A DNA stretch of 64,000 nt from contig JAJZIX010000001.1 in assembly GCA_021810345.1 (NCBI GenBank), positions 7,847 through 71,846 of the forward strand. The letters run 5' to 3'. Below are positions 1-64,000 of the stretch, piece by piece (position 1 is the stretch's first letter; each line of letters starts with the position of its first letter). The notes beneath the pieces are model-generated. The model saw only the letters and a program-made list of their open reading frames with translations, did not search any database and was not told where the DNA came from. The position numbers and the translations under genes are program-made. Source of the stretch: Nanobdellota archaeon (GTDB lineage Archaea; Nanobdellota; Nanobdellia; Parvarchaeales; Parvarchaeaceae).

Positions 1-26
1 ATCGAATCTTTAAACTTGCCAAAGGC

Positions 27-461
27 ATGTATACTACCCTGAATAACAGCGAAGTGATCGGCTTTGCATTTTCCCCGTTCTATTATGGGCTTACCTACGC
101 ACTATCTTATTATAATGTGTGGGAAGAACGAGCCAATCCGGTGATAGTGACAACTAAAACTGTGAGAAGCGGCACGAGAAAAGCAATGGGCATCAATATT
201 TCTGTCTTTAGAATACCAAAGACCATGTTTTTTGGTTACAATATGGTAAAAGGAGAAGCAGTATATTATCCGATTTCAGATCTAGAAAAAACTTTCATAG
301 ATTTAGTATATTTTGGGATAAGCCTTAGGGAAGACACGTTAAACAGATTAGTAGCAAGACTAGATCGCAAAAAATTAAGAGAATATCTTCTTCGTTCTCC
401 TAAACGACTATGGGCCAGCACGGAAAAAATATATTATAGCGCCGTTCATCACAGAATTTAG
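27..461 (+). CDS. hypothetical protein, possibly 5'-truncated by the window edge
   Basis: 144-aa ORF. No recognised motif. The window starts 26 nt upstream, so the N-terminus is uncertain. Confidence 0.3.
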   Translation: MYTTLNNSEVIGFAFSPFYYGLTYALSYYNVWEERANPVIVTTKTVRSGTRKAMGINISVFRIPKTMFFGYNMVKGEAVYYPISDLEKTFIDLVYFGISLREDTLNRLVARLDRKKLREYLLRSPKRLWASTEKIYYSAVHHRI

Positions 462-524
462 CAATTTTACTGGATACCAAGTAGGAAAGAAAATCAAAGG
501 CAAGAAGATAAAGTTCGTCCCATG

Positions 525-1055
525 TTAGAAAACAACCGGTTTTACGTCGAGTTGTATCGGCTTTTCCTCAGGTGGAGGAGGGGCCTGTTTTTGCTGCGGC
601 GGCTGTTCAACAGGCTTTTCCCCTTCTTTTACTTTCTCAATGGCCGATTTAATCTCATTTGCAATTGCCTCGAGCTCTTCTTTGGTTAATTTGTTCGGCT
701 GCCAGGTGTAGTTTATAGTGTCATCCTTGTAGCGCGGGATTATGTGTATTATGCTGTGAGGCGTTACGTTCCCCTTTATAAGCTCCTGGGTGTAGATCAG
801 GTCCACGTTTGTGGCCCCCTGGGAGATCAAAAGTGCATACCCTATTGCTCTGGCAAGTGACATCATCTGGAGGTAAACGTTCTGCGGCGCTTCATAAAGG
901 CTGTTGTAGTGCGCTTTTGGTATCAGCAGGCAGTGGCCCTTGGATGCGGGGTTTATATCCAGTACCGCAATGAAGGCCTCGTCCTCATACACAGGATTGG
1001 AAGGTATCCTCTTGCTTGCAATCATGCAGAAAACGCATTTTTCATTGTCAGCCAT
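525..1055 (-). CDS. HIT (histidine triad) family hydrolase with a Pro/Gln-rich C-terminal tail
   Basis: HSIIHIIP histidine-triad motif (H-phi-H-phi-H). ADNEKCVFCMI N-terminal motif typical of HIT/Hint proteins. Start chosen at MADNEK. The ORF tracker extends it to 1127. Confidence 0.7.
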   Translation of the reverse strand: MADNEKCVFCMIASKRIPSNPVYEDEAFIAVLDINPASKGHCLLIPKAHYNSLYEAPQNVYLQMMSLARAIGYALLISQGATNVDLIYTQELIKGNVTPHSIIHIIPRYKDDTINYTWQPNKLTKEELEAIANEIKSAIEKVKEGEKPVEQPPQQKQAPPPPEEKPIQLDVKPVVF

Positions 1056-1130
1056 AATTAAACCTAAAACCTGCTTGCTTTTATACTTTTTACGCCCTAA
1101 CGTGGTAAAAAATAGGTTTATAAGCAAGGA

Positions 1131-1376
1131 ATGAGGAGAGAGTGTATGAAAGCAAATAATCTGAGAGGAATACCTAAATTCCGCGAAGAGGAAAAGAAAA
1201 TGGTCGACGTGGTCGTCGGTTCAGTGCTTTACGGGCTTGGATTGGTCCTTTTGGCACTAGGTTTTGTCTACCTGCTTAGTCAGGCAGTGCCAAAACTTGG
1301 ATTCGACGTCAGCGAGATCATAGTAGGTGCTATCATGTTCGTGATAGCAATCGCGGTATTCAAGGTAAGAGTGTAA
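1131..1376 (+). CDS. small membrane protein (two predicted TM helices)
   Basis: Hydrophobic stretches GSVLYGLGLVLLALGFVYLL and IIVGAIMFVIAIAVF. No homolog recognised. Confidence 0.3.
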   Translation: MRRECMKANNLRGIPKFREEEKKMVDVVVGSVLYGLGLVLLALGFVYLLSQAVPKLGFDVSEIIVGAIMFVIAIAVFKVRV

Positions 1377-1438
1377 AAAACAAGCTTCTTTGACTTTTTC
1401 TTTTTTTTACTTTTTTATCTAGTGAAAAATTAGAAAGG

Positions 1439-1449
1439 TTTATATATAA
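1439..1449 (+). promoter_or_regulatory. putative archaeal TATA box (TTTATATATAA) about 20-29 nt upstream of the trmB-like start codon, preceded by T-runs
   Basis: Sequence aaaggtttatatataat lies upstream of the ATG at 1468. The oligo-T stretch at 1395-1416 probably terminates the preceding gene. Confidence 0.3.
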
Positions 1450-1467
1450 TGCTCTTCATCCAATATT

Positions 1468-2265
1468 ATGGCATTGACATTCAGTGACGATTACGTTGCA
1501 AAGATCAGAAGGCTTTTTGGTCTTAACCTATACGAGGCAAAAATATGGCTTGCACTGCTCTCACAGGGTAAGGCTACCTCCGGGAAGCTTAGCGATATAG
1601 CAAACATCCCAAAATCAAGGGCATATGACATTCTCGTCTCGCTTGAAAACGGCGGATTTGTCGTCAAGGAGCTTGGCAAGCCAATAACCTACATAGCGAT
1701 ACCGCCAGAGGATCTCATAGAGAAGCTTGAGGAGAAGACCAAGGTAGACACGACTCAGAAGCTGGAGAAACTAGCAAAGCTGAAGGACAGCACGGTCCTG
1801 AAGGATCTGCAGGCCCTCTATACAAAGGGAGTGAAGTACGTTGAAGAGAACAAGGTCGCCAACTCATACCAGGGCATAGACGCAGCATATTTCAGGGTCA
1901 AAAAGAGCATAAGGGAAGCGAACAACGAGATAGTCCTCATAACAACGGCAAAAAGCCTGGAAGAGAAGGTAAATTCTCTGGGCAGGGCCTTGAAACAGGC
2001 GAAGGCCAAGAATGTCTCAATACATATATACGCACCTATAAAAGACGTAAGCGAGGCGCTGGCCGAGGAAATAAAGCAGTTTGGCAAGCTGAACAAGCTT
2101 GATTTAGACATAGGAAGGTTCATAATCGTGGACGGAAAGGAGATTTTCATATTTACAGAGAATGAGGAGGACATCCATCCAAGCAATGAGATCGTCCTGC
2201 ACATAAAGGGTTCTTACATCCCAGAGAAAATAAAGAAAATTGCGCAAATGCACACAAAGGAGTGA
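1468..2265 (+). CDS. TrmB-family transcriptional regulator (winged helix-turn-helix)
   Basis: N-terminus LNLYEAKIWLALLSQGKATSGKLSDIANIPKSRAYDILVSLENGGFV matches the TrmB HTH signature (LSEYEAKVYLALL...IPRSRVYDVL). Confidence 0.65.
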   Translation: MALTFSDDYVAKIRRLFGLNLYEAKIWLALLSQGKATSGKLSDIANIPKSRAYDILVSLENGGFVVKELGKPITYIAIPPEDLIEKLEEKTKVDTTQKLEKLAKLKDSTVLKDLQALYTKGVKYVEENKVANSYQGIDAAYFRVKKSIREANNEIVLITTAKSLEEKVNSLGRALKQAKAKNVSIHIYAPIKDVSEALAEEIKQFGKLNKLDLDIGRFIIVDGKEIFIFTENEEDIHPSNEIVLHIKGSYIPEKIKKIAQMHTKE

Positions 2266-2482
2266 ATCCCCGCGTTTGTAATAAGCTTCTGCCCAGCTTC
2301 TTTCAGCACTGTAGGTTTGGATTTATACCCAAGAGCTTATAGCAATGTATTTATCGATGCAAAAGATATAAAATTATGCGAAGTTGTAAATTTTGGCAGA
2401 CTGAGCGTATTAGTTTGGTATATCAAGATGACATAATTTGGGCCATGGACTATTTTCAGCGTGTAGAGGGACATGAAGGCGT

Positions 2483-5400
2483 ATGACTTACATAAAAACA
2501 CTAGAGCTTGACAATTTTAAGTCGTTTTCAGGCCATGTAAAGTTTGATTTCATAAATGGATTCAATGTAATCGCGGGTGCAAACGGTTCAGGCAAGAGCA
2601 ATGTGATAGACGCACTGATGTTCGTCTTCGGCGGCGCCTCCAAGAAAGACATGAGGAGCGAGCTACTCGTAGACCTGATATTCAACGGCGGAAAAGCGAG
2701 GCAGCAGGCGGAAAGTGCAAAAGTCACTCTTACGCTCGACAATTCCAACAAGGAATTCAAAAACTATGAGGAGAAGGAAGTGTCAATAAGCAGGAAGATC
2801 GACAAGAACGGCAAGAGCGTCTTTAGGATAAACGGTAAAGCATCTACAAGGGAGGAGCTGCTAAACCTGCTTTCGCTAATAAAGGTGAAGCAGGACAGCT
2901 TCAATATAATCCCGCAGGGCCGCATAAACGAGATTGCTGCGTCTTCCAATGAGGAACGGCTTCTTCTAGTTAATGAGATATCCGGCATAAGCGTCTTTGA
3001 GGACAAGAAATCAAAGGCAATGCTAGAGATGAAGAAAGTTGAGGAGAATGTATCAAAGATAGAGACCGTCCTGAACGAGAAGAAAAAATTAATGGAGAAG
3101 CTTCAGGCGGAAAAGCAGAGCGCCACTGAATTCGCCGAGTTGAAAGCCAGGCAGCTTCAGCTGCTTGCCAAGCAGGCCACGATCAAGAAAAATATTGCTT
3201 ATGAGAGATGGGACAAGATCAACAAACAGCTGCAGGAGATAAAGTCGAAAAACCAGAAAGTCGCAGAAGCCGATGGGAAAATAAGCCAAAGGATGAGGGA
3301 AATAAACGATGAAATAACCCGGATAAACACCGAGGCCGAAGCGAAGGGTGAGGAAGAGATCTCGAAGACAGAGGCAAAATCAAAGGAGATAGAGACTGAA
3401 ATAGCACAGCTTTCAGCGGTGCAGAGGACGAATGAGGATCAGCTCAGCAAGATAGAAGAAACTCTAAAGGAGCTTTTGAATACAAAGGAAGAACTTTCTG
3501 CGCAGCTGGACAAGGAGTATGAGGAGACTAAGGAATACTCCGATAAAGTATCATCTTTGGAGGCCAGGAGGAGCAGCCTCTTGGAGGAGCTGAACACCGC
3601 AGAGCGTTCGATGAAGGATATAGAGTCGATAGACAAGGAGATAAATGGATTGAACAGGGAGCTTTATGAGGCAAAGCTCGCTTTGACAAATTACCCCAGG
3701 CTGTCGGAGGTGCAGACAAAGCTCAGCGAGCTAAAAAGCGAATACGATAAGCTGGAGCAGGACAAAAAAGCGGCGACAATAAAATTCTCCACTTTGTCAC
3801 CTGAGGTAGAATCCCTAAGGAATTCAATAAAGAAAGAGTCAGATTCAATATACTGGCTCAGGGAGAACCTACTGTCGCAGAAGAACTCTCTTGCCTCGCA
3901 GAACAGGGCTATAGATGTTGTCAATAGACTGAAAAAGAAGATAAGTGGAATCCACGGGACAGTGAGCGAGCTTTTCACGTTAAAGTCAGACGAGTACACC
4001 GTGCCTATATTCAGGTCGATAGGAAGGAGGGGCGAGTTCATAGTGGTTGACAATGAGAATATCGCTTCTGAATGCATAAAGGAGATAAAAGCGGAGAAGC
4101 TTGGCACGTTCAATTTCATACCTCTGAATAAAATAACCTTTATGCCACTCCCAGCTAAACCCGATTCAGCTGGGGTTATAGACTTTACGATAAATCTGGT
4201 GGATTTTGACCAGGCAGTTGCCGGTGCGATGAAATTCGTTTTTGGGGATACTTTGCTCGTTAAGGACATAGACGGCTCAAGGGATCTTATAAACAAGTTT
4301 AGACTGGTAACCATCGACGGCACTGTCGTAGAGAAAACAGGGGTTATGTCCGGTGGCTCGTACGAGCCGTTTAATATATCAGCCATAATGAAGAAGATTT
4401 CCGAGCTTAACAAGAGCATATCCGACCAGACCCAGCTGAAGGAGGAGCAGGAGGCCGCGCTTATAGAGAAGGAATCCGCACTCAGCTCTTTGATGGCATC
4501 GATAAAATCCTGCGAATTTGGGATGTCGCAGCTGAAGCCGCAGATAGAGGCCATGTCAAAGGAAGTATCAAGGTTCTCCGGCTCAGAAAAGGATATGTCG
4601 GACAGGATAACAGAGCTAGAGAAGATGATACGGGCCAAAATGGATGCGCTGGCTTCCATAGAGAGGAGCAAAATAGACCCTGCAAAACACAAAAAAGAGA
4701 TAGAATACCTTGACTCGCAGATAAAAGAGGCCCAGATGAAGCTCATATCATCAAACAGCAAAACAGAAAACATCTCGAAGATAGAATCTGCAAACGTTAG
4801 CAAGAGGATCTCTGATATGGAGAAGGAGAGGTCCAAGTTTACCGATGATTTCGATAGGATCAACAAAGAGTTGGAGACTCTTAACCTAGAGCTAAAAGAG
4901 ACATCGAAAGAGCTTGACAAGAAATCAGGCGAACTCATCTCGCTTAGGAAGCAGCGGGATGCACTGTCGAAGGAGCTGTCATCACTGAATTCAGAGAGGG
5001 ATCGCATACTTGGAGAGAGCAAGAAGATAGGCGATGAGATAAACGCGCTTAATGTAAGTGATGCTGAACTGAGGGTAAAGTATGAAACCGCGGAAGATGA
5101 GTGCAAGAAGTACGCCGAGGTTAAAGTCGAGCTTGTTGAAGGCGAGACACTGGAAAAGATAAACAAGGAGCTGTCATCCGTCTCGTCAAAGATTAACTCA
5201 TTCGGTCCGGTCAATGAACTTGCCCTGGAGACCTTCAATGCGACTTCAGCGGAGTACAATGAGTTCAACGAGAAGCTCAGCAAGCTACTGGAGGAAAAAA
5301 GCAAGATTGATCAGGTGATCTCGGAGATAGAGGACAGGAAGAAAGAAGCGTTCACTAAGACATTGAACGATATAAACACGGTGTTTTCGATGGTCTTTAA

Positions 5401-5818
5401 CTCGCTGACAAACGGTAAGGCGGAACTTTCGCCGGACACCCCAGATGATATATTCTCAGGAGGGCTCGACATACTCGTTGACCTGCCGAATAAAAAAGTG
5501 AGAAACGTCAGGGGGCTCAGCGGAGGGGAGCAATCCATAGTCTCGCTGTCATTGATAATCGCAATATCAAAGTACACCGATGTTCCCTTCTACGTGCTTG
5601 ACGAGGTCGATGCGGCCCTCGACTCGGTCAATTCATCTAAATTCTCGGAGATCGTGCGCGCTTATTCTGAGAAAACACAGTTCATCGTGATATCCCACAA
5701 TGAAAACACGCTTGTCAATGCAGACGTGCTGTATGGAATCACAATGACTTCCGAAGGCACGAGCAAGGTTGTCGGCGTAAAGCTTCCAGGCAAGGTTGAG
5801 AAGGAAAAGGCTCAATGA
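2483..5818 (+). CDS. smc: SMC chromosome segregation ATPase
   Basis: 1111 aa. Walker A FNVIAGANGSGKSNVIDAL. Long coiled-coil regions flank a central hinge. ABC signature LSGGEQSIVSLSLIIAI and Walker B FYVLDEVDAALD at the C-terminus. Confidence 0.9.
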   Translation: MTYIKTLELDNFKSFSGHVKFDFINGFNVIAGANGSGKSNVIDALMFVFGGASKKDMRSELLVDLIFNGGKARQQAESAKVTLTLDNSNKEFKNYEEKEVSISRKIDKNGKSVFRINGKASTREELLNLLSLIKVKQDSFNIIPQGRINEIAASSNEERLLLVNEISGISVFEDKKSKAMLEMKKVEENVSKIETVLNEKKKLMEKLQAEKQSATEFAELKARQLQLLAKQATIKKNIAYERWDKINKQLQEIKSKNQKVAEADGKISQRMREINDEITRINTEAEAKGEEEISKTEAKSKEIETEIAQLSAVQRTNEDQLSKIEETLKELLNTKEELSAQLDKEYEETKEYSDKVSSLEARRSSLLEELNTAERSMKDIESIDKEINGLNRELYEAKLALTNYPRLSEVQTKLSELKSEYDKLEQDKKAATIKFSTLSPEVESLRNSIKKESDSIYWLRENLLSQKNSLASQNRAIDVVNRLKKKISGIHGTVSELFTLKSDEYTVPIFRSIGRRGEFIVVDNENIASECIKEIKAEKLGTFNFIPLNKITFMPLPAKPDSAGVIDFTINLVDFDQAVAGAMKFVFGDTLLVKDIDGSRDLINKFRLVTIDGTVVEKTGVMSGGSYEPFNISAIMKKISELNKSISDQTQLKEEQEAALIEKESALSSLMASIKSCEFGMSQLKPQIEAMSKEVSRFSGSEKDMSDRITELEKMIRAKMDALASIERSKIDPAKHKKEIEYLDSQIKEAQMKLISSNSKTENISKIESANVSKRISDMEKERSKFTDDFDRINKELETLNLELKETSKELDKKSGELISLRKQRDALSKELSSLNSERDRILGESKKIGDEINALNVSDAELRVKYETAEDECKKYAEVKVELVEGETLEKINKELSSVSSKINSFGPVNELALETFNATSAEYNEFNEKLSKLLEEKSKIDQVISEIEDRKKEAFTKTLNDINTVFSMVFNSLTNGKAELSPDTPDDIFSGGLDILVDLPNKKVRNVRGLSGGEQSIVSLSLIIAISKYTDVPFYVLDEVDAALDSVNSSKFSEIVRAYSEKTQFIVISHNENTLVNADVLYGITMTSEGTSKVVGVKLPGKVEKEKAQ

Positions 5819-6603
5819 GCCTTAAGGACGTCTATAAGCCGTGAGAGCTCATAAAATGAGAGACTTTTCACTTCTTTTTCCCCGATGTCTTTAAGTTTGT
5901 CCTCTATCTCTGAATAGGACTGCCGGCTCTGCCTTTTGGTCTGCACCTCTGTCTCCTGGTAAGCCCTGGCGACGGCGTTTTTCACCAGTAGCTCCTCCCT
6001 TTTCAGTGCTTCCTGCACCAGGTTGCTGGGGATCCTGGAGAATTTCACCATATAACTTGTGACTCTCGGCTGCGGATAAAATGACTCCTTTTTAACCTCA
6101 GCTATTTTCGAGAATTCGAAGAACTGGCGCTGTATAAGCGGGAATTTTTTGTTGTCTCCGTTGATTAGGCTGTCGGATATGCTTTTTGGCAGTATCATCG
6201 TACCAGACAGAAAGTCATAGTGGATCAACTTGTTGAATATCCTGTCGACCAGTGTGTATGGGGGATTTGATATCACTTTGGTGAATTTTGGTATTATTAT
6301 TGACAGCACATCCGCATTTATCAGCTCCACGTTTTTATTGAGCTCATATTTATTTATCAGGTATGAATGCAGCTTGACATCCATCTCTACGGCTATGACC
6401 CTGCAGACTTTGCTTATGTTCTCGGTAAGATAACCAAAGCCAGACCCTATCTCAAGGACGATATCATTATTGTTGAGCTGCTGGCTTTCTATTTCCTTGT
6501 TGATGGCAGCCTCATCTACAAGAAAAAACTGGTCCTTTAACTTGGCCCCGGTTATGCCGTAGTCTTTTATCAACGTCACAGTCCTATCAAGAAGTTCGTC
6601 CAT
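5812..6603 (-). CDS. ksgA: 16S rRNA (adenine1518/1519-N6)-dimethyltransferase KsgA/Dim1
   Basis: SAM motif LEIGSGFGYLT, catalytic NPPY motif and a length of 263 aa fit KsgA/RsmA. Confidence 0.8.
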   Translation of the reverse strand: MDELLDRTVTLIKDYGITGAKLKDQFFLVDEAAINKEIESQQLNNNDIVLEIGSGFGYLTENISKVCRVIAVEMDVKLHSYLINKYELNKNVELINADVLSIIIPKFTKVISNPPYTLVDRIFNKLIHYDFLSGTMILPKSISDSLINGDNKKFPLIQRQFFEFSKIAEVKKESFYPQPRVTSYMVKFSRIPSNLVQEALKREELLVKNAVARAYQETEVQTKRQSRQSYSEIEDKLKDIGEKEVKSLSFYELSRLIDVLKAH

Positions 6604-6994
6604 ACCCCTTGCCAGGCTTAAATTTTTCTATATTGAATGCTTCCCCGCACTTCTGGCATTTTACAACGTAAAACTCCTTGTTTTTGCCGTCTTTTCTCAG
6701 TTTGACCGTATCAAGAGAGCCGGAGTAATCGTTCGCGTACTGGCATTTTGGGCATTTGAACTCAAAGTGAAACTGATCCTCTCCTTTTTTCCTGTAGATA
6801 AGGGTCTTCTCTGTCTTATCGTTGTAATTGATGCTAGACTTCTTTATGAAGCTCAAATCATGCACGTCTATCATAATCTTTGAATCACTTCTTGTTTTTA
6901 GACTCTTTTCTGATATTTTAAGCTTACTGCAGGCCGAGCTGTTGGTGTCGAAAGGTTCGTCCTCACCGTCTGACCGGAAAATCCAGAGCTGCAC
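6587..6994 (-). CDS. zinc-ribbon protein (two CxxC pairs), immediately upstream of ksgA on the same strand
   Basis: C-terminus FKCPKCQYANDY...VKCQKCGEAF. Start uncertain (an internal Met at MIDVHDL is possible). Confidence 0.35.
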   Translation of the reverse strand: MQLWIFRSDGEDEPFDTNSSACSKLKISEKSLKTRSDSKIMIDVHDLSFIKKSSINYNDKTEKTLIYRKKGEDQFHFEFKCPKCQYANDYSGSLDTVKLRKDGKNKEFYVVKCQKCGEAFNIEKFKPGKGYGRTS

Positions 6995-7075
6995 AAACGC
7001 TGCATACAGTATGGATTAGCCCATAAAAGCGGTTTAAATACATTTTTAAATAGTGGCAACCATTAAAAAAGAGTT

Positions 7076-7780
7076 ATGAAGATTCCAAGATCGAGGAGAA
7101 GGGGAAAAAGCAAGGTTTTCAGGGCCAACGCCTTCAGGGCCGTAGGCATATCAAGGCTGATAAGGTCTGATAGCGGGATGAATGGCCGCGTTACAAAATT
7201 AATACATGACGTTTACAGGACTTCTCCTTTGATGGAGGTCAAATTTGAGGATGGGCAGACAACGTTCTTGCCGGCCTTTTCAGGCGCATATGTGGGCAAG
7301 AACATAAGCTACCTGAAGCCAGAGATGCTTACCACTGGTTCTATACAAAAACTTGGGAACATCCCACCGGGCACGGACATATATGATGTTGAGCTAAAAC
7401 CAGGAGACGGCGGCAAGATAGTAAGGGCCGGCGGAACCAGCGCAAAAGTAATGGAAGTGTCCCAGGACAATATAGCTGTCTCTCTGCCGAGCGGTTCAAT
7501 GGTAAGGCTCAACCCGGAGTGCAGGGCGATAATCGGCAGGATCGCAAATGCCGGAAGGAAAGAGAAGCCTTTTTATAAGGCGGGAAACAAATATCACTTA
7601 ATATACGCGCGTGCAAGGTACTGGCCTATGACGGCTGCAGTGGCTATGAACGCCTATGAGCACAAGTTTGGAGGGAAACGTAGAAGTACGCAGCACAAGT
7701 CAAAGAGCGCTTCAAGGCGCGCACCTCCGGGAGCCAAGGTCGGTTCGATAGCACCAAAGCGCACAGGAATGAAAAGATAA
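7076..7780 (+). CDS. rpl2: 50S ribosomal protein L2 (uL2)
   Basis: [33 protein letters not shown] and HKFGGKRR motifs. Basic N- and C-termini. 234 aa. Confidence 0.9.
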
Positions 7781-7782
7781 TC

Positions 7783-8169
7783 ATGGAAGAGTATATTTAC
7801 AGGGGAAAGAAGATAGCCGATTTAAAAGCCATGGACAGGAACGAGCTTTTCAAGCTTGTCAACTCCGATGTTAGGAGAGTCATGAAGCGCGGCTATTCTG
7901 ACGAGGAAAAGAGATTCCTGGCTAACATGAAGAAGAAGAGCGCAAAGTCGAAGCCGATTAAGACCCACCTAAGGGAGATGTTCATACTGCCGGATTTCGT
8001 CGGCCTGACAATCAGTGTCCACAATGGAAAGGAATTCGTTCCCGTTGAGATAAAGCCAAATATGGTGTTCCACAGGCTCGGAGAGTACGCATTGACAACC
8101 AAGCAGGTTAGGCACAACTCGCCTGGCCTAAGGGCTACACGCTCAAGCGGGTTCGTCCCTATTAAGTAA
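7783..8169 (+). CDS. rps19: 30S ribosomal protein S19 (uS19)
   Basis: [29 protein letters not shown] matches the S19 core (GHKLGEF). Position directly after L2. Confidence 0.85.
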
Positions 8170-8174
8170 TTGAT

Positions 8175-8699
8175 ATGGCCACAAAAGTATCCTCTGCAAG
8201 GGAAAGCCTGCCAATATCAAAGAAGCATGTCCATGAAATAGCCGAGGCTATAAAGGGGAAAAACATAGACAGGGCCATAGCCTATCTGGAAAGAGTGAAA
8301 GCACAGAAGGATTTTGTTCCTTTCATGAAATACCCCAGCAAAGGCCACAAACATGGCATACCAGCGGGTTACCCGAAGAAGGCATCGGTCCAGATAATAA
8401 GGATGCTCAAGGAACTGAAAGCAAATGCAAAGTATATGGGTTTTGAGGTGTCAGCTTTGACTGTCTCGGGATACATGCTTGGCAGGGGAGCCTACCCAAG
8501 GTACGGCGGCGGCAAGGTCTATAGGAGGGGCAAGCGCACAAACATAACACTTTATACCATTGTTAATCAGGAGCGCAAGAAAGAGGAGAAGAAACCCGAA
8601 GCGGCTCCGCAAGAGACTAAAAAAGAGGAAACAAAAGAAATTAAAGCAGAAGAGACAAACAAAAGTGAGGCAAAAGATGTTACCAAAGAAAATAATTAA
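8175..8699 (+). CDS. rpl22: 50S ribosomal protein L22 (uL22) with a Lys/Glu-rich C-terminal extension
   Basis: Position between S19 and S3. Central basic core GYMLGRGAYPRYGGGKVYRRGKRTNITLYT. Low-complexity KE-rich tail. Confidence 0.8.
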   Translation: MATKVSSARESLPISKKHVHEIAEAIKGKNIDRAIAYLERVKAQKDFVPFMKYPSKGHKHGIPAGYPKKASVQIIRMLKELKANAKYMGFEVSALTVSGYMLGRGAYPRYGGGKVYRRGKRTNITLYTIVNQERKKEEKKPEAAPQETKKEETKEIKAEETNKSEAKDVTKENN

Positions 8700-9348
8700 T
8701 TCAAAGACCAATGATGAGGTCGCAAGGGAGCTGATAATGAACCGGTTGTCAAGGTTCGGCATAAGCAGCGTTGGGATAGAGAAGACACCGCTTGGCATGA
8801 AAGTAGTTGTGAGGACAACGAAGCCGGGTTTCCTTCTTACAAGAGCGAACCAGACGCTCAAGGACCTGTCAAAGGAACTTGGGGTGTACTTTAAGCAGGA
8901 ATCACCTCACATAGACGTGGAGCAGGTCGACGATCCGCTTTTGGATCCAGAGTCAGTAGCCGATTCGATAGCATTCAAGATTGCAAAGTTCGGTCCGATG
9001 AAGTACAAAGTAGTGGCCCATAAAGCGATGGATGATATAATGGCCGCCGGCGCGAAAGGCGTTGAGATAGAGATAGGCGGAGTGATAAAGGAGAGGGCAG
9101 CTCATTTCAAGTTTAGGCCTCATGGAAGCGTAATGCCAAAAACAGGGCAGCTCGAGGATTTTGGTGTTAGGAAAGCAAAGAAACAGCTTGTACTGAAGCG
9201 CGGATCAATAGGCATAAAGGTCACAATTGTTGCGCCAACGCATGCAGCAAGTGAGGTGGAGTTCAAAAATGGAAGAAAATCTGAAGGATCTGGAGCTGGA
9301 GCTCCTGAAAATGAACATAAAGAGGACGCAGGGGCTGCAGCCAGCTGA
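8677..9348 (+). CDS. rps3: 30S ribosomal protein S3 (uS3), KH domain
   Basis: Start chosen at MLPKKI. The tracker ORF beginning at 8560 is an in-frame upstream extension across the L22 tail. KH-like region and the typical position after L22. Confidence 0.85.
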   Translation: MLPKKIINSKTNDEVARELIMNRLSRFGISSVGIEKTPLGMKVVVRTTKPGFLLTRANQTLKDLSKELGVYFKQESPHIDVEQVDDPLLDPESVADSIAFKIAKFGPMKYKVVAHKAMDDIMAAGAKGVEIEIGGVIKERAAHFKFRPHGSVMPKTGQLEDFGVRKAKKQLVLKRGSIGIKVTIVAPTHAASEVEFKNGRKSEGSGAGAPENEHKEDAGAAAS

Positions 9349-9454
9349 TGCGGGGAAATATCATCGTCTGAAGAAGAAGGTCGCAAAACTGAAGGACGAG
9401 CTCAGGCGCAAAGAGCTAGCAGAAGAGAAAAAAGCATTGAAGTCCAAATCATAA
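9269..9454 (+). CDS. rpl29: 50S ribosomal protein L29 (uL29)
   Basis: MEENLKDLELELLKMNIKRTQG...KKKVAKLKDELRRKE is a coiled helical L29-like sequence following S3. Overlaps the S3 3' end in another frame. Start uncertain. Confidence 0.6.
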   Translation: MEENLKDLELELLKMNIKRTQGLQPADAGKYHRLKKKVAKLKDELRRKELAEEKKALKSKS

Positions 9455-9510
9455 TGCAGGTCTTGTTTTTATTCTTAAAGCATAAAAAGAGCAGATTATA
9501 TTAAGTATGC

Positions 9511-10530
9511 ATGGACAATGAAGAAAGATTTAATTTAATCAAAAGGAATACCGTGGAGATCCTGGTTGAAAGCGAGCTCAAGGCCCTGCTGGATAGCGGC
9601 AAATCAATGTCTGCATATATAGGTCGGGCTACCACCGGCGCGCTTCACCTCGGCCATTTGATTGCTTTGAGCAAGCTAGTTGACCTTTCAAAAGCGGGAG
9701 TAGGAATTAAGGTTCTTCTTGCAGACATACATTCTGTCCTGGACGACCAAAAATCCAGATGGGAGCAGCTGGACCTGCGGGTTGAGTACACCAAAAAATG
9801 CATCGAGCTTGCATTTAACTGGGAGAAGCAGCCGGAGTTCATAAGAGGCTCTGATTATCAGTTGAGAAAGGAGTACGTTCTGGACATGCTGAAGGTCTCG
9901 ACGATCACAACAGTCGACAGGGCGATGCGCGCCGCTTCAGAAGTGACCAGGATGAAGAACCCAAAAGTCAGCGAACTTATCTATCCGCTTATGCAGGCGC
10001 TCGATGAAGAGTACTTGGATGTTGATATCCAGCTAGGCGGGCTTGATCAGAGGCACATACTGGCCTTGGCGAGGGAAGTCCTGCCAATGATTGGATACAA
10101 AAAGAGGATAGAGGTGATGACCCCTCTCGTGGCATCGATGCGCGGGCCGGGGACAAAGATGAGCTCATCGGTTCCAGAAAGTAACATAAAGATATATGAT
10201 TCAGAAGATGCGATCAAAAGAAAGATAAACAGCGCATACTGCCCAGAGGGAGTGGTTCAGGATAACCCAATACTGCAGATAGTCAAGTTTATGATACTGC
10301 CGGCGGATGGCAAGTTCAGGATTGAAAGAGATGAAAAGTTTGGGGGAGACCTTGAGATTGCAGATTACAACGAGTTGGAGAGATTATTCTCGGAGAAAAA
10401 GCTGCATCCTGCGGACCTTAAAGCTGCTGTCACTAGATACTTGGTGAACAGGTTCAAGTTTGCGCGCCAGTACTTCGAAAACAACCTGGACCTTTTGAAG
10501 GAACTAGGCAATGAGTTCTTGCCTTCCTGA
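9511..10530 (+). CDS. tyrS: tyrosyl-tRNA synthetase (archaeal type)
   Basis: HIGH motif ALHLGHL and KMSKS motif KMSSS. N-terminus FNLIKRNTVEILVESELKALL matches archaeal TyrRS. Confidence 0.85.
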   Translation: MDNEERFNLIKRNTVEILVESELKALLDSGKSMSAYIGRATTGALHLGHLIALSKLVDLSKAGVGIKVLLADIHSVLDDQKSRWEQLDLRVEYTKKCIELAFNWEKQPEFIRGSDYQLRKEYVLDMLKVSTITTVDRAMRAASEVTRMKNPKVSELIYPLMQALDEEYLDVDIQLGGLDQRHILALAREVLPMIGYKKRIEVMTPLVASMRGPGTKMSSSVPESNIKIYDSEDAIKRKINSAYCPEGVVQDNPILQIVKFMILPADGKFRIERDEKFGGDLEIADYNELERLFSEKKLHPADLKAAVTRYLVNRFKFARQYFENNLDLLKELGNEFLPS

Positions 10531-10927
10531 TATGGCGGGTGATTTCGTTTTCGAGGAAAAAGTGAAGATCTATGATACAGACGCGCAGGGAGTAGTCCAC
10601 TACGCGGGTTATTACCGCTTTTTCACGGACGCACTCGAATCTTTCTCGTCCAGCAAACTTGGTGAAACACTTTCGGAAGTCAGCAAGAATATATGGTTTG
10701 TTGTAGTGGAATCAAATGCAAAATACTACAAGCCGGCCAGGATGGGCGACAAGCTTGATGTGCACCTGTCCTACAAGCTGCTATCAGACAAATCCATCAG
10801 GTTCGACTTTAAGATATTTAAATCGCAGGAGCTGGTATGCGAGGGATTTATAACTCAGGTTTCAATAGACAGGGATGAATGGAAAGCCACTCCTATACCG
10901 CGCGAAATACTCGATAAGCTGGCCTAA
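10511..10927 (+). CDS. acyl-CoA thioesterase, hotdog fold (4HBT/YbgC-like)
   Basis: DAQGVVHYAGYYRFF resembles the 4HBT active-site motif (DxxGHVNNAxY). About 135 aa. Confidence 0.55.
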   Translation: MSSCLPDMAGDFVFEEKVKIYDTDAQGVVHYAGYYRFFTDALESFSSSKLGETLSEVSKNIWFVVVESNAKYYKPARMGDKLDVHLSYKLLSDKSIRFDFKIFKSQELVCEGFITQVSIDRDEWKATPIPREILDKLA

Positions 10928-11577
10928 AAATCTTCCAGCGATCTGTTGTTAAGGTGATCCAGGGTTCTCCATGTCCTTCTTATCTGATCAGCGTACTTTT
11001 TTTCGTTTATTCTCCCGCTTTTCGAGAGCAGTTCAAGGAATTCTTTTGTTTTTGGATCCGAGGGATAACCGCTCCCAAAGTCATACTCCCACTCTTTTCT
11101 GATTTTAGCTACTTCTCTTTCGCGCCTGGCTTTGGCGATTATGGATGCTGCGGAGACCTCAACGTAATCCCTGTCGGCGTAGTTTTCGGCGATTATCTCT
11201 TTCCCATGTATCCTTGCCTCCAGGTAATCTCTGACTTTCCTCGTGTTTGCGCTTGGGGAATCCACTATTACAGTCTCGCCTTTCAGCGAATTTGCGATAT
11301 CGCTCATCATGTCCAGCTCCAGATAGTTAAGGTTCTTCCCATCGGCAAATCTGCTGTCTATCTCTTTTGGCTGTATCAGCCTTATCTCATAGCCGGCCGA
11401 TTCGGACATTATCACTTTCTCTAGCATTACGATCCTGCGTATGCTGAGCATCTTTGAATCCTTGACTCCGATTTTCCTAAACTTATCAGCAGTCTCCTCA
11501 TCCAAGGCCACTCCTCCTATCGTCATCGGACCTATGACAGGACCGCGGCCTGCTTCATCAATTCCTATCCTTATCAT
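10924..11577 (-). CDS. rnhB: ribonuclease HII
   Basis: N-terminus MIRIGIDEAGRGPVIGPM carries the RNase HII catalytic motif. 217 aa. Confidence 0.85.
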   Translation of the reverse strand: MIRIGIDEAGRGPVIGPMTIGGVALDEETADKFRKIGVKDSKMLSIRRIVMLEKVIMSESAGYEIRLIQPKEIDSRFADGKNLNYLELDMMSDIANSLKGETVIVDSPSANTRKVRDYLEARIHGKEIIAENYADRDYVEVSAASIIAKARREREVAKIRKEWEYDFGSGYPSDPKTKEFLELLSKSGRINEKKYADQIRRTWRTLDHLNNRSLEDF

Positions 11578-11902
11578 CTTTGATTTCCACCGGATGCTTT
11601 ATTTCATCCGCCCTAAATTTTGCGTGGCCGAACTGTATTATCATCTTTATCCCCAGCTTTTCCAGCCCGGTTGGTATATCGCACGCTCCGTAAGCGCTTC
11701 CGCCCCATATGTATACTTCTGCGCCGGTTTTCTTGTGTAGCAAATCTGATATCTCAAGCGCGTGCATCTTGAATCCGTCTGGAATCTGTATGGCTATCTT
11801 ATCATAGTTTTTCTCCTTTATACGGCTGGCCATCTCATCAAAATCTATATCGTACTTATCCGTAAGGTACTTTATTCCCTTGGATACCGGTTCTTCAGAC
11901 AT
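11558..11902 (-). pseudogene. dph2: truncated diphthamide synthase Dph2 (N-terminal domain only)
   Basis: IAIQIPDGFKMHALEISDLL...VYIWGGSAYGACDIPTGLEKLGIKMIIQFGHAKF matches the first domain of archaeal Dph2 (LIQSPEGL...GEINYGACD...LIHLGHS). The reading frame ends after about 115-130 aa where it runs into rnhB. Full Dph2 is about 340 aa with three domains. Confidence 0.5.
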
Positions 11903-11940
11903 AACTTTCAATTCTGCATCCTGGATATAAATACTATACA

Positions 11941-12624
11941 ATGCCAATAAACACAATGGATAAGGAAAAATTCCTTAAAGCTGTATCCATTCTGCAAGGC
12001 AGATACAAGATAAAAAACAGGAAAGAGAAGCCGTTTGACGTGCTAATTCACGGGATACTTTCCACCAGGACGAAGGATACTACAACATTTCCTGCGCAGA
12101 GAAGGCTCCTGTCGCTAGCTGATACGCCACAGAAGATGCTGAAGCTAAGCGATAAGGAGATAAAGGACGTGATATACCCTGTTGGTTTCTACAGGACGAA
12201 GGCAAAGCTGGTGAAGAGGGCGTGCCGAGTCCTCATTGATAAGTATGGCGGCAAGGTTCCTGATACGAAAAAGGATTTGATGTCGCTGCCCGGCGTAGGA
12301 CACAAAGTCGCAAGTCTCGTGCTAGTATGGGGCTTCGGCCTGCCGTTCATCCCTGTGGATACCCATGTCAGCAGGGTATCGCAAAGGCTTGGGATTGTAA
12401 AAAAAGGAACAAAGCCGGAGAAGATAGAGGAGTTTCTAGAGGGTATAACCCCTGCCAAGGACAGGATCCTGCTGAATCACCTGTTTGTAACTTTTGGCAG
12501 GGATATATGTAAGCCAGTTTCGCCTCTATGCTACAAATGTCCAGTCTATGAATTGTGCGAGTTCAGCGGCAAAAAGCATTATTTCGACAGGGGGAAAAAA
12601 CTTTTTAACCCTGCGAAGACCTAA
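11941..12624 (+). CDS. nth: endonuclease III (HhH-GPD DNA glycosylase/AP lyase with 4Fe-4S cluster)
   Basis: HhH-GPD region LMSLPGVGHKVASLVLVWGFG...PVDTHVSRV. Four-cysteine cluster CKPVSPLCYKCPVYELC. Confidence 0.8.
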   Translation: MPINTMDKEKFLKAVSILQGRYKIKNRKEKPFDVLIHGILSTRTKDTTTFPAQRRLLSLADTPQKMLKLSDKEIKDVIYPVGFYRTKAKLVKRACRVLIDKYGGKVPDTKKDLMSLPGVGHKVASLVLVWGFGLPFIPVDTHVSRVSQRLGIVKKGTKPEKIEEFLEGITPAKDRILLNHLFVTFGRDICKPVSPLCYKCPVYELCEFSGKKHYFDRGKKLFNPAKT

Positions 12625-12630
12625 AGTCAT

Positions 12631-13377
12631 ATGGTCTACACATACCGAAGCTTCGCAAGCGATGTCCTGAAGGGGCTGACTTTCTTTTTGGATTTAAGGC
12701 TTCTTTTTGTTTTTGTGCTCATCTTCCTATCAATATTTATTTTCAATTACCTTGGGCTGTTCGCTTTGTTCGGCCTGACGCCGCACCTCTCGCTCTCATC
12801 CGCACGCGCGATGCAGAACCCGGCAGGCGCAGATATTGGGTTGCTTTTGTTTGTAGTGTCGGTGTTTATTGTCATCTTTCTGCTTGAATTGGAACTTTAT
12901 GTTAAGCAAGACCAGGCTAAACACAAGAGCATCTCAAGCATGCTACGCACGGCTGTTGTAAATTATCCGGAATTTATAATCGCGACTTTCTTCCAGTATC
13001 TTGTTATGATAGGCGGGTTGATACTTTTCGTTGTGCCTGGCCTAATTCTTGGCCCGCTCTATGAATTTATAAGCACGTCCACCATCGTCGATAATGCTGC
13101 CTTCTTCAAGGCCGCCGAGGCTTCCAGCTCTGCGGCGAAATCTGATTTTGTAAAGTCGCTTATTCTTCTGCTGCTCTTTTTGGCGATTGGCTTTGTCTTT
13201 CTCTATGTGCTTATGATAGCCCTTGGAGGTGTGGGCCTTCTTTACAGGTATATAATAGGCAGCCTGCTGCTGTCTTATTTGCTTGTAGCTTTCACTGCAA
13301 CCTCGTTTGAGGTATTCTACAGTCTCAACATAGCATCCGGAGGAAGCAAAAAGAAACTTGTAATAAATCCAAACTGA
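12631..13377 (+). CDS. polytopic membrane protein of unknown function
   Basis: 248 aa with at least six hydrophobic segments. No motif recognised. Confidence 0.35.
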   Translation: MVYTYRSFASDVLKGLTFFLDLRLLFVFVLIFLSIFIFNYLGLFALFGLTPHLSLSSARAMQNPAGADIGLLLFVVSVFIVIFLLELELYVKQDQAKHKSISSMLRTAVVNYPEFIIATFFQYLVMIGGLILFVVPGLILGPLYEFISTSTIVDNAAFFKAAEASSSAAKSDFVKSLILLLLFLAIGFVFLYVLMIALGGVGLLYRYIIGSLLLSYLLVAFTATSFEVFYSLNIASGGSKKKLVINPN

Positions 13378-13481
13378 CGCTTTTTCCTTCTTTTAAGGGA
13401 TATAATTCATACAGAAAGCTTTAAATACTAACAATTGTCATAAATAACAGTTAAAAATCTTATTTATAAGAGGTTACCTGC

Positions 13482-13715
13482 TTGGATATCAACGTTTTTG
13501 CCAGTCGTCTGTCCCCGAAGTACAGAATATTGACCCAAGATGAAGTCGCCGCTCTCCTGGAAAAATTCAAGGTAACAACAAAAGATCTGCCAAAAATAAA
13601 AGCTAATGATCCTGCTGCTAAAGCCCTGAATGCATCAGAAGGCGATGTGATAAAAATAACAAGAAAAAGCCAGAGTGCCGGCGAAACAGACTATTATAGG
13701 GCCGTTACGAAGTGA
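13482..13715 (+). CDS. rpoH: DNA-directed RNA polymerase subunit H (Rpb5-like)
   Basis: YRILTQDEVAALLEKFKVTTKDLPKIKANDPAAKALNASEGDVIKITRKSQSAGETDYYRAV matches RpoH (HEIVPKEEVEEIL...LPKI...GDVVRVIRKSPTAG). Apparent TTG start. Heads the RNAP operon. Confidence 0.75.
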   Translation: MDINVFASRLSPKYRILTQDEVAALLEKFKVTTKDLPKIKANDPAAKALNASEGDVIKITRKSQSAGETDYYRAVTK

Positions 13716-15199
13716 TTGACATGGATAAACAAGCTCAGGAAGCACTGCTCATGTTGTCTCTTAGATCTAAGGGTATGGCGGCCCATCACATAACTTCATT
13801 TGAATATTTCATAGATCATGGCCTGCAGAAGGCAATCGACAGCGAGAGCGTAATAGAACCCGTCATAAAGCCCCTGGGATCCGATGACTTCAAGATAAAA
13901 CTTGGTAAGATAACGATAGGAAGACCGGATATCCTGGAAGCTGATGGAATCTCAAGGCAGGTAACACCTATGGAGGCAAGGATAAGGGATCTTACTTATG
14001 ACGCCCCGATGATGCTTACTGTCTCTTACTTCTCAAACAATGAGAAAATAGCCGAAGAGGAAGTCAACATAGGCAGGATACCAATAGTTGTAAAGTCGAA
14101 GTATTGCAATCTGTACGGATTGAACGAGACCGAGCTAAGGAACCTAAAAGAGGATCCTAATGACCCGGGAGGGTACTTCATAATAAGCGGCACGGAGAGA
14201 ATAATAATAACTACAGAGGATCTTGCGCCGAACAACATACTAATAAACAAGGACAACCAGGAGGGTTTCATATACTCCTGCAAGATATTCGCCGATTCTG
14301 ATACGATAAAGGTGCCGCACTCGATACAGCTTTCATCCAGCAACCTGCTGTACATAACATTTGGAAAGGTCAAGAGGGCGCCTCTTGTAGTGATGATAAA
14401 AGCACTTGGCCTGGATCACGATGATACTCTAATAAAGAAAATAGCCGGCGGAAACGAGGATGTAGAGAACACAATAAGCATGAACCTCACTGCATTTGAT
14501 GTCGAAACAGAAAAGGACGCGCTTGAATATATAGGACGGTCACTTCACTCAGTGCATCCTAAGGACACAGCAGAGGCAAACATAGACTCGGTTCTCCTTC
14601 CTTTTCTTGGCAGAGACAAGGACTCGAGGAAGATAAAATCAGAATACTTAGTCTACGTGACGTCACTTCTACTAAAGAATGCTCTTGCAGGCACCGAGGT
14701 GGACAAGGACCACTACTCGAATAAAAGGCTCCACTCAGAATACTACAACATGGACATGTTGTTCAGATCAGTATTCAGGCAGGTAATAAATGATGCAAAG
14801 TACAATTTTGAAAGAGGGATAAAAAGGGACAAAGTGCCTAGCCCCAAGTACATATTTACATCCGATCAGCTTACAGCAAGGATAAAATCTGCTCTTGCAA
14901 CAGGCCAGTGGGTTGGTGGCAGGGTTGGGATAACACAGCACCTTGACAGAAGGAGCTTCCCATCAACGATATCCCACTTGAGGAAAGTCGAGTCTCTGCT
15001 TACATCAAACAGGGAAAACTTCAGGGCGAGGGATCTGCATGGAACGAACTTCGGCAGGTTCTGTGCTGTCGAGACTCCCGAAGGACCAAAGATAGGCCTT
15101 ACGAAGAATCTGGCAGTCCTAGCGACAATCTCTGAAGAAGGAATCGATTACAAAGAGGTACTTGAAAAGATAAAGAAATACGGGGTAAAACCAATATGA
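13712..15199 (+). CDS. rpoB2: RNA polymerase subunit B'' (N-terminal half of the split B subunit)
   Basis: 495 aa. Rpb2 N-terminal-domain sequence. 4-nt overlap with rpoB'. Confidence 0.9.
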   Translation: MIDMDKQAQEALLMLSLRSKGMAAHHITSFEYFIDHGLQKAIDSESVIEPVIKPLGSDDFKIKLGKITIGRPDILEADGISRQVTPMEARIRDLTYDAPMMLTVSYFSNNEKIAEEEVNIGRIPIVVKSKYCNLYGLNETELRNLKEDPNDPGGYFIISGTERIIITTEDLAPNNILINKDNQEGFIYSCKIFADSDTIKVPHSIQLSSSNLLYITFGKVKRAPLVVMIKALGLDHDDTLIKKIAGGNEDVENTISMNLTAFDVETEKDALEYIGRSLHSVHPKDTAEANIDSVLLPFLGRDKDSRKIKSEYLVYVTSLLLKNALAGTEVDKDHYSNKRLHSEYYNMDMLFRSVFRQVINDAKYNFERGIKRDKVPSPKYIFTSDQLTARIKSALATGQWVGGRVGITQHLDRRSFPSTISHLRKVESLLTSNRENFRARDLHGTNFGRFCAVETPEGPKIGLTKNLAVLATISEEGIDYKEVLEKIKKYGVKPI

Positions 15200-16998
15200 C
15201 TTTTGTTTTTATAAATGGTGTTTTGAGCGGAAGGACCGACGATGGCGAGGCGCTCGAGAAAGCGATAATTAAGGACAGGCGCAGCGGAGAGATACCTCAG
15301 TTCGTTAATGTCAGGTACAAGAAAGAAACGGACACAGTCATGATAAATTCCGACAGCGGTAGGCTTACACGTGCACTTATTGTGGTCAAAAATGGCAAGC
15401 CGGCAGTGACAAAGGACGATGTTAGCATGCTCATAGAGGGGCATATAAGTTGGGATGATCTTGTAAAAGCAGGCAAGATAGAATACCTCGATGCCGATGA
15501 GGAAGAGAATACTTACGTTGCTCTAGACGAGAGTGAGCTTACTCCGGAGCACACGCATCTAGAAATAACTCCTCTGTCAATATTTGGTACGCAGGCCGGT
15601 ATGCTTCCATTCATAAATCACAGCAACCCGCACAGGAATCTCCCGGGCGTGAAAAGCATACAGCAGGGGGTAGGCGTATACTCAACTAATTATTTAATAA
15701 GGGCTGACAACGAATCGATGATTGCAGTAGACCAGCAGCTGCCTATAGTCAGAACCAGGCTTTATGATAATGAGGGCATAAAAACCCATGTAATCGGCCA
15801 GAATATTGTCGTTGCAGTGGTTTCATATCTTGGGTACAATATGGACGATGCGATAATCATAAACAAGTCCTCAGTGGATCGTGGGCTTTTCAGGTCGATG
15901 TTCTTCAGGCCGTACAAAATAGAGGAGACCAAGTATGTCGGCGGACAGTCTGATGTAATAACGGTGCCAGATAAAGATGTAGGTGGCTATAGATCAGAAG
16001 ATGCCTACAAGTTTTTAGATGAAGACGGAATCGCTTTTCCAAATGCTCATGTTGACAGCGGAGACGTACTTATAGGCCGCGTATCACCTCCGCGCTTCAT
16101 CTCATCAATAGATAAGTTCAGGCTTGGCGTTCAGAAGCAGGTAGAGTCTTCGCTCGAATGCAGGACCGGAGAAAGCGGTATAGTCGAAAATGTTTTCATA
16201 ACCTCCACTACCGAAGGCAACAAGTATATCTCGCTGAAGGTTCGCCAGGAAAGAAGAGTGGAGATAGGCGACAAGTTCGGATCAAGGAGCGGGCAGAAAG
16301 GAGTTGTCGGAATGATACTGCCGCAGGAGGACATGCCATTCACTTACTCAGGTATAGTACCGGACCTGCTATTCTCACCGTACTCGCTTCCAAGCAGGAT
16401 GTCATTAGCCTACTTGCTGGAGCTCATAGGCGGAAAAGTTGGCGCGATGGGTGGACACATAGTTGATGGTACCTCTTTCACAGGTGAATCAGAGGAATCT
16501 CTAAGAGCGGAGCTAAAAAGCTATGGGTTTAGGGACAATGGCGTAGAGACCATGTACAATGGTATAACCGGTGAACAGATGTCGGTAAGGATCTTTGTGG
16601 GTGATATATCTTACATAAGGCTTAAGCACTTTGTGGCAAACAAGATCCAGTGGAGAGCCAGAGGTCCAGTCCAGCTGCTTAACAGGCAGCCTACTGAAGG
16701 TAAATCAAAGCACGGTGGCCTTAGGCTTGGGGAGATGGAGAAAGACTGCTTTGTTGCTTATGGTGCGGCACTCACGCTTAAAGAGCGTTTCGATTCCGAT
16801 AAGATCATGGTTCCAGTCTGCACTAAATGCGGCATGACTGCAGTTTATAATGTAAAGAAGAAGGTGGGGTACTGCCCGATCGATGGAGACAATGCGCCGA
16901 TTAAGCTCGTTGAGGTCTCCGCTTCGTTCAAGATTTTGCTGGACGAGCTCAAGTCAATAGGCATATACCCTAAGATTCTGGTGGGGAGTAAAGTATGA
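15196..16998 (+). CDS. rpoB1: RNA polymerase subunit B' (C-terminal half of the split B subunit)
   Basis: 600 aa. Conserved Rpb2 C-terminal motifs (GDKFGSRSGQKGVVG, zinc ribbon CTKCG...C). Confidence 0.9.
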   Translation: MTFVFINGVLSGRTDDGEALEKAIIKDRRSGEIPQFVNVRYKKETDTVMINSDSGRLTRALIVVKNGKPAVTKDDVSMLIEGHISWDDLVKAGKIEYLDADEEENTYVALDESELTPEHTHLEITPLSIFGTQAGMLPFINHSNPHRNLPGVKSIQQGVGVYSTNYLIRADNESMIAVDQQLPIVRTRLYDNEGIKTHVIGQNIVVAVVSYLGYNMDDAIIINKSSVDRGLFRSMFFRPYKIEETKYVGGQSDVITVPDKDVGGYRSEDAYKFLDEDGIAFPNAHVDSGDVLIGRVSPPRFISSIDKFRLGVQKQVESSLECRTGESGIVENVFITSTTEGNKYISLKVRQERRVEIGDKFGSRSGQKGVVGMILPQEDMPFTYSGIVPDLLFSPYSLPSRMSLAYLLELIGGKVGAMGGHIVDGTSFTGESEESLRAELKSYGFRDNGVETMYNGITGEQMSVRIFVGDISYIRLKHFVANKIQWRARGPVQLLNRQPTEGKSKHGGLRLGEMEKDCFVAYGAALTLKERFDSDKIMVPVCTKCGMTAVYNVKKKVGYCPIDGDNAPIKLVEVSASFKILLDELKSIGIYPKILVGSKV

Positions 16999-19523
16999 AA
17001 CTTGATTCAAATTTTGTGTTTAGCAAGATAAAGGGAGTAGAGTTCGGACTGCTCTCACCGAAAACCATACAGAAGATGAGTGTAGTGCAGATTACATCAT
17101 CAGAGCTTTACGATATTGATGGTTTCCCCGTTGACGGCGGACTCTCTGATCTTAGGATGGGGGTCATGGATCCAGGACTGCTGTGCAAGACGTGCGGCAA
17201 TACAATAAAGGATTGCCCAGGGCATTTTGGCCACGTTGAGCTGGCAAGGCCGGTATTCAATATAAAAACTGTTTCTTACGTTTATAATCTGATAAATGCG
17301 ACGTGCAACTCATGCGGCAGGATACTTGTACCAGAAGCTACGCTGAAGAAGCTCAGTGAGGCTATACTTTCGGCCGAAGCCACGGGGGGTTATCAGAAGA
17401 AGCTGAAGACAATAAAAGCCATAATAAAGCACGCAAAGAATGTTACTGTGTGTCCATTCTGCAAGGAGAAGCAGCAGAAAATAAAACTGGACAAGCCATA
17501 CGTATTCACGTTGAATGGACAGAAGCTCACGGCCGTTGATATACTTGAAAGACTGGAAAAGATAAAGGATTCAGATCTTCAGTTCTTTGGTCTTGATCCG
17601 GACTACTCCAGGCCAGAGTGGATGATAATGTCTCTCCTCCCCGTCCCCCCAATAACAATAAGGCCGTCAATAACACTGGAAAATGGGCAGAGCAGTGTAG
17701 ATGACCTAACGCACAAGCTTACCGATATAGTAAGGACAAACCAGAGGCTTGCTGAAAACATAAAATCAGGCGCTCCAGAGATAATAATCGATGAGCTCTG
17801 GGATCTCCTTCAATACCACATTACCACATTCATATCAAACGGGACTGCCCAGGTTCCGGTTGCAAGGCATAAGTCAAACAAGAAGCTGAGGACACTCGAG
17901 GACAGGATAAAAGGCAAGGAAGGTATATTCAGGAGCCTTGTTTTGGGAAGGCGCGTAAACTATGGTGCTAGGTCCGTGATCTCTCCGGATGCTTTCCTCA
18001 GGTTTGACGAAGTCGGCGTTCCAATAACGATAGCCAAGGAAGTCACATACCCAGAGTACGTGACTGAAATAAACATTGACAGGATGAAAGCACTGGTCAA
18101 GAATTTTGATACCTACCCGGGCGCGAATTATGTGATAACACAGGACGGCATAAAGAAGAAAATAACCAGTACAACAGTACAGAACCTGGTCGATGAGCTG
18201 AAACCTGGATATATAGTCGAAAGGCATATGGTGAACGGCGATGTGATCCTTTTCAACAGGCAGCCTTCTCTTCACAGGCTTTCGATAATGGGACACAGTG
18301 TCAGGGTCCTGCCGTATAATTCACTGAGGATAAACCCCGCTTCGACCCTTCCATACGGTGCAGACTTCGACGGCGACGAGATGAATATACATATACTTCA
18401 GAATGAAGAGGCGCTTGCAGAAGCAGACATGATACTGAACATAAAGAACAACATAGTCTCACCAAGGCATGGGCTTCCATTGATAGGGGCTACACAGGAT
18501 TACATCTCTGGATGTGCCCTCCTAACAAGCAAGGATATGGAGATTGACGCAAAGACAGCAGAGTTTCTTCTTTCAAATTCCGGCGTGGAAGTTGACCTTA
18601 AGAAGAAAAAATATACTGGCAGGGAACTGTTCAGCATGCTTCTCCCGAAGGACCTAAACTTTGAGGGAAAGAGCAAGACCTACGATGCCACGGGTGATGA
18701 GGATTCAATAGTCAGGATAAAGAACGGCGTCTTGGAGAGCGGCGTGATGGATTCGTCCATAATAGGTAGGGAGAGCGGAAGCCTTATACAGTTCCTTTTC
18801 GTAAGGTACGGCGCAGATGTGACGGCAAAATTCATAGATCAGTCGAACAAGCTTGGCCTGCTGGAGCTCTTCAGAGACGGGATGAGCGTGAATATAAGCG
18901 AGTTTGATATTCCAGAAACCGCAAAGAAGGACATAAAGCAGATAATCGACGACAGCGTGAAAGAGGTCGATAGTCTACTGAAATCTGATGACAAGCTCAC
19001 GGAAGCCAGGATACTGAGCGTTACCAACAGGATAAGGATAAAGATAAGGGACGTACTTGATAAAAACATCTCGAAAGAGCACAATAACGTTCAGTCCATG
19101 ATGATAACAGGAGCAAAGGGCAACATAACCAATTTGATAGCTACAGTCGGCTCGATAGGCCAGCAGCTTCTGAGGGACGCAAGGATCAACATAGGATACG
19201 ATGGCCGCCTTACCACCCACTTTAAGAAGGGAGACAATGGTCTTTTGGCGAAGGGATTTGTTGTGTCGAATTACCGCAGCGGGCTGAATCCAGTCGAATA
19301 CTTCTTACACTCCGCAAGCTCCAGAGAGGGAATGATGGACAACGTGATACGTACCCCAATCTCGGGGTATATGCAGAGGCGTCTGTCTTCTGCGCTGCAG
19401 GACCTTAAGGTCGCTGACGACCTGTCGGTAAGGCTTGGCAACACAGTGGTGCAGTTTTTGTACGGTGAAGACGGAGTAGACGTGTCATTGAGCGACAGGG
19501 GTGAACTTAACATAAACATGTAA
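16995..19523 (+). CDS. rpoA1: RNA polymerase subunit A'
   Basis: 842 aa. N-terminal zinc motifs [17 protein letters not shown]. Catalytic [10 protein letters not shown] motif. Confidence 0.9.
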
Positions 19524-19525
19524 AT

Positions 19526-20647
19526 ATGGAAATACCTAAAAAACATATAGAAGCTTTCAAGCAGAGATACGGGGAAAAGGCAGACCTAAAGAAGCTCGAA
19601 GAGATTTACAAGAAATCACTTATCACGCCAGGAGAGGCAGTTGGAGTAATAGCAGCTCAGAGCATAGGAGAGGCAAGTACACAGCTTACGCTCAAGACAA
19701 AGCACTCCGCAGGGCTTTCGGTGATAAATACAACTTCTGGGCTTCCAAGGCTGGTCGAGATATTTGACGCAAAGAAGGAGATAGCTACGCCCGTCATGGA
19801 CATATACTTGAAGCCGGAATACGCCAAATCTAAACAGAAAGCCGCGGAGTTCGCGAACAGGCTGATAGAAATAAGGATAAAAGACTTGGTTTCATCATAT
19901 GATGTTTCATTGAGGAAAAAAGCAGTCAACTTAGTATTCGACAGGGACACACTCAAATCATACAATTTAACGTTGAGGGATGTGACTCAGAAAATTTCGG
20001 CTGCAAAGATGACTTCTTCCATAGAAGGCGACACCGTAACGATATCTGACAAGTCATCAGACAACGTAAAGAAGCTGATCAGGCTGAGGAACAAAGTGGT
20101 GGACATAAGCATCTCAGGTATGCCTGGGATAAGCAGGGCTGTCCTAAACACAGCGGATGACGGTTCTTTTTGGATCAAGACTGTAGGGACTAATCTTGAG
20201 GAGGTCCTGAAGATGGAGGAAGTTGAGATCAGCTCGACAATATCGAATGATATCGTAGAAGTATCAAAGGTTCTTGGTATAGAAGCCGCAAGGAATCTTA
20301 TAATAGAGGAGATAGACAATACCCTGAGCAATGTCGGGCTTAAGGTGGATTTGAGGCATATGATGCTTATAGCCGATGCTATGTGCATGGACGGTACAGT
20401 AAGAGGCATAGGAAGGTACGGATTGAGCGGCGAAACTGAGTCAGTTCTGGCAAGGGCTTCGTTTGAGGTCCCTCTAAAGCACCTATTTGAAGCTGGAATG
20501 TACCATGAAACAGATCAATTTAAATACACCGCGAACAATATAATGTCTAATCAAGTGATACCCGTCGGAACTGGCGGTGTAAAGCTTGTGGTAAAAGATA
20601 ATGGAAAAGGAAATAGAAAAGACGATGAGAAAAAAGATAGCGAGTAA
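19526..20647 (+). CDS. rpoA2: RNA polymerase subunit A''
   Basis: 373 aa. Rpb1 C-terminal-region homolog directly following rpoA'. Confidence 0.9.
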
Positions 20648-20858
20648 GGAAGTCTCCATTGGAATGAACTCCACTGTCAGGGCTTTCAAGAACAAGCAGC
20701 TGGATTTTATCGTCTACGCGAAAAACATAAGTGAGGAGATGATGTCCGTACTAAATAAGCTGGACATAAATAAGTACGTTTATGATGGAGACAGTGAATC
20801 CCTTTCAATAGCATGCGCTAAATCCTTCAATATCTGCGTTCTAGGCGTTAAAAAATGA
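20601..20858 (+). CDS. rpl30e: 50S ribosomal protein L30e
   Basis: [33 protein letters not shown]...[25 protein letters not shown] matches the L30e pattern. Conserved position after rpoA''. Confidence 0.7.
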
Positions 20859-20862
20859 TTTT

Positions 20863-21267
20863 ATGAATATAAAACTAGACGAAGATACCCTAAGGCTGAT
20901 GAATGTTTTTTCGACTGCTACCGGTATTACCCCCAGGGATTGTCTCCTAGTGGATGATAAGATAGTCTTTGTTGTCAGCCAGGGACAGGCAGGAATTGCA
21001 ATAGGCAAGAGCGGAGTGAAAATCAAGGTACTGCAGGCTATGTTGAAGAAAGAGATAATGGTAATCGAGTATTCGGATGATCCTGTCAAGTTTGTTGAGA
21101 ACTTTGTCAGGCCAAACAGGCTTATATCCGGTTATATGACCGTTGACCCGGGCTCCGAAAAGGAAGTCCATGCATCAATAGACGGAAGGGTAAGCGGAAT
21201 GAAGGTAAAGCTGCTTAAAACGCTGATGCAAAGGTATTTTAATATAATGAACATTAACATAAAGTAA
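20863..21267 (+). CDS. nusA: transcription elongation factor NusA-like (archaeal, KH domains)
   Basis: KH-domain GxxG motifs (IAIGKSGVKIKVL). Conserved position between L30e and S12. Confidence 0.75.
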   Translation: MNIKLDEDTLRLMNVFSTATGITPRDCLLVDDKIVFVVSQGQAGIAIGKSGVKIKVLQAMLKKEIMVIEYSDDPVKFVENFVRPNRLISGYMTVDPGSEKEVHASIDGRVSGMKVKLLKTLMQRYFNIMNINIK

Positions 21268-21270
21268 AAT

Positions 21271-21708
21271 ATGGGTAATAAAACACGTGGTTTGTTCAAT
21301 GGAAGGATGCTTCTGAAGCGCAGGGAAAGAGTAAGGTTCAGCAAGAACAAGAGCAAGTCCTACTTCAGTGGCCACTGGAAGAAGTTCGATCCATTGGGCG
21401 GGGCGCCCCAAGCCAAGGGCATAGTCCTTGAAAAGGTAGAGATAACTCCGAAGAAGCCATCATCTGGTAAGAGGAAGTCATGCAAAGTACAGCTTACAAA
21501 GAATGGCAAAGTTATAACTGCTTATATCCCTTTCAGCAAGGGTATCTCATTCATAGACGAGCACAATGATGTGATGATAGAGAGGATAGGTGGTGCGCAG
21601 AAAGGAGCCAGGGGAGACCTTCCAGGTGTCAAATTCAAGATCACGATGGTGAATGGAATATCACTAAAGGAGTTAGTAAAGGGTAGAAAGCAGAAACCAA
21701 TGAGATAA
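21271..21708 (+). CDS. rps12: 30S ribosomal protein S12 (uS12)
   Basis: KKPSSGKRKSCKVQLTKNGKVITAYIPFSKGISFIDEHNDVMIERIGGAQKGARGDLPGVKFKI is the S12 signature. Confidence 0.9.
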   Translation: MGNKTRGLFNGRMLLKRRERVRFSKNKSKSYFSGHWKKFDPLGGAPQAKGIVLEKVEITPKKPSSGKRKSCKVQLTKNGKVITAYIPFSKGISFIDEHNDVMIERIGGAQKGARGDLPGVKFKITMVNGISLKELVKGRKQKPMR

Positions 21709-21710
21709 GC

Positions 21711-22355
21711 ATGGAACAAACCGAGGAAAAGCAGGGTGCGAAAAAGGCAAAGGAGCCAATTGCTCCAACTGTTTTGCTTTTTGACACTTATGATCTGTCG
21801 TCCGTGGAGGTAAAGGATCCTGGATTGAGAAGGGTGATCTCCCTAAAGCCGCTCGTTCTGCCGAAAACATCGGGCAGATTCTCGCAGCAGAGGCTGGCCA
21901 GAGCAAGGATAAACATAGTCGAGAGGTTAATAGACCATCTTATGGTCCCCGGCCATAAGGGCAAGAAGCACCTAAGGACGTCGAAGATGGCTTCGGGCAG
22001 GTTCTACACAACTTTTAGGATAGTCAGAGATGCGTTTTCTATGATACAGAAAGATGGGAAGAACCCAGTACAGGTGCTGGTGGACGCGATACAAAATTCA
22101 GCCCCGAAGGAGGAGGTGATGACTCTCCTTGTGGCGGGACAGAGGCTGGCAAAGCAGGTTGATACATCCCCGATGAGGAGATTAGACCTCAGCTTAAGGT
22201 GGATAGCACAGGGTACTTTCCAGCTGTCGTTTTCTGGCAAGAAAGCATCGAGGGCACTGTATGAAGTGCTTACAGGTGCAGCTTCGAACTCCGAAACCTC
22301 GTTCCCGGTGTCAAAGAGAATAGACACGGAAAGACAAGCTTCGTCAAGCCGCTGA
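21711..22355 (+). CDS. rps7: 30S ribosomal protein S7 (uS7)
   Basis: 214 aa. Conserved position after S12. S7-like basic helical protein. Confidence 0.85.
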   Translation: MEQTEEKQGAKKAKEPIAPTVLLFDTYDLSSVEVKDPGLRRVISLKPLVLPKTSGRFSQQRLARARINIVERLIDHLMVPGHKGKKHLRTSKMASGRFYTTFRIVRDAFSMIQKDGKNPVQVLVDAIQNSAPKEEVMTLLVAGQRLAKQVDTSPMRRLDLSLRWIAQGTFQLSFSGKKASRALYEVLTGAASNSETSFPVSKRIDTERQASSSR

Positions 22356-22868
22356 GCTTATAATTTTTTCTATACTTGGTATTTCGCTGCTGTAGTCTAC
22401 CTTGTTGTTTGGATGCTTCTTGCCTTTCATTGCATTTATAATCTCATCTACAGTTTTATCAGGATTATGCGTGTTGTCTATCTGTATTGTATTTTTGTGC
22501 AGGCTTTTTGATTCTACATAGCATCCGTCGATTGCCTCAAACATTGCGTTGTCATATATTTTCTGCTTCGAGTATCCCCTTTTTAGGAGCCTTTTATACA
22601 GAACGAGCGGCCTGCACCTCAAAACTACCCACAATGATACTTTTTTGGACCTTATGAAATGCCCAAGATGTGATACAATAACCATGTTGCCGCTGATGCT
22701 TCTAGCCACAATTCTGTTTATCTCAGGAATAGACACCTCCACTTCGCCTTTTTTGCCGGATTTTAGAATCTTGTTAAGGTCTAGCAGCTTGTAGCCAAGC
22801 CGCTCTGAGAGTTTTTTTCCTATAAGGTGCTTGCCTGTGCCAGGCGTGCCGCTTATTACGATTATCAT
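22344..22868 (-). CDS. Fap7/AK6-like putative adenylate kinase (P-loop NTPase)
   Basis: MIIVISGTPGTGKHLIGKKL Walker A at the extreme N-terminus. The length of 174 aa and overall pattern resemble archaeal Fap7 (adenylate kinase isoenzyme 6 homolog). Confidence 0.55.
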   Translation of the reverse strand: MIIVISGTPGTGKHLIGKKLSERLGYKLLDLNKILKSGKKGEVEVSIPEINRIVARSISGNMVIVSHLGHFIRSKKVSLWVVLRCRPLVLYKRLLKRGYSKQKIYDNAMFEAIDGCYVESKSLHKNTIQIDNTHNPDKTVDEIINAMKGKKHPNNKVDYSSEIPSIEKIISSAA

Positions 22869-22959
22869 ATATTCAAGAGTATCAATTCAAATTTAACCCT
22901 TGCCATTGCAATAAAGGTTACAGTAATGTATTTATCGGTAAAAGATAAGATAATAATGT

Positions 22960-24492
22960 ATGGAAGCCGAGAAGATAGCCCTTAGCCTAGATGAAGTGGA
23001 GAAAAAAGTGCTAGTGGCCGTTTCATCAGGTTCCCTAGACTCTTCTTACCTGCTAAAAAACCTTGGGCTGGACAGGGATTCGCTCATGAATGCATCCAGA
23101 AGGCTTTTGGGCAAAGGCCTGGTGAGGATACTAACCTCAATAAATGTTGAATTTGGCCTTACAGAAGCCGGGAAGAAATACGGTAAAGAAGGGCTCCCAG
23201 AGCAAGTTCTGCTCTCATACTTAAAGGCTAATAGGAAAGTGGAATACAAGTCGCTGGCGCAGAGCGTCACTTTAACTCAGGAGGAATTCAGCGCAGCTGT
23301 TGGAGCGCTTAGGAGAATAAATGCCATAGCAATAGACGGAAGCGCCGTAAAACTGCTCGATGAACAACCAAAGGATCTGCTGTTGAAGGAAGAGCTGATG
23401 AAGAAAGCAGAGAACGGTGCAGAACTCGATGAAAGCGAGCAGGTCAAGGAGCTGCTGAAAAGAAAGCTAATCGAGAAAATAGAGAGGGTATCCGAGACCG
23501 TAGAGATAACCGATCTAGGAAAGGAAGTGATGAAAACTAAGGATTTCTCGGTCAGGACAGTAGACAAACTAACACCAGAGGTTATATACAACTGGAAGGG
23601 TGTGGTCTTCAAGGAGTATAACCTGAATATGGACTTCCCATCCCCCCTTTCGGGCAGGAAGAACATAACAAAGCAGTTCGCTTCGATCATAAGAGAGGCT
23701 ATGGTCTCCATGGGATTCCAGGAGATGAAAAGCGGCTACGCTGAGTCAAGCTTCTGGAACTTTGACGTAATGATGTTCAAGCAGGATCATCCCGACAGGG
23801 ACATACAAGATACTGTTCATATGGGGGCTGGCGAGACGATCCCTCCTGCCGGTTTGCTGAAAAGCGTAAAGGAAGTTTATGAATCCGGTTTTAGATCCGG
23901 CAGCGATGATGTTTCTATCGGATTCAGGCGCGGTTTCGATGAGGAAAAAAGCAAAGCGCTCATAATGAGAGGCCACACGACAGCGACTACGTTTAGGTAC
24001 ATATATAATGTTATATCCAAGCACAAGGATCAGCCGGCGAAGTTCTTCTCCGTTGACAAGGCATTCAGGAATGAGACACTTGATTTCAAGCATCTTCCGG
24101 AGCTTTACCAGATAGAGGGTGTTGTGTATGATGACAACCTTTCATTGCCGGATCTGATAGGCTATATAACTGAGTTTTATTCAAAGATAGGCATCAAGCA
24201 GATAAGGCTTAAGCCTACCTACAATCCGTATACAGAGCCGAGCTTGGAGATACAAGCATTCAGCAAGCAGCTTAATCAATGGATGGAAGTGGGGAATTCA
24301 GGAATCTTCAGGCCTGAAACTCTGAGGCCGTTCGGCATAACAAAAAACATAATAGCCTGGGGCTTTGGGATGGAAAGGATGCTAATGTCGCTGCTTGGGC
24401 TGACCGATATAAGGCAAATTTACGGCGCTTTTGCCGACCTTGACCTGCTGAGGAACACCCCCTCTAGCAAAATACTTAGAGGATTAGACTGA
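22960..24492 (+). CDS. pheS: phenylalanyl-tRNA synthetase alpha subunit
   Basis: HPDRDIQDTVHM and FRNETLDFKHLPELYQIEGVV class II motifs. 510 aa, archaeal type. Confidence 0.85.
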   Translation: MEAEKIALSLDEVEKKVLVAVSSGSLDSSYLLKNLGLDRDSLMNASRRLLGKGLVRILTSINVEFGLTEAGKKYGKEGLPEQVLLSYLKANRKVEYKSLAQSVTLTQEEFSAAVGALRRINAIAIDGSAVKLLDEQPKDLLLKEELMKKAENGAELDESEQVKELLKRKLIEKIERVSETVEITDLGKEVMKTKDFSVRTVDKLTPEVIYNWKGVVFKEYNLNMDFPSPLSGRKNITKQFASIIREAMVSMGFQEMKSGYAESSFWNFDVMMFKQDHPDRDIQDTVHMGAGETIPPAGLLKSVKEVYESGFRSGSDDVSIGFRRGFDEEKSKALIMRGHTTATTFRYIYNVISKHKDQPAKFFSVDKAFRNETLDFKHLPELYQIEGVVYDDNLSLPDLIGYITEFYSKIGIKQIRLKPTYNPYTEPSLEIQAFSKQLNQWMEVGNSGIFRPETLRPFGITKNIIAWGFGMERMLMSLLGLTDIRQIYGAFADLDLLRNTPSSKILRGLD

Positions 24493-24493
24493 T

Positions 24494-26140
24494 ATGGTAA
24501 TAATCGATGCGTCGCTTTCAGGTCTGAACAGCCTGCTGCGCAGAAAGCTTGGCAAGGATGAGTATGAAAGGCTATGTTTTAGGTATGGCATAGACATGGA
24601 GGGAAGCGGCGACAATTACTCTTTTGAAACAACATCCGACAGGATTGAAATAATATCGGAGCATTCTCTTGCATATTTGTTCTCAAGACTCCTTGGTGGG
24701 CAGGTCCACAGGAATGAGGCCATCGCTTCTGTAAAAGCCGACATAAAAATAGAGGCGACACACAGGCCATTCGTGAATCTTCTGAGCGTCAAGCTGGATA
24801 AACCCGCCAAGGAAAGCATTAAAGAGCTGATGGCAATACAGGAAAAGTTCGATGTCACTGTCGGAAGGAATAGGCATTCAGCAGCAATAGGGATGTTCGA
24901 CATGTCAAAGCTGAAGTTTCCGCTCTCTTACAAGGAAATGGAAAGCAGCGCCGTTTCATTCGTGCCGCTTGGCTATAATAGTGTGCACAGTCTGGATGAC
25001 ATAATCAAGCAGACGGATAAAGGCAGGGAATATTCGGCCTTGATAGGCAAAAAACCTATAGTTTGGGCGCAGAAGGATGGTAGCATCTTTGCGCTTCCGC
25101 CAATAATAAATGCAGACTTTCCATCTGTTAGTGATGACACGACAAATCTATTGATAGACGTAACAGGGACAGACCGTGATGTTGTGAACTCCATGACAAC
25201 CGCTTTGATATTCAATATGCAGTTCTTCGGCAGTGTTTCCGTTCTGCAGCCAAAGTATGGAAATCAAAGCATAAACCCAGGTTTCAAGATAAAGCAGAAC
25301 AGGTTCAACTTTACGGAGGATAACGTCGTCAAAACACTGGGACTGAATCTTAGTGTTTCAGAAATATCGAAGATACTAAAGTCTTTCGACTATTCCGTCG
25401 AAAAAGACAAGAACGGCCTTGAAGTAACGGTGCCCTTCTACAGGCAGGATGTCATACACCAGGTGGATATAACTGATGATATATTGAGGTTTGTAGGCGT
25501 CGACAAGGTGGAAAAAAGCGCGATAAAGACGCCAACCGTCGGCAAGAGGCTGCCAAATTCACAGCTTGTTGACAACATAAGAGATACAATAGTCGGCTTC
25601 GGATACCAGGAAACCGATCTGAATATCCTGACAAATGAGTCCGTCCAGTTCAATAAGACGCTGATAGCTCCCGAGGATTACGCCCCATTAGTGGAGATAA
25701 AGAGCGGCGAAATAACTATGGCAAGGTCGAACATACTCCCGGAGATGCTCAGGTTAATATCAAACAACCTGCACAAGAAGTTCCCCCAGAATCTTTTCGA
25801 TATCGGAGACGTAGTAATCAAAGCAGATGGAGACGTGCCGTTTGCGAATGAATTGAGGCTCTGTGTTGTCTCCTGCGGAAGGGACTCAAATCTAACTGGA
25901 ATCTACTCAATTTTGAAGAAGGTCTTTGCGGATTCATTTGGCATATCCGATGTAAAGCTTGAAGGATACCCCGCTCAGGGCAAGTTCTCAAAGACTTTCA
26001 TAAAAGGAAGGGCTGCCGTTGTACTAGCGGATGGCAAAGAAGTAGGAGTAGTGGGTGAGCTGCACCCGCAGGTGCTTAACAACTTTGAGATAGAGCTGCC
26101 TGTGTCTGCGTGCGAGATAAATCTGTCAAAGCTGATATGA
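24494..26140 (+). CDS. pheT: phenylalanyl-tRNA synthetase beta subunit (archaeal)
   Basis: 548 aa. Immediately downstream of pheS. B3/B4 and B5-like regions. Confidence 0.8.
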   Translation: MVIIDASLSGLNSLLRRKLGKDEYERLCFRYGIDMEGSGDNYSFETTSDRIEIISEHSLAYLFSRLLGGQVHRNEAIASVKADIKIEATHRPFVNLLSVKLDKPAKESIKELMAIQEKFDVTVGRNRHSAAIGMFDMSKLKFPLSYKEMESSAVSFVPLGYNSVHSLDDIIKQTDKGREYSALIGKKPIVWAQKDGSIFALPPIINADFPSVSDDTTNLLIDVTGTDRDVVNSMTTALIFNMQFFGSVSVLQPKYGNQSINPGFKIKQNRFNFTEDNVVKTLGLNLSVSEISKILKSFDYSVEKDKNGLEVTVPFYRQDVIHQVDITDDILRFVGVDKVEKSAIKTPTVGKRLPNSQLVDNIRDTIVGFGYQETDLNILTNESVQFNKTLIAPEDYAPLVEIKSGEITMARSNILPEMLRLISNNLHKKFPQNLFDIGDVVIKADGDVPFANELRLCVVSCGRDSNLTGIYSILKKVFADSFGISDVKLEGYPAQGKFSKTFIKGRAAVVLADGKEVGVVGELHPQVLNNFEIELPVSACEINLSKLI

Positions 26141-26583
26141 ACTGCGAATTATGTGGATTCAGTGATGAGCATTTTTATAAGACAGATATAGATGGAGCTA
26201 TACTGATTGTCTGCAGCAACTGCGCAAAGAATGGCAGGATAATAGAGGAAGTCTCGGTAGACAAGCCTGCCAAAGTTGGAACAAAGAACCAGAAAACTGA
26301 GAACTTTGGCTATGATCTGGACCCAGACTACCACTTGATAATACGGGGCGCACTGCAGGAGCAGGGCATGACATCCGCAGATCTGGCCTCGAAGATAAAA
26401 GAATCACCTACGGATGTGGAGAAGATAGCATCGGGCAGGATACTCCCGACAGAGACAGTTGCAAAAAAGATGGAGAAAGCCCTCGGAGTGAAGCTTTTCC
26501 TAGAAGATTCGATTGATTTCACCGACACAAGAAATGACAAAGGACTGAAGTTTGAGGATGTCGTAAGCATAAAAAAGAAGTAA
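26137..26583 (+). CDS. archaeal multiprotein-bridging factor 1 (MBF1) with an N-terminal zinc ribbon and a C-terminal HTH
   Basis: Zinc ribbon CELCG...CSNCAK. Cro/C1-type HTH region (LIIRGALQEQGMTSADLASKI). Start chosen at MNCELCG. Confidence 0.65.
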   Translation: MNCELCGFSDEHFYKTDIDGAILIVCSNCAKNGRIIEEVSVDKPAKVGTKNQKTENFGYDLDPDYHLIIRGALQEQGMTSADLASKIKESPTDVEKIASGRILPTETVAKKMEKALGVKLFLEDSIDFTDTRNDKGLKFEDVVSIKKK

Positions 26584-26619
26584 AGTTAATATAGAGAATA
26601 GTGCTTTATCCTAAAATAA

Positions 26620-26702
26620 GCAGAGGTAGCGAAGCGGTCAAACGTGTAAGGCTAAGGACCTTATGGCTCAGGCCTTCGAGGGTTCAAATCCCTCCCTCTG
26701 CA
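26620..26702 (+). tRNA. class II tRNA (long variable arm), Leu-like, apparent anticodon AAG
   Basis: Hand-folded cloverleaf. Acceptor GCAGAGG/CCTCTGC. D-stem with a G-T pair. Anticodon stem TAAGG/CCTTA. Loop CTAAGGA. 14-nt variable arm. T-arm GAGGG-TTCAAAT-CCCTC. Differs at 4 positions from the copy at 51290. May be a degenerate duplicate. Confidence 0.65.
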
Positions 26703-26750
26703 TTTTTTGTCTGATGAAAACCATTTATCCATTCTCTCTATCCTTGTTGT

Positions 26751-26813
26751 ATGAGTCCCCCACGAAGGTCCCAATCAGCACTGGAGTACATGATGATGAC
26801 TATATCCATTTAA
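26751..26813 (+). pseudogene. 20-codon remnant of a pilin-family gene (MSPPRRSQSALEYMMMTISI*)
   Basis: Shares the conserved promoter/5' region and the first 16 codons with the pilin genes at 30660 and 51420. Truncated by a stop after codon 20. Confidence 0.55.
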
Positions 26814-27035
26814 AGCCTTCTGTCCTGCTAGCTGTTAGGAATATGGCCTACAATAATAGTATGTCTTCAGTGAGCTTCGGAAGCGTTTCTTAAAACTCTT
26901 TAATTTAATTTTCTAAACTTCTGCAACAACCATAAACGTGGGTTTTTTGCTAATCCCGTGGCAATTCAATCATAAAAAAGGTTAAATACTTGTAAAAGAT
27001 TATGCTATATATAATTAAAAGAGTCGAGGTGAATT

Positions 27036-27434
27036 ATGGTAGATTTGTCTTTGGATGGCTTTTTGAACATTTTCAAGAAAAATGTTAAGATAGAGGATTC
27101 GAACGAGTACGTGGAGCTTGAGGTTAACCCGAGCGACAAGCCAGCTGCGAAAATTTTCGTCAAGTATTATGCTATAGTCAAGTTTGAGGATGTTTCTCCC
27201 ATACTAAATGACATAAGATCAGGTTACACAATAGCTTTTATAAAAGCAAAGGAACTCCGTGAGAAGGGCGGCCTGGACGAGCTTAAAAGAACGATTTCAA
27301 AGATAAAGAAGAGCGCAGACGCCTCAGAGGCGCAGGTGATAGGAGTAGATGAGGATTACATACTGGTTGTTCCAAACTTCGTGAAAGTGGAGAAAGGCCA
27401 GATCCTTCAAGATCAGCCTACAACCCAGTCTTAA
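27036..27434 (+). CDS. possible SepF-like (DUF552) FtsZ-interacting protein
   Basis: Central region KIFVKYYAIVKFEDVSPILNDIRSGYTIAFIKAKEL...AQVIGVDEDYILVVPNFVKV resembles the SepF fold pattern. ftsZ lies in the same window. Weak call. Confidence 0.35.
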   Translation: MVDLSLDGFLNIFKKNVKIEDSNEYVELEVNPSDKPAAKIFVKYYAIVKFEDVSPILNDIRSGYTIAFIKAKELREKGGLDELKRTISKIKKSADASEAQVIGVDEDYILVVPNFVKVEKGQILQDQPTTQS

Positions 27435-27444
27435 AGTTAGAGAA

Positions 27445-27762
27445 TCACTTTGCTTCAGCCGCAAGGTAAGCTGCAGCTATTGCAGTTTCATCGGATTGCT
27501 TTGGTATACTAAGCATGCTGACCTTTGATTTTATGTCTGCTATGTTCCCGATGGATCCGATTTTGCATACATTGAATCCGAAGCTTAGGTCCTCATACAT
27601 GTCGGCTGCGCTTTTATCGACTCCTACGATTTCCGGCGCTGCCGTATCCAGTATCTCCTTTACCTCGCTCAATGTTTTGACCCTGTGTATCTGCACAGCG
27701 TTTTCTATCATCACAGCGACTATTATCCTGCCTTCACTGAAGGCTATTCCTGCGGTTTTCAT
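27445..27762 (-). CDS. RNase H-like fold protein resembling YqgF/RuvC-like resolvase
   Basis: KTAGIAFSEGRIIVAVMIEN...APEIVGVDKS...DETAIAAAYLAAEA parallels YqgF (LAFDFGTKSIGVAV...PDEIIVGLP...DSASAVIILESY). The first acidic residue is not conserved. Confidence 0.3.
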   Translation of the reverse strand: MKTAGIAFSEGRIIVAVMIENAVQIHRVKTLSEVKEILDTAAPEIVGVDKSAADMYEDLSFGFNVCKIGSIGNIADIKSKVSMLSIPKQSDETAIAAAYLAAEAK

Positions 27763-28312
27763 AAATAAGAATCAATATTAATTCTTCAAAAAAGAACCTC
27801 TTGTTCTCCAACTTTTTGAATCTAAGTCCTATACTCTTTAATGATTTATAAACCTTTTGTATATCATAGGCTGTGGATAAGATCAAAAAAGCCTTTCCAC
27901 CAGGTTTAAGGTGATTTTTCAGGCCCTCAATGAATCGAATAGTGATCTCGCTGCCCCCAGGTCCACCGTAGAGCGCCTTTTCAATCGGCTCTTTCGCCTT
28001 TCCCGGTAGATAGGGAGGGTTGCAGTAAATGACATCGAATTTGCCGTTTATTCTCTTGAACAGATCCGATCTAACCGCAGAATAATTTGTTATGTTGTTG
28101 AGCTTTGCATTCTTTTTTATAAGGGACACCGCTTTGGGGTTTACATCGGCTAGGATCACGTGGTCTGCTTTGGCTGCGGCGTTAAGGCCTATCACTCCGC
28201 TGCCAGCGCATATATCTAATACTTCACCGTGTGCAAATTTCACGGCTTTAAGCATCAGTTCAGAATCCTCCCGCGGCGCATAAACCTCCTCAGAATCAAT
28301 CAGTTTTATCAT
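27734..28312 (-). CDS. HemK/Mtq2-family protein N5-glutamine methyltransferase-like
   Basis: SAM motif LDICAGSGVIGL and catalytic NPPY (DVIYCNPPYLP). 192 aa. Confidence 0.6.
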   Translation of the reverse strand: MIKLIDSEEVYAPREDSELMLKAVKFAHGEVLDICAGSGVIGLNAAAKADHVILADVNPKAVSLIKKNAKLNNITNYSAVRSDLFKRINGKFDVIYCNPPYLPGKAKEPIEKALYGGPGGSEITIRFIEGLKNHLKPGGKAFLILSTAYDIQKVYKSLKSIGLRFKKLENKRFFFEELILILIYENRRNSLQ

Positions 28313-28399
28313 ATTTGGCTTTACAGAATACTCATTAAGAGCATAGATTTATATGCAACTGCAGATTTAAATATAAATCAACGCATAAAATAAAATAAT

Positions 28400-28861
28400 A
28401 TGGAAAAGCATCAGTTGTATGTTTTGGCTGGGCTTTCAGTTTTTATAATTATAATGTTTCTTTTGGCTCCTGCTTTATCCGGCAAGCCAGTGGCCAAATC
28501 GGTGGTGGTATTGCCCTCATTGGCATGCTCCTCGTACAATTTAGGGTTCAATTACACTGGCCCAACATCAATAACAGCCGTCAAGAATGAGACTACATTT
28601 GGAAAATTTTACATCTATAATGAGGGTAATGTAACGGAGAATATAAGCATAGACGCTTCTCCCAAGCCGGGAGAGCCAATCAAGATAGTTAATGCTAACC
28701 CGTTTGAGGCCCAAGTTGGCAATGCAGCTTATTACACGGAGTTTGTCGTCCAGAATCCGTTGGTAGCGGGTAATTATTCCGTAAATGTTAACCTGACCTC
28801 TTCTTATCTAAACTGCTCTAAATCCAAAGTGTTCACCGTGAATGTGTCTGTTCCGTCTTAA
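28400..28861 (+). CDS. secreted or membrane-anchored protein with N-glycosylation sequons
   Basis: N-terminal signal/anchor LYVLAGLSVFIIIMFLLAPALSG. Several N-x-S/T sites. Confidence 0.4.
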   Translation: MEKHQLYVLAGLSVFIIIMFLLAPALSGKPVAKSVVVLPSLACSSYNLGFNYTGPTSITAVKNETTFGKFYIYNEGNVTENISIDASPKPGEPIKIVNANPFEAQVGNAAYYTEFVVQNPLVAGNYSVNVNLTSSYLNCSKSKVFTVNVSVPS

Positions 28862-28863
28862 AA

Positions 28864-29205
28864 ATGGAAAACATCCCAATAAAGGATACTTCGCTTGATG
28901 AGCTGTCTACTGCCGATACAAAGGTCAGGTTTGTTGCAAAAGTCACCAAAAAAGACGATAAGATAGGCACTTTCGAAGTAGAGGACAGAGGGAAATCAAT
29001 AGTCTGCCTTCCTCCTCCGATAGGCGACTTCAGCGTTAAAGAAGGTGACCTGCTCGTGATAACCGGCAGGGTTGCCCCATCGGACGGCAGCGAGGTTGAG
29101 CTGAGAACTGAATACGTAAAAAAGATAGGAGCAGAAGATTATAAGAACTACGACAAGTATTTAAAGATAAGGAAAGAATTATTAAATGATGGAAGCGGAG
29201 TTTAA
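28864..29205 (+). CDS. OB-fold nucleic-acid-binding protein (RPA/SSB-like), upstream of PCNA
   Basis: VRFVAKVTKKDDKIGTFEVEDRGKSIVCLPP...GDLLVITGRV is an OB-fold anticodon-binding-like pattern. 113 aa. Confidence 0.35.
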   Translation: MENIPIKDTSLDELSTADTKVRFVAKVTKKDDKIGTFEVEDRGKSIVCLPPPIGDFSVKEGDLLVITGRVAPSDGSEVELRTEYVKKIGAEDYKNYDKYLKIRKELLNDGSGV

Positions 29206-29929
29206 GGACATAGATCTGTTTAAGAAGATAATGGATGCTGTCGGAGCGTTGATGTCAGACGTTTCCCTAGATTTTGATGAAAATGGATTCAGCATAAAAG
29301 CGATGGATCCCGCGAATATTGCAATGGTGCTTTTCGAGGGCAAAAAGAACATATTCTCATCATTTGTGGTGGACAAAAGCACAAAGCTTTCAGTTTCGCT
29401 CGATGACCTTAATAGTATACTCAGAATGATAAAAAAGGAAGATAAGATAAGGCTTTCAGATTCGAAAAACAAGCTGAGCATAGACATCAAGGGAAAGAAC
29501 AAGATGCATTTTTCGATACCGTTAATAGATGAAAACTACACCGCGCAAAAAGTACCACAGCTGAAATTCACCGCCGATTTCTCTGCTTTGGGCAGCATGG
29601 TAAAAGACGCAATAAAGGCTGCAAGCCTGGTCGATGATTCGGTCTACTTTACAGTCGATGGACAAAGGCTCATAATAGGCTCGAGGAATGAGGAGAAAGA
29701 GTTCTCCGAGGAAGTTTCTATGAACGAAAACAAGGAGCTTTTTGACATAAAATCTGAAGGAACGACAAGGGCTAAGTACTCGATAGAATACTTGATAAAG
29801 ATACTCGGGATCGTGGATCCAGACAAGCCTGTAAAGATGTCGTTTTCCAACAATTACCCAATGAAGCTGGACTACGAGATAAATCCGGATGCTAACATGT
29901 CGTTTATCCTGGCAAACAGGATAGAATGA
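29186..29929 (+). CDS. pcn: DNA polymerase sliding clamp PCNA
   Basis: Collinear similarity to archaeal PCNA: FSIKAMDPANIAMV (ISMRAMDPSRV), PLIDENYTAQKVPQLKFTA (PLIDVEEMEVDLPELPFTA), MSFILANRIE C-terminus. 247 aa. Confidence 0.85.
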   Translation: MMEAEFKDIDLFKKIMDAVGALMSDVSLDFDENGFSIKAMDPANIAMVLFEGKKNIFSSFVVDKSTKLSVSLDDLNSILRMIKKEDKIRLSDSKNKLSIDIKGKNKMHFSIPLIDENYTAQKVPQLKFTADFSALGSMVKDAIKAASLVDDSVYFTVDGQRLIIGSRNEEKEFSEEVSMNENKELFDIKSEGTTRAKYSIEYLIKILGIVDPDKPVKMSFSNNYPMKLDYEINPDANMSFILANRIE

Positions 29930-30373
29930 TCATCTGAAAGTCGGCAGCTCGCCCAAATACAGATGTATATTATTAAGTAACTCGTTTAGACTGTCAAAAT
30001 CAACTGCGAGTATCTTGCTTCCGCCTTCATGGTGATCCATCAGCGAATTGGTTCTGTGCTTGGTAACTAAAAGCGTTATCTTAAGTAGATTTGCGAATTT
30101 ATCGTCGAATCTAACAAAATTCTCGGCCCTGATCTGTTGTTTAAGCAGGAACTCCTCCTCCTTCTGGGGAGGTATATACACATGGTCCTTGCAGTCCACC
30201 AGAAAGGCTCTTTGCTTGTCATAAGCTATCAGATCTATCTGGAATCTGCGGGTGGTCTTGAACCTTACATCTCTTAGAGTTATATACCCAAAGCTTTCGA
30301 ATACATCACCAGTGGCTTTTTCAAAGCTTTCCCAATCAGTTTTCTCCTTTTTGAAATCTACATCGAAGTACAT
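29930..30373 (-). CDS. PD-(D/E)xK nuclease, Hjc/Mrr-like (candidate Holliday junction resolvase)
   Basis: FEKATGDVFESFGY...QIDLIAYDKQRAFLVDCKDH gives the E...D...(D/E)xK arrangement seen in Hjc (AERELIKLLEKHGF...VDLVA...IEVK). Convergent with PCNA. Confidence 0.4.
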   Translation of the reverse strand: MYFDVDFKKEKTDWESFEKATGDVFESFGYITLRDVRFKTTRRFQIDLIAYDKQRAFLVDCKDHVYIPPQKEEEFLLKQQIRAENFVRFDDKFANLLKITLLVTKHRTNSLMDHHEGGSKILAVDFDSLNELLNNIHLYLGELPTFR

Positions 30374-30435
30374 TTATCCTTCAGCGTTAAGGCTTATAAA
30401 ACAGAAAAACCCTCTGATTATATAAATCTTGCAGA

Positions 30436-30509
30436 GCATCGGTAGTCCAGTGGTAAGACACCACCCTGCCACGGTGGTAACCCGGGTCCGAATCCCGGCC
30501 GATGCACCA
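30436..30509 (+). tRNA. tRNA-Gly (anticodon GCC), CCA encoded
   Basis: Acceptor GCATCGG/CCGATGC. Anticodon stem CCACC/GGTGG. Loop CTGCCAC. T-arm CCGGG-TCCGAAT-CCCGG. 3' ACCA. Confidence 0.8.
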
Positions 30510-30623
30510 TTTATTAAATCGTTGCTGCGGTTTTTCTGGCCGCAGTGTCATGCTACTCTTCTTATCCTCCTCTTCTTTCGTCTATACCCGCAAAGCAGCA
30601 GAATTTGGCTGTTGTGGCATATG

Positions 30624-30638
30624 AAAACTATTTATTTA
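30624..30638 (+). promoter_or_regulatory. conserved BRE/TATA-like element (AAAACTATTTATTTA) about 25-35 nt upstream of the pilin ATG
   Basis: The same element recurs upstream of the pilin-family starts at 26751 and 51420. The spacing suggests leaderless or short-leader transcripts. Confidence 0.35.
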
Positions 30639-30659
30639 CTCTCTCCTTTTCTCTCTTAT

Positions 30660-31772
30660 ATGAGTCTCCCACGAAGATCCCAATCAGCATTGGAGTACAT
30701 GATGACTTATGGTTGGGCCATACTGGTCATTGTGATAGTTGCAGGGGTCTTGTACAGTCTAGGTATCTTTTCCCCTTCATCATCGCTGTCAACAACAATA
30801 ACAGGCTTCTCAGGCTTAGGAGTAACTCAAGCTGGATGCGTGAACTCAGTAAACAACCAAATTCTTGAATTGTATGTCACAAACACAGTCGGTTATCCAG
30901 TAAACATAACAAAAATTAACACTACAGGTAACAACGGCGTAGATGCTTCACAAAATGTAAGCTCGATCTTAGGCGATGGGGACTCTGCGGTGTTTTATAT
31001 CAATGGCGCATGCAACAAGTCTTCTTCTTATGGCGGGTCGGTTACTATAACATATACAGAGCCAGGACAAGCCCTTCCAGGGCCTTATTCTTCAACCGGT
31101 AGAGTAGCCAATGTCCTAGTCTCATCTAACTCAAATTTAGTTGCCAGTTTTAATGGTGTTAACTCATTCATAAATGCTTCTTTGAAACAAGAGCCGATCG
31201 GTAAATCTGTCAGAACTGCTATAATGTGGTTTTATGACAGTAATTCAGCCAATAAGCAACATGTATTTGCATATGGCTGTGGAGGTGGATCTTGTGGCGG
31301 AGGTAAATATTTCACGGTTTATATCTCAAATGGTGACTTAACCCTGAATGCGTATTACACCAATCAGGGCGTTTACTCACCAATACAAAATAACACTTGG
31401 TACTTTTTGGTCTATGAATATAATGGCACGGCACAGATAGGCTATGTTGGTTACGCTGGGAATCTTTATAGTGTATACGGAAATTATAATTATAATACAA
31501 CCCAAACGCCTTTGTATATAGGGTGTGAGGGAAATGATAATGGTGCGGTGTGTAATTCTCAGTTTTGGTATGGGTATATCTCCAATTTTCAGTTATACGA
31601 TCAAGCTTTATCAGCAAGGCAGATTACAGACCTATATAAAAGTGGTATGGGAGCTGCACCGCTTTCTAATAGTGGATTAATAAGCTGGTATCCTTTAGAT
31701 GGAAACGCGAATGATTACAGTGGCCAAAATAACAACGGTGTAGCTACCAACGTTCAGTGGGTCTCTACTTAA
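30660..31772 (+). CDS. type IV pilin-like/adhesin protein with a class III signal peptide and a C-terminal LamG-like domain
   Basis: MSLPRRSQSALEYMMTYGWAILVIVIVAGVLYSLGIFSP has a charged n-region, QSALEY and a hydrophobic helix. Secreted-type S/T/N/G-rich composition with many sequons. C-terminus NFQLYDQALSARQITDLY...WYPLDGNANDYSGQNNNGVATNVQWVS resembles LamG_3 motifs. The tracker ORF from 30429 is a spurious extension across tRNA-Gly. Confidence 0.7.
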   Translation: MSLPRRSQSALEYMMTYGWAILVIVIVAGVLYSLGIFSPSSSLSTTITGFSGLGVTQAGCVNSVNNQILELYVTNTVGYPVNITKINTTGNNGVDASQNVSSILGDGDSAVFYINGACNKSSSYGGSVTITYTEPGQALPGPYSSTGRVANVLVSSNSNLVASFNGVNSFINASLKQEPIGKSVRTAIMWFYDSNSANKQHVFAYGCGGGSCGGGKYFTVYISNGDLTLNAYYTNQGVYSPIQNNTWYFLVYEYNGTAQIGYVGYAGNLYSVYGNYNYNTTQTPLYIGCEGNDNGAVCNSQFWYGYISNFQLYDQALSARQITDLYKSGMGAAPLSNSGLISWYPLDGNANDYSGQNNNGVATNVQWVST

Positions 31773-31805
31773 TTGTTCTATTATAATAAGGTGTAGTCAT
31801 CGGCT

Positions 31806-32126
31806 CTATTCTTTTTTTCTGTGTGTAAGTCTATACAGGTAGAACCAATTCCTTATGTTGTTTATCTTCCTTATAATCTGAGAAGGACCTACGAAAAACA
31901 ACACTAACACAACAATAGAGGCCACTGCGATAATAAGCGTATAAGGGTTGAGAAGCCCTATGTACGACAGGCCTCCAAACACCAGAAATGTAGTTATCAA
32001 TCCTGCGTCCTTTCTGTAAGTGTAGGTTATAGCTACAGCAAAGGCGACTATACCTATAAAACCATAGAAGAGAATTGGCTCATTGTACTGCATTGAGAGT
32101 ATTATTGCTGCGAGTACGTTGCTCAT
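31806..32126 (-). CDS. small membrane protein (three TM helices)
   Basis: Hydrophobic profile only. Confidence 0.35.
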   Translation of the reverse strand: MSNVLAAIILSMQYNEPILFYGFIGIVAFAVAITYTYRKDAGLITTFLVFGGLSYIGLLNPYTLIIAVASIVVLVLFFVGPSQIIRKINNIRNWFYLYRLTHRKKE

Positions 32127-32491
32127 AAAAGACTTAATTTTCCAGTTATTTTGTCTATGTCCGCCGTGTAGTAAGGCCCGATCCCTATCGCGGTTTCAGT
32201 CCCGGGCGGTATCTGGGTTTGGCCGGCGTCTTTAACAACCTTGAAAGGAAGCCCTGCAGCCCTGAGTTTTTTCTTCATGTCCTCGAATTCTTCGAGTGTA
32301 TTCACCTTGACAACTACCTTGGTTCCGCCCTCGGAAAGCCACGATTCAACTACATCCTTATGTTTTTTCTCTGTCTCCATATAGCTCATCAAGCTTGCAT
32401 GGGAGGCCTGCGCGGCAATCTTCCCGGTGCCCATCTTCAGGTCTTTTCTTATTATAATCACCTGTTTTATGTCTTGTTTCTCTCTGACCAT
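32123..32491 (-). CDS. pth2: peptidyl-tRNA hydrolase, archaeal Pth2 type
   Basis: KQVIIIRKDLKMGTGKIAAQASHASL matches the Pth2 core ([24 protein letters not shown]). About 120 aa. Confidence 0.8.
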   Translation of the reverse strand: MVREKQDIKQVIIIRKDLKMGTGKIAAQASHASLMSYMETEKKHKDVVESWLSEGGTKVVVKVNTLEEFEDMKKKLRAAGLPFKVVKDAGQTQIPPGTETAIGIGPYYTADIDKITGKLSLL

Positions 32492-32592
32492 TAGATTTAG
32501 ATTTATTTATACGATAAATAATTATCATATCCATCAAAAAGCAAAGAAAACCTATATAAAGGAGGATAATATATTAAATCAATAATCCTGAT

Positions 32593-32766
32593 ATGGAAAA
32601 GGTAAAACAGCACTTTTGTGTTTCATGCAACAGGGAGATAAGCACGATAAAAGATTCTGTGATATTCAAGTGCCCAAACTGCGGCAATGAGCTGGCAAGG
32701 TGCGGTAAGTGCAGAGGGCGCAGCGTGGAGTATGTCTGCAAGGTATGCGGCTTCGAGGGTCCTTAA
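32593..32766 (+). CDS. small zinc-ribbon protein (COG2888-like), 57 aa, not in the ORF track
   Basis: MEKVKQHFCVSCNREISTIKDSVIFKCPNCGNELARCGKCRGRSVEYVCKVCGFEGP has four CxxC pairs. The classic position directly upstream of EF-1beta. Confidence 0.55.
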   Translation: MEKVKQHFCVSCNREISTIKDSVIFKCPNCGNELARCGKCRGRSVEYVCKVCGFEGP

Positions 32767-32767
32767 T

Positions 32768-33037
32768 ATGGGAAAAGTGGTTTTGAAGATAAAAGCACTG
32801 CCAAAGGACACTACATCAGATATAGAAGCATTGAAAAAGCAGCTTAAGGAGTTCCTATCCCAGTTCGGCGATGTATACAAAATAGAGGAACAACCCCTTG
32901 CCTTCGGGCTTACTGTAATACTGATAACCCTCGTAATAGACGAGTCCCAGGGGACCTCCAAGCTCGAGGAAGAATTTCCGAATTTCGACGGGGCCAGCAT
33001 GAATATTATTGAATTAACCCGTGCGCCCGACTTTTAA
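32768..33037 (+). CDS. translation elongation factor 1-beta (aEF-1beta)
   Basis: MGKVVLKIKALPKDTTSDIEALKKQ...IEEQPLAFGLTVILITLVIDESQG...ELTRAPDF. 89 aa. The tracker ORF start at 32687 is an upstream extension. Confidence 0.75.
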   Translation: MGKVVLKIKALPKDTTSDIEALKKQLKEFLSQFGDVYKIEEQPLAFGLTVILITLVIDESQGTSKLEEEFPNFDGASMNIIELTRAPDF

Positions 33038-34111
33038 TTGAGTCTCCAGTTCGTTTAGCAGCAATTTCTTGAAGGCTTCCTCATCTTTTGCTTCTATAGA
33101 TGCGGCGGCTGCCTTGTCATGGCCCCCTCCAGTCCCTTTTATGGTTTTGAAAACCTCCCTGAAAGCGGCAGGCAGGCTTATCCCTTCGACCTGACTGGCG
33201 CGCGCGTTGATTCTTACCAGCTTGTCGTTTATCTTGGTTATGAATATCAGTATGCTGTTGTTGTATTTTTCATCGAAGCTTAGGATTGTCACAAGTGTGG
33301 ATGAATACCTCTTTTTTCTTGGGTCCATATCAAAGAAGATAACTCTGCCGTGGACTTCCTTATGAGCTTCAAACTGTTCGATCAGCTTGTTCAGCTCCTG
33401 TTGAACCTGCTTGTCGGCTGAAACAAGCCTCTCGTTCTTCAGTGTTTCCTCCAGGCTTTTTGAGGATATAAGTATGCCAAGTGCCTCGTCCGACCCATTC
33501 CTGTTGTAAAGGTTTATTATAGCGCCGATCCCGCTTGCGCATACGCCGAAATCGTTGTCGTAGGCGTAATCATCTTTTCCCATTTTGACGTTGTTTTTTG
33601 CTGCGGTCTCAGCTATGAAATCTTTGTTTTCTTTGCCGCCCGAGTCGCTTACTGTGCCAACAGCAGCAATCCAGTCCCAGTCCTTTAGAAGGTCCTGGAA
33701 TATCCTGTACACGACCAGCGAGCATGGAGTATAAGTCTCATCGCCCCACATCTTCGGGTTTAAGTAAACGAAACCACCCGCGTGTATAAGCTCATGATGG
33801 TCTATTACACATAGGTTGTTCTTGTTAAATATCGCCAATTCCTTTTCTTTGACGTTTATGTCGCAGATGATTATGTTTTTTGTGTATTCTGATACGTCAA
33901 GCTTCTTGAAATCTTCATAGTTCGTAGCGCGGTAGTGCACTATATTCTTTCCAAGCGATGAAAGGACCTTTGTCAGCAGCGCAGCGCTGGTTGTGCCATC
34001 CCCATCCAGATGGTAAAATATAGAGAAGTCATCATGGCTTGACATGTAATCCCTCACGCTTTTTACAGCATGCGCTTTTAATTCTTCATCCATACATTTT
34101 AAAATACCCAA
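33014..34111 (-). CDS. DHH-DHHA1 family phosphoesterase (RecJ/NrnA-like)
   Basis: Motifs HLDGDGTTSA (DxD), VIDHH (DHH) and GGGHDKAAAA (DHHA1 GGGH). Confidence 0.65.
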   Translation of the reverse strand: MGILKCMDEELKAHAVKSVRDYMSSHDDFSIFYHLDGDGTTSAALLTKVLSSLGKNIVHYRATNYEDFKKLDVSEYTKNIIICDINVKEKELAIFNKNNLCVIDHHELIHAGGFVYLNPKMWGDETYTPCSLVVYRIFQDLLKDWDWIAAVGTVSDSGGKENKDFIAETAAKNNVKMGKDDYAYDNDFGVCASGIGAIINLYNRNGSDEALGILISSKSLEETLKNERLVSADKQVQQELNKLIEQFEAHKEVHGRVIFFDMDPRKKRYSSTLVTILSFDEKYNNSILIFITKINDKLVRINARASQVEGISLPAAFREVFKTIKGTGGGHDKAAAASIEAKDEEAFKKLLLNELETQLKVGRTG

Positions 34112-34141
34112 GGAATATAGACAATTTCAGCGCTTAAATGC

Positions 34142-36406
34142 CTAATCAGCCTGCTGATTGCTTAATATGTGCCTAAGCTTTTCGTTCGTTTTGTACACTC
34201 TGGCCTTAAGCTTGTCGCTCATCGGTATGTTGTTTTCATACATGTAGGAGACCATTCTTTCCAGAAACAGCTTTGTGGCTATTTTTTCTATCGTTGATCC
34301 GCCGTTTACCTTTAAAGTATAATCTAACGCGGTTTCCGGCACCGCTTCAAATATTACGTATTTGGTTCCAATAGTCTCTGGGTCTTCTGGTACATAAAGC
34401 GCCGCATACCCGCGCGGTGACGGGCCTTTCTTTATGATATCCCTCTCAAAAGACGTGTAATCCTGGTAAGCGAAAGGCTTTGCAGCCACAAGTGTCTTTT
34501 CATCGCCTTTATCATCTTTCTTCACGACTATGTTTAGATGCAGCATATGCTCATCTCCGGCGAACTGTAGATATGCATCCGTTCCGGTGTTCTCTATCAG
34601 GTCTATATTAGCTCTACCGCCGTCCCTACCTCCATGGTATCCAGTAGTATGCAGAGCGTTTGCTTTATAGCCGAAAATTTCGTATTTTTCGCCTCTGAAC
34701 CTCAATTCATCGGGATAATCAACCTTATTGCCGCCTATATGCTCAAACGCTCCACCTATCATGTCGGCTTCATTTGCATGCAAGGCTGCCTTTGCAACAT
34801 GGTTCCCATTTACGAATGCAATTCTGGATGATAGTTTTGCTATGTTGTTGATAACCTTGTAGGTCTCCTTAAGCTGTGCGCCAAGGTTCTGTATTGAGAC
34901 AGAGTACACGCTCTCCCTCAGCTCATTCAAAATCTTGTCATAATCAGGATGGTCGGAAGCGGACACCAGACTTTCGAGTGACCTGCTGTATCCAAGCCTC
35001 TTGTTGTCAATTATATCAGATCTTGCCGCCTTATCGATGCCCCCCTGTGCTAAATCACCCAAAAACAGAGTATATCTATCTTTGCTATCCAGCTTGTCAT
35101 GTGCTATATCAAGTGAGGTTGCCTCAAGAAGCTCATATGCAGTTTTCTGTTCATTGACGCTCGGCGCTCCAACATGCGTGTCGCCTACTAAGATTATTTT
35201 CTTCATGTTCTTCTCTATAGCGAATGGGCCCCCGCCAGATTTTATCAGCGAGTGGCTTATGTGTCTTACGTAGGCTCTCCCATCGTTGCTTATGGAAAAC
35301 AGTACAACTCCCGTGTCAAATGGCTGATCCAGCCTCTTTGAATCGACGCTCTTTCCCCAGCTTTCACTCCTTTTTGTGAGGGCATTTAGATCCTGTAGCG
35401 GCGGCGTGGCCAAAAGCCAAATCGGCTTGCTGTCTTCGACCTCAATTGCGGTGAAGTCAAGCATGGATTCATGTGTTCTGACATAAACATCATCCACCTT
35501 ACCGTTTATTGTATAATCCTTGTGTATCTGATCTATCATTCTTTTCTGGCCGTTTATTAGCGGGGTAACGAATGAGTTTCCGTTATACCTTCCGTTTACG
35601 GCATGCATGACATTGAACTTGACTCCATTTATTTCAAACCTGTTTACAAGGTTATTTGATATTATAACCTTGTTCTTCTTGTTGCCTTCAGAGTATGTCA
35701 GCATCTCCACGAGTTTATTGTTGTAAAGCCTCACAGCTACATCTTTTATACCCGTTTTATCTTTATTTTTCCATTTCGAGACCCCAAAGCTGTCATTGTC
35801 CTCTATGAATGATATTATTGATTGATCTATGTCTTTGTTGTCGGAGAAGATCTCCTTTAAGCTTTTTGCTGCTTTCTTTCCTTTTTTACTTCTGCGCTTT
35901 GATGCTTTTTGTACTTTCTCAAGGGCGGTTATTATCATCTGTACGTTATTATAATCCTTATCTGATATAACATACTCTATTGGTATCCTTTTCTCGTAAG
36001 CAATCTTTAGTATATCCATCAGGGAGTAGTGGGCCAGGGCAAATGCCTCATAAAGGGTGTCGACTCCGCCGTCCTTCCCTTTGTATTTTCCCCTTACGTT
36101 TTCATATATTTCGGTGCCGTATCTTTCGTTTATCCTGTCTTCAAGAAGGTCTATGTACTCTCCTTTCTGCTTACTGTACCTGTTAGCTACATATGGCATA
36201 CCGCCGTTTATGACTATCCTATCTATCTTGTATGGGCTTTCCCTTACAAGCTTTGCAATGTTCTTAAGTACCTCATAGTCCGCGAGTTTTGTGGCCAGCT
36301 CAAGCTCAGAGAGAAAAATGACGTTTGCTTTGATTTCCCTGCCATTGTCGGCTGGAAGCTTAGTTTTTACTTTCTCTTCTAGAAGTTTTTCTAATTCCCC
36401 CACCAT
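34142..36406 (-). CDS. 754-aa protein with a calcineurin-like metallophosphoesterase domain and large unassigned N- and C-terminal regions
   Basis: MPP motifs in order: ILVGDTHVG (GDxH), FLGDLAQGG (GDxxxxG), FVNGNHV (GNH), then HTTGYHGG and GDEHM. About 390 aa upstream of the domain have no recognised family. Confidence 0.55.
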   Translation of the reverse strand: MVGELEKLLEEKVKTKLPADNGREIKANVIFLSELELATKLADYEVLKNIAKLVRESPYKIDRIVINGGMPYVANRYSKQKGEYIDLLEDRINERYGTEIYENVRGKYKGKDGGVDTLYEAFALAHYSLMDILKIAYEKRIPIEYVISDKDYNNVQMIITALEKVQKASKRRSKKGKKAAKSLKEIFSDNKDIDQSIISFIEDNDSFGVSKWKNKDKTGIKDVAVRLYNNKLVEMLTYSEGNKKNKVIISNNLVNRFEINGVKFNVMHAVNGRYNGNSFVTPLINGQKRMIDQIHKDYTINGKVDDVYVRTHESMLDFTAIEVEDSKPIWLLATPPLQDLNALTKRSESWGKSVDSKRLDQPFDTGVVLFSISNDGRAYVRHISHSLIKSGGGPFAIEKNMKKIILVGDTHVGAPSVNEQKTAYELLEATSLDIAHDKLDSKDRYTLFLGDLAQGGIDKAARSDIIDNKRLGYSRSLESLVSASDHPDYDKILNELRESVYSVSIQNLGAQLKETYKVINNIAKLSSRIAFVNGNHVAKAALHANEADMIGGAFEHIGGNKVDYPDELRFRGEKYEIFGYKANALHTTGYHGGRDGGRANIDLIENTGTDAYLQFAGDEHMLHLNIVVKKDDKGDEKTLVAAKPFAYQDYTSFERDIIKKGPSPRGYAALYVPEDPETIGTKYVIFEAVPETALDYTLKVNGGSTIEKIATKLFLERMVSYMYENNIPMSDKLKARVYKTNEKLRHILSNQQAD

Positions 36407-36463
36407 AAGAGAAATTAACTTTGGATATAAATATAAGGTTCCGTTATATTACTTATGTATTAC

Positions 36464-37729
36464 TCATTCAATTGAATCAAATCCACAATATTTTTGCAGT
36501 GGTTTTGGAACCTCTAGGCTGCCGTCCTTGCGCTGGTAGGCCTCTAAAAGCGCTACAAGCGCTCGCTCTATAGGTATCGCGGTTCCATTGACTGTATGCA
36601 CGTACTTTTTTTCTCCGTGCTTGTCCACATACTTTATGTTCAGCCTCCTGCTCTGCCAGTCTGTGCAGTTGGTGAATGATCCAAGCTCCCTGTATTTTTT
36701 CTGGGCGTACATGTATCCCTCTATGTCAAACTTCCTGTATGTAGGCCTGCTGATGTCTCCGCTGCACATACTTAGAATATGGTAGGGTATGCCAAGTTCC
36801 TCCCATATTTCACGCGAGTTGGAGAGGGTCTCGTTTAGGTATTTATCAGAATCCTCTGGCTTGCAGAATATGAACTGTTCTATCTTGTCGAATTGATGAA
36901 CCCTGAATATGCCTTTTGTATCTTTTCCATGCGAGCCGGCTTCCCTCCTGAACGACGGGCTTATTCCCACGAATTTTATCGGAAGGTCGCCCTCCGGCAA
37001 AACCTCGTTCATAAACATCGTTCCCAGAGGATGCTCTGCCGTGGCGATTAGGTACCTCTCTTCATCCCCTTCATCTTCTTTTCCGCTTACCTTGTATAGG
37101 GCCTCCTCGAAGTCCTCGAGTGCAGCTATGCCCTTGAAGGCTTCTTTTTTCAGCATAAATGGCGGCTCTACGGGCAGATAGCCCTTTGAGCTCAGCTTAT
37201 CTATGGCGTAGAACTCCAGTGCCATCGCCAGCTTCACAAGCTTACCTTTTAGGTAATAGAACCTGGAGCCGGTTACCTTAGCTGCCCTTTCCATGTCAAG
37301 CAGAGATTTGGATATCGCGACTTCATCGTGGCTTTTGACCTCAAAGTCGAATTTTTTAATCTCCCCCACTTTCTCTATCTCCTTATTCCCGGAATCATCC
37401 TTACCTACTGGGGTGTCTAGCGACAGCAGGTTCGGTATGTTAAGGAATATTGAATAGGCTTCCTGCAGCTCTTTTTCGATCTCAGCTTCGTCTCCAGCTA
37501 TCTTCTCTCTGATAGCTTTTATCTCATCCTTATCCTTATCCGTCTGTGATTGGAAGTTCTTGCTGACTTCGTTGCGCCTGTGCCTAAGCTTGTCAACTTC
37601 ATTTCTCTTTTTCTTGACGTCTTCGTAGAGGGCTATAACTTTGTCTACGTCGACGTCAAGGTTCCTCTTTTTGATAGAGTCAACCAGTGCATCTCTGTTC
37701 TCTTTTACGTAATTAAGGTCATATTCCAT
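36464..37729 (-). CDS. serS: seryl-tRNA synthetase
   Basis: N-terminal coiled coil. Class II motif 2 GISPSFRREAGSHGKDTKGIFRVHQF. 421 aa. Confidence 0.85.
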   Translation of the reverse strand: MEYDLNYVKENRDALVDSIKKRNLDVDVDKVIALYEDVKKKRNEVDKLRHRRNEVSKNFQSQTDKDKDEIKAIREKIAGDEAEIEKELQEAYSIFLNIPNLLSLDTPVGKDDSGNKEIEKVGEIKKFDFEVKSHDEVAISKSLLDMERAAKVTGSRFYYLKGKLVKLAMALEFYAIDKLSSKGYLPVEPPFMLKKEAFKGIAALEDFEEALYKVSGKEDEGDEERYLIATAEHPLGTMFMNEVLPEGDLPIKFVGISPSFRREAGSHGKDTKGIFRVHQFDKIEQFIFCKPEDSDKYLNETLSNSREIWEELGIPYHILSMCSGDISRPTYRKFDIEGYMYAQKKYRELGSFTNCTDWQSRRLNIKYVDKHGEKKYVHTVNGTAIPIERALVALLEAYQRKDGSLEVPKPLQKYCGFDSIE

Positions 37730-37785
37730 ACTGAGATATGTATATTAATTATCAAATCTAATTTAAATATAGTATTTTAGGCTTT

Positions 37786-37858
37786 GGGTCCATGGTCTAG
37801 TGGTTATGACGTCTGCTTGACGTGCAGAAGGCCGGGAGTTCAAATCTCCCTGGGCCCA
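37786..37858 (+). tRNA. tRNA-Val (anticodon GAC)
   Basis: Acceptor GGGTCCA/TGGGCCC. Anticodon stem TCTGC/GCAGA. Loop TTGACGT. T-arm GGGAG-TTCAAAT-CTCCC. Confidence 0.8.
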
Positions 37859-37866
37859 TCTATTAC

Positions 37867-39993
37867 CTAGCTGCATACACTACTAATTGAGAAGTTTATA
37901 GTCTGGTTAGATCCGCCTGGCAGAGTCCCATTTTTTGGGCAGGGATAATACTCTTTTCCGCTGTATTCTGATGGGTAAACTACAAATCTGCCGCCGCCTT
38001 CCCCTACGTAAAAGGTGAGGTTTTCTACCGAGGCCGTGGATTTGTTAATGTCCTTATAACTTACATTGAAATAAGCTCCAGAAGGAAGACCGCTTTCTGT
38101 AAAGACAGATGTGCAGTTATAGATTTCATTGTACCCCACTTTAAGCGCATCGCCGGCAGTCAATGACCCAGAGCCTGTTGATGGATTATATTCTATTATA
38201 CAGCCAGAGTGCAGGTAGTCTATGTACGAGCTGTAGACTTTAAATTGGTGCGATCCAGTAGCCGTTGAAAATGAAATCGCAGATGAAGAACCAGTGTCAT
38301 TTATTCCGTTGTAATTTACCGTCCAGTTGAGGCCGTAAGGCAGAGCCGATTGGTAAAAGACGGAGACATTCTCAGAGCATGAGGCTGACGTAGAGTACTG
38401 TATAGTTATTGTTGATCCGGCCGCAGAGTAACCCGAAGCAGGGCATGGATAGTAATTCGAGCCGGAGTAGGAGGTGGAATCCACTGAGAATGAATATTTC
38501 CCTTGGGGGGATATTGCTGTTATATTGTCTGGCGCGCTTGATGTCAGCAAGTTGCTGTTGAAATCAACACTCCAGCTTGCACCATTAGGGAGACCGATTT
38601 CATTGAAGATAGTGAAGCAGGAGGTTGTAGTCCCGTAGAAAATCGGGAGTGAACTGCCGGCTTGCAGGGTCCCTTGGGCCGTGGTGGAATACTCATCCTT
38701 GCATCCACCGTGAAATGCAGCTGGAGACGCAAGTGAATAGCTATAATCCCCGGGGGCGGTGGTGAATGAAATAAAAGAGGAGGTAGAGCTGATATTCTCC
38801 CCATCATACTCAACCCACCATTGTGTGCCGTTCCTCATATCGAACGCGTCGAATATGGTTGTGCAGAGGTTTGATTTTGAATTGCAGCTGCTTGTTGTCA
38901 CACTCTGGTTCCATTGCCCGTGCTGCTCTGCGGATACATTTATCGGCAAAGCGGGACTGGCATTGACATCTTTGTATGGCAGCAGATCTATTGATGAGTT
39001 AAGGGGAGTCCATGCGGTTACATTCCATGTTGGGGAGGTGACATAAGCCCCGCTTATCGAGACCGCACTCACGCCTCCAACGCATATATTTGTCCAGTCA
39101 ACGGCAACGTAATACAGCCCGGCCTTCGCAGTCACATATGCAGGCCCGTAGGTGCCTGCCGACTGGCCTTTCCATGAGGCATTGCCGAAAATTGAGACCC
39201 AACTCGATGAACTTGCGTTTCTGTAGAAAACTGCGCTTCCATCGTTCGTAAGTATGTTAAAGCTCACGTTTCCTGTGAAATACATCGCCTTTACTGCTGT
39301 GTATCCCTGCGTGTCATATGGCGCCCCGCAGTTCACATTTCCATTGTTTAGATCTGCAAGCGTGTTTGGGAAAGGCGAAGCAACCTGGCCAAGAAATATT
39401 CCGTTCGCATAGTACTCTTGTGTCTGGTAGGGCACGCCTATGTAAGGGGTGCCAAACGCGTAGGTATTTGATAAAAGCCCGGCTAAATTGCCTGATAACG
39501 TCGTCTGCATCGGGCCTGAGATCTTTCCTGTGGACAACAGTGTGCTTTTCAGCGGTGATTCTACTGATACATATGAGATCTCACCTGGAATTGAGTATGT
39601 GCTTTTGCCAGACTGGCAGACTCCAAGCACGACAAAAATCTGCGATCCTCCCGGAAGCAGCGACACATCATAGTGCTTTGATACAGCGGATCCATTCGGC
39701 TGGGTCAGGTTGAGGCTAGTCAGAATTATAGGCTGCCCCACTTCATTTGAGATTGACAGAAACATCCCAACCCCAGCTACGCATTCAGCCTGCACCTGGA
39801 ATCCGGAGAAGCCGGTGGTGACAGCCGTCAGGCTGGAGGAAGGTGTGAATACACCGAAAGAATAGAGGAAAGCTGCGACTATGACTATTATTATGATAGC
39901 CCAGCCATAGGTCAGCATATACTCCATAGATGACTGAGCGTTCTTGTTTTGTCTAAAAATAGACTTTCTTTTGCTCCAGTTTTTTGAGTGCAT
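37867..39993 (-). CDS. large pilin-like surface protein with a class III signal peptide, tandem beta-sandwich repeats and many N-glycosylation sequons
   Basis: N-terminus MHSKNWSKRKSIFRQNKNAQSSMEYMLTYGWAIIIIVIVAAF is the same leader family as the tRNA-linked pilins. S/T/N/G-rich. The C-terminal 250 aa carry three tandem repeats containing LPNGASWSVDFNSN, LPYGLNWTVNYNG and LPSGAYFNVSYKD. Confidence 0.65.
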   Translation of the reverse strand: MHSKNWSKRKSIFRQNKNAQSSMEYMLTYGWAIIIIVIVAAFLYSFGVFTPSSSLTAVTTGFSGFQVQAECVAGVGMFLSISNEVGQPIILTSLNLTQPNGSAVSKHYDVSLLPGGSQIFVVLGVCQSGKSTYSIPGEISYVSVESPLKSTLLSTGKISGPMQTTLSGNLAGLLSNTYAFGTPYIGVPYQTQEYYANGIFLGQVASPFPNTLADLNNGNVNCGAPYDTQGYTAVKAMYFTGNVSFNILTNDGSAVFYRNASSSSWVSIFGNASWKGQSAGTYGPAYVTAKAGLYYVAVDWTNICVGGVSAVSISGAYVTSPTWNVTAWTPLNSSIDLLPYKDVNASPALPINVSAEQHGQWNQSVTTSSCNSKSNLCTTIFDAFDMRNGTQWWVEYDGENISSTSSFISFTTAPGDYSYSLASPAAFHGGCKDEYSTTAQGTLQAGSSLPIFYGTTTSCFTIFNEIGLPNGASWSVDFNSNLLTSSAPDNITAISPQGKYSFSVDSTSYSGSNYYPCPASGYSAAGSTITIQYSTSASCSENVSVFYQSALPYGLNWTVNYNGINDTGSSSAISFSTATGSHQFKVYSSYIDYLHSGCIIEYNPSTGSGSLTAGDALKVGYNEIYNCTSVFTESGLPSGAYFNVSYKDINKSTASVENLTFYVGEGGGRFVVYPSEYSGKEYYPCPKNGTLPGGSNQTINFSISSVCS
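37870..38616 (-). repeat. three tandem 78-86-aa protein-coding repeats (GLPxGxxWxV...YYPCP... modules) within the surface protein gene
   Basis: Repeat units start at FNEIGLPNGASW, FYQSALPYGLNW and FTESGLPSGAYF. Each carries the YSxS...YYPCP/C-rich tail. A fourth degenerate unit is possible upstream. Confidence 0.5.
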
Positions 39994-40127
39994 GCTACTA
40001 TTAAGAGTCTAGGATATAATAAGTTTAAAGAAAAATAAAAAGGGGGCAATAGAGCCCCCTTTTGTGGAGGAAATTTTGATGAATAGAAGCAAGGCCGGGC
40101 TTCCTTACTAAGCCCGGCAGCTTGCGT

Positions 40128-41216
40128 TTACTTCAATATCTCTATTCCTAGTTCCTGGCTGATTGCGCCGGTTGTCTTGGAAAGAGTATTGAGCTCTTCA
40201 GGCCCTAACAGGTATGGCGAGCTTACTCCTGTTATTATGGTCATGACCCTTAGCTTTCCAGCCAATGAGTCATCGATCTTTGCTCCCCATATAACCACTG
40301 CGTCTGGATCCAGAGACTGTGTTGCCAGTTCACCTATTTGGTTTACTTCAGCCAAAGTCAGGTCAGGTCCACCGCTTATGTGGATAAGAGCTCCTCTTGC
40401 GCCTTTGTAGCTTACGTCAAGAAGAGGGTTGTTTAATGCCCTTCTCACGACTTCAGTTACCCTTGCGTCGGAAGCGTCAGTCTCGCCTATTCCTATGACT
40501 GAAACGCCTCCTTTGTTCATTATCGCCTTTATGTCCGCGAAGTCAAGGTGCACCAGTGCGGTTGCGTCGGATATGGTCTCGACGATCCCTTTGATCATCG
40601 TCGCCACTACCTCGTTTGCAACGTTGAAAGCCTGGTCTACAGGCAGGTTTCCAGCCATGCTGACAAGCCTGTTGTTGTCTATCACTATGACGGTGTCGGA
40701 TGAGTTCCTGAGCGCTTCCAACCCCGTTTCAGCGCTTTCAACGCGCTTTCTTTCGGTTTTGAAAGGCATAGTCACAGTGCTTATGACTATAGCACCCATA
40801 TCCTTTGCCATTTTAGCGAGCACAGGTGCAGCACCAGTTCCGGTTCCGCCACCAAGGCCAGCGCATACGAAGACCAAGTCCGCTCCTCTAAGAGTTTCCT
40901 TGAGTTCCCTTGCAGACTCCTCTGCAGCCATCTTACCCCTTTCAGGGAAGCCGCCTGCTCCAAGTCCTTTTGTCAGCTCCTTGCCTATCAGGACCTTCCT
41001 GTCGCCCTGTCTTGCATTCAGCTGTATCTGGTCTGTGTTTACAAGTATGACTTCGGCTCCCTTTACTCCCTTCTTAAAGAGCCAATTGCCCATGTTGTTT
41101 CCACCGCCGCCCACGCCCACTACTTTTATCAACGCTTGGTTGAATAGTGGTTCGTTGGAGCTGCTCTCTTCCCTACTTGCCTTTAACGCGCTTTCGACAA
41201 GCAAATCCATTACCAT
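40128..41216 (-). CDS. ftsZ: cell division GTPase FtsZ
   Basis: Tubulin signature GGGTGTGAAP. NTDQIQL motif. 362 aa. Confidence 0.9.
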   Translation of the reverse strand: MVMDLLVESALKASREESSSNEPLFNQALIKVVGVGGGGNNMGNWLFKKGVKGAEVILVNTDQIQLNARQGDRKVLIGKELTKGLGAGGFPERGKMAAEESARELKETLRGADLVFVCAGLGGGTGTGAAPVLAKMAKDMGAIVISTVTMPFKTERKRVESAETGLEALRNSSDTVIVIDNNRLVSMAGNLPVDQAFNVANEVVATMIKGIVETISDATALVHLDFADIKAIMNKGGVSVIGIGETDASDARVTEVVRRALNNPLLDVSYKGARGALIHISGGPDLTLAEVNQIGELATQSLDPDAVVIWGAKIDDSLAGKLRVMTIITGVSSPYLLGPEELNTLSKTTGAISQELGIEILK

Positions 41217-41328
41217 TTTCCCTCCTTTAGGCTGAAGAATACAAAACCGAAAGCTTTATATTCTCATCCTTCCTATATTATTTGTAGAAAACTGAGTAAG
41301 TGCCCCAAACTTACAATGTTACGATTTT

Positions 41329-41360
41329 GAAATTTGAATGTTCCCCAACATTCAAATTTT
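41329..41360. promoter_or_regulatory. 14-bp inverted repeat with a CCCC loop (GAAATTTGAATGTT cccc AACATTCAAATTTT) in the ftsZ/gatD divergent intergenic region
   Basis: A perfect 13-bp palindrome plus a G-T pair, followed by TTTTCTTTT. It lies between divergently transcribed ftsZ and gatD. A candidate operator or structured RNA element. Confidence 0.4.
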
Positions 41361-41547
41361 CTTTTAATTAATTATAATACTTCTAGTTATTATTCGCTTA
41401 AAAACGTTATTGAACTGGAGTTATATAACTTTAGTTAACTATTTTGGCCGAAAAATCCGTTTTTTTGTGCAGTTTTTTGGTTTTGGGGATTACAATGAGG
41501 TATAAAAGCATGCAAGGTTATCATTAATATATCTAAAAAAGCCCTCT

Positions 41548-42846
41548 ATGGAAAAAAACAGCTTTAAACCTGCAGTAGGCAAGCTATCTACTGGAGATCC
41601 GATCGAATTTGCTTTCAAGGGCAAAAACATGCACGGCGAATTCGTAAAGGAGGAAGAGTCGTTTCTACTGATCAAGCTGTCCTCCGGGTATGATATTGCT
41701 GTGCCAAAAAACGAGATCAAAATAATCAAAGCAATTAAATCCGGTATTGCCAGAAAAGAAAAAAACGCCGGCGAGGAAAAACCCGAGAAGAACCCCGATA
41801 TTGTTATAGTTACCACGGGCGGAACCATTTCATCAAAAATAGACTACGAGACTGGTGGAGTCTCGCCCACAGTGCCTTCGGATTACTACTTCAATCTTGC
41901 GCCAAAAATGAGGGATTATGGAAAAATAGCCATAAAACCTATAATGAGCGTATTATCCGAGAACATGCAGCCCTCCGACTGGATAAAGATAGCCTCTGCG
42001 GTCAAGGATGCCATTGACGGGGGCGCAAAGGGAGTAGTAGTCACCATGGGAACAGACACGATGCACTATGCCGCATCGGCGATGTCATTTTTGCTCAATC
42101 CACTGTCGGTTCCGGTGGTTTTCACCGGTGCGCAGAGGAGCGTCGACAGGGGTTCTTCCGATGCTTCCACAAATCTCCTGCTTTCGGTCATAGCCGCCTC
42201 TAAATGGGATGGAGGGGAGTCAGTAATATGCATGCATTCTGATTTAAATGATAATCACAATTTTATACTCCGGGGCAACAAGGCCAGGAAGATGCACACC
42301 GAGAGGAGAGACACCTTCAGGCCGATAAATTCAAAGCCACTAGGTGAGGTTTACCTAGATGGCACAATAAAAACCGTTAGTGATTACATAAGAAAAGCGG
42401 ATAAAACGAAGCTTGACACCAAGCTGGACACAAATGTGAAACTTCTGATCTCCTACCCTTCAATGGGGGGTGACATAATAGAATATTATCTGAGCAAGGG
42501 AGTGCACGGCCTTGTCATAGCCGCCACTGGCTTTGGCAATCTGCCGCTTGAGGACAAAACAATATATAAGGCGCTTTTGTCAGCCAATAAGAAGAACATC
42601 CCTCTGGTTATAACCTCACAGGCGCTGTATGGCTCAACGAACAGCTTTGTTTACAGTACATTGAGGGAGATGTCTAAATTTGACAACATAATATATGTGG
42701 GGGATATGACCACCGAGACTGCGTTCGTGAAGTTGATGCACGTCCTTGGCCATACCAGACAAATAGACAAAGTAAAGCAGATGATGCAGTCGAACATGGC
42801 CGGTGAGATATCCGACAGGAGCCAGATCGACACGTTTTTGATATGA
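41548..42846 (+). CDS. gatD: Glu-tRNA(Gln) amidotransferase subunit D (asparaginase-like)
   Basis: IVIVTTGGTISS asparaginase threonine motif. About 430 aa. 4-nt overlap with gatE. Confidence 0.85.
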   Translation: MEKNSFKPAVGKLSTGDPIEFAFKGKNMHGEFVKEEESFLLIKLSSGYDIAVPKNEIKIIKAIKSGIARKEKNAGEEKPEKNPDIVIVTTGGTISSKIDYETGGVSPTVPSDYYFNLAPKMRDYGKIAIKPIMSVLSENMQPSDWIKIASAVKDAIDGGAKGVVVTMGTDTMHYAASAMSFLLNPLSVPVVFTGAQRSVDRGSSDASTNLLLSVIAASKWDGGESVICMHSDLNDNHNFILRGNKARKMHTERRDTFRPINSKPLGEVYLDGTIKTVSDYIRKADKTKLDTKLDTNVKLLISYPSMGGDIIEYYLSKGVHGLVIAATGFGNLPLEDKTIYKALLSANKKNIPLVITSQALYGSTNSFVYSTLREMSKFDNIIYVGDMTTETAFVKLMHVLGHTRQIDKVKQMMQSNMAGEISDRSQIDTFLI

Positions 42847-44657
42847 AAATAAGATGCGGATTCGAGTGGCATGTGCAGCTCAACACCGGAAAGCTATTCT
42901 GTCGCTGCAGGCCGAAAATGCATGATGAGGATGGAGAGATCAAGCTTAAGAGGTTGTTCAAGCCATCATTCGGTGAATCCGGGCGCGTTGACGAAAGCGC
43001 TGCGTTCGAAGGCTCGAAAGCAAAGGAGATACTCTATGACACATACAAGGACTCCGACTGCCTTGTAGATATAGATGAAGAGCCGCCGCATGAAGTAGAC
43101 AGGGAAGCACTTGAAATTGCATTCGAGTTTGGAAATGCACTCAAGGCGACTCTACTTGATAATATAATATTCATGAGAAAGACGATAGTCGATGGTTCTA
43201 ACACCAGCGGATTCCAGCGTACGGCAACAGTTGGCATCGACGGCGAGTTTAGGTTCAAGGACAAGAAAATCGAAATATCCTCCATATCGCTAGAGGAGGA
43301 TTCTGCTAGGAAAGCAGAAGAAAATCAGCAGCTAACCTCCTATAAGCTGGACAGGCTTGGGATACCTTTGATAGAAGTTGCTACAGGCATAATAGAGACG
43401 GACGAGGAGGAAGCAAAGGAAATCGCCCTTGCCTTTGGCAGGTTTACAAGGCTGTTTAACGTGAGAAGAGGATTGGGTACGATAAGACAGGACGTCAACC
43501 TATCAATAGAAGGAGGGCGCAGAGTCGAGCTAAAGGGCTTCCAGAATATTAGGGAGATGGATAAGGCGATACTGAATGAGGCAAAACGGCAGGAAAGCCT
43601 GATACGGATAGCCAAGGATAAGGGCTATCTTAAGGATAACATGGGGGCTGCTGTTGTAAAAGAGATATCGTCCGTTCTCCAGAACAGCTCTTCAAATTTG
43701 ATAAAAAAAGCAATATCCCAGAACAAAGAGATAACAGCGATTAAATTTGAGGGATTCAAAGGCCTTTTTGGTACCAATATAACAGAAGGCAAAAGATTTG
43801 GCACGGAAGTAAGCGATTACCTGAGGATTAAGGCAGGAAGCGGGATAATCCACTCCGATGAGCTGCCTAATTACGGCATAACCCAGGCCGAATCCGATAG
43901 AATTTCGGAGTTTTTGGGCTGCGGCAAAAACGACGCGTTTGTGTTCAGCATACATGACAAGGGACAGCATATCGCTGAGCATATAATCAGAAGGATAAGT
44001 GATTTGCTGACCTTGGTCCCATCAGAAGTCAGGCTTGTAAAGGATGATAATTCCACATCATTTCTCAGGCCCTTGGGCGGAAAAGACAGGATGTATATAG
44101 AGACGGACCTGCCAGTGATAAAGGTGGATTCGGAAATCGTAAAAAAAGCTTCAAAGTACAAGGGATTCAGCGTGGATGCCATAAAAGAAAAGTACGGTCT
44201 AACTGACGAGTACTTGGAGCAGCTGATAAATGCAAACAGGCTATATGAGGCAATAGAGGCGAACCAAAAGCTGAAGTTAGGCTTCAATGTGATAATTGGT
44301 GTGATGGTCGAGGACCGGAACTACATAAGGCACAAGCTCGGCGCGGAGATAAAGGACGAGACTGTATATAATGTGCTCAAGAGCATTGCTTTAGATAGGA
44401 TATCCAGGGATGCTTCCCGCAGAGTGTTTGAACTTATCGCCTTAGGCAAGGCTGGCAGTGTTGAAGAGGCTGTGCAGAAATTTGGGCTAAAAAAGATTGA
44501 TCTGAAGACTTTAGAGGCGGAGATAAGAAGGCTGGTGGAGAAGGACAAGCTGAGCAGGTACGATACTCTCATAACCAACCTGAGGGACAGGCTTGGTTTT
44601 TCATTCGACGCAAAAGATGCGTATGAAATCGCATCAAGGCTTCTGAAAAATGGATAA
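42843..44657 (+). CDS. gatE: Glu-tRNA(Gln) amidotransferase subunit E
   Basis: N-terminus MKIRCGFEWHVQLNTGKLFCRCRP matches the GatE start (CGLEIHQQL...KLFC). 604 aa. Confidence 0.85.
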   Translation: MKIRCGFEWHVQLNTGKLFCRCRPKMHDEDGEIKLKRLFKPSFGESGRVDESAAFEGSKAKEILYDTYKDSDCLVDIDEEPPHEVDREALEIAFEFGNALKATLLDNIIFMRKTIVDGSNTSGFQRTATVGIDGEFRFKDKKIEISSISLEEDSARKAEENQQLTSYKLDRLGIPLIEVATGIIETDEEEAKEIALAFGRFTRLFNVRRGLGTIRQDVNLSIEGGRRVELKGFQNIREMDKAILNEAKRQESLIRIAKDKGYLKDNMGAAVVKEISSVLQNSSSNLIKKAISQNKEITAIKFEGFKGLFGTNITEGKRFGTEVSDYLRIKAGSGIIHSDELPNYGITQAESDRISEFLGCGKNDAFVFSIHDKGQHIAEHIIRRISDLLTLVPSEVRLVKDDNSTSFLRPLGGKDRMYIETDLPVIKVDSEIVKKASKYKGFSVDAIKEKYGLTDEYLEQLINANRLYEAIEANQKLKLGFNVIIGVMVEDRNYIRHKLGAEIKDETVYNVLKSIALDRISRDASRRVFELIALGKAGSVEEAVQKFGLKKIDLKTLEAEIRRLVEKDKLSRYDTLITNLRDRLGFSFDAKDAYEIASRLLKNG

Positions 44658-45234
44658 GATAAGTCTGTCGCAGGAACTGAAAAGACTTCTGCCTCTGGAG
44701 CATTACCCTGTAAAAAATGAGTCTTACCAGACCGATGTAAAAACCGCAGCCGACATGCTATTTATGGTCGACTCAATAAAGCCAATCGCCGGAAAGCTGG
44801 TTGCCGATATGGGCTGCGGCAACGGGATACTTGGCATAGCCGCTGCCCTTATGGGTGCGAGCCATGTAGATATGTACGATATAGACAAGGGGGCCATCAA
44901 AACATGCTCAGAGAACATAAAGCTGCTGAATCTGGCAGATTGCTCGGCCATCGAAGGGGACCTGTTCGATGTGTCCAAGAAGTACGATATAATAATATCG
45001 AATCCGCCGTTCGGGTTCCAGACCTATTTCAACTTGGATGCCATGATCCAGAAGTTTGGACAGATCTCGGGCTGCTTCTTTTTTATTCATAAGGACAATA
45101 AAAACATAAAATTGATTGCTGAAAAGTACGGCGCAAAAACTGCGGAACTGGGGGACATAACCCTTGGACGCACAGCAAGGTTCCACAGGGAAGATTCTCA
45201 CAAGCTTCCAATCGTGCTGGTTTACAGGTGCTGA
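44650..45234 (+). CDS. small SAM-dependent methyltransferase with an NPPF motif (COG2263/METTL5-like putative RNA methylase)
   Basis: DMGCGNGILGIAAALMGA motif I and IIISNPPFG catalytic motif. 194 aa. Confidence 0.55.
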   Translation: MDKISLSQELKRLLPLEHYPVKNESYQTDVKTAADMLFMVDSIKPIAGKLVADMGCGNGILGIAAALMGASHVDMYDIDKGAIKTCSENIKLLNLADCSAIEGDLFDVSKKYDIIISNPPFGFQTYFNLDAMIQKFGQISGCFFFIHKDNKNIKLIAEKYGAKTAELGDITLGRTARFHREDSHKLPIVLVYRC

Positions 45235-45291
45235 TCCCGATCTTAAGCATTTAAAATGGCAACTGCTCTATATCTTATTGGGTGATTAAAA

Positions 45292-45768
45292 ATGGTCTTT
45301 ATTGGTTCTAAGTCCGGCGATGTGATGGGCCTTAGCCTTGGCATTCTGATAACCATAGTCATAATAATAATTCTGCTGCTGGTATTTGTTACTCCAATAA
45401 GAACGATACTTATAGGCACGCTAAGCGCCATCCCTTCCCTGATATCCAGCGTCGGCAAAAGCGGCGGCGGGACTTCTAGCCTGGGCACAACAACCACAAA
45501 TTTCACGGCTTATAACTGTACTGGAGTCTCATGTGTAAGATTTGAGAGCTTACCCTACACATGGACTCTAAACTACAATGGGAACAACCAGTCAGCTTTT
45601 GCAAATCAGTCGATACATTTCACCACTGCCCCTCTGAATTACTCTCTGACAGCTTACCCAATACAAGGTAAAAGCATACAGTACTGCTCAAATCTGAGCG
45701 TAAGCCAACCGGCTACGGCAAAGCTTGAGGCAGGATATTCATACACAATTTATTACAAAGTGTGCTGA
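45292..45768 (+). CDS. membrane-anchored surface protein carrying one LPxxWxxNYNG repeat module
   Basis: N-terminal TM anchor LSLGILITIVIIIILLLVFV. The S/T-rich SLPYTWTLNYNGNNQSAFANQSIHFTTAP module is similar to the repeats in the 708-aa protein. Several sequons. Confidence 0.45.
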   Translation: MVFIGSKSGDVMGLSLGILITIVIIIILLLVFVTPIRTILIGTLSAIPSLISSVGKSGGGTSSLGTTTTNFTAYNCTGVSCVRFESLPYTWTLNYNGNNQSAFANQSIHFTTAPLNYSLTAYPIQGKSIQYCSNLSVSQPATAKLEAGYSYTIYYKVC

Positions 45769-45798
45769 ACCAGATCACTAAAGCTATAAATTCTGCGG

Positions 45799-45999
45799 AT
45801 GCGAGAAATTAAGATGGTTTTTCACAGGCTTGGGAGCAAGGGCGCAATATCGCTCGGACTTGAAATAATAATCTTGATAATCATAGCGATAGCACTGTTG
45901 GTTATCCTGTTGTTTCTTATAAGAAGCGGAATAATATCGCCTGTGACCCACCTGACTTCAACTGTAAACACAAGCAATATAAACAACAGCATCCCTTAG
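45799..45999 (+). CDS. small putative pilin-like protein (class III-like N-terminus)
   Basis: HRLGSKGAISLGLEIIILIIIAIALLVILLF shows the KG-A-ISLGLE pattern, a hydrophobic helix and a short S/T/N tail. Weak call. Confidence 0.3.
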   Translation: MREIKMVFHRLGSKGAISLGLEIIILIIIAIALLVILLFLIRSGIISPVTHLTSTVNTSNINNSIP

Positions 46000-46014
46000 A
46001 ACCCATTCAAAAAA

Positions 46015-46089
46015 GGGGCGGTGATCTAGTTTGGTTATGATGCCAGCCTAGGGCGCTGGATGTCCTGGGTTCAAATCCCAGCTGCCCCA
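46015..46089 (+). tRNA. tRNA-Pro-like, apparent anticodon AGG
   Basis: Acceptor GGGGCGG/CTGCCCC. Anticodon stem CCAGC/GCTGG. Loop CTAGGGC. T-arm CTGGG-TTCAAAT-CCCAG. The A at position 34 is unusual. Confidence 0.65.
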
Positions 46090-46133
46090 TCCCTTATTTG
46101 GGATAATGCTATCATATATCCACACACACAAAT

Positions 46134-46265
46134 ATGTCTCATAACACAAAAAGCCAGTCCGCCCTTGAATATTTAATGACGTATGGCTGGGCCATTTTGG
46201 TCATTGTCATCGTCGCAGGAGTCTTATACAGTCTAGGAATATTCTCACCGGGCTCATCTTGCTAA
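46134..46265 (+). pseudogene. 43-codon pilin-family fragment holding only the class III signal peptide and TM helix (MSHNTKSQSALEYLMTYGWAILVIVIVAGVLYSLGIFSPGSSC*)
   Basis: Near-identical to the N-termini of the 30660 and 51420 pilins. It stops right after the conserved SLGIFSP motif. Located 45 nt downstream of tRNA-Pro. Confidence 0.5.
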
Positions 46266-46291
46266 AGCACATGGGTTTTTCGCGCTCACAC

Positions 46292-46840
46292 TTATAATTT
46301 AAAACTCTCTACTCCAGAATAACTAGGGTACGACATGCTTATTGTTAGATTTGACCACGTAGAAATCGGGACGGGGTTTATGGTGATCGTACTGCCAGAT
46401 ATTTGAATATTACCGTACATGATATCTAAAATATCCCCTTTTGAGATTGTTGCAGGGCCAGAACTCGCAAAAAATATCACGTAGCCTAGTCCGGCATTAC
46501 TTGAAACCCAAACCACGGGGTGGCCAGAGCTCTTTGACTGCACACCTTGATTGCTGGCCCAAGATATCGTGTAGCTTCCGGCTAGTTCTGAGGTTTTGAT
46601 AGAATTCATATACATGGAGATGTGATCTTCATCCATCGATGTAGGATTGATAAAGGTAACCACTAAATTGACGGCTGCAGTAACTGAACTTGAGCCAGTG
46701 TCGTTCCCATTCGACGAGAATGTCATATTCAGGGGACTGCCACCCAATCCGCCACCATGGCCGGCTAAGAAATAGATGGATAGGGACACGGCTACGATGA
46801 TGACTGCAGCTACTGGCAAATACACTGTTTTAATATCCAT
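46292..46840 (-). CDS. secreted or surface protein (N-terminal signal anchor, S/G-rich)
   Basis: MDIKTVYLPVAAVIIVAVSLSIYFLAG anchor. Sequons NMT, NDT and NLT. Confidence 0.4.
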   Translation of the reverse strand: MDIKTVYLPVAAVIIVAVSLSIYFLAGHGGGLGGSPLNMTFSSNGNDTGSSSVTAAVNLVVTFINPTSMDEDHISMYMNSIKTSELAGSYTISWASNQGVQSKSSGHPVVWVSSNAGLGYVIFFASSGPATISKGDILDIMYGNIQISGSTITINPVPISTWSNLTISMSYPSYSGVESFKL

Positions 46841-46865
46841 ACTTTATTCTTTTGATCTCATAGTT

Positions 46866-47180
46866 TTAAGGATTGTAGCCGGAGTATTTGGCCGCATAAT
46901 CCGCTATGACGGGGATTTCTGTATCCTCGCCGTAATACGCTTTTACTGCGATGTACATTCCATAGATAAAGATTAGGAAGACCACGGGCGAACCAAGAAA
47001 AGGCACAAAGACCAAAATAAAATCCAAAACTATGGCGATAATTCCCAGGAATATGGCTTGCAATGAATGAAATTTCAGTCGCTTGTCCTTTTGGCCAGCC
47101 GTAAAAAACATGATTATGCCACTGAGCCACATAAAAAGATATACAAAAATATACGCGATATTTTTTTTCTCTTTCTCCAT
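46866..47180 (-). CDS. small integral membrane protein (three TM helices)
   Basis: Hydrophobic profile. Confidence 0.4.
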
Positions 47181-47284
47181 AATATCTATAATTTATGCGG
47201 TTATTTAAATGTATACTTTTCACTAAATAGCATTATCTCCCCATCCCTTATTCGGGATATAGATGTCAAAGACAGACATAAGAA

Positions 47285-48496
47285 TCAGCAGACGCTTAAT
47301 TCCCCCTTTAGAATTCTATCGGTTATTTCAGGTAACGATGCCAGATTATCGCTTATGAACGCTATAAGCGCGGTTTTCTCATTGCCGTCGACTCTTCTAT
47401 CCGTCAATACAGACAAAGAAAGCGGATCCCTTATATCATCCCCTATCCTGCCAAGCATTGTTAGTTGGTTCTTGAGTCCGAACTTGTCATATATCTTTTT
47501 TGATAGATCAAAAGAAAACAAGCTGTATATTTTCCCTATGTGGGTGACCGGATTTTTACCCGCGGCAGCTTCCAGCGTCATTGGCCTGCTGGGGGTTATT
47601 AGTCCGTTTACCCTGTTTCCACGTCCAACTGCGCCGTCGTCCCCGTTTTCCGCGCTTAAGCCAGTCACAGTCAAGTAGCATCCATTCGCTCCTTCTCCTT
47701 TTCTGTCCATCCCGTTTATTCTAATGCGCACTTTTCTGCTCAGGTTTTTGCTTTTGTTTATGGATTCGATCAGCTCCTTAGTGTGCCTTTCTGTCTCTGT
47801 GAGCATCTCTCTCTTCTTTTTGAAGTAATCTGATTCTGAGGATACAAATCTATCAACGAATGCCATTGCTATTGTAAGATTTATGGTGTTACCTGTCCTT
47901 AGCCCCATCACCTTTACGTCTTCTCCCGAAAAAGGGAAGGCTTTTTTAATTTCTTGTGAATTTAGGTACTGCTCAGTTTTGAGTACAAGCTCTTCAAGAC
48001 TGCTGAGAGGGCAGTAACCGACTGCAAATGAGGTGTCATTGGAGTTCCTTTTGCCGTCATTGTAGAACCCGCTAGTCAAATCTCCAGAGCCCTGGGAAGT
48101 CTCAAATAAGTATCTCATTTTGTCCCCCTCTAAAAATCTTATATTGTCTTTTATCCAGTGCTTGGCCGAATTCTCCGCTATCTCTCTTACAGGTATAAGC
48201 TCTCCGTTAAAATTTGATGTTGCTCTTCCAGAAAATAGTATTGTCGGCTGCTTTAGCACGCTTCCGCCCCCAAATGCAGGCTTTGCGCTTCCGCCGATAA
48301 GTTCTAGCTTGTCCACATTGTGATGCAGTATCCTCCCAAATTTGTCAATATAATATTTCGACAGGTTTATAGAAAAGCTTTCAGCTATTGAATCTGCTAT
48401 GTAATCAGGGTGTCCAAGACCTTTCCTTTCGACGACTTCAGTGTTTACTTTTTCGATGTCTTTGCAGCTAAATTTGCTTAAGGTTATATTCCCCAT
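47285..48496 (-). CDS. S-adenosylmethionine synthetase, archaeal type (MAT)
   Basis: [23 protein letters not shown]...[26 protein letters not shown] matches the archaeal MAT N-terminus (IVERKGIGHPDSICDGIAE...FGTILHHNTDQVELVGG). 403 aa. Confidence 0.85.
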
Positions 48497-48609
48497 CTAC
48501 CTATAATCTAATTACCTGTTTAAAAGCATTATATCAGAAAATGCTTTTCTATACTAATAACTACTTAAGAGGAAAGGTTTTTATATAAGTTTCTATCAGT
48601 ATTTAGAAC

Positions 48610-49452
48610 ATGGAAAAGATGAAAATAGGACTGACCGAGGGATTTTACAGCTATGACTATGGCAGCCCAGAGCATATTTTTTACTTGATAGACGAGCACA
48701 AAGGAAAGAACCTAGACATGCTTGTGGGGCCTGAATGGGGTTTAAACGCAAAACCTGAAGGACTTTATTACCGCCGAAAGTTCAAAAACCTGGATGATTT
48801 TATAGACAACGCGTTTACAGCCGAGACAAAGATATCCGATTATGCACCGAAAGACGCTAAATCTGTCCTGTTGAAAAACCGCGACAGGCTTAGGTTTAGC
48901 ACGCTTAATAACATCCCCTACTCTGAAGCGGAGGCGCATAGAGTCATAGACGCATTGAAAGAGCACAGCAAAAATTGTGATACGCTTATACTCCCAGGGA
49001 CTATGGTGTCATATGACAACAAAGGAAGATTGTCGAATTATATGCCGGTTATACAAAACGGGAAACATTTGAAAAATATATACAAAATAAGCGACGGAGG
49101 TACGCGCTTTTTCAGTCTTTTTGGTGTATTAGAATTTGCGATTAATGAGGACGAATGCGATATCGAGCGTTTTGTCCCAAAGAACAATGTGCTTTATGCA
49201 GACAACAAAAAAATTGGGGTTGAGATATGCGCGGATTCCGGCCGTCTGAGAGAGGTCGGTGTAAAAGATCTGGACCTACAGGTTTTATCTTCGTGTGGAA
49301 ATTATACGATTGAGCCGGCCGTTGAAGAAGGAAAGTATGTCGTCTGTGCAGATGGTGCTAGTGGCAATTATTTCGTCAAAAAATTGTATGGTAAAGAGAT
49401 AAAAAAGAAGTCTGATGGCTTACTTAGCGTCTTTACTGCCAAGCTGTTTTAA
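48610..49452 (+). CDS. carbon-nitrogen hydrolase (nitrilase superfamily) family protein
   Basis: Candidate catalytic triad in context: LVGPEW (Glu), YRRKFKNL (Lys) and KIGVEICADSG (Cys). Confidence 0.5.
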   Translation: MEKMKIGLTEGFYSYDYGSPEHIFYLIDEHKGKNLDMLVGPEWGLNAKPEGLYYRRKFKNLDDFIDNAFTAETKISDYAPKDAKSVLLKNRDRLRFSTLNNIPYSEAEAHRVIDALKEHSKNCDTLILPGTMVSYDNKGRLSNYMPVIQNGKHLKNIYKISDGGTRFFSLFGVLEFAINEDECDIERFVPKNNVLYADNKKIGVEICADSGRLREVGVKDLDLQVLSSCGNYTIEPAVEEGKYVVCADGASGNYFVKKLYGKEIKKKSDGLLSVFTAKLF

Positions 49453-51171
49453 TCCCATAGAATTCTTTATTTCATTGATGGCCAGTATTATACCAGCGTG
49501 TGCAAAACCCTGCGGGTAATTGCCAAGGAAATCCTCGTTTTCCACGTCCACATGCTCGCCCACTAACCCGCTTTTTTTGCCTATCTTTGCAAGGTTCTGG
49601 ATGATGCCGATCGCTTCATTGTTCCTACCCTCCAGAGCATATATCTGGCTTAGCCATCCAGAGCACAGGGAAAAGGGATGCTTGGCCTCCCCCATGCTAT
49701 CGTGCCTGTACCTGAATACGTAGCCTCCAAGCACCAGGTCCTTCTCTATTTTCTTGAGCGTGCTACTGAACAGAGGATTTGTCGCCTCAATAAACCCGAC
49801 TATTGGTATGTTAAGCAGGGCTGCATCAACCTGGTCAGTCCCGGGGTATTTGGAGAAATACCCATTTACGGTGCAGTTTTCCATTGTCCATTTTTTTATC
49901 TCATCAGCTTTATCATGCCATCTGTCGCGCATCCCCAACTCAATGGCTATTTTTCCTGCTTTGTCCAAAGTGGACCACATCATCACCTTAGAAAATGTGA
50001 ATTCCCTTTTTTCACTCTCTTCCCACAATCCGGCGTCGCTCAGTTTCCAGTTCTTTGAGACCCAGTCTGCACAGTATTCAACAGCCCATATCGATTCAGA
50101 CAAAAATGCCTTGTCTTTTGTTTCGCTGTAGTAAGTGTAAAGTGCATTGATAAAGAAACCTTCAACGTCAAGCTGCACCTGTTTGTATGCCGAGTTTCCT
50201 ACTCTTACAGGCTTGGAGCCGTTGAATCCACTGAGCCAGTCTATTGTTCTTTCAGGCGTTGGCGATGAGCCATCCAGTTCGTAGACCGGCTGGCTGAACG
50301 GTTTTCCGGAGAAATCCATTATTCTCATTAGAAACTGGATTATTTTCTTGCCCTCCTTCGGGAGGCCGGCTCTTATCAGCGCTTGCGACATTATGCATGA
50401 ATCCCTTACCCATATGAAGCGGTAGTCCCAGTTCCTGCTTTCTCCAATGGCCTCCGGCAGTGAAGTTGTAGGGGCGGAGACAGGCGCTCCCGACGGCGCA
50501 AAAAATAGACCCAAAATAGCCGATATGGATGAGGAATAGATCTTTGAGAGGCTGTTTAGGCCCTCTCCCGGCAGATTGCTGCTTTCCCACAAAGATTTGG
50601 GCAGGAGGTGCTCCCAATATTTTATCGACCTCTCCTGGCCTTCTTTTGGATATGAAAAGATTATCTCTTTCTCACTGAACAGCCCTTTAGAAACATCCTG
50701 CGAGTATAGAAGGTAAATATACCCCTTTCCCGGTTTGATTAAAATAGAGCTTCCATTGATTTTTGGCTTTAGCCCGAATGTTTTCACTTCTATGCCTTCT
50801 GCAACGCCTGGAAGTGTGAATTTTATACCATCTTTTTTAACCTCTGCATTTAGCTTTGATCTGCCATAGTCAAAAGTTGGAGAAAGACTTATCTCAAGAT
50901 CAATGCTGCTTTCTACCTCCCGTATCAGCGCACTTTGACCAAAAGGCATGAAGTCTGTGATCTTTGCCGTCCCCTTTATGGTCTCAAAAGTTGTCTCCAG
51001 TATGTTTGGTGCGGTATACCTCTGGGAGATTTTTGCTTCGTCCTGAATCTTAATGTCGAAAGAGCCCCCTTTCTCCTCATCCAGAAGCTTTGAGAATATG
51101 GGGGAGCTATCAAACCTTGGCATCGTGCACCAGACTACCTCACCTGAAAGTGATATTAATGCTCCGCTCAT
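49420..51171 (-). CDS. glycoside hydrolase family 15 (glucoamylase/trehalase-like)
   Basis: WDYRFIWVRDSCIMSQALIRAG and NYPQGFAHAGIILAINE are GH15 signature regions. Start placed at MSGALISLSGEVVW. The tracker ORF extends to 51246. Confidence 0.75.
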   Translation of the reverse strand: MSGALISLSGEVVWCTMPRFDSSPIFSKLLDEEKGGSFDIKIQDEAKISQRYTAPNILETTFETIKGTAKITDFMPFGQSALIREVESSIDLEISLSPTFDYGRSKLNAEVKKDGIKFTLPGVAEGIEVKTFGLKPKINGSSILIKPGKGYIYLLYSQDVSKGLFSEKEIIFSYPKEGQERSIKYWEHLLPKSLWESSNLPGEGLNSLSKIYSSSISAILGLFFAPSGAPVSAPTTSLPEAIGESRNWDYRFIWVRDSCIMSQALIRAGLPKEGKKIIQFLMRIMDFSGKPFSQPVYELDGSSPTPERTIDWLSGFNGSKPVRVGNSAYKQVQLDVEGFFINALYTYYSETKDKAFLSESIWAVEYCADWVSKNWKLSDAGLWEESEKREFTFSKVMMWSTLDKAGKIAIELGMRDRWHDKADEIKKWTMENCTVNGYFSKYPGTDQVDAALLNIPIVGFIEATNPLFSSTLKKIEKDLVLGGYVFRYRHDSMGEAKHPFSLCSGWLSQIYALEGRNNEAIGIIQNLAKIGKKSGLVGEHVDVENEDFLGNYPQGFAHAGIILAINEIKNSMGLKQLGSKDAK

Positions 51172-51289
51172 CTGATTACTTATAAATGACAGGTCCTTCA
51201 AGCGCATGATTACCCTTATAATATAATGCTTTATATTGGTTTTCATGCACTGAAAAGTTAATATTGGTGTGGATCTAAAAAGCAGTGTT

Positions 51290-51372
51290 GCAGGGGTAGC
51301 GAAGCGGTCAAACGCGTAAGGCTTAGGACCTTATGGCTCAGGCCTTCGAGGGTTCAAATCCCTCCTCCTGCA
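51290..51372 (+). tRNA. tRNA-Leu (anticodon TAG), class II
   Basis: Same scaffold as the tRNA at 26620 but with a canonical D-stem (GCG/CGC) and loop CTTAGGA. Acceptor GCAGGGG/CTCCTGC. Confidence 0.8.
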
Positions 51373-51384
51373 TTTTGGTTCAAT

Positions 51385-51399
51385 AAAAACTATTTATTC
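51385..51399 (+). promoter_or_regulatory. conserved BRE/TATA-like element (AAAAACTATTTATTC) upstream of the pilin gene
   Basis: Homologous to the elements at 30624 and 26716. Confidence 0.35.
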
Positions 51400-51419
51400 A
51401 TTCTCTTTACCTCTATTAT

Positions 51420-52556
51420 ATGAGTCTCCCACGAAGATCCCAATCGGCATTGGAATACATGATGACGTATGGCTGGGCCATACTGGTAATCGTCATCGTC
51501 GCAGCAGTCCTGTATTCCTTAGGTATCTTCTCTCCTGCATCGTCTTTATCTCTTACAGTAACAGGATTCTCAGGTTTTGTAGGTACTCAGGCCGACTGCA
51601 CTCCATCAGGTGTATTGGTCCTATCACTCAACGATGCGCTCGGAAATCCTGTTTTCATAAAATATGCAAATTCAACATACAATGGCAAAACCTTCTCATC
51701 AAACGTTTCTGAGACTATACTCCCAGACTCTTCCGGTAAGATACTTATACTTAACGGCTGCGTCAACTCATCAAATGTTCATTTTTCATCCACAGTGACG
51801 CTGGAATACACAGAGCCCGGCCAACCCCTGCCTGGGCCTTATATAAGTACAGGTTATATCACAGGCACTACTTCCTCATTCGTACAGAATACAGTCTCAG
51901 AGTTCATTGTAAATCAAAGTCAAATATACATACCAAATTCAACTACTACTTATAATATGTGGCAGGGTGGGCCTTATACCTTGTCATCTTGGGTGAATTT
52001 GACATCTGATACTGCATCATGTCAGCATTATCCTTGTGTAGCTCTTATCCAGGTTGAATTTGGCTGCACATCCGGCGTACAAGACTTCGCGGCAAATTCA
52101 AGTGGTTTTTGGACAAATGAATTAGAGTGGAATGTCACTCACACCTCGTGTACATCCGGTCAGACATCTCCATCAATTTTCGTTCCTTTTGATAAATGGG
52201 CACTTATAACTGGAATCTTCGGGTATAATAGTTCATCCTCTAGCTATTATGTTGAAATCTGTGTGGATGCAAAATGTGATGAAAATCCTTATACTCTTGA
52301 TCATCCCGGTTACCAAGGTACAGGCGCAACGGCAATCGGTGCATACCAGTTATCTGGCAGAATAGCAAATGTCCAACTCTATAGTTTTGCACTTTCCCAT
52401 AATCAGATTCAGACAATGTATGATGAAGGATACGCAGGTATACCCCCAACTACCAATGGATTAGTGGCATGGTATCCTTTGGATGGCAACGCGAATGATT
52501 ATTCTGGTAATAATAACAATGGCGTTGCAACAAATGTTCAGTGGGTATCACCTTGA
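51420..52556 (+). CDS. type IV pilin-like/adhesin protein, class III signal peptide plus LamG-like C-terminus (paralog of 30660)
   Basis: MSLPRRSQSALEYMMTYGWAILVIVIVAAVLYSLGIFSPASS. The C-terminus LVAWYPLDGNANDYSGNNNNGVATNVQWVSP is about 85% identical at DNA level to the 3' end of 30660..31772. The middle is divergent. Confidence 0.7.
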   Translation: MSLPRRSQSALEYMMTYGWAILVIVIVAAVLYSLGIFSPASSLSLTVTGFSGFVGTQADCTPSGVLVLSLNDALGNPVFIKYANSTYNGKTFSSNVSETILPDSSGKILILNGCVNSSNVHFSSTVTLEYTEPGQPLPGPYISTGYITGTTSSFVQNTVSEFIVNQSQIYIPNSTTTYNMWQGGPYTLSSWVNLTSDTASCQHYPCVALIQVEFGCTSGVQDFAANSSGFWTNELEWNVTHTSCTSGQTSPSIFVPFDKWALITGIFGYNSSSSSYYVEICVDAKCDENPYTLDHPGYQGTGATAIGAYQLSGRIANVQLYSFALSHNQIQTMYDEGYAGIPPTTNGLVAWYPLDGNANDYSGNNNNGVATNVQWVSP

Positions 52557-52628
52557 TTCCTTTTTGGCCCAAAGGTTAAATATGCATGCCATTAAAGTAT
52601 ATAAATATCAGGAGAGGAATAGAAGTCT

Positions 52629-52919
52629 ATGGTTATAAAAGGAAAGGGTTCGCACAGGCGTTCCAGGAAAAGATTAAGTAGAGATGAAGGCAAAAAGGGG
52701 TATATAGACATAAAAAAGACCCTTCAGGTCTTCCAGCCAGGCGACAAGGTCGTGATAGACCCGGATTCATCGATACAGAGAAATATACCGCACAGGAAGT
52801 TCTTTGGTCTGCCGGGAGTAGTCTTGTTTAAAAAGGGAAAAACCTATACTATAGAAGTGAAGAAAGGAGGAGCAAGCAAGAGGATTGATTTGCTCCCAGT
52901 GCACATTAAGAGGCTTTGA
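52629..52919 (+). CDS. rpl21e: 50S ribosomal protein L21e
   Basis: GSHRRSRKRLS...FQPGDKVVIDPDSSIQRNIPHRKFFGLPGVV...LLPVHIKRL matches L21e. Confidence 0.8.
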   Translation: MVIKGKGSHRRSRKRLSRDEGKKGYIDIKKTLQVFQPGDKVVIDPDSSIQRNIPHRKFFGLPGVVLFKKGKTYTIEVKKGGASKRIDLLPVHIKRL

Positions 52920-52923
52920 GCAT

Positions 52924-53247
52924 ATGGAATACGACGTAATTGATGAGAAGATAATAAGTGAAACCGAAGTAAAGGAGAAATACATGGATGCTATAGACGA
53001 CAGCAACGAGATGGGCAAAAAGCTTGTGGCGCACATAAAGAAAAACATAAAAATAGACGATTTCAAGGCAACTTTCGACGAGCTTGCTGCTCTTAATCTT
53101 GACATAAGGGATGATTATCTGATGATGCTTGTGGATGTTTCTCCAACCTCTGTGGACCAGGTCAGAGCCATTCTTTCGCCTCTCAAATCCAACATCAAAG
53201 AAGAGGATACAAGGAAAATCTTGGCAGTACTAAAAAAGCATTTATAA
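52924..53247 (+). CDS. rpoF: RNA polymerase subunit F (Rpb4 homolog), probable
   Basis: Conserved archaeal gene order L21e - RpoF - DUF655. Acidic helical 107-aa protein. Call by position. Confidence 0.55.
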   Translation: MEYDVIDEKIISETEVKEKYMDAIDDSNEMGKKLVAHIKKNIKIDDFKATFDELAALNLDIRDDYLMMLVDVSPTSVDQVRAILSPLKSNIKEEDTRKILAVLKKHL

Positions 53248-53271
53248 TGCTGAAATTCCTTAGTTTTTTGT

Positions 53272-53802
53272 ATGCCACGAGACGAATATGCTTATATTTT
53301 GGAGTACCTGCCGTACGGCATGGCAGATTCAAAGGAGAGAAGGCCGTCTGCGATTATACTGACGGATTCGCTGGGCCTGCTGCTGGTCGTGCTTAAGAAG
53401 GACGTGAAAGTGGAGCCCGGTCAGAAGGTCTACATAGGTGAGGATAAGAGGGAAGAAGTGCACCACATAGTAGAGCGCATTTCACCGGACAAACTCAGCG
53501 CAGCAGGCATGCAGTTGCTTACCGATAAACTTCACCAAATAATACTCGAAAATGAGAAGAAATACGTGGACTTGATAAACAAGCTGGGCCCAATAAACGT
53601 AAGGATACATGCGATCAGCCTTATACCTGGAATGGGTAAGAAGACCAGCCAAAAGCTTCTTTTAGAGAGGAGCATAAAGCCATTCGAGTCATACAACGAC
53701 ATAAAAGAGAGAGCAGGGCTCTCAACCACCGTTGATAAAGCAATAGAAGACAGGATAATGGAAGAATTGTATGGCAAGGACAAGTATAGGATATTCACTT
53801 AA
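53272..53802 (+). CDS. DUF655/COG1491 predicted RNA-binding protein (OB fold plus HhH)
   Basis: N-terminus EYAYILEYLPYG. HhH region RIHAISLIPGMGKKTSQKLLLERSIKPFESYNDIKERAG matches the family pattern (LLPGIGKK...ERxKKPFESFEDI). Confidence 0.65.
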   Translation: MPRDEYAYILEYLPYGMADSKERRPSAIILTDSLGLLLVVLKKDVKVEPGQKVYIGEDKREEVHHIVERISPDKLSAAGMQLLTDKLHQIILENEKKYVDLINKLGPINVRIHAISLIPGMGKKTSQKLLLERSIKPFESYNDIKERAGLSTTVDKAIEDRIMEELYGKDKYRIFT

Positions 53803-53918
53803 GGGGTTGTAGTCTAATCCGGCAGAATAGGCGGCTCCAGTTTATCTGGAAACATGACTCTAAACGGGGGATGATTAGAAGAAACCGCTTGATCCAGGTT
53901 CAAATCCTGGCAACCCCA
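53803..53918 (+). tRNA. tRNA-Trp (anticodon CCA) with an intron of about 43 nt after position 37
   Basis: Acceptor GGGGTTG/CAACCCC. Anticodon stem GGCGG/CCGCT. Loop CTCCAG|intron|A. T-arm CCAGG-TTCAAAT-CCTGG. The intron TTTATCTGGAAACATGACTCTAAACGGGGGATGATTAGAAGAA contains a GATGA (C-box-like) motif. Confidence 0.75.
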
Positions 53919-54029
53919 CAGATTATATGGGGCATAGTATATCTCTCTCTTAATTTCACTCCTGCCCCAGTATATACACAAAAGTATATACCTTCAATAA
54001 TTCATGCCCAAATCATCTAAAATCAATAT

Positions 54030-54176
54030 CTAATTGGTACAGGTTTCATCTGGTATCAGCTCTACCACCATGAAATCGATTGGGTTAAGTCCAGCTGCCT
54101 TTACTTTTATTGTTACTTGTCCTGGACCGGCTTTCGGCTTGTCTGTCTCCTTGAGGTTTAAGTTATCTATCCATTC
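54030..54176 (-). pseudogene. N-terminal fragment of a zinc-type alcohol dehydrogenase/quinone oxidoreductase (MDR family), no start codon
   Basis: Minus-strand translation EWIDNLNLKETDKPKAGPGQVTIKVKAAGLNPIDFMVVELIPDETCTN* carries the PGPGEVLIKVKAAGLNPVD MDR N-terminal motif. In-frame stops lie immediately upstream. Confidence 0.45.
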
Positions 54177-54437
54177 TTACTAAGAATCCACGCTTTCATA
54201 TAGTATTATTTTACTAGCGATATAAACGCTTTCTTAAGTTTATATTAGTTTAAAACTTCAAATCGCAGTAAACTAGAAAGACGACTCTTACTGACTGAGT
54301 ATGATTAAAGTTATATAGGTTTATAATATATAAACGAAAATCTTTATATTACGTAATAGCTGATAAAAAAAGTAGGGTTTTAGCTTCAATTAAAGCTAAT
54401 AACAAGTGAAAGTAGTTTTTTTTATCAAGTAGAATAT

Positions 54438-55001
54438 ATGGACAACCTAAAATATACAAAAATCGAAAGGGCAGATAACAAAAAGGTTGCAGTATTTGAT
54501 TGTGATGACACTCTCTTTTTTACAGGAGATTCACTTAGATTAGCTTCAAAAGAAGTATTTAACCGAGATTTAACAAGGCTTCAGATTAAAAAATTACCGC
54601 CAAATATAAGAGCTAATCTATTTATCACTGCTAGTAAAAAATATCATACAGCGTACAAACCAAATAAATTGACTATAGATAAATGTAAGATACTTAAATC
54701 AAAAGGATATGATATCATAGTGTTAACTACTCGTTGGAATACTCTCAGAAAATATACCTTAAAAATCTTATCTAATAACAATATACCTTTCAAAAAACTG
54801 ATTTTGGATAGGAATGGGAGTACAGACGGAGAAAAATTTAAAATACACTACATAAAATCTTTGTTATCAAAATACAAGCAAGTCATTTTTTTTGATGACT
54901 CAATAGAAATTATGCGTAAAGTTGAAAGGTTAAATTCATTAAAAAGGGTGTCACTATATTTAGTTAGCCCAACGCGCATACGTCTATATAGAGCAGGATA
55001 A
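54438..55001 (+). CDS. HAD-superfamily phosphatase-like protein
   Basis: VAVFDCDDTLFF is the DxDxT motif I. Lys-rich, AT-rich gene at the left end of the island. Confidence 0.55.
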   Translation: MDNLKYTKIERADNKKVAVFDCDDTLFFTGDSLRLASKEVFNRDLTRLQIKKLPPNIRANLFITASKKYHTAYKPNKLTIDKCKILKSKGYDIIVLTTRWNTLRKYTLKILSNNNIPFKKLILDRNGSTDGEKFKIHYIKSLLSKYKQVIFFDDSIEIMRKVERLNSLKRVSLYLVSPTRIRLYRAG

Positions 55002-55004
55002 TCT

Positions 55005-56081
55005 TTAAATCGCTGCTCTTTTATAAAAATTTTCGAGATTAATACAATTTTCTTTTATGTTGAAGTGTTCCTTGATTACTTCCCGTGCAGAAATACCGAA
55101 TTTTGAGTAATCTGATAAAACATCTCTTATCCCTTGAGATAGCGCTGAGCTACTCTTAGCTTCTACAGTTACACCCCCACCAAACTTTAATGCTTCTTTC
55201 ATTCCTCCTTGATCTGTTGTAACAACTCCCAAACCACAAGCCATCGCTTCTAACATGCTGGTAAGGACACCTTCTCTCGAATAGGATGGGAATACTCCTA
55301 TCTTAGAACGTGAGTAAATTCTTGGAAGGTCTTTAAAGTTGACATAACCTAAAAAATCAATATTGACTTTTAATTTTTTTGACAAAGCATAAAGTCTTTC
55401 CTTCTCTGGACCCTCTCCAGCAATGGCAAGTTTTAGGTCACTCCCTCGTATTGCTTTAATAAGGTAATCTAGCCCCTTTATTTTTATTAGCCTACCTACG
55501 AATACCAAATCATAAATTTTTTTTGTTTTTACCGGTTTAAAAAAATCTGTTGTTATCCCATTGTGTATAACCTTCTTTATTTTATAAGCAAATTCGGGAA
55601 AAAGAGACTGCCATTTAGTTTTGACCTCGGAGCTGACAGATAATATCTTCCTAGCCCTTCCAAGCCCTATTACAGCTCGTTCTACTCTATTATCCGGGTA
55701 ACCATGTAAATGCAGAATAATGTTCTTATTATCAAGTACGATGTGGTCATTAGAGTAGTGGGATATTATAACATCTGGGTTTATTTTTTTTATAGTCTCT
55801 ACCGAGTCGAGTTGCATCATAAGAGATTCAGAGTCCCAAGCTTCCAGTGGAATTCTTGCACCCGCGTGGTAAACCCGGTCCAAAGACTTGATCCTGGAAA
55901 AGATTACTTTAACATTGGCATCTTTTAGTAATTTTAAATATTCAGAAGGTTTTGACGGTTTTGTGGTAATCAAAGTAACGTCATTTCCCAATTTGGACAA
56001 TTCCGCCATCTGATACACAGGTACAATCTCTCCACCCCCTATATAGTAAGATATCCTAGGCTGAACTACAAGTATTTTCAT
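55005..56081 (-). CDS. glycosyltransferase family 4 (GT-B, retaining)
   Basis: C-terminal REGVLTSMLEAMACGLGVVTTDQGG resembles the GT4 EX7E-region motif (EGFGLVLLEAMACGLPVV). Confidence 0.75.
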   Translation of the reverse strand: MKILVVQPRISYYIGGGEIVPVYQMAELSKLGNDVTLITTKPSKPSEYLKLLKDANVKVIFSRIKSLDRVYHAGARIPLEAWDSESLMMQLDSVETIKKINPDVIISHYSNDHIVLDNKNIILHLHGYPDNRVERAVIGLGRARKILSVSSEVKTKWQSLFPEFAYKIKKVIHNGITTDFFKPVKTKKIYDLVFVGRLIKIKGLDYLIKAIRGSDLKLAIAGEGPEKERLYALSKKLKVNIDFLGYVNFKDLPRIYSRSKIGVFPSYSREGVLTSMLEAMACGLGVVTTDQGGMKEALKFGGGVTVEAKSSSALSQGIRDVLSDYSKFGISAREVIKEHFNIKENCINLENFYKRAAI

Positions 56082-56135
56082 ATCTAAATAATACTCATTT
56101 AATGTATAAATTTACTTACTTCCTAATAATCCGAT

Positions 56136-57290
56136 ATGGAAACCGGGGAAATTATTCCTACAGAGGGAAATGGTGTCGTTGGCATTATACTAATAAATGG
56201 GAAGCTCTTAATTGATCTTAGAAACATGAGCAATCAGATGCACCTATGGGAGTTTCCGGGTGGAGGAATAGAGAAGGGAGAAACCGCAGCATCCACATTG
56301 AAAAGAGAGATAGAGGAAGAAGTTGGAATAAAAGTTAAAAAGATGGAATGGTTGGGTGTAAAAAACCAAGCTGTCCACTGGGGCCATACTGAGTTTGAGC
56401 ATTATTTTTTAATTACCGAGATAGAGGGTCAACCTTTTCCTAATTCCCCAAGAGAAGTTAAAGAAGTCAGGTGGGTATACCCAGAAGAACTAAAAGAGAT
56501 ACTAAATTTAGGGTGGAGAGTTACAGACGGCATGTTCTTATTAACCCGTAAGTTAGACAAATATAAAGAAGTATATTCCTCGCTTAAAGATAGAGATCAA
56601 AGACCTGAATTAGGTTTTGAATATTTTGCGTATTCTGAAACCGTTAAAACAGGGCGGAAAAAAGAAAAACTGAATCAGCAACAGGTTTTTCATGAGGAAG
56701 AAACTGAGCTTAAAAAAATACTTTCAAAAAGAAAAGGTCGATTTTTAGAGATTGGGCCTGGATATGGGCGGTTAACCGAAATAATACTGAAGAAAGCCAA
56801 AACCATAGATTTATTGGAAGTTAACCCAGATTTTAGGGCACTACTTATTAAGAGATTTGGTCATAGGGTGAATTTTCTAGAGGGTGTTGCAGAGAAATTT
56901 AGAGCCGATAAAAAATACAATACGATTCTATGCGCCGAAACAATCGAGAATATAAAAGATATTTATGCCTTTGTTGCAAATGTAAGATTCGCTCTTTCGA
57001 AAGGGGGAGTTTTTATCTTGACGTTGGATAATACAGAATCTTCATCGAAGATAAACAGAGATAATTTCAGAAAATTATATGGAGCAAGTACTACGGGGCA
57101 TTACAGAAAAATTACTTTAAAATCTCTATCTAACTTACTCAGAGACTCGGGGTTTAAATTTAGTATTAACGAAATAGGTCATAAATATGTACCGTTGCCA
57201 GCGAGACAAAGGAAACTACTGATTCCAAAACCGAAAAACAAAAAAGATACTTATGTGTTCTTGATCACTTGTACCGTCTATGAAGAATAA
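56136..57290 (+). CDS. bifunctional Nudix hydrolase / SAM-dependent methyltransferase fusion
   Basis: Perfect Nudix box GGGIEKGETAASTLKREIEEEVGI (GX5EX7REUXEEXGU) at residues ~40-65. Class I MTase motif LEIGPGYGRLTEIIL at about residue 205. Confidence 0.65.
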   Translation: METGEIIPTEGNGVVGIILINGKLLIDLRNMSNQMHLWEFPGGGIEKGETAASTLKREIEEEVGIKVKKMEWLGVKNQAVHWGHTEFEHYFLITEIEGQPFPNSPREVKEVRWVYPEELKEILNLGWRVTDGMFLLTRKLDKYKEVYSSLKDRDQRPELGFEYFAYSETVKTGRKKEKLNQQQVFHEEETELKKILSKRKGRFLEIGPGYGRLTEIILKKAKTIDLLEVNPDFRALLIKRFGHRVNFLEGVAEKFRADKKYNTILCAETIENIKDIYAFVANVRFALSKGGVFILTLDNTESSSKINRDNFRKLYGASTTGHYRKITLKSLSNLLRDSGFKFSINEIGHKYVPLPARQRKLLIPKPKNKKDTYVFLITCTVYEE

Positions 57291-58194
57291 ATTGAGTGTA
57301 ATAATAAGTACTTATAAGCACGGCGCGAAACTTTTTTCATTATTAGATTACCTTAATAATCTAAATTTAGACGAAATAGTGGTTATAGATGATCATAGTA
57401 ATAGAGGGGGAGAGATAATAAACAAGCTTAAGAGTTTAAATATAAAATCAAGACTTATAGTAACTAAAAAACCGTACGGTCCGTGGGCAACTAAAAGCAT
57501 TGGAATAAAGGTCGCTAAAAATGATTATATCTTGCATCTGGATGGTGATTGTGAACCTGTAGACAGCGATATAATATCAAACCATTTAAAATGGTTAAAA
57601 AAAGGTTACATATTTGTTTTTGGTAATATACTATTTAAAGAGAAAGACATTTTAACAAATGCATTCTATGTAAGATACTGTCTTTCATCAAGTAAATATT
57701 TTCTAGAGGAACCTAAAGAATTCGATTCCCAAAATATAATAGCCATAACTGGAAATAATTTTTCATTGAATAGAAAAATGCTCTATACTAAAGATATCCC
57801 GAACTTAGGTTTGTATGGTGGGGATGACCTGTATTTTACTACATTAAATATGAGAAAAACGGGTAAAAAGGCGATTTTTGACCCAACTATATTTGTAAAA
57901 CATAAACATGTTTTATCATTACGCAAGCTGATTAATAAGTACTACACTTACGCAGTCGGGAGCGGGGTAAATAGGCGGTTTTTCGGAAAGTTAGGTGACT
58001 ATTACACTGAACCACTCATGAAGATATACTTTTCAAGAATACCCATAGCACTTAATAAATTTGGTTTATATCCGGCTCTTCTGTTTTTTATTTTGTATCC
58101 ATTATACACGGTCGTAACCATACCTGGTTTCATACGCGGATTTACTTTAAAGATAAATAAAATAAAAATAGATTACAAAGAGATAAAAGTTTGA
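57280..58194 (+). CDS. glycosyltransferase family 2
   Basis: LSVIISTYKHG and HLDGDCEP (DxD) motifs. C-terminal hydrophobic segment. Confidence 0.7.
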   Translation: MKNKLSVIISTYKHGAKLFSLLDYLNNLNLDEIVVIDDHSNRGGEIINKLKSLNIKSRLIVTKKPYGPWATKSIGIKVAKNDYILHLDGDCEPVDSDIISNHLKWLKKGYIFVFGNILFKEKDILTNAFYVRYCLSSSKYFLEEPKEFDSQNIIAITGNNFSLNRKMLYTKDIPNLGLYGGDDLYFTTLNMRKTGKKAIFDPTIFVKHKHVLSLRKLINKYYTYAVGSGVNRRFFGKLGDYYTEPLMKIYFSRIPIALNKFGLYPALLFFILYPLYTVVTIPGFIRGFTLKINKIKIDYKEIKV

Positions 58195-58235
58195 TACCTT
58201 AAAGGTTTATATAATACCTGCTATCATACATAAAT

Positions 58236-59099
58236 ATGCCCGGCTCGTATTACGTACGAACAAAGCGAGGGGATGTCCACATAAAAGACGACATAAACAT
58301 AGAAAATGTCTTCCTGCGAATACCTGGCGTAGTATCTGTAAACCATTCTGATACCTTAGAGGACGTATTAGATAGGTATTCTGATGTTTCTGGTTTAGAT
58401 AAAGAGGATTTATCGTACAAAATGACGCCAAAGGATCGTATAGCTCTTGCTGAAATTATTCTAGAATTTTGCGGCGAAACTGAAGGAGTTTATACTATGG
58501 AAGGCGCGGCCATAATAAAAGATAATAAATGTGTTATTCTACAAGGGGACAGCTTAGCGGGTAAGAGCAGAACTGCATATGAGCTTAAGAAATCCTATTC
58601 TATAGGCGGAGATGATAGCGTTCTGCTTAGAATTTTCGGCCAAAAATTAGAATTCGTGGGGGGAAATAGACACTCTGCCCCCAAATTTTGGCATGATAAC
58701 AAAGAATATACTGACTTCGGTGAAAATGCCGTAGCCGACTCAGAGGTGGTTGCTGTAATAAAGTTGAAAACAGTTTATACTCCCAATTCGGATAAATATA
58801 TATTACAGAAATTATCGCCAGATAACCTGCAATTCCTACTATGGTCATGGGTTTCGTCTAAGAGTAGGAGTGTTGGTAGCTATTTGAAGGATATGGAATA
58901 TCCTTTACCTTCCTTAGATACAAATGAATTATCTAAAAAAAGGTTAAATTTTTGTAAGGAAGCGAGCTACGTTCCGTTCTATTTTTATGAAGGCGGGGTC
59001 GAAAACTTATCATCAATAATCTCAATGTTAATAAAAGATGCGGATCACATAAAGGAAGCGGCATATGCCGTAAATTATAAAGATTCTCGGTTAAAGTAA
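58236..59099 (+). CDS. HprK-like P-loop kinase domain protein
   Basis: GAAIIKDNKCVILQGDSLAGKSRTAYELKKSYSIGGDDSVLL parallels the HPr kinase C-terminal domain (HGvLVdv.GvGVLItGdSGvGKSEtALELI.rGhrLVADD.V.I). Confidence 0.5.
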   Translation: MPGSYYVRTKRGDVHIKDDINIENVFLRIPGVVSVNHSDTLEDVLDRYSDVSGLDKEDLSYKMTPKDRIALAEIILEFCGETEGVYTMEGAAIIKDNKCVILQGDSLAGKSRTAYELKKSYSIGGDDSVLLRIFGQKLEFVGGNRHSAPKFWHDNKEYTDFGENAVADSEVVAVIKLKTVYTPNSDKYILQKLSPDNLQFLLWSWVSSKSRSVGSYLKDMEYPLPSLDTNELSKKRLNFCKEASYVPFYFYEGGVENLSSIISMLIKDADHIKEAAYAVNYKDSRLK

Positions 59100-59996
59100 T
59101 TTCTCAATTTCATTGCATATAAACTTCATGCTCCCTTTTATCTGTACTATTGGGATACTTTTTGCGATCTTTCTAGCCAAGCCGATTCGCTTAACAGATA
59201 AATCTATAGTATCTAGTGAACTTAACGGTCTTTTGAACCCGTCTATATAACAACTGTAAAGCCCCCGTATTTCTATACTTAAAAGCTCATACATATGAAA
59301 GATGGATTTTTTACTATTTCCCCAAATTATTTTAACATTATTACCCGTGATCTGTGGGTATACAAATGCAGCTATCCTTGGTTTTTCTTCCATACTATCT
59401 TGATTTAATCCTTTCATATCCTCGTAAATCTTGTAGTGCTCCTTTATGTAAGGCGAAATTTCTTCCATAATTTTGATTTTTCCGACTATATTAGCATTTC
59501 TATCGATAGTTGCTTGACCGTCGGATACAAAATTGAATTTATTATTTTTTACGAGGCTTATGGCGGTACTGCTTTTTCCAGTATCTTTCCAACCAAACAG
59601 GAAAATCGCTTTTCCCTCTCTGCTCACAGCGCTACCGTGTATGCTATACATCATTGATTCTTGTTTTTTGCGCTCGAGTAGGTGTTTTGCTATCGAAATT
59701 ATGTCTTTTGGTTTATTGCCAGTATACTCTGATTTTGGATAGTTTTCCTTCAAGTGAAATTTATTAGATCGATTAACAAAAACATAAGGATATTTTTTAT
59801 TTACATTGTTAATAGAAGGAGAAGTTACAATTTTTTTTATTAATTTATCATTTAGAGTTTTTAATACCAGTTTTCTGTCACCAATTATGTTTATACCAAC
59901 ACCACAACTCTCTAAAGCCAAACTGGCTTTATCTTTAGTATATAAGGCTTTTGTTACGGCCTTTACATCTTTTTCAAAACTAGCATACCAATTCAT
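59091..59996 (-). CDS. HprK-like P-loop kinase domain protein (paralog, convergent with 58236)
   Basis: IHGSAVSREGKAIFLFGWKDTGKSSTAISLVKNNKFNFVSDGQATI has the same HprK-like Walker A plus downstream acidic motif. Confidence 0.5.
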   Translation of the reverse strand: MNWYASFEKDVKAVTKALYTKDKASLALESCGVGINIIGDRKLVLKTLNDKLIKKIVTSPSINNVNKKYPYVFVNRSNKFHLKENYPKSEYTGNKPKDIISIAKHLLERKKQESMMYSIHGSAVSREGKAIFLFGWKDTGKSSTAISLVKNNKFNFVSDGQATIDRNANIVGKIKIMEEISPYIKEHYKIYEDMKGLNQDSMEEKPRIAAFVYPQITGNNVKIIWGNSKKSIFHMYELLSIEIRGLYSCYIDGFKRPLSSLDTIDLSVKRIGLARKIAKSIPIVQIKGSMKFICNEIEKLL

Positions 59997-60008
59997 ACCA
60001 TGTTAAAA

Positions 60009-60082
60009 TGGGCCCGACGGGATTTGAACCCGCAACACTCTGGTTAAGAGCCAGATGCTCTACCGTGTTGAGCTACGAGCCC
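60009..60082 (-). tRNA. tRNA-Lys (anticodon CTT)
   Basis: Reverse complement folds with acceptor GGGCTCG/CGGGCCC, D-stem GCTC/GAGC, anticodon stem TCTGG/CCAGA, loop CTCTTAA and T-arm GCGGG-TTCAAAT-CCCGT. Confidence 0.75.
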
Positions 60083-60162
60083 ACTATTTACTTATGCTAT
60101 TATGAATAACTCTTGCTTTATTTAAGCTATTAGTTCGGTATATTGGCTGGGGTAAAAATAGA

Positions 60163-60696
60163 TTAACTACGGGTATATCTTTTGATTTCTCCCTTGTTGA
60201 TATAGTAAAATTCAATTTTTTTGGGTTCTATACTGCTCAATATATAATCTATGTTTTCTTTTTTGTCTTCCAAAGCTACCAAATTTGAGTATCTACCCAA
60301 TAATTTGTTGAATTCATCAAGCTTCCACTTTTCATCACTGGTAGAGTGATCCTTTGGCAGTATCACATCCTTATACTTTATTCCAACGGAAGATAACATT
60401 CTCTCGGTAATCAACCTGTGCTCTTCCCCTTTAGCACTCAGTATTATTATGTCGTATCCTGAGGACTGCATAGTCTTGATGTAATTTATTACGGCAGTGT
60501 TTGGCACGGCTTTATCCCAATATTTGTCATGAGCGAGGTAGTACACCTTCCTTTTTGTTTCCTTGTCTTTTTTCTTGACTTCTTCCAAATCCATCTGCTT
60601 CCCTAATATTTCCAGAGACGCGGCCCTTATGCAGTCATTTATTAAAAAAAGCGTATCATCAAAATCAGACACTACCGCAGAAAGTTTAGTTTTCAC
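60163..60696 (-). CDS. HAD-superfamily phosphatase-like protein (distant paralog of 54438)
   Basis: AVVSDFDDTLF is the DxDxT motif. About 177 aa. Similar domain layout to the protein at 54438. Confidence 0.55.
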   Translation of the reverse strand: MKTKLSAVVSDFDDTLFLINDCIRAASLEILGKQMDLEEVKKKDKETKRKVYYLAHDKYWDKAVPNTAVINYIKTMQSSGYDIIILSAKGEEHRLITERMLSSVGIKYKDVILPKDHSTSDEKWKLDEFNKLLGRYSNLVALEDKKENIDYILSSIEPKKIEFYYINKGEIKRYTRS

Positions 60697-60748
60697 AGTT
60701 CTCTAAGGTCAGAATTATTTAAATACTTTGCCGCCTTTACTTCATGAT

Positions 60749-60821
60749 GGGCCTATGGTCTAGTGGTTATGACGTCTGCCTTACACGCAGAAAGCCGGGA
60801 GTTCGAACCTCCCTGGGCCCA
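60749..60821 (+). tRNA. tRNA-Val (anticodon TAC)
   Basis: Acceptor GGGCCTA/TGGGCCC. Anticodon stem TCTGC/GCAGA. Loop CTTACAC. Otherwise near-identical to the tRNA-Val(GAC) at 37786. Confidence 0.8.
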
Positions 60822-60898
60822 ATCCCCCCTCAAACAAATTTCAGTCTGCGAGAGGACAGAAAAAGTATTTATTCTGATTGAATCATTAAAATATAATA

Positions 60899-62368
60899 AT
60901 GACTATGGAAGAGTATAAAAACCTCGAAGAAGAGCTTCTATCAACCATAAACAAAGTAAAAGAGAATGATGGATTTGGGGATTATATATACATTGGGAAG
61001 GAAAATATAAAAAAATTAGAGAGTATACTAATGCCGAGGTTCTCCAAAGAGGGAAACTCATTCAAAATAGCATTTAAATGCGATGCAGACTACGAATCTG
61101 CAATAGATCTTTATAGAAGGATAGACTTCGAGGCGGACGAGCTGAATGAATCTCTCAAAGGTATATACGGGGATACTAATCTTAGCATTTCATTAACCTC
61201 AAAAAGATCCGGAAGCATTTCAAAGATGATATCTATAGGAACCAACGGAAGCGATCCACTTTTTAGAATTCAGTACAACAGCATACTGGACGCGGAGGAG
61301 GGCAGCCTTGAGTTGATTTTCAGCAAAAAGGTGACTAAAAACATTGCATCTTGTAAAAATATATTCAAAAAGATCTGGGAGGGAATTATACTAGACAACG
61401 AAAGAGTCTCCAATATTTTGGATAAGTACAGCAAGGAATATGATCTGGATGATTATCACAAAAATGGTAGGGATACTCCCATACAGGAGCAGTCTAATCC
61501 ATATCAAAACAGTAACCTCTTAGAAACAAAGGTCGCCAAGCACAATCTCTGGGATAGAATAGGAGGGTATACGGAAATAAAGAAAACTGTGGAGACGGAG
61601 CTTATATATCCACTGAAGAATCGAACGTTTTACAAGGACTTGATGGAGAAAACGATGGGCATCCAAAACCAGCCAGAGATAGGACCAATACTGTTTTACG
61701 GGCCGCCCGGAACCGGCAAAACTATGATGGCGAATGCAATCGCCGGAAGAGCGGGCCTTGAGTTTTCATACATAAGCTTGTCTAATATCATCTCCAGATA
61801 CATGGGAGAAGGCCCGGAAAAGCTAAGAGCCGCCATGGATTCAGCAATCGCGGCAAAGGACAAAGATACGTTGCTATTCATAGATGAAATAGACTCGATA
61901 GGAAGCAGAAACTCAAAAAGCTCTTCAGCAGCTGATCTGGATGACAGAAGGCTTGTGAATACCTTTCTCACCGAACTAGACGAAATCGCGGAAACTCGGG
62001 GCTCTTCGGTAATAGTGATCGGAGCGACCAACAGCGAGGAAGCGCTGGATAAGGCAATGCTCTCTAGATTCAAAGATGAGATATACTTCCCGCTGCCATC
62101 GAAGGATGACAGGGAGAAAATACTACCGCTTTACATAAAGCACCTGGACAAGGTAGACATAAGCAAACTTGCTGCAGCAACGGATGGCTTTTCGTGTAGA
62201 GACATAAAAAACATGTCTGAGCGCGCCATAAAGATATTCCTCAAGGATTACGTTGAGAATGGAAGAGAGTCCACATTACCGGATATCAACGACTACCTTA
62301 AATCTTCGAGGCAAACCGCAGAAAAGTACAAGATTGGCGGCTCTAACTACACCTCCGCCTACGCCTAA
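60899..62368 (+). CDS. AAA+ ATPase (single AAA domain) with an unassigned N-terminal region of about 240 aa
   Basis: Walker A ILFYGPPGTGKTM. Walker B LLFIDEIDS. Second region of homology DKAMLSRFKDEIYFPLP. Confidence 0.75.
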   Translation: MTMEEYKNLEEELLSTINKVKENDGFGDYIYIGKENIKKLESILMPRFSKEGNSFKIAFKCDADYESAIDLYRRIDFEADELNESLKGIYGDTNLSISLTSKRSGSISKMISIGTNGSDPLFRIQYNSILDAEEGSLELIFSKKVTKNIASCKNIFKKIWEGIILDNERVSNILDKYSKEYDLDDYHKNGRDTPIQEQSNPYQNSNLLETKVAKHNLWDRIGGYTEIKKTVETELIYPLKNRTFYKDLMEKTMGIQNQPEIGPILFYGPPGTGKTMMANAIAGRAGLEFSYISLSNIISRYMGEGPEKLRAAMDSAIAAKDKDTLLFIDEIDSIGSRNSKSSSAADLDDRRLVNTFLTELDEIAETRGSSVIVIGATNSEEALDKAMLSRFKDEIYFPLPSKDDREKILPLYIKHLDKVDISKLAAATDGFSCRDIKNMSERAIKIFLKDYVENGRESTLPDINDYLKSSRQTAEKYKIGGSNYTSAYA

Positions 62369-62370
62369 AA

Positions 62371-63261
62371 ATGGATGAAGAAAGCAAAATTTTGCATTCG
62401 GCAGAGCATGTGTTTGCACGCTCGCTACAGAACCTTGGCCTTGATATACATGTTAGAAAAGCCGACACAGACGAGCCAGGTGATTTCGGGAAAGCATTCA
62501 TAAAAGAGACAATACCCATCGAAAAAATAGAGGAAGCCGCAGAGAGCACAAATACGGAACTTTCAAAAAACCTGGAGATAAGCGAGTATGAATTCGAGAA
62601 TATGGCCAAAGCACTGGAAAAATTCAACAAGCTCAGGTTCAATGAAGATAGGATAGACAAGGAAGGCAGAATCAGAGTAATAAAAATAGGGGATTTTGAT
62701 TATTCTGCATGCAAACACCAGCATGTCAAAAATACGGGAGAAATAGGGCTCTTTGTCGTGACAAAGGTAAAATACTTAGGAGGCGAGACGGAGATCGACT
62801 TTCTGGCCGGAAAGAAAGCAGCTGAGTACGCAATAAAGCAGTCGAATGCGGCGCTTGATGTGTCGATGCACAACAATCTCAGCATAAACCAAATAAACAG
62901 GTTCATAGACGACTTGAAGGCCAGGCTGAAGGGCTCGGAGAAGGAAGGAGAAGACCTACTGCGTCTGCTCTTGTCAGAAAGCAAATCAAGTATTTTAGTG
63001 CTTAAAGGGGTGAAATTAAGTGAGAAGATGCCTACCGTTTCAAAATTCTTGAAGGACAATCCAGACAGATGTGTTGCGCTGTTGAATGAAACACAGATAT
63101 TCATAAGCAGGGGCGAGAAAAACAGCACTGATATAAAAACTGCAGCGGAGAATCTGAAAGCAGAAAACCTGTTCATTGGCTCCTATGATGATATGCACTT
63201 GTCCGGGAAGCTCACTGATGTAGACAGAGTAAAAGAAGCGATTCTGGATTTTATACATTAA
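62371..63261 (+). CDS. AlaX/ThrRS-editing-domain-like protein (putative aminoacyl-tRNA deacylase), tentative
   Basis: HSAEHVF (HxxxH) and CKHQHV (CxxxH) fit the zinc-binding motifs of the tRNA synthetase second additional domain. Confidence 0.4.
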   Translation: MDEESKILHSAEHVFARSLQNLGLDIHVRKADTDEPGDFGKAFIKETIPIEKIEEAAESTNTELSKNLEISEYEFENMAKALEKFNKLRFNEDRIDKEGRIRVIKIGDFDYSACKHQHVKNTGEIGLFVVTKVKYLGGETEIDFLAGKKAAEYAIKQSNAALDVSMHNNLSINQINRFIDDLKARLKGSEKEGEDLLRLLLSESKSSILVLKGVKLSEKMPTVSKFLKDNPDRCVALLNETQIFISRGEKNSTDIKTAAENLKAENLFIGSYDDMHLSGKLTDVDRVKEAILDFIH

Positions 63262-63302
63262 ATAGCACTAAAGTATTAATAAAACGCAGGATTATACCAT
63301 TG

Positions 63303-64000
63303 ATGGAGATAACAAGTCTGAATGCATTGAAAATCTTGAACGCAAATTCAAATTTCACTATAGAAGTGATATTGCGCACGAAGCAGGGCGAATATAGAGG
63401 CTCCTCTCCGGCAGGAGAAAGCAACAGCATGTTTGAAGTCAGCCAGTTCAGCACTGGCATAGATAAGGAAATAGAGGAATTCAATGAATTTTTAGGCAAG
63501 CTGAAAGGCAGGAAAATTGAATCTTTGAATGACATATTTACAATAGAGAAAGAGCTTCCAAAGGAGTTCATCGGTGGGCCTTCTCTCTCACTTTCTTACG
63601 CATTGCTGTATGGGTTAAGTGCTTCACTCGGCAAGGAGCCTTACCAGCTGTTCGAGAAAAAAGCAAAGGTCCTGCCAATATGCAAAATGATAGGGGGAGG
63701 CATGCATGCTTCCGGGCTTGGAATGGATATACAGGAAATATTAGTAACGACGGTAAGCGACCAACTACCGGAGAGTATAGGCGGCACGCTTAAGGTATAC
63801 AAGAAAGTAAAGGAGCTGCTTGAGAAGACCACCAGCAGCTTCCTTGGTGGTGTGGACCCAGAAGGCGGGTTCATAAGCGCGCTTGGCAACTATGAGTCAC
63901 TAAGCCTAGTCAAGAAAGCGGTGGAGGATATCACCAAGCAGGAGAAGCTGGACATAAGGATGGGTGTGGATTTCGCTGCTTCTACCTTTTATAAAAATGG
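63303..64000 (+). CDS. divergent enolase-superfamily protein, 3'-partial (runs off the window)
   Basis: ILNANSNFTIEVILRTKQGEYRGSSPAGES (enolase ILDSRGNPTVEV...AAVPSGASTG), LPICKMIGGGMHAS (LPVPMMNIINGGAHA) and GGVDPEGGF...RMGVDFAASTFY (GDEGGFAP...LALDVAASEFY). Several catalytic-region positions differ from canonical enolase. Confidence 0.4.
   Translation, partial: MEITSLNALKILNANSNFTIEVILRTKQGEYRGSSPAGESNSMFEVSQFSTGIDKEIEEFNEFLGKLKGRKIESLNDIFTIEKELPKEFIGGPSLSLSYALLYGLSASLGKEPYQLFEKKAKVLPICKMIGGGMHASGLGMDIQEILVTTVSDQLPESIGGTLKVYKKVKELLEKTTSSFLGGVDPEGGFISALGNYESLSLVKKAVEDITKQEKLDIRMGVDFAASTFYKN

Follow-up and report, generated by a model that had tools for sequence, protein, structure and literature searches.

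What brings genes for pilin-like surface proteins to lie directly behind tRNA genes is the question raised by the window analyzed here, meaning the whole 64,000-nt stretch of a contig from a tiny acid-mine archaeon of the Parvarchaeota. ARMAN-type DPANN archaea live attached to other archaea, and their host range probably depends on surface adhesins. The best reading of the locus, which we regard as probable, is that the genes are single-gene adhesin islets in tRNA 3' flanks without an integrase of their own; family genes would stand behind tRNAs because accessory genes get inserted, swapped and lost there.

Modular pilin-like genes in the window

Five members or remnants of the family occur in the window:

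30660..31772, plus strand: modular pilin-like protein of 370 aa with class III signal, alpha-helix, beta-sandwich, LamG domain and conserved C-terminal motif (PF13385)
51420..52556, plus strand: modular pilin-like LamG protein of 378 aa, found in 10/10 strain contigs examined
37867..39993, minus strand: family member of 708 aa that shares the signal and N-domain and has a long C-terminal part rich in repeats
46134..46265, plus strand: truncated family gene of 43 codons, signal and helix only
26716..26895, plus strand: pseudogene remnant of a 464-aa-type family gene, its ends matching the tRNA-Thr cassette of L087 (87-88%)

The full-length and truncated reading frames described in a first-pass annotation were borne out, the former at 370 and 378 aa and the latter with stops after 20 and 43 codons. 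No family-like sequence was found downstream of the truncated gene at 46134. In the remnant at 26751 the promoter (26716-26750) survives along with 15-16 codons at the start (to 26796) and ~10 at the end (26861-26892), ~1.3 kb between them having been deleted; since both gene ends are kept, the remnant is an internal-deletion pseudogene and not a junction. The same MAG contig holds two more members in the stretch 2-12 kb before the window begins, one behind a tRNA-Thr and the other, P0033, adjoining no tRNA.

A family search returned 1282 protein matches and at least 553 genomic relatives, of which those named by source are LamG domain-containing proteins of Parvarchaeota or ARMAN-4. The family is a large, fast-evolving, multi-copy one of Parvarchaeota (ARMAN-4/5-like DPANN archaea). 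Its alignment is conserved at the N- and C-termini and variable in the middle, and the domain order runs from the signal through a helix, a small beta-sandwich and a variable LamG/ConA-type lectin domain to the conserved C-terminal motif. The class III signal RRS/QSALEY, with Glu at +5, is followed by a hydrophobic alpha-helix, and the start MSLPRRS/QSALEYMMTYGWAILVIVIVAGVLY is present in four window genes and ~160 relatives. Most relatives carry PF13385 (Pfam Laminin_G_3), which the gene at 30660 matches with 38.7 bits, above the cutoff of 27.6, and the gene at 51420 with 26.5 bits, just under it.

Pfam and NCBIfam gave no match to a pilin or class III signal profile at E <= 0.01; the sole pilin-profile match, TafC, was non-significant (15 bits against a cutoff of 410). 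The predicted structure (mean pLDDT 67) has a helix at residues 10-33 followed by two beta domains, and its best PDB match is the modular pilin PilC of Streptococcus sanguinis (E = 7e-4, TMq 0.29, 9% identity). Archaeal type IV pilins match the N-terminal part of the model, and Pyrobaculum pilins match it with probabilities of 0.97-1.0 (TMt 0.40-0.43). No prepilin peptidase or assembly ATPase gene lies within the window. The proteins are most likely adhesins shown on pili for host-cell contact. Viral carriage of the family was considered and rejected, as IMG/VR holds no signal-peptide-bearing member.

Position behind tRNA genes and turnover among strains

The tRNA calls of the first-pass annotation (Leu, Gly, Val, Pro, Leu) are confirmed by ARAGORN and Rfam. 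The window holds eight tRNA genes, the eighth of which had been missed and is an intron-containing tRNA-Trp. Six of them bear on what follows:

26620..26702, plus strand: tRNA-Leu(AAG) (ARAGORN, Rfam), 94% identical to the tRNA-Leu(TAG) at 51289
30436..30509, plus strand: tRNA-Gly(GCC) (ARAGORN, Rfam)
37785..37860, plus strand: tRNA-Val(GAC) (ARAGORN, Rfam)
46015..46089, plus strand: tRNA-Pro(AGG) (ARAGORN, Rfam)
51289..51373, plus strand: tRNA-Leu(TAG) (ARAGORN, Rfam)
53803..53919, plus strand: tRNA-Trp(CCA) with intron, which anchors a variable island and is the right-hand inversion breakpoint in L008

Runs of T6 and T4 directly follow the two tRNA-Leu genes. Default ARAGORN misses intron-containing tRNAs, namely Trp in the window, L008 and L009 and Leu(CAA) in L042; the scan used allowed introns and added Rfam across all 80 genome-collection loci, with concordant results from the two programs except for the L042 tRNA-Leu(CAA), missed by Rfam.

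Each of the five members or remnants in the window (5/5) occupies the 3' flank of a different tRNA gene, which fills five of the eight such flanks among ~70 intergenic slots. The earlier claim of a link between the family and tRNA genes therefore holds (hypergeometric p = 4.6e-6), and p remains 7.6e-5 when both tRNA-Leu units count as one event. The 708-aa gene is convergent with tRNA-Val and adjoins its 3' end as reported, at a distance of 6 nt rather than the 9 nt claimed. Further tRNA-linked units, sought in relatives as had been suggested, were found there, with 21 family genes on the 3' side of a tRNA vs 3 on the 5' side (adjacency being a family gene <=300 nt from a tRNA). The corresponding figures are 16 vs 3 in the 80 genome loci, 5 vs 0 in 80 metagenome loci and 6 vs 0 in the window's genome, and 26 vs 3 overall. 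This bias spans both gene orientations and ~20 tRNA species, with a combined p = 1.5e-5, or 5e-4 with likely orthologues collapsed, for loci that are phylogenetically non-independent. Outside the window's genome, adjacency as such is modest, with 19/84 genes vs ~9% expected, an expectation that uses an assumed, not measured, ~45 tRNAs and 1000 genes per genome. The GC content of the cassettes differs only slightly from that of their surroundings.

Comparison of strains for cassette swaps, also proposed earlier, revealed differing states at tRNA-Thr, tRNA-Gly and tRNA-Pro. At tRNA-Thr, just outside the window, the cassette of L087 is bounded by an 11-nt repeat of the tRNA 3' end, and the site is filled in L087 and L088 vs empty in L089, the repeat coinciding exactly with the strain indel. 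The relevant segments at tRNA-Gly and tRNA-Pro are:

30567..31807, plus strand: strain-variable segment at tRNA-Gly, in 7/10 strain contigs
46085..46113, plus strand: first copy of the repeated site at tRNA-Pro, comprising CCCCA (tRNA end), TCCCTTATTT and the right arm GGGATAATGCTATC
46292..47180, minus strand: two small ORFs of 182 aa and 104 aa, which fill the first 1.15-kb segment
47226..47268, plus strand: second copy, an imperfect palindrome with 14-15-14 layout, AATAGCATTATCTC / CCCATCCCTTATTC / GGGATATAGATGTC

The other 3/10 contigs carry at tRNA-Gly 106 nt instead, with the last 13 codons of a different family subtype, and L042 additionally carries 1.7 kb and a tRNA-Leu(CAA) here. The distal boundaries at tRNA-Gly and tRNA-Thr are unclean, unrelated sequence having been replaced as well. 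At tRNA-Pro, tandem segments are split by 43-nt palindromic sites, and one segment, of 2.3 kb, is apparently gained or lost by exchange within the site and occurs in three states among strains; the copy at 47226..47268 is a hybrid of the two sites that flank this segment in other strains. The states are not an assembly artefact, since each recurs in several independent assemblies (ENA, NCBI, JGI).

Repeats of the tRNA end were sought as exact matches beyond the far end of tRNA-adjacent family genes, vs 200 random windows. Only tRNA-Thr stood out; the tRNA-Pro repeat (30 nt, 5 nt of them tRNA) came from a wider scan. Such direct repeats thus occur at only 2 of ~20 tRNA-adjacent sites, and none was detected at 14 other loci or, within the window, behind the Val, Gly and two Leu tRNAs.

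A 33-nt motif, GGGATAATGNYATCT-N5-AAATGGCACTA, sits 7-11 nt beyond tRNA gene 3' ends and, with its inverted partner, makes up the 43-nt palindromic site. Its cargo varies: in L009 and L025 the motif is followed by family genes, in L001 by a 673-aa repeat protein. Exact searches with its 23 specified bases gave no match in IMG/VR or the metagenome contig collection; it has no RNA covariation. For the 182-aa, 104-aa and 673-aa proteins nothing significant emerged from Pfam, NCBIfam or PADLOC. The small tRNA-Pro ORFs have a weak MamF_MmsF match on record and otherwise no family matches.

A search for integrase or other recombinase genes, as the first-pass annotation had suggested, gave no such domain in the window genes or in L087, a 21-kb locus overlapping the window start. 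With no recombinase in or beside the cassettes, any enzyme acting on them would have to act in trans. Four routes of islet turnover can be made out: insertion aimed at the tRNA end (tRNA-Thr, tRNA-Pro), copying along with the tRNA (the tRNA-Leu(AAG) and tRNA-Leu(TAG) units), allele replacement between strains via conserved flanks (tRNA-Gly) and decay by deletion (the remnants at 26751 and 46134). Somewhat speculatively, Parvarchaeota might possess a dedicated cassette system, with a recombinase in trans and the palindromic site as docking or exchange point for single-gene cassettes; one palindrome-bounded array was seen, with two units in a row, and we hold such a system to be rather unlikely. 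If it existed, lectin-pilin adhesins and other genes would be shuffled between strains without an element-borne integrase. The conserved palindromic site may point to an undescribed recombination system.

The main rival to the islet reading is that chance and compactness suffice, with a ~1-Mb genome, very short spacers and a family that duplicates with its neighbouring tRNA, and with neither insertion bias nor a recombination system. Part of the adjacency is inherited, as the PheRS-side tRNA-Leu–pilin order recurs in a distant MAG, L081, where the PheRS-beta ... tRNA-Leu site carries a family gene (first 80 codons seen before the contig end). The homology between the two tRNA-Leu units extends from the tRNA across the spacer. 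P0033, without a tRNA neighbour, and the more distant metagenome set, in which adjacency is not raised (5/76), also fit this explanation. However, it leaves unexplained the five different tRNAs in the window even with the Leu pair collapsed, the 3'-side bias across orientations and tRNA species, the tRNA-Thr-end repeat placed exactly at the strain indel and the recurrence of the palindromic site at the tRNA-Pro array, and we consider it unlikely.

The promoter and leader block

The first-pass annotation had described four sites with one conserved unit of promoter and first codons. Three of these stand, the block lying at 26716-26796, 30621-30707 and 51383-51467 (3 matches vs 0 expected by chance). 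Upstream sequence and first codons (MSHNTKSQSALEYL) differ in the tRNA-Pro copy at 46134, whose similarity is confined to the coding stretch 46154-46260 (74-75% identity); the sequence upstream of the 708-aa gene is likewise unlike that of other members. The promoters of the two full-length genes are:

30621..30659, plus strand: family promoter, in which TATTTAT (30629-30635) precedes the ATG by 24 nt
51383..51419, plus strand: family promoter, in which TATTTAT (51391-51397) precedes the ATG by 22 nt

The block is conserved in at least 20 genes from ~8 Parvarchaeota genomes, and in all 20 aligned genes the TATA box lies 22-24 nt before the ATG, a spacing from which the family mRNAs are probably leaderless. 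Homology between paralogues starts 34-39 nt before the ATG in every case. Across 19 genes, the remnant at 26751 being left out, mean pairwise identity rises from 27% at -60..-40 to 65% at -39..-1, and in the coding part it is 91% at codon positions 1 and 2 vs 53% at position 3. Members without any tRNA (P0033 and L008) have the same promoter. The 80-nt unit is an ordinary family promoter plus signal-peptide codons, conserved across species.

These data bear on the proposal that the pilin start, i.e., the promoter and first codons, is itself a site-specific recombination target at which variable gene bodies are swapped. Several observations would fit: in every pair of paralogues the shared block has sharp limits, at about -39 and +160, P0033 and the gene at 30660 are alike for the first ~500 nt and then diverge, P0006 has the N-domain of the gene at 51420, and two independent remnants (26751 in the window, 4246 in L009) break 2-5 nt after GAGTACATGAT. 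The leaders are nevertheless broken there in only 2/139 cases, the other 137 continuing normally, and the window remnant keeps the 3' end of its gene, which makes it an internal deletion; the mosaic boundaries differ (+160, +498). Conservation that tracks codon position is expected of a functional signal peptide, the TATA spacing explains the promoter part, and the junction repeats that were found lie upstream, at the tRNA end and the GGGATAATG motif or GGGATAATGNTATC palindrome. We thus judge the proposal improbable. The broader idea of tRNA-linked integration or cassette exchange survives at some sites, by virtue of the Thr repeat, the Pro palindromes and the Gly swap, though the pilin start is probably not its target.

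That the genes ride on tRNA promoters, by co-transcription or dependence with RNase Z-type processing freeing the mRNA, is very improbable. In its favour, some co-oriented genes start close behind the tRNA, with spacers of 44-48 nt for Leu(AAG), Leu(TAG), Leu(CAA) and Glu(CTC). Against it, all 20 aligned genes keep their own TATA box, the T-runs follow the two tRNA-Leu genes, 10/16 members on the 3' side of a tRNA in the genome-collection loci point towards that tRNA (convergent), and tRNA-less members have the same promoter.

Relation to known systems

The first-pass annotation had suggested that this would be an undescribed way of diversifying adhesins. This is overstated: what is seen are genomic islets in tRNA flanks, which repeat the known tRNA-linked genomic island on a small scale and involve no new promoter trick. 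Many tRNA-linked islands carry fimbrial or adhesin genes, e.g., KpGI-5 at a Klebsiella tRNA-Met (PMC3419637). Shared with such islands are the surface-adhesion genes directly 3' of a tRNA, the filled and empty states, the duplication of the tRNA end or flank at two sites, the tandem islets and the alternative islands at tRNA-Trp. In contrast, the cargo here is a single gene of 1.2-2.3 kb with no integrase within or near it, ~20 tRNA species serve as sites, with genes in either orientation, a repeat is undetectable at most sites, and the islets are embedded in a ribosomal and RNA-polymerase core region.

Integron gene cassettes exist, including ones reported in Archaea. The tRNA-Pro array resembles them in that single-gene units are split by a repeated imperfect palindrome and a unit is apparently exchanged inside the site, but no IntI-type recombinase, attI or Pc platform occurs in the window or the fetched flanks, the site here has 43 nt (14-15-14), pilin cassettes bring their own promoter and there are two units only. 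In Neisseria pilE/pilS antigenic variation, promoterless silent pilS copies hold the variable region. The family has in common with that system a conserved N-terminus, a variable C-terminal part, several partial copies and mosaic genes; its partial copies, however, keep the promoter and 5' end without the variable LamG part, and no single expression locus was seen, so pilS-like silent donors were rejected.

At the protein level, PilC (PDB 7OA8) is a modular type IV pilin with a lectin module (PMC9934059). Like PilC, the family joins a class III signal peptide to a short pilin moiety, an Ig-like beta domain and a lectin module of the ConA/LamG type. It differs in being archaeal with many paralogues per genome, in the weakness of the similarity and in its conserved C-terminal motif, which resembles the usual first strand of a LamG domain. 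LamG-like surface proteins are also expanded in Mia14/ARMAN-2-related DPANN, in part within genomic islands and close to type IV pilus loci, and have been proposed to mediate host contact (PMC5498576); that account, of a Micrarchaeota relative and not of Parvarchaeota, is without tRNAs, a shared promoter or strain-level turnover in its text. In these Parvarchaeota, the chief cargo of the small, strain-variable islets found behind tRNAs amid the core genome consists of lectin-tipped pilin genes, and the islets offer a concrete, testable picture of how reduced genomes keep a host-contact repertoire variable.

A variable island also lies behind tRNA-Trp:

54035..60007: glycosyltransferase island of low GC (33-35%), between the 3' ends of the convergent tRNA-Trp and tRNA-Lys

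Strain L191 has other genes beyond 54034, including an N6 DNA methylase, and its 247-aa and 258-aa proteins gave nothing in PADLOC. An inversion in L008 runs from a breakpoint at tRNA-Leu|promoter to one at the 3' end of tRNA-Trp.

Family genes and tRNA genes in the window

Eight tRNA genes lie in the 64-kb window, and a six-frame motif search recovers four ORFs with a class III signal, besides which a 20-codon stub remains of a fifth family gene.

tRNA genes (ARAGORN and Rfam unless stated otherwise) and LamG pilin-like family genes or remnants (six-frame motif search, except the stub)
26620-26702, tRNA-Leu(AAG)
26751, 20-codon stub of a family gene
30436, tRNA-Gly(GCC)
30660-31772, family ORF, 370 aa
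37785, tRNA-Val(GAC)
39993-37867, minus strand, family ORF, 708 aa
46015-46089, tRNA-Pro(AGG)
46134-46265, truncated family ORF, 43 codons
51289, tRNA-Leu(TAG)
51420-52556, family ORF, 378 aa
53803-53919, tRNA-Trp(CCA), intron-containing, missed by default ARAGORN
60008, minus strand, tRNA-Lys(CTT)
60748, tRNA-Val(TAC)

Each of the five members or remnants is located in the 3′ flank of a tRNA gene (p = 4.6e-6, given about 70 intergenic slots of which 8 are tRNA 3′ flanks; p = 7.6e-5 when the two tRNA-Leu units are counted as one event). The 708-aa gene and tRNA-Val converge, with 6 nt between the stop codon of the former and the 3′ end of the latter. The neighbours are core housekeeping genes, such as those for ribosomal proteins, RNA polymerase subunits, aminoacyl-tRNA synthetases, PCNA, SepF, FtsZ, and AdoMet synthetase, and no recombinase genes were found among the genes of the window. 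A 754-aa ORF (34142-36406, minus strand) between the DHH phosphoesterase and seryl-tRNA synthetase genes, kept in all strains seen, has no Pfam/NCBIfam match and no class III signal motif. Both tRNA-Leu(AAG) and tRNA-Pro(AGG) carry A at position 34, which is unusual for archaea. Since tRNA-Leu(AAG) and tRNA-Leu(TAG) are 94% identical, one of the two anticodons probably derives from a single base change after duplication.

Proteins identical to those of the window are also encoded by MAG contigs of GCA_027370975.1 and by related assemblies in ENA and JGI. A database search with the 378-aa protein gave 1282 matches; where a source is named, they are annotated as LamG domain-containing proteins, from Candidatus Parvarchaeota or ARMAN-4. 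Scanning one genome per species yielded at least 553 genomic relatives, of which 80 loci were fetched, nearly all from Parvarchaeota-type DPANN MAGs. In an alignment of 17 members, the N-terminal ~150 aa are invariant, the middle region is hypervariable and corresponds to the LamG domain (PF13385), and the C-terminus is conserved (GLVGWWPLDGNANDYSGNNNNGVATNVxWVSP). This C-terminus, GLVGWWPLDGNANDYSGNNNNGV..WVSP (31666-31772, 52450-52556), resembles the usual first Laminin_G_3 strand, and the Pfam Laminin_G_3 match spans profile positions 19-150 only; the motif could represent a circular permutation or a strand given to a neighbouring subunit. The AlphaFold model (mean pLDDT 67) has a helix (10-33), a beta-sandwich (46-150), and then a second beta domain. 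The PDB entry that matches the model best is Streptococcus sanguinis PilC, a type IV pilin of modular build that combines an Ig-like domain with a ConA-like lectin module (PMC9934059); archaeal Pyrobaculum pilins match the N-terminal part of the model. Expansion of LamG-like surface proteins, partly in genomic islands, is on record for the DPANN (PMC5498576), and neither that study nor a survey of archaeal type IV pili (PMC4858521) mentions tRNA.

The generality of the tRNA link was assessed by rescanning 80 loci of the genome collection, with about 84 family genes, for tRNAs with introns allowed and with Rfam. Six of these genes have a co-oriented tRNA directly upstream at 44-183 nt (Trp, Gln, Glu, Leu(CAA), Thr, Leu(TAG)) and ten a convergent tRNA 7-273 nt past the stop, whereas only three are placed 5′ of a tRNA. 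In the window's genome the counts are six (3′ side) and zero (5′ side), and in an independent set of 80 metagenome loci they are five and zero. Pooled, the 3′ side outnumbers the 5′ side by 26 to 3 (p = 1.5e-5), or by 20 to 3 (p = 5e-4) when collapsed by tRNA identity and orientation. The rate of adjacency is moderately higher in near relatives (19/84 versus a rough expectation of 9%) and is not raised in the distant metagenome set (5/76), so that the robust signal consists of the side bias and the extreme clustering in the window's genome. At one related locus (L028, 4479-4591), a 5S rRNA gene lies ~380 nt beyond the stop of a family gene.

The conserved 80-nt block

The first-pass annotation described four tRNA-linked units behind one conserved promoter and leader. 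The link to tRNAs is statistically solid, but the common promoter is present at three sites (26716-26796, 30621-30707, and 51383-51467; chance expectation 0). The tRNA-Pro copy shares only a coding stretch (46154-46260, 74-75% identity) with the others and differs in its upstream sequence and first codons, and the sequence ahead of the 708-aa gene is different again.

Among four paralogues of the window's genome, homology starts 34-39 nt before the ATG in every pair and extends to about +160, or to +498 between the 30660 gene and P0033, a family gene upstream of the window. An ungapped alignment of 20 genes from about eight genomes gave the common upstream sequence AAAacTATTTAT..acTCTct.T.TCTcTaTTaT|ATG. 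Mean pairwise identity, computed on 19 genes with the 26751 remnant left out, is 27% from -60 to -40, 65% from -39 to -1, 91% at codon positions 1 and 2, and 53% at codon position 3. The TATA box lies 22-24 nt before the ATG, which at the usual archaeal TATA-to-start distance places the transcription start at or beside the ATG and implies that the mRNA would be leaderless. Taken together, the identity pattern and the TATA spacing identify the block, as judged from its sequence, as the family's own promoter and signal peptide under ordinary purifying selection rather than a recently spread repeat.

Two proposals were that the pilin start is itself a recombination target and that the genes ride on tRNA promoters. 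The first is not supported, and a recombination hot spot in the leader is at most weakly likely. Two remnants of 464-aa-type genes, each an independent internal deletion (window 26751-26796; related locus L009, 4246-4290), break 2-5 nt past GAGTACATGAT (codons E-Y-M), but they are the only broken ones among 139 leaders. Read-through from tRNA promoters was rejected, as was a pilE/pilS-type mechanism.

Turnover at tRNA 3′ flanks

Strain comparisons partly bore out the tRNA-linked turnover that had been suggested, through strain polymorphisms and two repeat-bounded sites. The tRNA-Thr site lies on the same contig, 2-12 kb upstream of the window. In strain contigs L087 and L088, tRNA-Thr is followed by 94 nt, a 464-aa family gene, 134 nt, and CGCCCGAGGCT, an exact copy of the last 11 nt of tRNA-Thr, and then by the native tRNA trailer; in L089 the native trailer follows tRNA-Thr directly and the family gene is absent. 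No random window equalled the 11-mer. The same arrangement with the same spacer occurs in another species (L047).

At the tRNA-Gly site, the 30660 gene is present in 7 of 10 strain contigs; in the remaining three, 106 nt stand in place of 1241 nt (window 30567-31807) and terminate in codons NVIYTSNYQTTD*, the C-terminus of another subtype. A sister species (L042) has a gene here whose N-terminal 150 aa match the other subtype, the remainder being masked in the stored sequence; upstream of this gene lie 1.7 kb of additional sequence and a tRNA-Leu(CAA) with an intron. The 26751 stub behind tRNA-Leu(AAG) is an internal deletion, since the two ends of a 464-aa-type gene are still there (5′ end, 26716-26796; 3′ end, 26861-26892). 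A distant MAG (L081) has a family gene after the same PheRS-side tRNA-Leu, seen for its first 80 codons before the contig ends, so that this adjacency is old and inherited.

The family gene behind tRNA-Leu(TAG) is present in all 10 strain contigs examined. In L008, an inversion relative to tRNA-Leu spans the stretch from the promoter to tRNA-Trp (breakpoints 51376/51387 and 53919), and in L009 a family gene stands behind tRNA-Trp instead. A low-GC island (33-35% versus 44%; window 54035-60007) with glycosyltransferase, NUDIX-methyltransferase, and HAD-like genes starts 115 nt past tRNA-Trp and is flanked by tRNA-Trp and tRNA-Lys, which converge with their 3′ ends facing it. Past 54034 the gene content of strain L191 is different and includes an N6 DNA methylase that has a TaqI_C domain.

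The simplest account is that accessory DNA in these genomes turns over at tRNA 3′ flanks, with the adhesin family as the main cargo; it accommodates both gene orientations and the many different tRNAs as well as the differences between strains and the two sites bounded by repeats. Genes would arrive by tRNA-end-directed recombination, as seen at two sites and presumably at the rest, and could be copied along with a tRNA, replaced as alleles via conserved flanks, or decay by deletion, each with one documented case. The missing tRNA-end repeat at 18 of 20 sites, the lack of an integrase, and the untidy distal boundaries weaken a strict "integrative element" label; these are minimal, integrase-less, single-gene adhesin islets at the tRNA 3′ flanks of a DPANN archaeon.

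Tandem family genes are frequent elsewhere (L012, L013, L021, L044, L057, and L177, the last with up to four in a row), and in-place duplication is thus a further common mode of expansion. P0033 (L087 10001-12510, ~2 kb upstream of the window start) is the genome's one member not adjoining a tRNA; an AbiEii-type toxin gene and a 199-aa ORF come after it. Over its first ~500 nt P0033 shares 87% identity with the 30660 gene, and there is no relationship between their LamG parts.

The tRNA-Pro array and its palindromic site

A lead beyond the islet account is the palindromic site at tRNA-Pro. The sequence CCCCA-TCCCTTATTT-GGGATAATGCTATC at 46085-46113 recurs at 47239-47268, where a preceding inverted arm, AATAGCATTATC, completes a 14-15-14 imperfect palindrome (47226-47268). 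Half of the strains carry an extra 2.3-kb segment between two such sites, and the window, with its empty slot at 47239-47268, has a single site that is a left/right hybrid of the two, which indicates gain or loss of the segment by exchange within the common 14 nt CCCCATCCCTTATT. The segment encodes a repeat protein of 673 aa (L001 3616-5637, minus strand; 457 aa in L195) with at least five N-terminal repeats of ~45 aa (…AVIEAAKVISKYNGDAARDIA…) and no significant match in Pfam, NCBIfam, or PADLOC.

The palindrome's right arm is part of a longer motif of 33 nt, GGGATAATGNYATCT-N5-AAATGGCACTA. As an exact pattern it is absent from IMG/VR and the metagenome contig collection, and it shows no RNA covariation, so that it looks like a protein-binding DNA site.

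Occurrences of the 33-nt motif in related loci
L009 2907, 7-11 nt past tRNA-Trp
L031 2783 and L045 146, 7-11 nt past tRNA-Gln
L025 2909, no tRNA detected
L001 3506-3547 and 5807-5848, inverted, at both ends of the 2.3-kb segment

In L009 and L025 the motif stands at the head of a family gene's upstream region, and in L031 a family gene starts ~170 nt beyond it.

Follow-up and report, generated by a model that had tools for sequence, protein, structure and literature searches.

The window, by which we mean the whole 64,000-nt stretch of DNA that was analysed, encodes two full-length paralogous pilin-like proteins, pilin A of 370 aa (30660-31772, plus strand) and pilin B of 378 aa (51420..52556, plus strand), and the open reading frames reported in an earlier note on this DNA were found at both places. 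Pilin A begins 150 nt downstream of a tRNA-Gly(gcc) gene (30436..30509, plus strand) and pilin B begins 47 nt downstream of a tRNA-Leu(tag) gene (51289..51373, plus strand), both tRNAs being called by ARAGORN and Rfam. Upstream of the pilin A coding sequence lies a promoter-like block (ATGAAAACTATTTATTTAC..; 30621..30659, plus strand) with putative BRE/TATA-like elements, in which TATTTAT occupies positions -31..-25 relative to the ATG, and homology with pilin genes of other loci and genomes begins exactly at this block. For pilin B the promoter-like block covers 51381..51419 (plus strand), and homology with the variant strain L003 starts at 51381; upstream of the block, L003 carries the tail of another pilin in place of the tRNA.

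Pilin A is built from four parts, and pilin B has the same architecture. The leader (MSLPRRS) and a hydrophobic helix running from Q8 to about S45 are encoded at 30660..30794 (plus strand), a region whose family-wide invariant block is QSALEYMMTYGWAIL. An N-terminal beta domain follows (30795..31118, plus strand; residues 46-153) and ends in the near-invariant YTEPGQxLPGPYxSTG, where module breakpoints cluster. Next comes a LamG domain (Laminin_G_3; 31119..31664, plus strand; Pfam 1.4e-09, with a pentraxin/LamG fold match), whose hypervariable core was scored over residues 165-305. The gene closes with a conserved C-terminal tail, GLISWYPLDGNANDYSGQNNNGVATNVQWVST, and its stop codon (31665..31772, plus strand); three beta strands are predicted in this tail, which appears to serve as the 3′ recombination anchor. 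The variable middle of the two genes consists of two modules, the beta domain and the LamG core, a division missed by the earlier note.

Pilins A and B belong to a Parvarchaeota/Micrarchaeota family of pilin-like proteins in which a class-III-type leader with its helix is joined to a beta domain, then LamG, then the conserved tail; the family has more than 1000 homologs, which, where named, come from Parvarchaeota/ARMAN-4. Both ends are conserved family-wide and across many species: among the matches listed, all members keep the N-terminal QSALEYMMTYGWAIL.., and most end in ..WWPLDGNANDYSGNNNNGVATNVxWVSP, with a minority carrying a longer ..YTSNY.. variant of the tail. In A, B and the further paralog D described below, MSLPRRS is followed across the predicted cleavage site by QSALEYMMTYGWAILVIVIVAGVLYSLGIF, giving R at -2, S at -1, Q at +1 and E at +5, so that a short charged leader, a cleavage site and a hydrophobic stretch all lie at the extreme N-terminus, as in a class III signal peptide. 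The AF2 model of pilin A (mean pLDDT 82.9) has a helix at residues 10-33 followed by the beta domain, the LamG domain and the tail strands, which is the pilin-type layout of an N-terminal alpha helix and a beta-rich globular part. From leader and model, A and B are probably pilins, which would be assembled into pili and act as adhesins. No curated class III signal or pilin profile from Pfam or NCBIfam matched A, B or the third paralog, C, at E<=1, and none of the 10 neighbouring ORFs scanned in the window is a pilus assembly gene.

The earlier note had proposed that structure prediction be applied to the middle and C-terminal LamG-like domain, and AF2, Foldseek and Pfam all support LamG there. 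Pfam places Laminin_G_3 at residues 185-322 of pilin A, with a score of 38.7 bits against a cut-off of 27.6, and pilin B, at 26.5 bits, falls just below. Foldseek searches against the PDB returned pentraxins and LamG domains over ~222-233 aligned columns, with a TM score (target) of ~0.7 and E down to 1e-7. The tail may supply the canonical first strands of LamG_3, as its motif and the strands predicted by AF2 suggest. When the LamG domain was circularly permuted by moving the tail in front of it, the Pfam match was unchanged, the profile starting after those strands, and when the permuted domain and a tail profile were each searched by sequence against the PDB, nothing informative emerged about the tail in solved structures.

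Compared with each other, A and B are alike at their two ends and strongly divergent in the centre, as had been claimed: 42/45 of the first residues and 28/33 of the last match, and only 88/261 aligned central residues are identical (34%; 44% at the nucleotide level). The similarity of the 3′ DNA had been put somewhat too high, at about 85% over the last ~80 nt, where we measured 77.5%. A nucleotide alignment with blastn confined the matches to nt 1-173 (79.2% identity) and the last 93 nt (78.5%), with sharp boundaries between conserved and variable sequence as opposed to a uniform, gradual decay. The longest exact runs shared by A and B are the strings quoted in the earlier note, TGGTATCCTTT, AACGCGAATGATTA and GTTCAGTGGGT, of 11-14 nt. 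Synonymous divergence (pS) is 0.69 in codons 21-60, 0.49-0.66 in the tail and ~0.7 in the middle, and its lowest stretch in the gene is codons 1-20, at 0.28-0.32. Since synonymous sites are near saturation in most of the conserved ends, the similarity of these ends reflects protein-level constraint and not DNA homogenisation, and we attribute it to purifying selection on the protein. There is no sign in these sequences of recent exchange between A and B, except possibly in the first ~66 nt, and the low divergence of that stretch could alternatively reflect nucleotide-level constraint on a probably leaderless mRNA. The window contains 6 copies of the DNA motif of the signal peptide, where 0.16 would be expected by chance.

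Two truncated copies, at 26751-26813 and 46134-46265, were also found as described, and both keep the promoter and the 5′ end and lack the variable part. The first lies 49 nt downstream of tRNA-Leu(aag) (26620-26702) and consists of 46 nt of homology (26751..26796, plus strand), covering the promoter and the first 15 pilin codons, within a 20-aa ORF; the last ~11 codons of the deleted gene (..SVSFGSVS*) survive at 26861..26893 (plus strand). Because strain L184 has an intact pilin gene of at least 489 aa at this locus, truncated copy 1 is an internal-deletion remnant. The second copy (46134..46265, plus strand), 45 nt downstream of tRNA-Pro (46015-46089), is a 43-aa ORF with leader and helix only, and other Parvarchaeota have comparable 5′-only remnants, 63-76 aa long. 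It was considered as a conserved "mini-pilin"; related short ORFs do exist, but they break at different points, which makes remnants the simpler reading. A third full-length paralog, C, missed by the earlier note, occupies 37867..39993 on the minus strand (708 aa), with its stop codon 7 nt from tRNA-Val (37785-37860). Its helix is as in A and B, its beta domain is ~40% identical, and the C-terminal region that follows is unrelated, with neither LamG nor the conserved tail; neither C nor the small hydrophobic ORFs nearby have a Pfam or NCBIfam match.

A fourth paralog, D, also missed before, precedes the window start by ~0.95 kb. It was found on a contig whose 9,052-nt overlap with the window is 100% identical and which differs from the window elsewhere at 13 and 18 positions; by this overlap, D likely sits upstream in the very genome of the window. 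D is a three-part mosaic of an A-like helix, a B-like beta domain (95-98% at the nucleotide level) and a LamG of its own. Its codons 1-50 are A-like (92-93% nt), its codons 61-160 are B-like (90-98% nt, pS 0-0.36), and the sequence beyond is unique, with synonymous sites saturated. Between D and B, pS values of 0-0.2 within codons 61-160 abut values of 0.7-1.0 from codon 161 on, and a 62-nt exact run adjoins the mosaic junction, so that paralogs in one genome are mosaics of each other. An exact degenerate-pattern scan of metagenomes for the B/D junction peptide gave no match, and in a metagenome scan for related loci the matches listed were distant relatives at 30-50% identity.

Replacement is seen at the D site; the comparison sequences, here and below, are all metagenome assemblies, a kind of sequence that can be chimeric at repeats. 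Three different pilins (D, P0003 and P0007) occupy this site in strains whose flanks are 98.1-99.0% identical. D and P0003 have only nt 1-155 and the last 50-87 nt in common, and between the 98-99% identical flanks lie unrelated middles of 860-940 nt; P0003 and P0007 share nt 1-493 and diverge thereafter in LamG. Breakpoints were placed at nt ~155-173, near nt ~493 and within the tail. At this one locus, recombination that broke within the conserved 5′ block and the conserved 3′ tail has exchanged the middle of the pilin gene, as the idea of exchange between conserved ends had suggested.

Pilin A with its promoter lies in a strain-variable slot (30567..31807, no strand assigned) that starts 57 nt after tRNA-Gly, the left homology boundary in strains without A being 30566. 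In three MAGs, on contigs of 102-291 kb, the site is empty, 106 nt of unrelated filler replacing pilin A, and in a fourth MAG it holds a different LamG pilin, so that among strains with flanks ~99% identical the locus has three states (A, empty, another pilin). In L032, a more distant genome with a syntenic A locus, Ns hide the pilin sequence beyond residue ~147. When genomes are compared, dS is 0.58 for the A-type gene, which sits at a different locus in the compared genome, while 7 flanking housekeeping genes are saturated. The strain SNPs of pilin B are clustered in its 5′ 300 nt and tail: 46/52 differences between L003 and the window fall within 304 nt at the 5′ end of B, 7/13 differences between L188 and the window fall within 70 nt of the B tail, and the variants at positions 303-381 of B match D. 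All recombinant junctions keep intact ORFs.

The same modules are reshuffled across the family. Clustering at 70% identity yields 1 cluster for the helix, 23 for the beta domain, 70 for LamG and 10 for the tail, and LamG is the most variable module, with 70 sequence types among 102 members. In 151 pairs a beta-domain identity of >=85% is combined with a LamG identity of <=50%; the breakpoints of these mismatched pairs cluster at residues 146-155, and 4 reciprocal pairs occur.

Taken together, these sequence patterns make it likely that A and B are members of a recombining family of apparently expressed LamG adhesin paralogs with a strain-specific repertoire. In this model, A and B would be dispersed type-IV-pilin-like surface proteins of a Parvarchaeota (ARMAN-4-like) population of tiny acid-mine archaea, in which at least four full-length family members lie within ~66 kb, each with its own promoter-like block. 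Behind the leader and hydrophobic assembly helix, the beta domain would be a beta sandwich and the LamG domain lectin-like. The ends would be conserved in the first place by need, the N-terminus for prepilin processing and filament packing and the tail for beta strands associated with the LamG jelly roll. The conserved stretches, namely the one from the promoter as far as about codon 55, the last part of the beta domain and the tail, would then serve as recombination homology, and exchange among paralogs and co-occurring strains would swap the beta domain and/or the LamG core. Whole pilin genes would in addition be gained or lost at intergenic slots, several of them adjoining tRNA genes, and the outcome would be a strain-specific LamG adhesin repertoire on an otherwise near-identical genome, likely used for attachment to the surfaces of the host (Thermoplasmatales). 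The sequences themselves show the architecture, the conservation across the family, the synonymous-site patterns, the mosaic paralogs, and the replacement of alleles and presence or absence of genes between strains; pilus assembly, the adhesin role, the enzyme behind the recombination, and how fast and in which direction exchange runs are inferred. A bolder and rather unlikely version holds that the promoter/helix block and the tail are dedicated anchors of high-frequency LamG-cassette switching in an episymbiotic archaeon, an archaeal counterpart of bacterial antigenic variation, with cassettes donated by further expressed paralogs, by neighbouring strains or by silent loci elsewhere. If that were true, single lineages could change their host-surface specificity, or escape from pilus-targeting viruses, on ecological time scales.

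The earlier note had gone further and likened these genes to the silent and expressed cassettes of Neisseria pilE/pilS. There too, a type IV pilin has a constant N-terminal part and a conserved 3′ sequence around variable segments, and homologous recombination brings a new variable part into a fixed locus, as with D, P0003 and P0007 here; this conserved-variable-conserved layout, with its sharp boundaries and a cassette swapped between conserved ends, is the part of the comparison that stands. Programmed variation of this type would convert one expressed locus from silent promoterless cassettes, with the truncated copies among the donors, and we consider it quite improbable, although the ~76 kb inspected belong to a genome of ~1 Mb (PMC5498576) in which silent loci are possible elsewhere. 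Neisseria donors are promoterless, 5′-truncated silent copies, but a six-frame profile search of the window together with the preceding 12 kb (76 kb) matched LamG and tail in A, B and D only, all of them full length and sharing the same BRE/TATA-like promoter, and found no promoterless LamG or tail fragment; several paralogs look expressible, not one. The truncated copies, one of them a deletion remnant, carry the wrong end, promoter and 5′ end without the variable part, which is the opposite of pilS. Finally, Neisseria has a G4/sRNA initiator and a very high frequency of variation, whereas no (G3+N1-12)x4 motif occurs on either strand of the whole window.

Other readings dispense with homologous recombination. 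Were these ordinary old paralogs, with ends under purifying selection and a middle diversified by point mutation or drift, the family-wide conservation of the ends in many species and an A/B synonymous divergence about equal in helix, tail and middle would be readily understood. Point mutation, however, can yield neither the abrupt step in D/B synonymous divergence nor unrelated middles between near-identical flanks, and the A-type gene is far less diverged than the genomic background while lying at another locus; D, P0003, P0007, L003 and L001 all contradict this explanation, which we hold to be very unlikely. The pilin genes might instead be carried by integrative mobile elements directed at tRNA genes, coming and going by site-specific integration and excision. 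Same-strand tRNA genes precede four of the pilin starts by 45-150 nt and a fifth gene has its end 7 nt away from a tRNA gene, A is a clean presence/absence polymorphism from 57 nt past tRNA-Gly, and an AbiEii module beside the D locus is present in some strains and absent from others. Yet D has no adjacent tRNA, a tRNA lies within 400 nt at only ~8/74 loci in other genomes, and what varies is often a segment inside the gene; with no partial tRNA duplicates (att-like repeats) flanking the genes and no integrase among the neighbouring gene calls and ORFs scanned, there is very little chance that this accounts for the pattern. The least likely reading, extremely improbable in our view, is that metagenome assembly, misjoining the repeated pilin ends, created the apparent mosaics and alternative alleles. 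Short-read assemblies are indeed the source of all comparison loci, the pilin ends form repeats 50-170 nt long, and contigs L001, L003 and L184 break at pilin genes, but most of the stretches that paralogs share are shorter than the k=141 that the contig names imply, and they are not identical, P0003 is embedded in a contig of 291 kb and was read on 5 contigs from several assemblies, the empty A site recurs in three MAGs on long contigs, and the chimeras are all in frame.

A recombining family of LamG adhesin paralogs matters for the biology of these organisms, since ARMAN/DPANN archaea rely on physical contact with host cells. As strains that are near-identical across the compared flanks differ at their LamG pilins, these proteins are likely specificity determinants. 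To our knowledge, recombination-driven surface variation has so far been documented mainly in bacterial pathogens, and the ARMAN LamG pilins would be a concrete archaeal case; with loci and breakpoints defined, the idea is directly testable. According to the summary in PMC5498576, pili-like connections of these archaea to Thermoplasmatales have been seen by electron microscopy.

By analogy, the family appears closer to the bab genes of Helicobacter pylori than to pilE/pilS. The babA/babB/babC genes are several full-length paralogs at separate loci, each with an N-terminal homology region, a variable middle and a C-terminal homology region (PMC4552749), a layout also found in A, B and D. They form gene-conversion chimeras whose breakpoints lie within the homology regions at the 5′ and 3′ ends, and one locus may carry different paralogs or be empty depending on the strain (PMC4552749); chimeras occur here too, and the D and A sites vary likewise. 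This is analogy and not homology, bacterial outer-membrane adhesins being set against archaeal pilin-like LamG proteins. The bab genes also show CT-repeat phase variation, not seen in the ARMAN pilins, and their conversion has been demonstrated experimentally, whereas that of the ARMAN pilins is read from sequence.

The earlier statement that nothing equivalent is described for archaea holds in part: we found no report of archaeal pilin recombination or mosaicism in the literature, but the conserved H-domain of Haloferax pilins and the LamG expansion of ARMAN were already known. PilA1-PilA6 of Haloferax volcanii are encoded by several dispersed genes, not beside pilB/pilC, and have an almost completely conserved hydrophobic H-domain with differing C-terminal parts and adhesive properties (PMC4371748). 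Unlike the ARMAN pilins, they lack LamG and a conserved C-terminal tail, neither mosaicism nor cassette exchange between strains has been reported for them, and their leader is of the PibD type, where the ARMAN pilins have Q at +1 (Epd/EppA-like). LamG proteins, with their jelly-roll fold, are abundant in DPANN and expanded in ARMAN/DPANN (Mia14, Micrarchaeota), and some are associated with type IV pilus loci and with genomic islands, with a proposed role in host interaction (PMC5498576); the pilin-LamG-tail architecture, the conserved ends and the recombination among copies are not described there. A further likeness is the pilin island of Pseudomonas aeruginosa, where, as PMC5331068 relates citing Kus and Giltner, pilA lies beside tRNA-Thr in a hypervariable region and divergent pilin alleles replace one another between strains. 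That system, however, is one locus with allele-specific accessory genes and no multi-paralog mosaicism, and its exchange is ascribed to horizontal transfer or phage.

The two full-length LamG pilin-like genes of the window, A (30660-31772) and B (51420-52556), are intact ORFs of 370 and 378 amino acids in a stretch of 43% G+C. Both proteins begin MSLPRRS|QSALEYMMTYGWAILVIVIVA..: the leader is short and charged, Q stands at +1 and E at +5, and about 30 residues are hydrophobic, as expected of an archaeal type IV pilin; none of the curated class-III-signal profiles gave a match. The earlier note had placed at these coordinates two pilins with conserved ends and a variable middle, and this observation is confirmed as a whole: 42 of the first 45 residues and 28 of the last 33 are identical, against 88 of the 261 aligned residues in between. 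blastn aligns the two genes only at their ends, at 79% over nt 1-173 and at 78.5% over the last 93 nt. The shared 3′ DNA end is present too, at 77.5% identity over the last 80 nt and not the roughly 85% that the note gave for about that length. The likeness of the ends comes mainly from selection at the protein level, because synonymous sites have diverged there nearly as much as in the middle: the proportion of differences among them (pS) is about 0.7 for the middle, about 0.69 for codons 21-60 and 0.49-0.66 for the tail. The only lower stretch is the first ~20 codons (0.28-0.32); several serines have switched between AGY and TCN codons, and exact DNA runs in the ends span only 11-26 nt.

More than 1000 homologs of A were found, the named ones in Candidatus Parvarchaeota / Parvarchaeum ARMAN-4 and the remoter ones in Micrarchaeota. 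Pfam Laminin_G_3 matches A at 185-322 (38.7 bits) and B marginally at 179-331; that LamG proteins have expanded in ARMAN/DPANN was already reported (PMC5498576). An AlphaFold model of A, with 102 family members as input (pLDDT 82.9, pTM 0.76), predicts a helix at 10-33, a beta domain at ~46-153, a jelly roll at ~160-313, a helix at 319-328 and three confident strands in the tail (340-344, 360-363, 366-369); a Foldseek search of the PDB matched it to pentraxins and LamG domains over ~225 columns. Across the 102 aligned members, conservation, taken as the mean fraction of sequences with the commonest residue in 10-residue bins (A numbering), is 0.80-0.99 in the helix (11-50), 0.46-0.76 in the beta domain (51-150), 0.14-0.42 in the LamG core (171-300) and 0.72-0.90 in the tail (341-370). 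At 70% identity these parts form 1, 23, 70 and 10 sequence types, counted over slightly different ranges for the beta domain (50-148) and LamG (165-305). Since the same ends are retained in many species, they are functionally constrained. The tail, GLxxWYPLDGNANDYSGxNNNGVATNVQWV (31665-31769 and 52458-52553), follows a typical LamG-domain end motif (..NFQLYDQALSARQITDLY) and resembles what we take to be strands one and two of Laminin_G_3; this resemblance may point to a circular permutation of LamG, or else the tail might donate strands to a neighbouring subunit.

Recombination is pervasive in this family. In 151 protein pairs the beta domain is at least 85% identical and LamG at most 50%, with inferred breakpoints clustered at residues 146-155, right behind a near-invariant YTEPGQxLPGPYxSTG; four pairs have the reciprocal pattern. 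The identity of two LamG domains shows essentially no correlation with that of the helices (r 0.01) or of the tails (r 0.14). An A-type gene in GCA_027371035.1 adjoins HIT, the position of a fourth full-length paralog, D, and is 87.5% identical to A in DNA (dS 0.58), while seven housekeeping genes in its flanks have reached or come close to saturation (pS 0.71-0.84). Within it, the LamG part is most similar (pS 0.28) and the tail least (pS 0.74), resembling the tails of B and another paralog.

Paralog D (P0084, 392 aa) lies ~0.95 kb ahead of the window start on a contig 100% identical to window 1-9052, which is not the window's own assembly because 13 and 18 positions differ elsewhere. D is a three-part mosaic, its helix, beta domain and LamG each of different affinity. 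Codons 1-50 are A-like (92-93% nt, pS 0.23-0.32) and not B-like (72% in codons 21-40), codons 61-160 are B-like (90-98% nt, pS 0-0.36, protein near-identical), and from codon ~161 the LamG is unrelated to A and B (pS 0.7-1.0); a 62-nt exact match of B and D terminates at the mosaic junction. The locus, ordered ScpA-ScpB, pilin, (AbiEii), HIT-TrmB-SMC, is occupied by D or by one of two other pilins, P0003 or P0007, between flanks 98.1-99.0% identical. D and P0003 have nt 1-155 (93.5%) and the last 50-87 nt in common around unrelated middles, 937 and 859 nt long; between P0003 and P0007 the match covers nt 1-493 (97%), beyond which the two differ through the LamG core. Just upstream of the window start (L084 11349-12588), an AbiEii toxin gene and a 199-aa partner sit between D and HIT in some strains only; GCA_023474395.1 and the more distant genome L001 lack them, which adds a second presence/absence polymorphism to this hotspot.

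The A locus, between tRNA-Gly and the 106-aa/Pth2 genes, exists in three states between strain flanks ~99% identical: A is present (L169, L171, L174), a 106-nt filler replaces window 30567-31807 (three MAGs), or a different LamG pilin with a ..YTSNYPTTGLP tail takes its place (L176). At B, 46 of the 52 differences between comparison contig L003 and the window fall within -39..+265 of the gene, and upstream of it L003 has the tail of another pilin instead of tRNA-Leu; in L188, 7 of 13 differences are confined to 70 nt of the B tail, and B variants in two assemblies carry D's bases at nt 303-381. The family is modular, with constrained ends and mosaic paralogs; at fixed loci the beta domain and LamG, or LamG alone, are replaced, the breakpoints being nt ~155-173, nt ~493 and points within the tail, and whole genes are gained and lost at the tRNA-Gly slot. 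The pilin genes vary very strongly between strains whose genomes are otherwise near-identical. In a more distantly related Parvarchaeota genome (L032 1144-3001, in synteny with window 30509-30660), tRNA-Gly and the pilin are separated by four extra genes, by eye uracil-DNA-glycosylase-like, DUF488-like, ferredoxin-like and one small ORF, which makes the site beside tRNA-Gly a general hotspot for insertions.

The window contains six occurrences of the leader/helix DNA motif (0.16 expected) and, besides A and B, three further pilin copies: paralog C and two truncated ones. A weak match to the motif, with 3 mismatches, lies at 22861-22880 on the minus strand. Paralog C (39993..37867, minus strand, 708 aa) begins with the family's helix and beta domain, followed by ~550 residues in which Ser, Thr and Asn-X-Ser/Thr are abundant; it lacks LamG and the tail, has no match in Pfam or NCBIfam, and its C-terminal sequence appears internally repetitive. 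The two truncated copies, of 20 aa (26751-26813) and 43 aa (46134-46265), do carry the conserved 5′ end alone, as the note had said, both promoter-proximal and without any variable part. Copy 1 is an internal-deletion remnant, because in L184 the locus holds an intact pilin gene, for at least 489 aa, and the end of its coding sequence (..PSVSFGSVS*) persists at window 26861-26893. That allele (L184 3-1472; locus 26751-26893) joins the family helix and beta domain to a different, non-LamG C-terminal domain (..WDYISQDFGQNVEFFYPNGTTIPSWLENY..), so the pilin scaffold carries other binding modules too. Other Parvarchaeota have short 5′-only pilin ORFs, each broken at different points, which we read as scars of rearrangements beginning in the conserved 5′ block; homology-facilitated illegitimate recombination would be a possible route to them.

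Likening the genes to the silent and expressed cassettes of Neisseria pilE/pilS does not survive these data. That model requires silent promoterless donors and, in gonococci, also a G4 initiator; neither was found in the 76 kb examined. We rejected the truncated copies as pilS-like donors, since a kept 5′ end and a missing variable part are the reverse of pilS, and a silent-cassette switch likewise, since family members each have their own promoter-like block. This block, ATGAAAACTATTTAT.., is BRE/TATA-like, conserved at 30621-30659, 51381-51419 and 26712-26750, and kept before pilin genes of other Parvarchaeota. Within it, TATTTAT occupies -31..-25 relative to the ATG, and the three blocks contain no Shine-Dalgarno sequence; a TATA-like core ~28 nt ahead of the ATG and the missing Shine-Dalgarno imply that transcription from the block would be leaderless. 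Variation by recombination between conserved flanks fares better, through locus replacement and mosaics, although the ends of A and B themselves are alike mainly by protein-level selection. Judged from sequence, the genes make up a recombining modular family of LamG pilin-like adhesins, each with a promoter-like block, in which the conserved blocks may serve homologous recombination (RadA-type) as anchors. The H. pylori bab family offers the best analogue: its full-length paralogs occupy several loci, homology regions at the N- and C-terminus enclose a variable middle, gene conversion has produced chimeras, and strains differ in what occupies a locus (PMC4552749). A limited literature search found no publication on archaeal pilin recombination or mosaicism; LamG pilin recombination is a variation on an already known strategy. 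The proteins would assemble into pili and attach through LamG to host surfaces, their diversity perhaps selected by host range or pilus-targeting viruses, and such variation bears directly on host recognition by an obligate episymbiont lineage. None of the ten neighbouring ORFs scanned, which include RNA polymerase, ribosomal proteins and GatD, is a pilus assembly gene; Haloferax pilA1-6 are a precedent for pilins dispersed like these (PMC4371748).

All five pilin-like loci in the window adjoin a tRNA (26620-26702, 30436-30509, 37785-37860, 46015-46089, 51289-51373): four of them begin 45-150 nt downstream from a tRNA gene on the same strand (Leu, Gly, Pro, Leu), and for C it is the end of the gene that is close, 7 nt from tRNA-Val. 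As the 64 kb hold 8 tRNAs, any one start would be placed in this way by chance with a probability of ~1%. D is not tRNA-adjacent, only ~8 of 74 loci in other genomes have a tRNA within 400 nt, and a search for att-like tRNA repeats found none. A partial parallel to these tRNA-adjacent slots is the P. aeruginosa pilin island beside tRNA-Thr (PMC5331068). Directly after the DUF655 gene, an Rfam tRNA match (53803-53918, 116 nt, 44.6 bits) has no ARAGORN call and probably contains an intron; genome JAMCRN (L011) has a B-type pilin after DUF655 at about the same position. Small ORFs with N-terminal hydrophobic segments near the pilin loci (45799-45999, 45292-45768, 28400-28861, 46292-46840 on the minus strand), the last three without a Pfam match, could be further pilin-like or surface proteins; one has a class-III-like start (..GSKGAISLGLEIIILIII..).

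Follow-up and report, generated by a model that had tools for sequence, protein, structure and literature searches.

Modular pilin adhesins are already known as a general design, e.g., PilC of Streptococcus sanguinis (PDB 7oa7/7oa8), a minor type IV pilin of modular build that bears a ConA-like lectin module, binds glycans and was modelled at the pilus tip (PMC9934059). In archaea, the EppA-type pilins of Methanococcus maripaludis carry Gln at +1 and Glu at +5 (PMC3875500), and a survey of archaeal type IV pilus loci predicted DUF2341/PilY1-like adhesins, which were proposed to be pilus-tip adhesins (Makarova et al. 2016, PMC4858521). This survey left out DPANN genomes; the sugar-binding proteins of the Sulfolobus bindosome provide a precedent for a class III N-terminus without a long filament (PMC4858521). 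A laminin-G-bearing minor subunit, TafC, was modelled at the filament end of the haloarchaeal Tat-fimbriae (PMC11821415). ARMAN/Parvarchaeota cells have been seen joined to wall-less Thermoplasmatales by pili-like structures, and an expansion of LamG domains in DPANN has been linked in part to T4P loci (PMC5498576).

The gene described here lies at 51420..52556 on the forward strand of a 64-kb stretch of DNA (the window, i.e., the whole stretch that was analysed) and its product is probably a modular protein resembling type IV pilins, from a tiny symbiotic archaeon of the Parvarchaeota (DPANN). The ORF was confirmed with an ATG start and 378 amino acids, and it reads as four parts: a basic leader, a hydrophobic helix, a beta-sandwich of ~110 aa, and a LamG/concanavalin-like jelly roll. 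The initial annotation had described several proteins with a class III leader and a LamG-type C-terminal region and had guessed at a DPANN organism. This leader is present in five copies in the window, three of them full genes, and the homologs are named Candidatus Parvarchaeota and ARMAN-4/5, so both statements stand. The strings quoted in that annotation were located at aa 8-28 (QSALEYMMTYGWAILVIVIVA), aa 319-334 (QLYSFALSHNQIQTMY) and aa 351-376 (WYPLDGNANDYSGNNNNGVATNVQWV). The features of the gene and its 5′ flank are as follows.

51289..51373, forward strand: tRNA-Leu(TAG), context outside the protein (ARAGORN; Rfam RF00005, 60.6 bits).
51385..51399, forward strand: BRE/TATA-like promoter element AAAAACTATTTATTC, read from the sequence, with its centre ~27 nt 5′ of the ATG.
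51420..51440, forward strand: predicted class III-type leader MSLPRRS, aa 1-7 (N-terminus statistics of 83 family members).
51441..51539, forward strand: predicted mature N-terminus and hydrophobic alpha-helix QSALEYMMTYGWAILVIVIVAAVLYSLGIFSPA, aa 8-40 (+1 Gln, +5 Glu, +6 Tyr).
51540..51869, forward strand: pilin beta-sandwich ending in YTEPGQPLPGPYISTG, aa 41-150 (AF2 strands at 46-150, pLDDT 80-88).
51870..52430, forward strand: hypervariable LamG/concanavalin-like core, aa 151-337 (PF13385 at aa 179-331, Foldseek, PDB profiles).
52431..52457, forward strand: linker GYAGIPPTT, aa 338-346, between the AF2 helix 327-336 and strand 348-352 (alignment A1).
52458..52553, forward strand: conserved C-terminal tail NGLVAWYPLDGNANDYSGNNNNGVATNVQWVSP, aa 347-378 (permuted-profile alignment; AF2 pLDDT 86-94).

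The ORF begins 47 nt 3′ of the tRNA gene. The sequence AAAAC(T/C)ATTTAT(T/C) also precedes the copies at 26751 and 30660, and the intergenic region plus leader is 83-86% identical among copies by blastn. The position of the promoter-like element, ~27 nt before the ATG, suggests a leaderless or near-leaderless mRNA.

The N-terminus is laid out as MSLPRRS/QSALEYMMTYGWAILVIVIVAAVLY, i.e., a short charged leader with a small last residue, followed by a hydrophobic helical stretch of at least 20 residues, and the AF2 helix spans residues 10-33. Among 83 distinct family N-termini, position −1 is Ser in 63, Ala in 11, Gly in five, Thr in two and Leu in two (S, A, G or T in 81/83), and position −2 is Lys or Arg in 73/83. 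The +1 and +5 residues were fixed by the search pattern used to collect these N-termini, whereas +8, +9 and +12 to +21 were unconstrained and are nevertheless near-invariant; leader length and sequence are free to vary. Mean pairwise identity in 53 members is 86% for the helix vs. 28% for the leader region, and in alignment A1 Gln8 is conserved in at least 90% of the sequences and Glu12 is nearly invariant. Cleavage is thus predicted between Ser7 and Gln8. Characterised archaeal class III substrates usually have Gly or Ala at −1, whereas this family mostly has Ser. The EppA-processed (DUF361-type) pilins of M. maripaludis share with the family the short leader, +1 Gln, +5 Glu and a subsequent hydrophobic helix; they differ in having Gly at −1, where the family mostly has Ser, and in lacking the Flp-like Tyr found at +6 in the family. 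No match at E ≤ 10 was obtained with Pfam Class_IIIsignal/DUF361 or with the NCBIfam pilin models for the whole protein, its first 60 aa, its first 151 aa or a short pilin, so this part of the HMM check proposed in the initial annotation came out negative, and the ORF differs in this respect from EppA-type pilins. Taken together, the N-terminus is supported as pilin-type, or class III-like, by residue statistics and homology. What was earlier called the leader, QSALEYMMTYGWAILVIVIVA, is in this analysis the predicted mature N-terminus, and the leader itself is MSLPRRS.

The pilin module is defined by comparison with stand-alone pilins of 153-160 aa, to which residues 1-150 are homologous from end to end, with an essentially identical helix. 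The stand-alone proteins stop at ...TGTVYGSSS, and the same point in the ORF (...STGYITGTT) is where the LamG module starts. The ORF thus holds a complete pilin moiety plus an extra C-terminal module, as expected of a modular pilin, and the earlier proposal of a pilus-subunit module is supported. Within the beta-sandwich, all aligned members keep Cys60, and at least 90% keep Cys114. A model of one homologous stand-alone pilin, P0183 (pLDDT 82.7), had as its top PDB match the Pyrobaculum type IV pilus subunit 8fk7_A (E = 9.4e-4, probability 1.0, with a TM score of only 0.35-0.40) and as its second the archaellin 5tfy_A; the likeness of the module to solved archaeal pilins is therefore weak at this TM score. 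The pilin module found no PDB pilin by sequence.

For the head, Pfam Laminin_G_3 matched the whole ORF at E = 7.9e-6 and 26.5 bits, just under the cut-off of 27.6 bits, and the isolated core at 29.0 bits, above it; the paralog at 30660..31772 reached 38.7 bits, and a precomputed PF13385 match is present on most homologs. The AF2 model of the ORF (pLDDT 78.9) has strands all through aa 159-321, and Foldseek matched it with probability 1.0 to concanavalin-like, pentraxin and LamG structures, including 4dqa (1.3e-8), S. sanguinis PilC (7oa8, 8.5e-6), the PTX3 pentraxin domain and the PAPP-A LamG domain. An HMM profile of the family also matched LamG-like and pentraxin chains in the PDB. These results support a beta-sandwich jelly roll of LamG type as the modelled fold of the head, and both of the checks named beforehand for it, profile search and structure prediction, were borne out. 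The core begins at the counterpart of the canonical third strand, its final element is the helix SHNQIQTMYD, and its mean identity in the family is 20%. The protein has nine N-x-S/T sequons (2.4 per 100 aa), whereas the window's cytoplasmic proteins have 0.3-1.5 per 100 aa in a set of seven; given its own N/S/T-rich composition, the density is not significantly higher than in shuffled versions of the protein (p = 0.10).

The tail differs from the rest of the head in its conservation, 70% vs. 20%. Its motif, WYPLDGNANDYSGNNNNG...WVSP, is the counterpart of the first LamG beta-hairpin placed at the very end of the protein, and the motif Trp lies exactly 27 residues from the C-terminus in ~40 family proteins. 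In the canonical order, the W-x-[LF]-D...D-x-S-G hairpin stands at the domain N-terminus; here, it follows the domain. Profiles were built with the tail moved ahead of the core (A2) and in native order as a control (A3). A2 aligned in one collinear stretch with solved domains, including the N-terminal hairpin of 6hox_A (45.2 bits, profile positions 15-214 on chain residues 37-242), of 4qvs_A (chain residues 23-219) and of tetanus toxin Hc (32 bits). In contrast, control A3 covered only residues 67-219 of 4qvs_A and found neither 6hox nor tetanus toxin in the PDB. In the A1 search, the tail matched N-terminal of the core match, although below threshold. Since the hairpin lies at the C-terminal end and is collinear with solved domains only when moved to the front, the LamG domain is circularly permuted, and at the level of sequence these alignments show the tail to be a homolog of the N-terminal LamG beta-hairpin relocated to the C-terminus. 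Permuting tail and core left the Pfam scores unchanged; the PF13385 model begins only past the hairpin, which makes this comparison uninformative. The tail alone gave only chance matches to PDB sequences. One 627-aa protein with an internal hairpin (L040) was considered as a possible tandem ancestor; it appears to consist of a LamG domain plus hairpin joined to a portion of a DUF2341 protein.

Concanavalin A, relative to other legume lectins, is the classical circular permutation of the jelly-roll fold, and its permutation is post-translational. That of the ORF differs in being gene-encoded and within a pilin fusion, which is the new detail of this protein. In both cases, the jelly roll tolerates the relocation of a terminal strand because its N- and C-termini are adjacent.

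A total of 1282 homologs were found, which bear the name LamG domain-containing protein and are assigned to Candidatus Parvarchaeota or ARMAN-4, and at least 527 stretches were confirmed in species-representative genomes of Parvarchaeota, 'Nanoarchaeota' and Micrarchaeota. A single MAG holds at least 12 family genes. In other paralogs, the same pilin module bears a DUF2341 (L002:815-2206), beta-propeller or repeat head, and a stand-alone short pilin with the same helix is present in the same species (P0228, 158 aa, GCA_027370985.1). The initial annotation had asked for a prepilin peptidase and an assembly ATPase elsewhere in the genome, and in relatives the second part was found. There (L004/L005), family members have as neighbours a type IV filament ATPase and a membrane protein resembling a platform; in L004, the gene order is LamG-pilin, 156-aa pilin, 709-aa membrane protein with a weak T2SSF match, and 746-aa ATPase (FlaI 5.9e-37, TadA 7.5e-34). 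ARMAN-4, ARMAN-5 and another MAG (L028, L038, L060) likewise have the ATPase or platform gene no more than 4 kb from family members. Within the 64-kb window, no prepilin peptidase, assembly ATPase or platform gene was found, and a scan of hydrophobic ORFs in 925 kb for the G.G[DE].K motif yielded no prepilin peptidase candidate. A 220-aa gene upstream of a short pilin was rejected as a prepilin peptidase: it has no Peptidase_A24 match, and its start, MRSQFSFEF, indicates another pilin-like protein.

While the architectures of PilC and the ORF are alike (a class 3-type N-terminus, a pilin moiety, an Ig-like/beta-sandwich part and a ConA-like jelly-roll head), we note several differences between them. 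First, PilC is bacterial and has no detectable sequence homology to the ORF, whose pilin module is of the archaeal helix-plus-beta-sandwich type. Second, the LamG domain of the ORF is permuted with a conserved C-terminal hairpin, unlike the module of PilC. Third, S. sanguinis has one PilC, whereas the family of the ORF has at least 12 paralogs per ~1-Mb genome. Fourth, glycan binding is a property of PilC and, for the head of the ORF, a prediction. The DUF2341/PilY1-like adhesins are likewise class III-signal proteins with a ConA-like adhesion domain, and DUF2341 occurs in sister paralogs of the ORF; the ORF itself carries Laminin_G_3 instead, and its family lies mostly outside pilus loci. M. 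maripaludis resembles the organism of the ORF in having small stand-alone pilins alongside larger pilin-like proteins scattered in the genome. TafC, as another archaeal filament-subunit module, also has a laminin G-like domain at its C-terminus, but it is Tat-exported and assembled by donor-strand exchange, whereas the Arg-Arg of MSLPRRS is not kept across the family, and the ORF scored 15.1 bits against NCBIfam TafC (NF052521) with a cut-off of 410, i.e., outside that family.

Based on these comparisons, the following course may be proposed. The gene would be transcribed from its own TATA-like promoter, and the hydrophobic N-terminal segment would hold the preprotein in the membrane until a prepilin-type peptidase cuts off MSLPRRS to expose Gln1...Glu5-Tyr6; we infer this removal from the motif and by analogy with the EppA substrates of M. 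maripaludis. A FlaI/TadA-family ATPase and a polytopic platform protein could then insert the subunit into a type IV filament, probably together with the ~155-aa stand-alone pilins of the same lineage, whose helix is essentially identical. The beta-sandwich would lie at the filament surface, with the LamG jelly roll of ~230 aa pointing outward as a putative binding head. This head would be closed by the C-terminal hairpin, presumably packed in cis, which would contribute the strand pair found at the N-terminus of canonical LamG domains. The initial annotation had placed such proteins at the pilus tip; because Glu5 is retained, a position at the very tip is not required. The hypervariable head in at least 12 paralogs per genome, together with the alternative heads on the same module, suggests that the family is an adhesin repertoire, the putative targets of which would most plausibly be glycans or glycoproteins on the host (Thermoplasmatales) or on other surfaces. 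The gene is thus a sensible candidate for the host attachment of Parvarchaeota cells. DPANN genome papers frequently state that they could annotate no pilins. The present family offers concrete candidates for attachment, namely a stand-alone ~155-aa pilin and at least a dozen head-bearing versions per genome which share its helix. The permuted LamG domain, whose tail is much better conserved than other parts of the head, could also bear on filament architecture.

Alternatively, the protein may act as a surface lectin anchored in the membrane and never become part of a long filament; its N-terminus would then serve only for processing and anchoring or for a short, bindosome-like pseudopilus, and LamG heads would coat the cell surface. 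Most family genes are dispersed among housekeeping genes, away from pilus machinery; paralogs with bulky heads (230-700 aa) are numerous, and the ATPase in L004 also matches bindosome BasE in NCBIfam (1.9e-23), all of which is in keeping with such a lectin. However, the headless ~155-aa pilins with the shared helix are hard to account for unless they are filament subunits, Glu5 is conserved, and pili-like connections were observed on ARMAN cells (PMC5498576, PMC5864196), and we consider this alternative unlikely.

The ORF could instead encode the major repeating subunit with a LamG head on each copy, giving a lectin-sheathed filament in a pattern like that of flagellin outer domains. The retained Glu5 means that subunits can stack above, conserved ends flank a hypervariable middle, and the strong constraint on the tail could reflect head-to-head contacts. 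This is quite improbable, since P0228, a short pilin that shares the helix and comes from the same species, is a simpler candidate for the major subunit, and one helix common to many heads fits interchangeable minor subunits better.

More doubtful still is an arrangement in which the hairpin, beyond closing its own LamG domain, is donated in trans to the head of the adjacent subunit or docks on a conserved partner, as a strand-exchange-type lock between outer domains, with heads exchanged between paralogs via the conserved ends. If true, a trans lock between the outer domains of a type IV filament would suit life at very low pH, and the conserved 5′ and 3′ ends, often just after tRNA genes, would allow head swaps among paralogs, i.e., a system of host-range or antigenic variation in a DPANN symbiont. 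Finally, an ordinary LamG surface protein (secreted through Sec or anchored by its N-terminus) with a coincidental class III resemblance, which would fit the lack of class III or pilin HMM matches and the classing of LamG proteins as Sec substrates in DPANN analyses (PMC9563170), is scarcely credible in view of the abrupt change from a variable leader to an invariant Q-S-A-L-E-Y after a small −1 and a basic −2 residue, the lack of a signal peptidase I-type A-x-A site past the hydrophobic stretch, the family members adjoining a type IV filament ATPase, and the archaeal pilin fold as best match of the short-pilin model.

The remaining copies in the window, which combine the pilin module with other heads or end early, are the following.

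30660..31772, forward strand: full-length paralog (370 aa) that shares leader, pilin module and tail with the ORF and has a different LamG core.
37867..39993, reverse strand: paralog of 708 aa with the same pilin module and a head of four ~90-aa beta repeats, not LamG.
26751..26813, forward strand: truncated remnant of 20 codons, with the leader and QSALEYMM, then divergence and a stop.
46134..46265, forward strand: truncated copy of 43 codons, with the leader and helix, then a stop, 45 nt after tRNA-Pro (46015-46089).

A Pfam scan of the 708-aa paralog gave no match. The 370-aa paralog comes after tRNA-Gly (30436-30509), and the remnant at 26751 is 49 nt 3′ of tRNA-Leu (26620-26702), in a region with 86% DNA identity to 51289-51465 over 177 nt. 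A full-length gene at the 26751 site in related strains was ruled out: six related contigs keep the gene spacing of the window, and the short gap from the tRNA to the next gene leaves no room for one. At the 46134 site, no family gene was found in three related contigs. Four of the five copies in the window adjoin a tRNA gene, compared with ~7/90 elsewhere and a rough null of 3-5%, so that tRNA adjacency was rejected as a family-wide trait and is a local feature. At the locus of the ORF, higher diversity of the LamG core among near-identical strains was not found; the SNPs among these strains cluster in the pilin module and the tail.

The open reading frame at 51420..52556 (+) starts with ATG, encodes 378 aa and contains the strings quoted in the initial annotation, which had read it as a pilus subunit with a lectin-like head. 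This reading is supported in its main lines by short-pilin homology and the LamG fold, and the ORF probably encodes a modular pilin-adhesin. Using residues 1-151 as the query, many complete proteins of 153-160 aa were found on long contigs; they share the helix, and their beta domain is homologous (40-47% identity), so that this part of the focal ORF is homologous to stand-alone pilins. These short pilins terminate at ...TGTVYGSSS, i.e., exactly where the LamG module of the focal ORF starts, so the latter is a complete pilin with a grafted head. The AF2 model of one short pilin (pLDDT 82.7) found its best PDB match in 8fk7_A, a type IV pilus subunit of the archaeon Pyrobaculum calidifontis (E=9.4e-4, probability 1.0), with the archaellin 5tfy_A at rank 3; the TM-scores are low (0.35-0.40). 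Solved pilins showed no sequence match to the pilin module.

The class III signal proposed in the initial annotation is supported by leader statistics and the Q1/E5 pattern, but not by profile searches, as Class_IIIsignal/DUF361 and NCBIfam pilin profiles gave no match to the full-length protein, to its N-terminal 60 or 151 residues or to a stand-alone homolog. Across 83 distinct family N-termini, leaders are variable in sequence and 3 to 58 residues long, with K/R at position -2 in 73 and S at -1 in 63 (A 11, G 5, T 2, L 2). The search pattern fixed +1 as Q/E and +5 as E and limited +2 to +4, +6, +7, +10 and +11; positions +8, +9 and +12 to +21 are near-invariant although pattern-free, and +1 Gln and +5 Glu are conserved also in the native family alignment, made without that pattern. 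EppA-processed pilins of M. maripaludis likewise carry +1 Gln and +5 Glu (PMC3875500). The additional +6 Tyr of the family recalls Flp pilins. By this pattern, the leader would be cut off after Ser7.

The domain architecture of the focal ORF was resolved in an AlphaFold2 model (input alignment of 53 sequences; pLDDT 78.9, pTM 0.65).

Elements of the AlphaFold2 model
residues 10-33: helix
residues 46-150: beta domain
residues 159-321: beta-rich domain
residues 327-336: helix
residues 348-352, 369-371 and 374-376: C-terminal strands, pLDDT 86-94

Pfam Laminin_G_3 matched aa 179-331 of the whole ORF (E=7.9e-6, 26.5 bits), slightly below the 27.6 cut-off, and scored 29.0 bits on the isolated core and 38.7 bits on the paralog at 30660..31772. 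In the PDB, Foldseek matched 4dqa (1.3e-8), a carbohydrate-binding protein of Bacteroides, as well as PilC, the modular minor pilin of S. sanguinis (7oa8/7oa7, 8.5e-6 and 4.5e-5), pentraxin PTX3 and PAPP-A LamG domains. Profile search, predicted structure and Foldseek agree on the LamG-type C-terminal domain first suggested, and the modelled head stands as LamG/concanavalin-like; its ligand would be a glycan or the host. The nearest characterised analogue is S. sanguinis PilC, which combines a class 3 signal, a short pilin moiety, an Ig-like module and a host-glycan-binding ConA-like lectin and was modelled at the pilus tip (PMC9934059).

The invariable C-terminus of the family alignment comprises the LamG helix (...LS..QI..LY), a short G-x-P linker and a tail, GL.GWWPLDGNANDYSGNNNNGVATNV.WVSP, whose W lies exactly 27 residues before the C-terminus in ~40 family proteins. 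When a native-alignment profile was searched against PDB sequences, the core matched solved LamG-like domains, and the tail gave separate sub-threshold matches N-terminal to the core match (4qvs_A 22-38, 6hox_A 37-55). A 20-sequence profile with the tail placed before the core (A2) gave one continuous alignment that takes in the hairpin at the N-terminus of the solved domains.

Matches of profile A2
6hox_A: 45.2 bits, profile 15-214 = chain 37-242
4qvs_A: 39.3 bits, profile 15-211 = chain 23-219
tetanus toxin Hc: 32.1 bits, profile 18-214 = chain 26-233

The control profile (A3), built from the same 20 sequences in native order, covered only residues 67-219 of 4qvs_A and left 6hox and tetanus toxin unmatched at E<=10 among PDB sequences; pentraxins, targets without such a hairpin, scored equally with both profiles. 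This contrast, and a native LamG core that begins at the third-strand equivalent, show at the level of sequence profiles a gene-encoded circular permutant, in which the tail corresponds to the first hairpin of the LamG fold, relocated to the protein end. The N- and C-termini are close together in the LamG/jelly-roll fold, which, along with the high pLDDT, suggests that the tail packs in cis and closes its own LamG domain. The tails of the window's two LamG paralogs share ~82% protein identity vs only 77% DNA identity, so the constraint acts on the peptide. The head is hypervariable, and the tail is far more constrained than the strands with which it should pair.

Mean pairwise identity among 53 members
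leader: 28%
helix: 86%
beta domain: 44%
LamG core: 20%
tail: 70%

Nine near-identical strains all have this 378-aa gene at the focal locus. Between these strains, SNPs of the focal gene are concentrated in the pilin module and in the tail, where they reach 5.7%, vs ~0.15% in the LamG core and flanks. Several variant bases are identical to the paralog at 30660..31772, reflecting either gene conversion over short tracts between paralogs or chimeric metagenome assemblies.

The focal ORF has 1282 homologs at E<=1e-3, the named ones being 'LamG domain-containing protein [Candidatus Parvarchaeota archaeon]' or from ARMAN-4, and the guess of a DPANN organism was right. A scan of species-representative genomes confirmed at least 527 stretches in Parvarchaeota, 'Nanoarchaeota' (GTDB usage), Micrarchaeota and one Woesearchaeota MAG; the MAG FK_Sedi_A_Bin.254 alone has at least 12 family genes. 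The pilin module is common to paralogs with different heads, listed here from the window and related genomes.

Other heads on the pilin module
L002:815-2206: DUF2341 head, 464 aa
L043: two DUF2341-like units, 838 aa
L040: LamG plus part of a DUF2341 protein, 627 aa
L008:7493-9073: YVTN/NHL beta-propeller head
window 37867..39993 (-): four ~90-aa repeats, 708 aa

At the syntenic site after scpB, the closely related genomes of L001 and L002 carry different family members (P0006 and P0033, respectively), and L002 has a DUF2341 pilin 94 nt 3' of tRNA-Thr (junction at 650-815) that is missing from the same L001 site. The repeats of the 708-aa paralog follow the pattern W.V.Y.G....S..I.F....G.Y.Y and had no Pfam match; a 158-aa membrane protein at 45292..45768 (+) contains one unit resembling them.

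The general idea of a pilin plus adhesin head is already known: class III-signal DUF2341 proteins of archaeal T4P loci were predicted to be tip adhesins by Makarova et al. (PMC4858521), in TafC of haloarchaeal Tat-fimbriae, a filament-subunit domain is combined with a laminin G-like one (PMC11821415), and Golyshina et al. reported LamG-like proteins expanded in DPANN, some tied to type IV pilus loci (PMC5498576). A Parvarchaeales survey mentions pilins but not the pilin-plus-LamG architecture (PMC10134863). The explicit pilin-plus-head family in Parvarchaeota and its size, the helix common to the family and stand-alone pilins, and the permutation of the LamG domain together with the conserved tail appear to be undescribed.

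The genes of the 64-kb window include no pilus machinery, and the assembly ATPase that the initial annotation proposed to look for was found instead in relatives, where family members adjoin filament machinery. In one relative (L004/L005), a 156-aa pilin (MQRSQAALEF...) comes after a LamG family member, and next are two convergent genes. One encodes a 709-aa polytopic membrane protein that matches T2SSF weakly (E=0.027), the other a 746-aa ATPase matching FlaI (5.9e-37), the TadA family (7.5e-34) and bindosome BasE (1.9e-23). In ARMAN-4, ARMAN-5 and one further MAG, homologs of this ATPase or platform are found no more than 4 kb from family members. Directly beside the filament ATPase and platform genes, L004 also encodes (15988-18477, -) a subtilisin-like protein of ~805-829 aa (Peptidase_S8) with a hydrophobic segment at its C-terminal end. 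The same-species genome GCA_027370985.1 has the focal locus too, as well as a 220-aa protein starting MRSQFSFEF, a DUF361-like, QxSxEF-type class III N-terminus, and directly after it the 158-aa stand-alone pilin P0228. This conserved pair (220-aa MR(S/A)QFS(F/I)EF protein and 158-aa pilin; L107 7300-8477 in GCA_027370985.1, L105 7259-8477) sits 3' of secDF and a ParA/MinD-like ATPase cluster and is a likely core pilin locus of the window's species. The focal protein would co-assemble with the short pilin.

Three other readings were weighed. A bindosome-like surface lectin, never part of a long filament, is unlikely but the strongest of these; the neighbouring ATPase in L004/L005 matches BasE as well as FlaI and TadA. 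As to the presumed filament position, Glu5 is retained, so the subunit need not cap the filament; a major subunit building a lectin-sheathed filament seems more doubtful still. Other DPANN papers give LamG proteins as Sec substrates and leave pilins unannotated (PMC9563170), and an ordinary Sec-anchored LamG protein is very improbable. The family provides concrete, testable candidates for the machinery by which ARMAN-type archaea attach, though it would not greatly surprise a specialist.

The pilin N-terminus of the focal ORF occurs five times in the window.

Family copies in the window
30660..31772 (+): full-length gene, 370 aa
51420..52556 (+): full-length gene, 378 aa (focal ORF)
37867..39993 (-): full-length gene, 708 aa
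26751-26813: truncated copy, 20 codons
46134-46265: truncated copy, 43 codons

Both truncated copies, each a pseudogene or a mini-pilin, still have a promoter-like element as well as the leader and a portion of the helix; the 43-codon ORF would encode leader and helix only. At the 26751 site, the gap from the tRNA to the next gene is equally short in six related genomes, so that none has a full-length gene there. The focal ORF is flanked by housekeeping genes (SAM synthetase, GH15 glycosidase, ribosomal protein L21e, Rpo4, DUF655), and RNA polymerase, aminoacyl-tRNA synthetase, SMC and FtsZ-type genes lie elsewhere in the window.

Every pilin-leader copy of the window adjoins a tRNA gene (junctions at 26620-26813, 30436-30680, 37785-37867, 46015-46265 and 51289-51440): four begin 45-151 nt 3' of a tRNA on their own strand (Leu, Gly, Pro, Leu), and the end of the 708-aa paralog is 7 nt from tRNA-Val. 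In other genomes, a tRNA lies within 400 nt upstream in ~7 of 90 family genes, vs a rough null of 3-5%, and thus the adjacency looks lineage-local. A 116-nt tRNA at 53803-53918, found by Rfam (44.6 bits) without an ARAGORN call, is probably an intron-containing tRNA gene.

The sequon richness claimed for these proteins holds for the focal ORF relative to seven cytoplasmic window proteins (nine sequons, 2.4 per 100 aa vs 0.3-1.5), but not relative to shuffles of its own composition (no significant excess, p=0.10); in the 708-aa paralog, sequons exceed what its composition predicts (24 observed vs 11.3 expected). GC falls from ~0.44 to 0.33-0.35 at 54000-60000, a block that codes for glycosyltransferases (GT4 and GT2), a protein fusing NUDIX and methyltransferase parts, and HAD-like phosphatases. 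The block may be a glycosylation island gained by horizontal transfer and, if so, would be relevant to a surface proteome rich in sequons.
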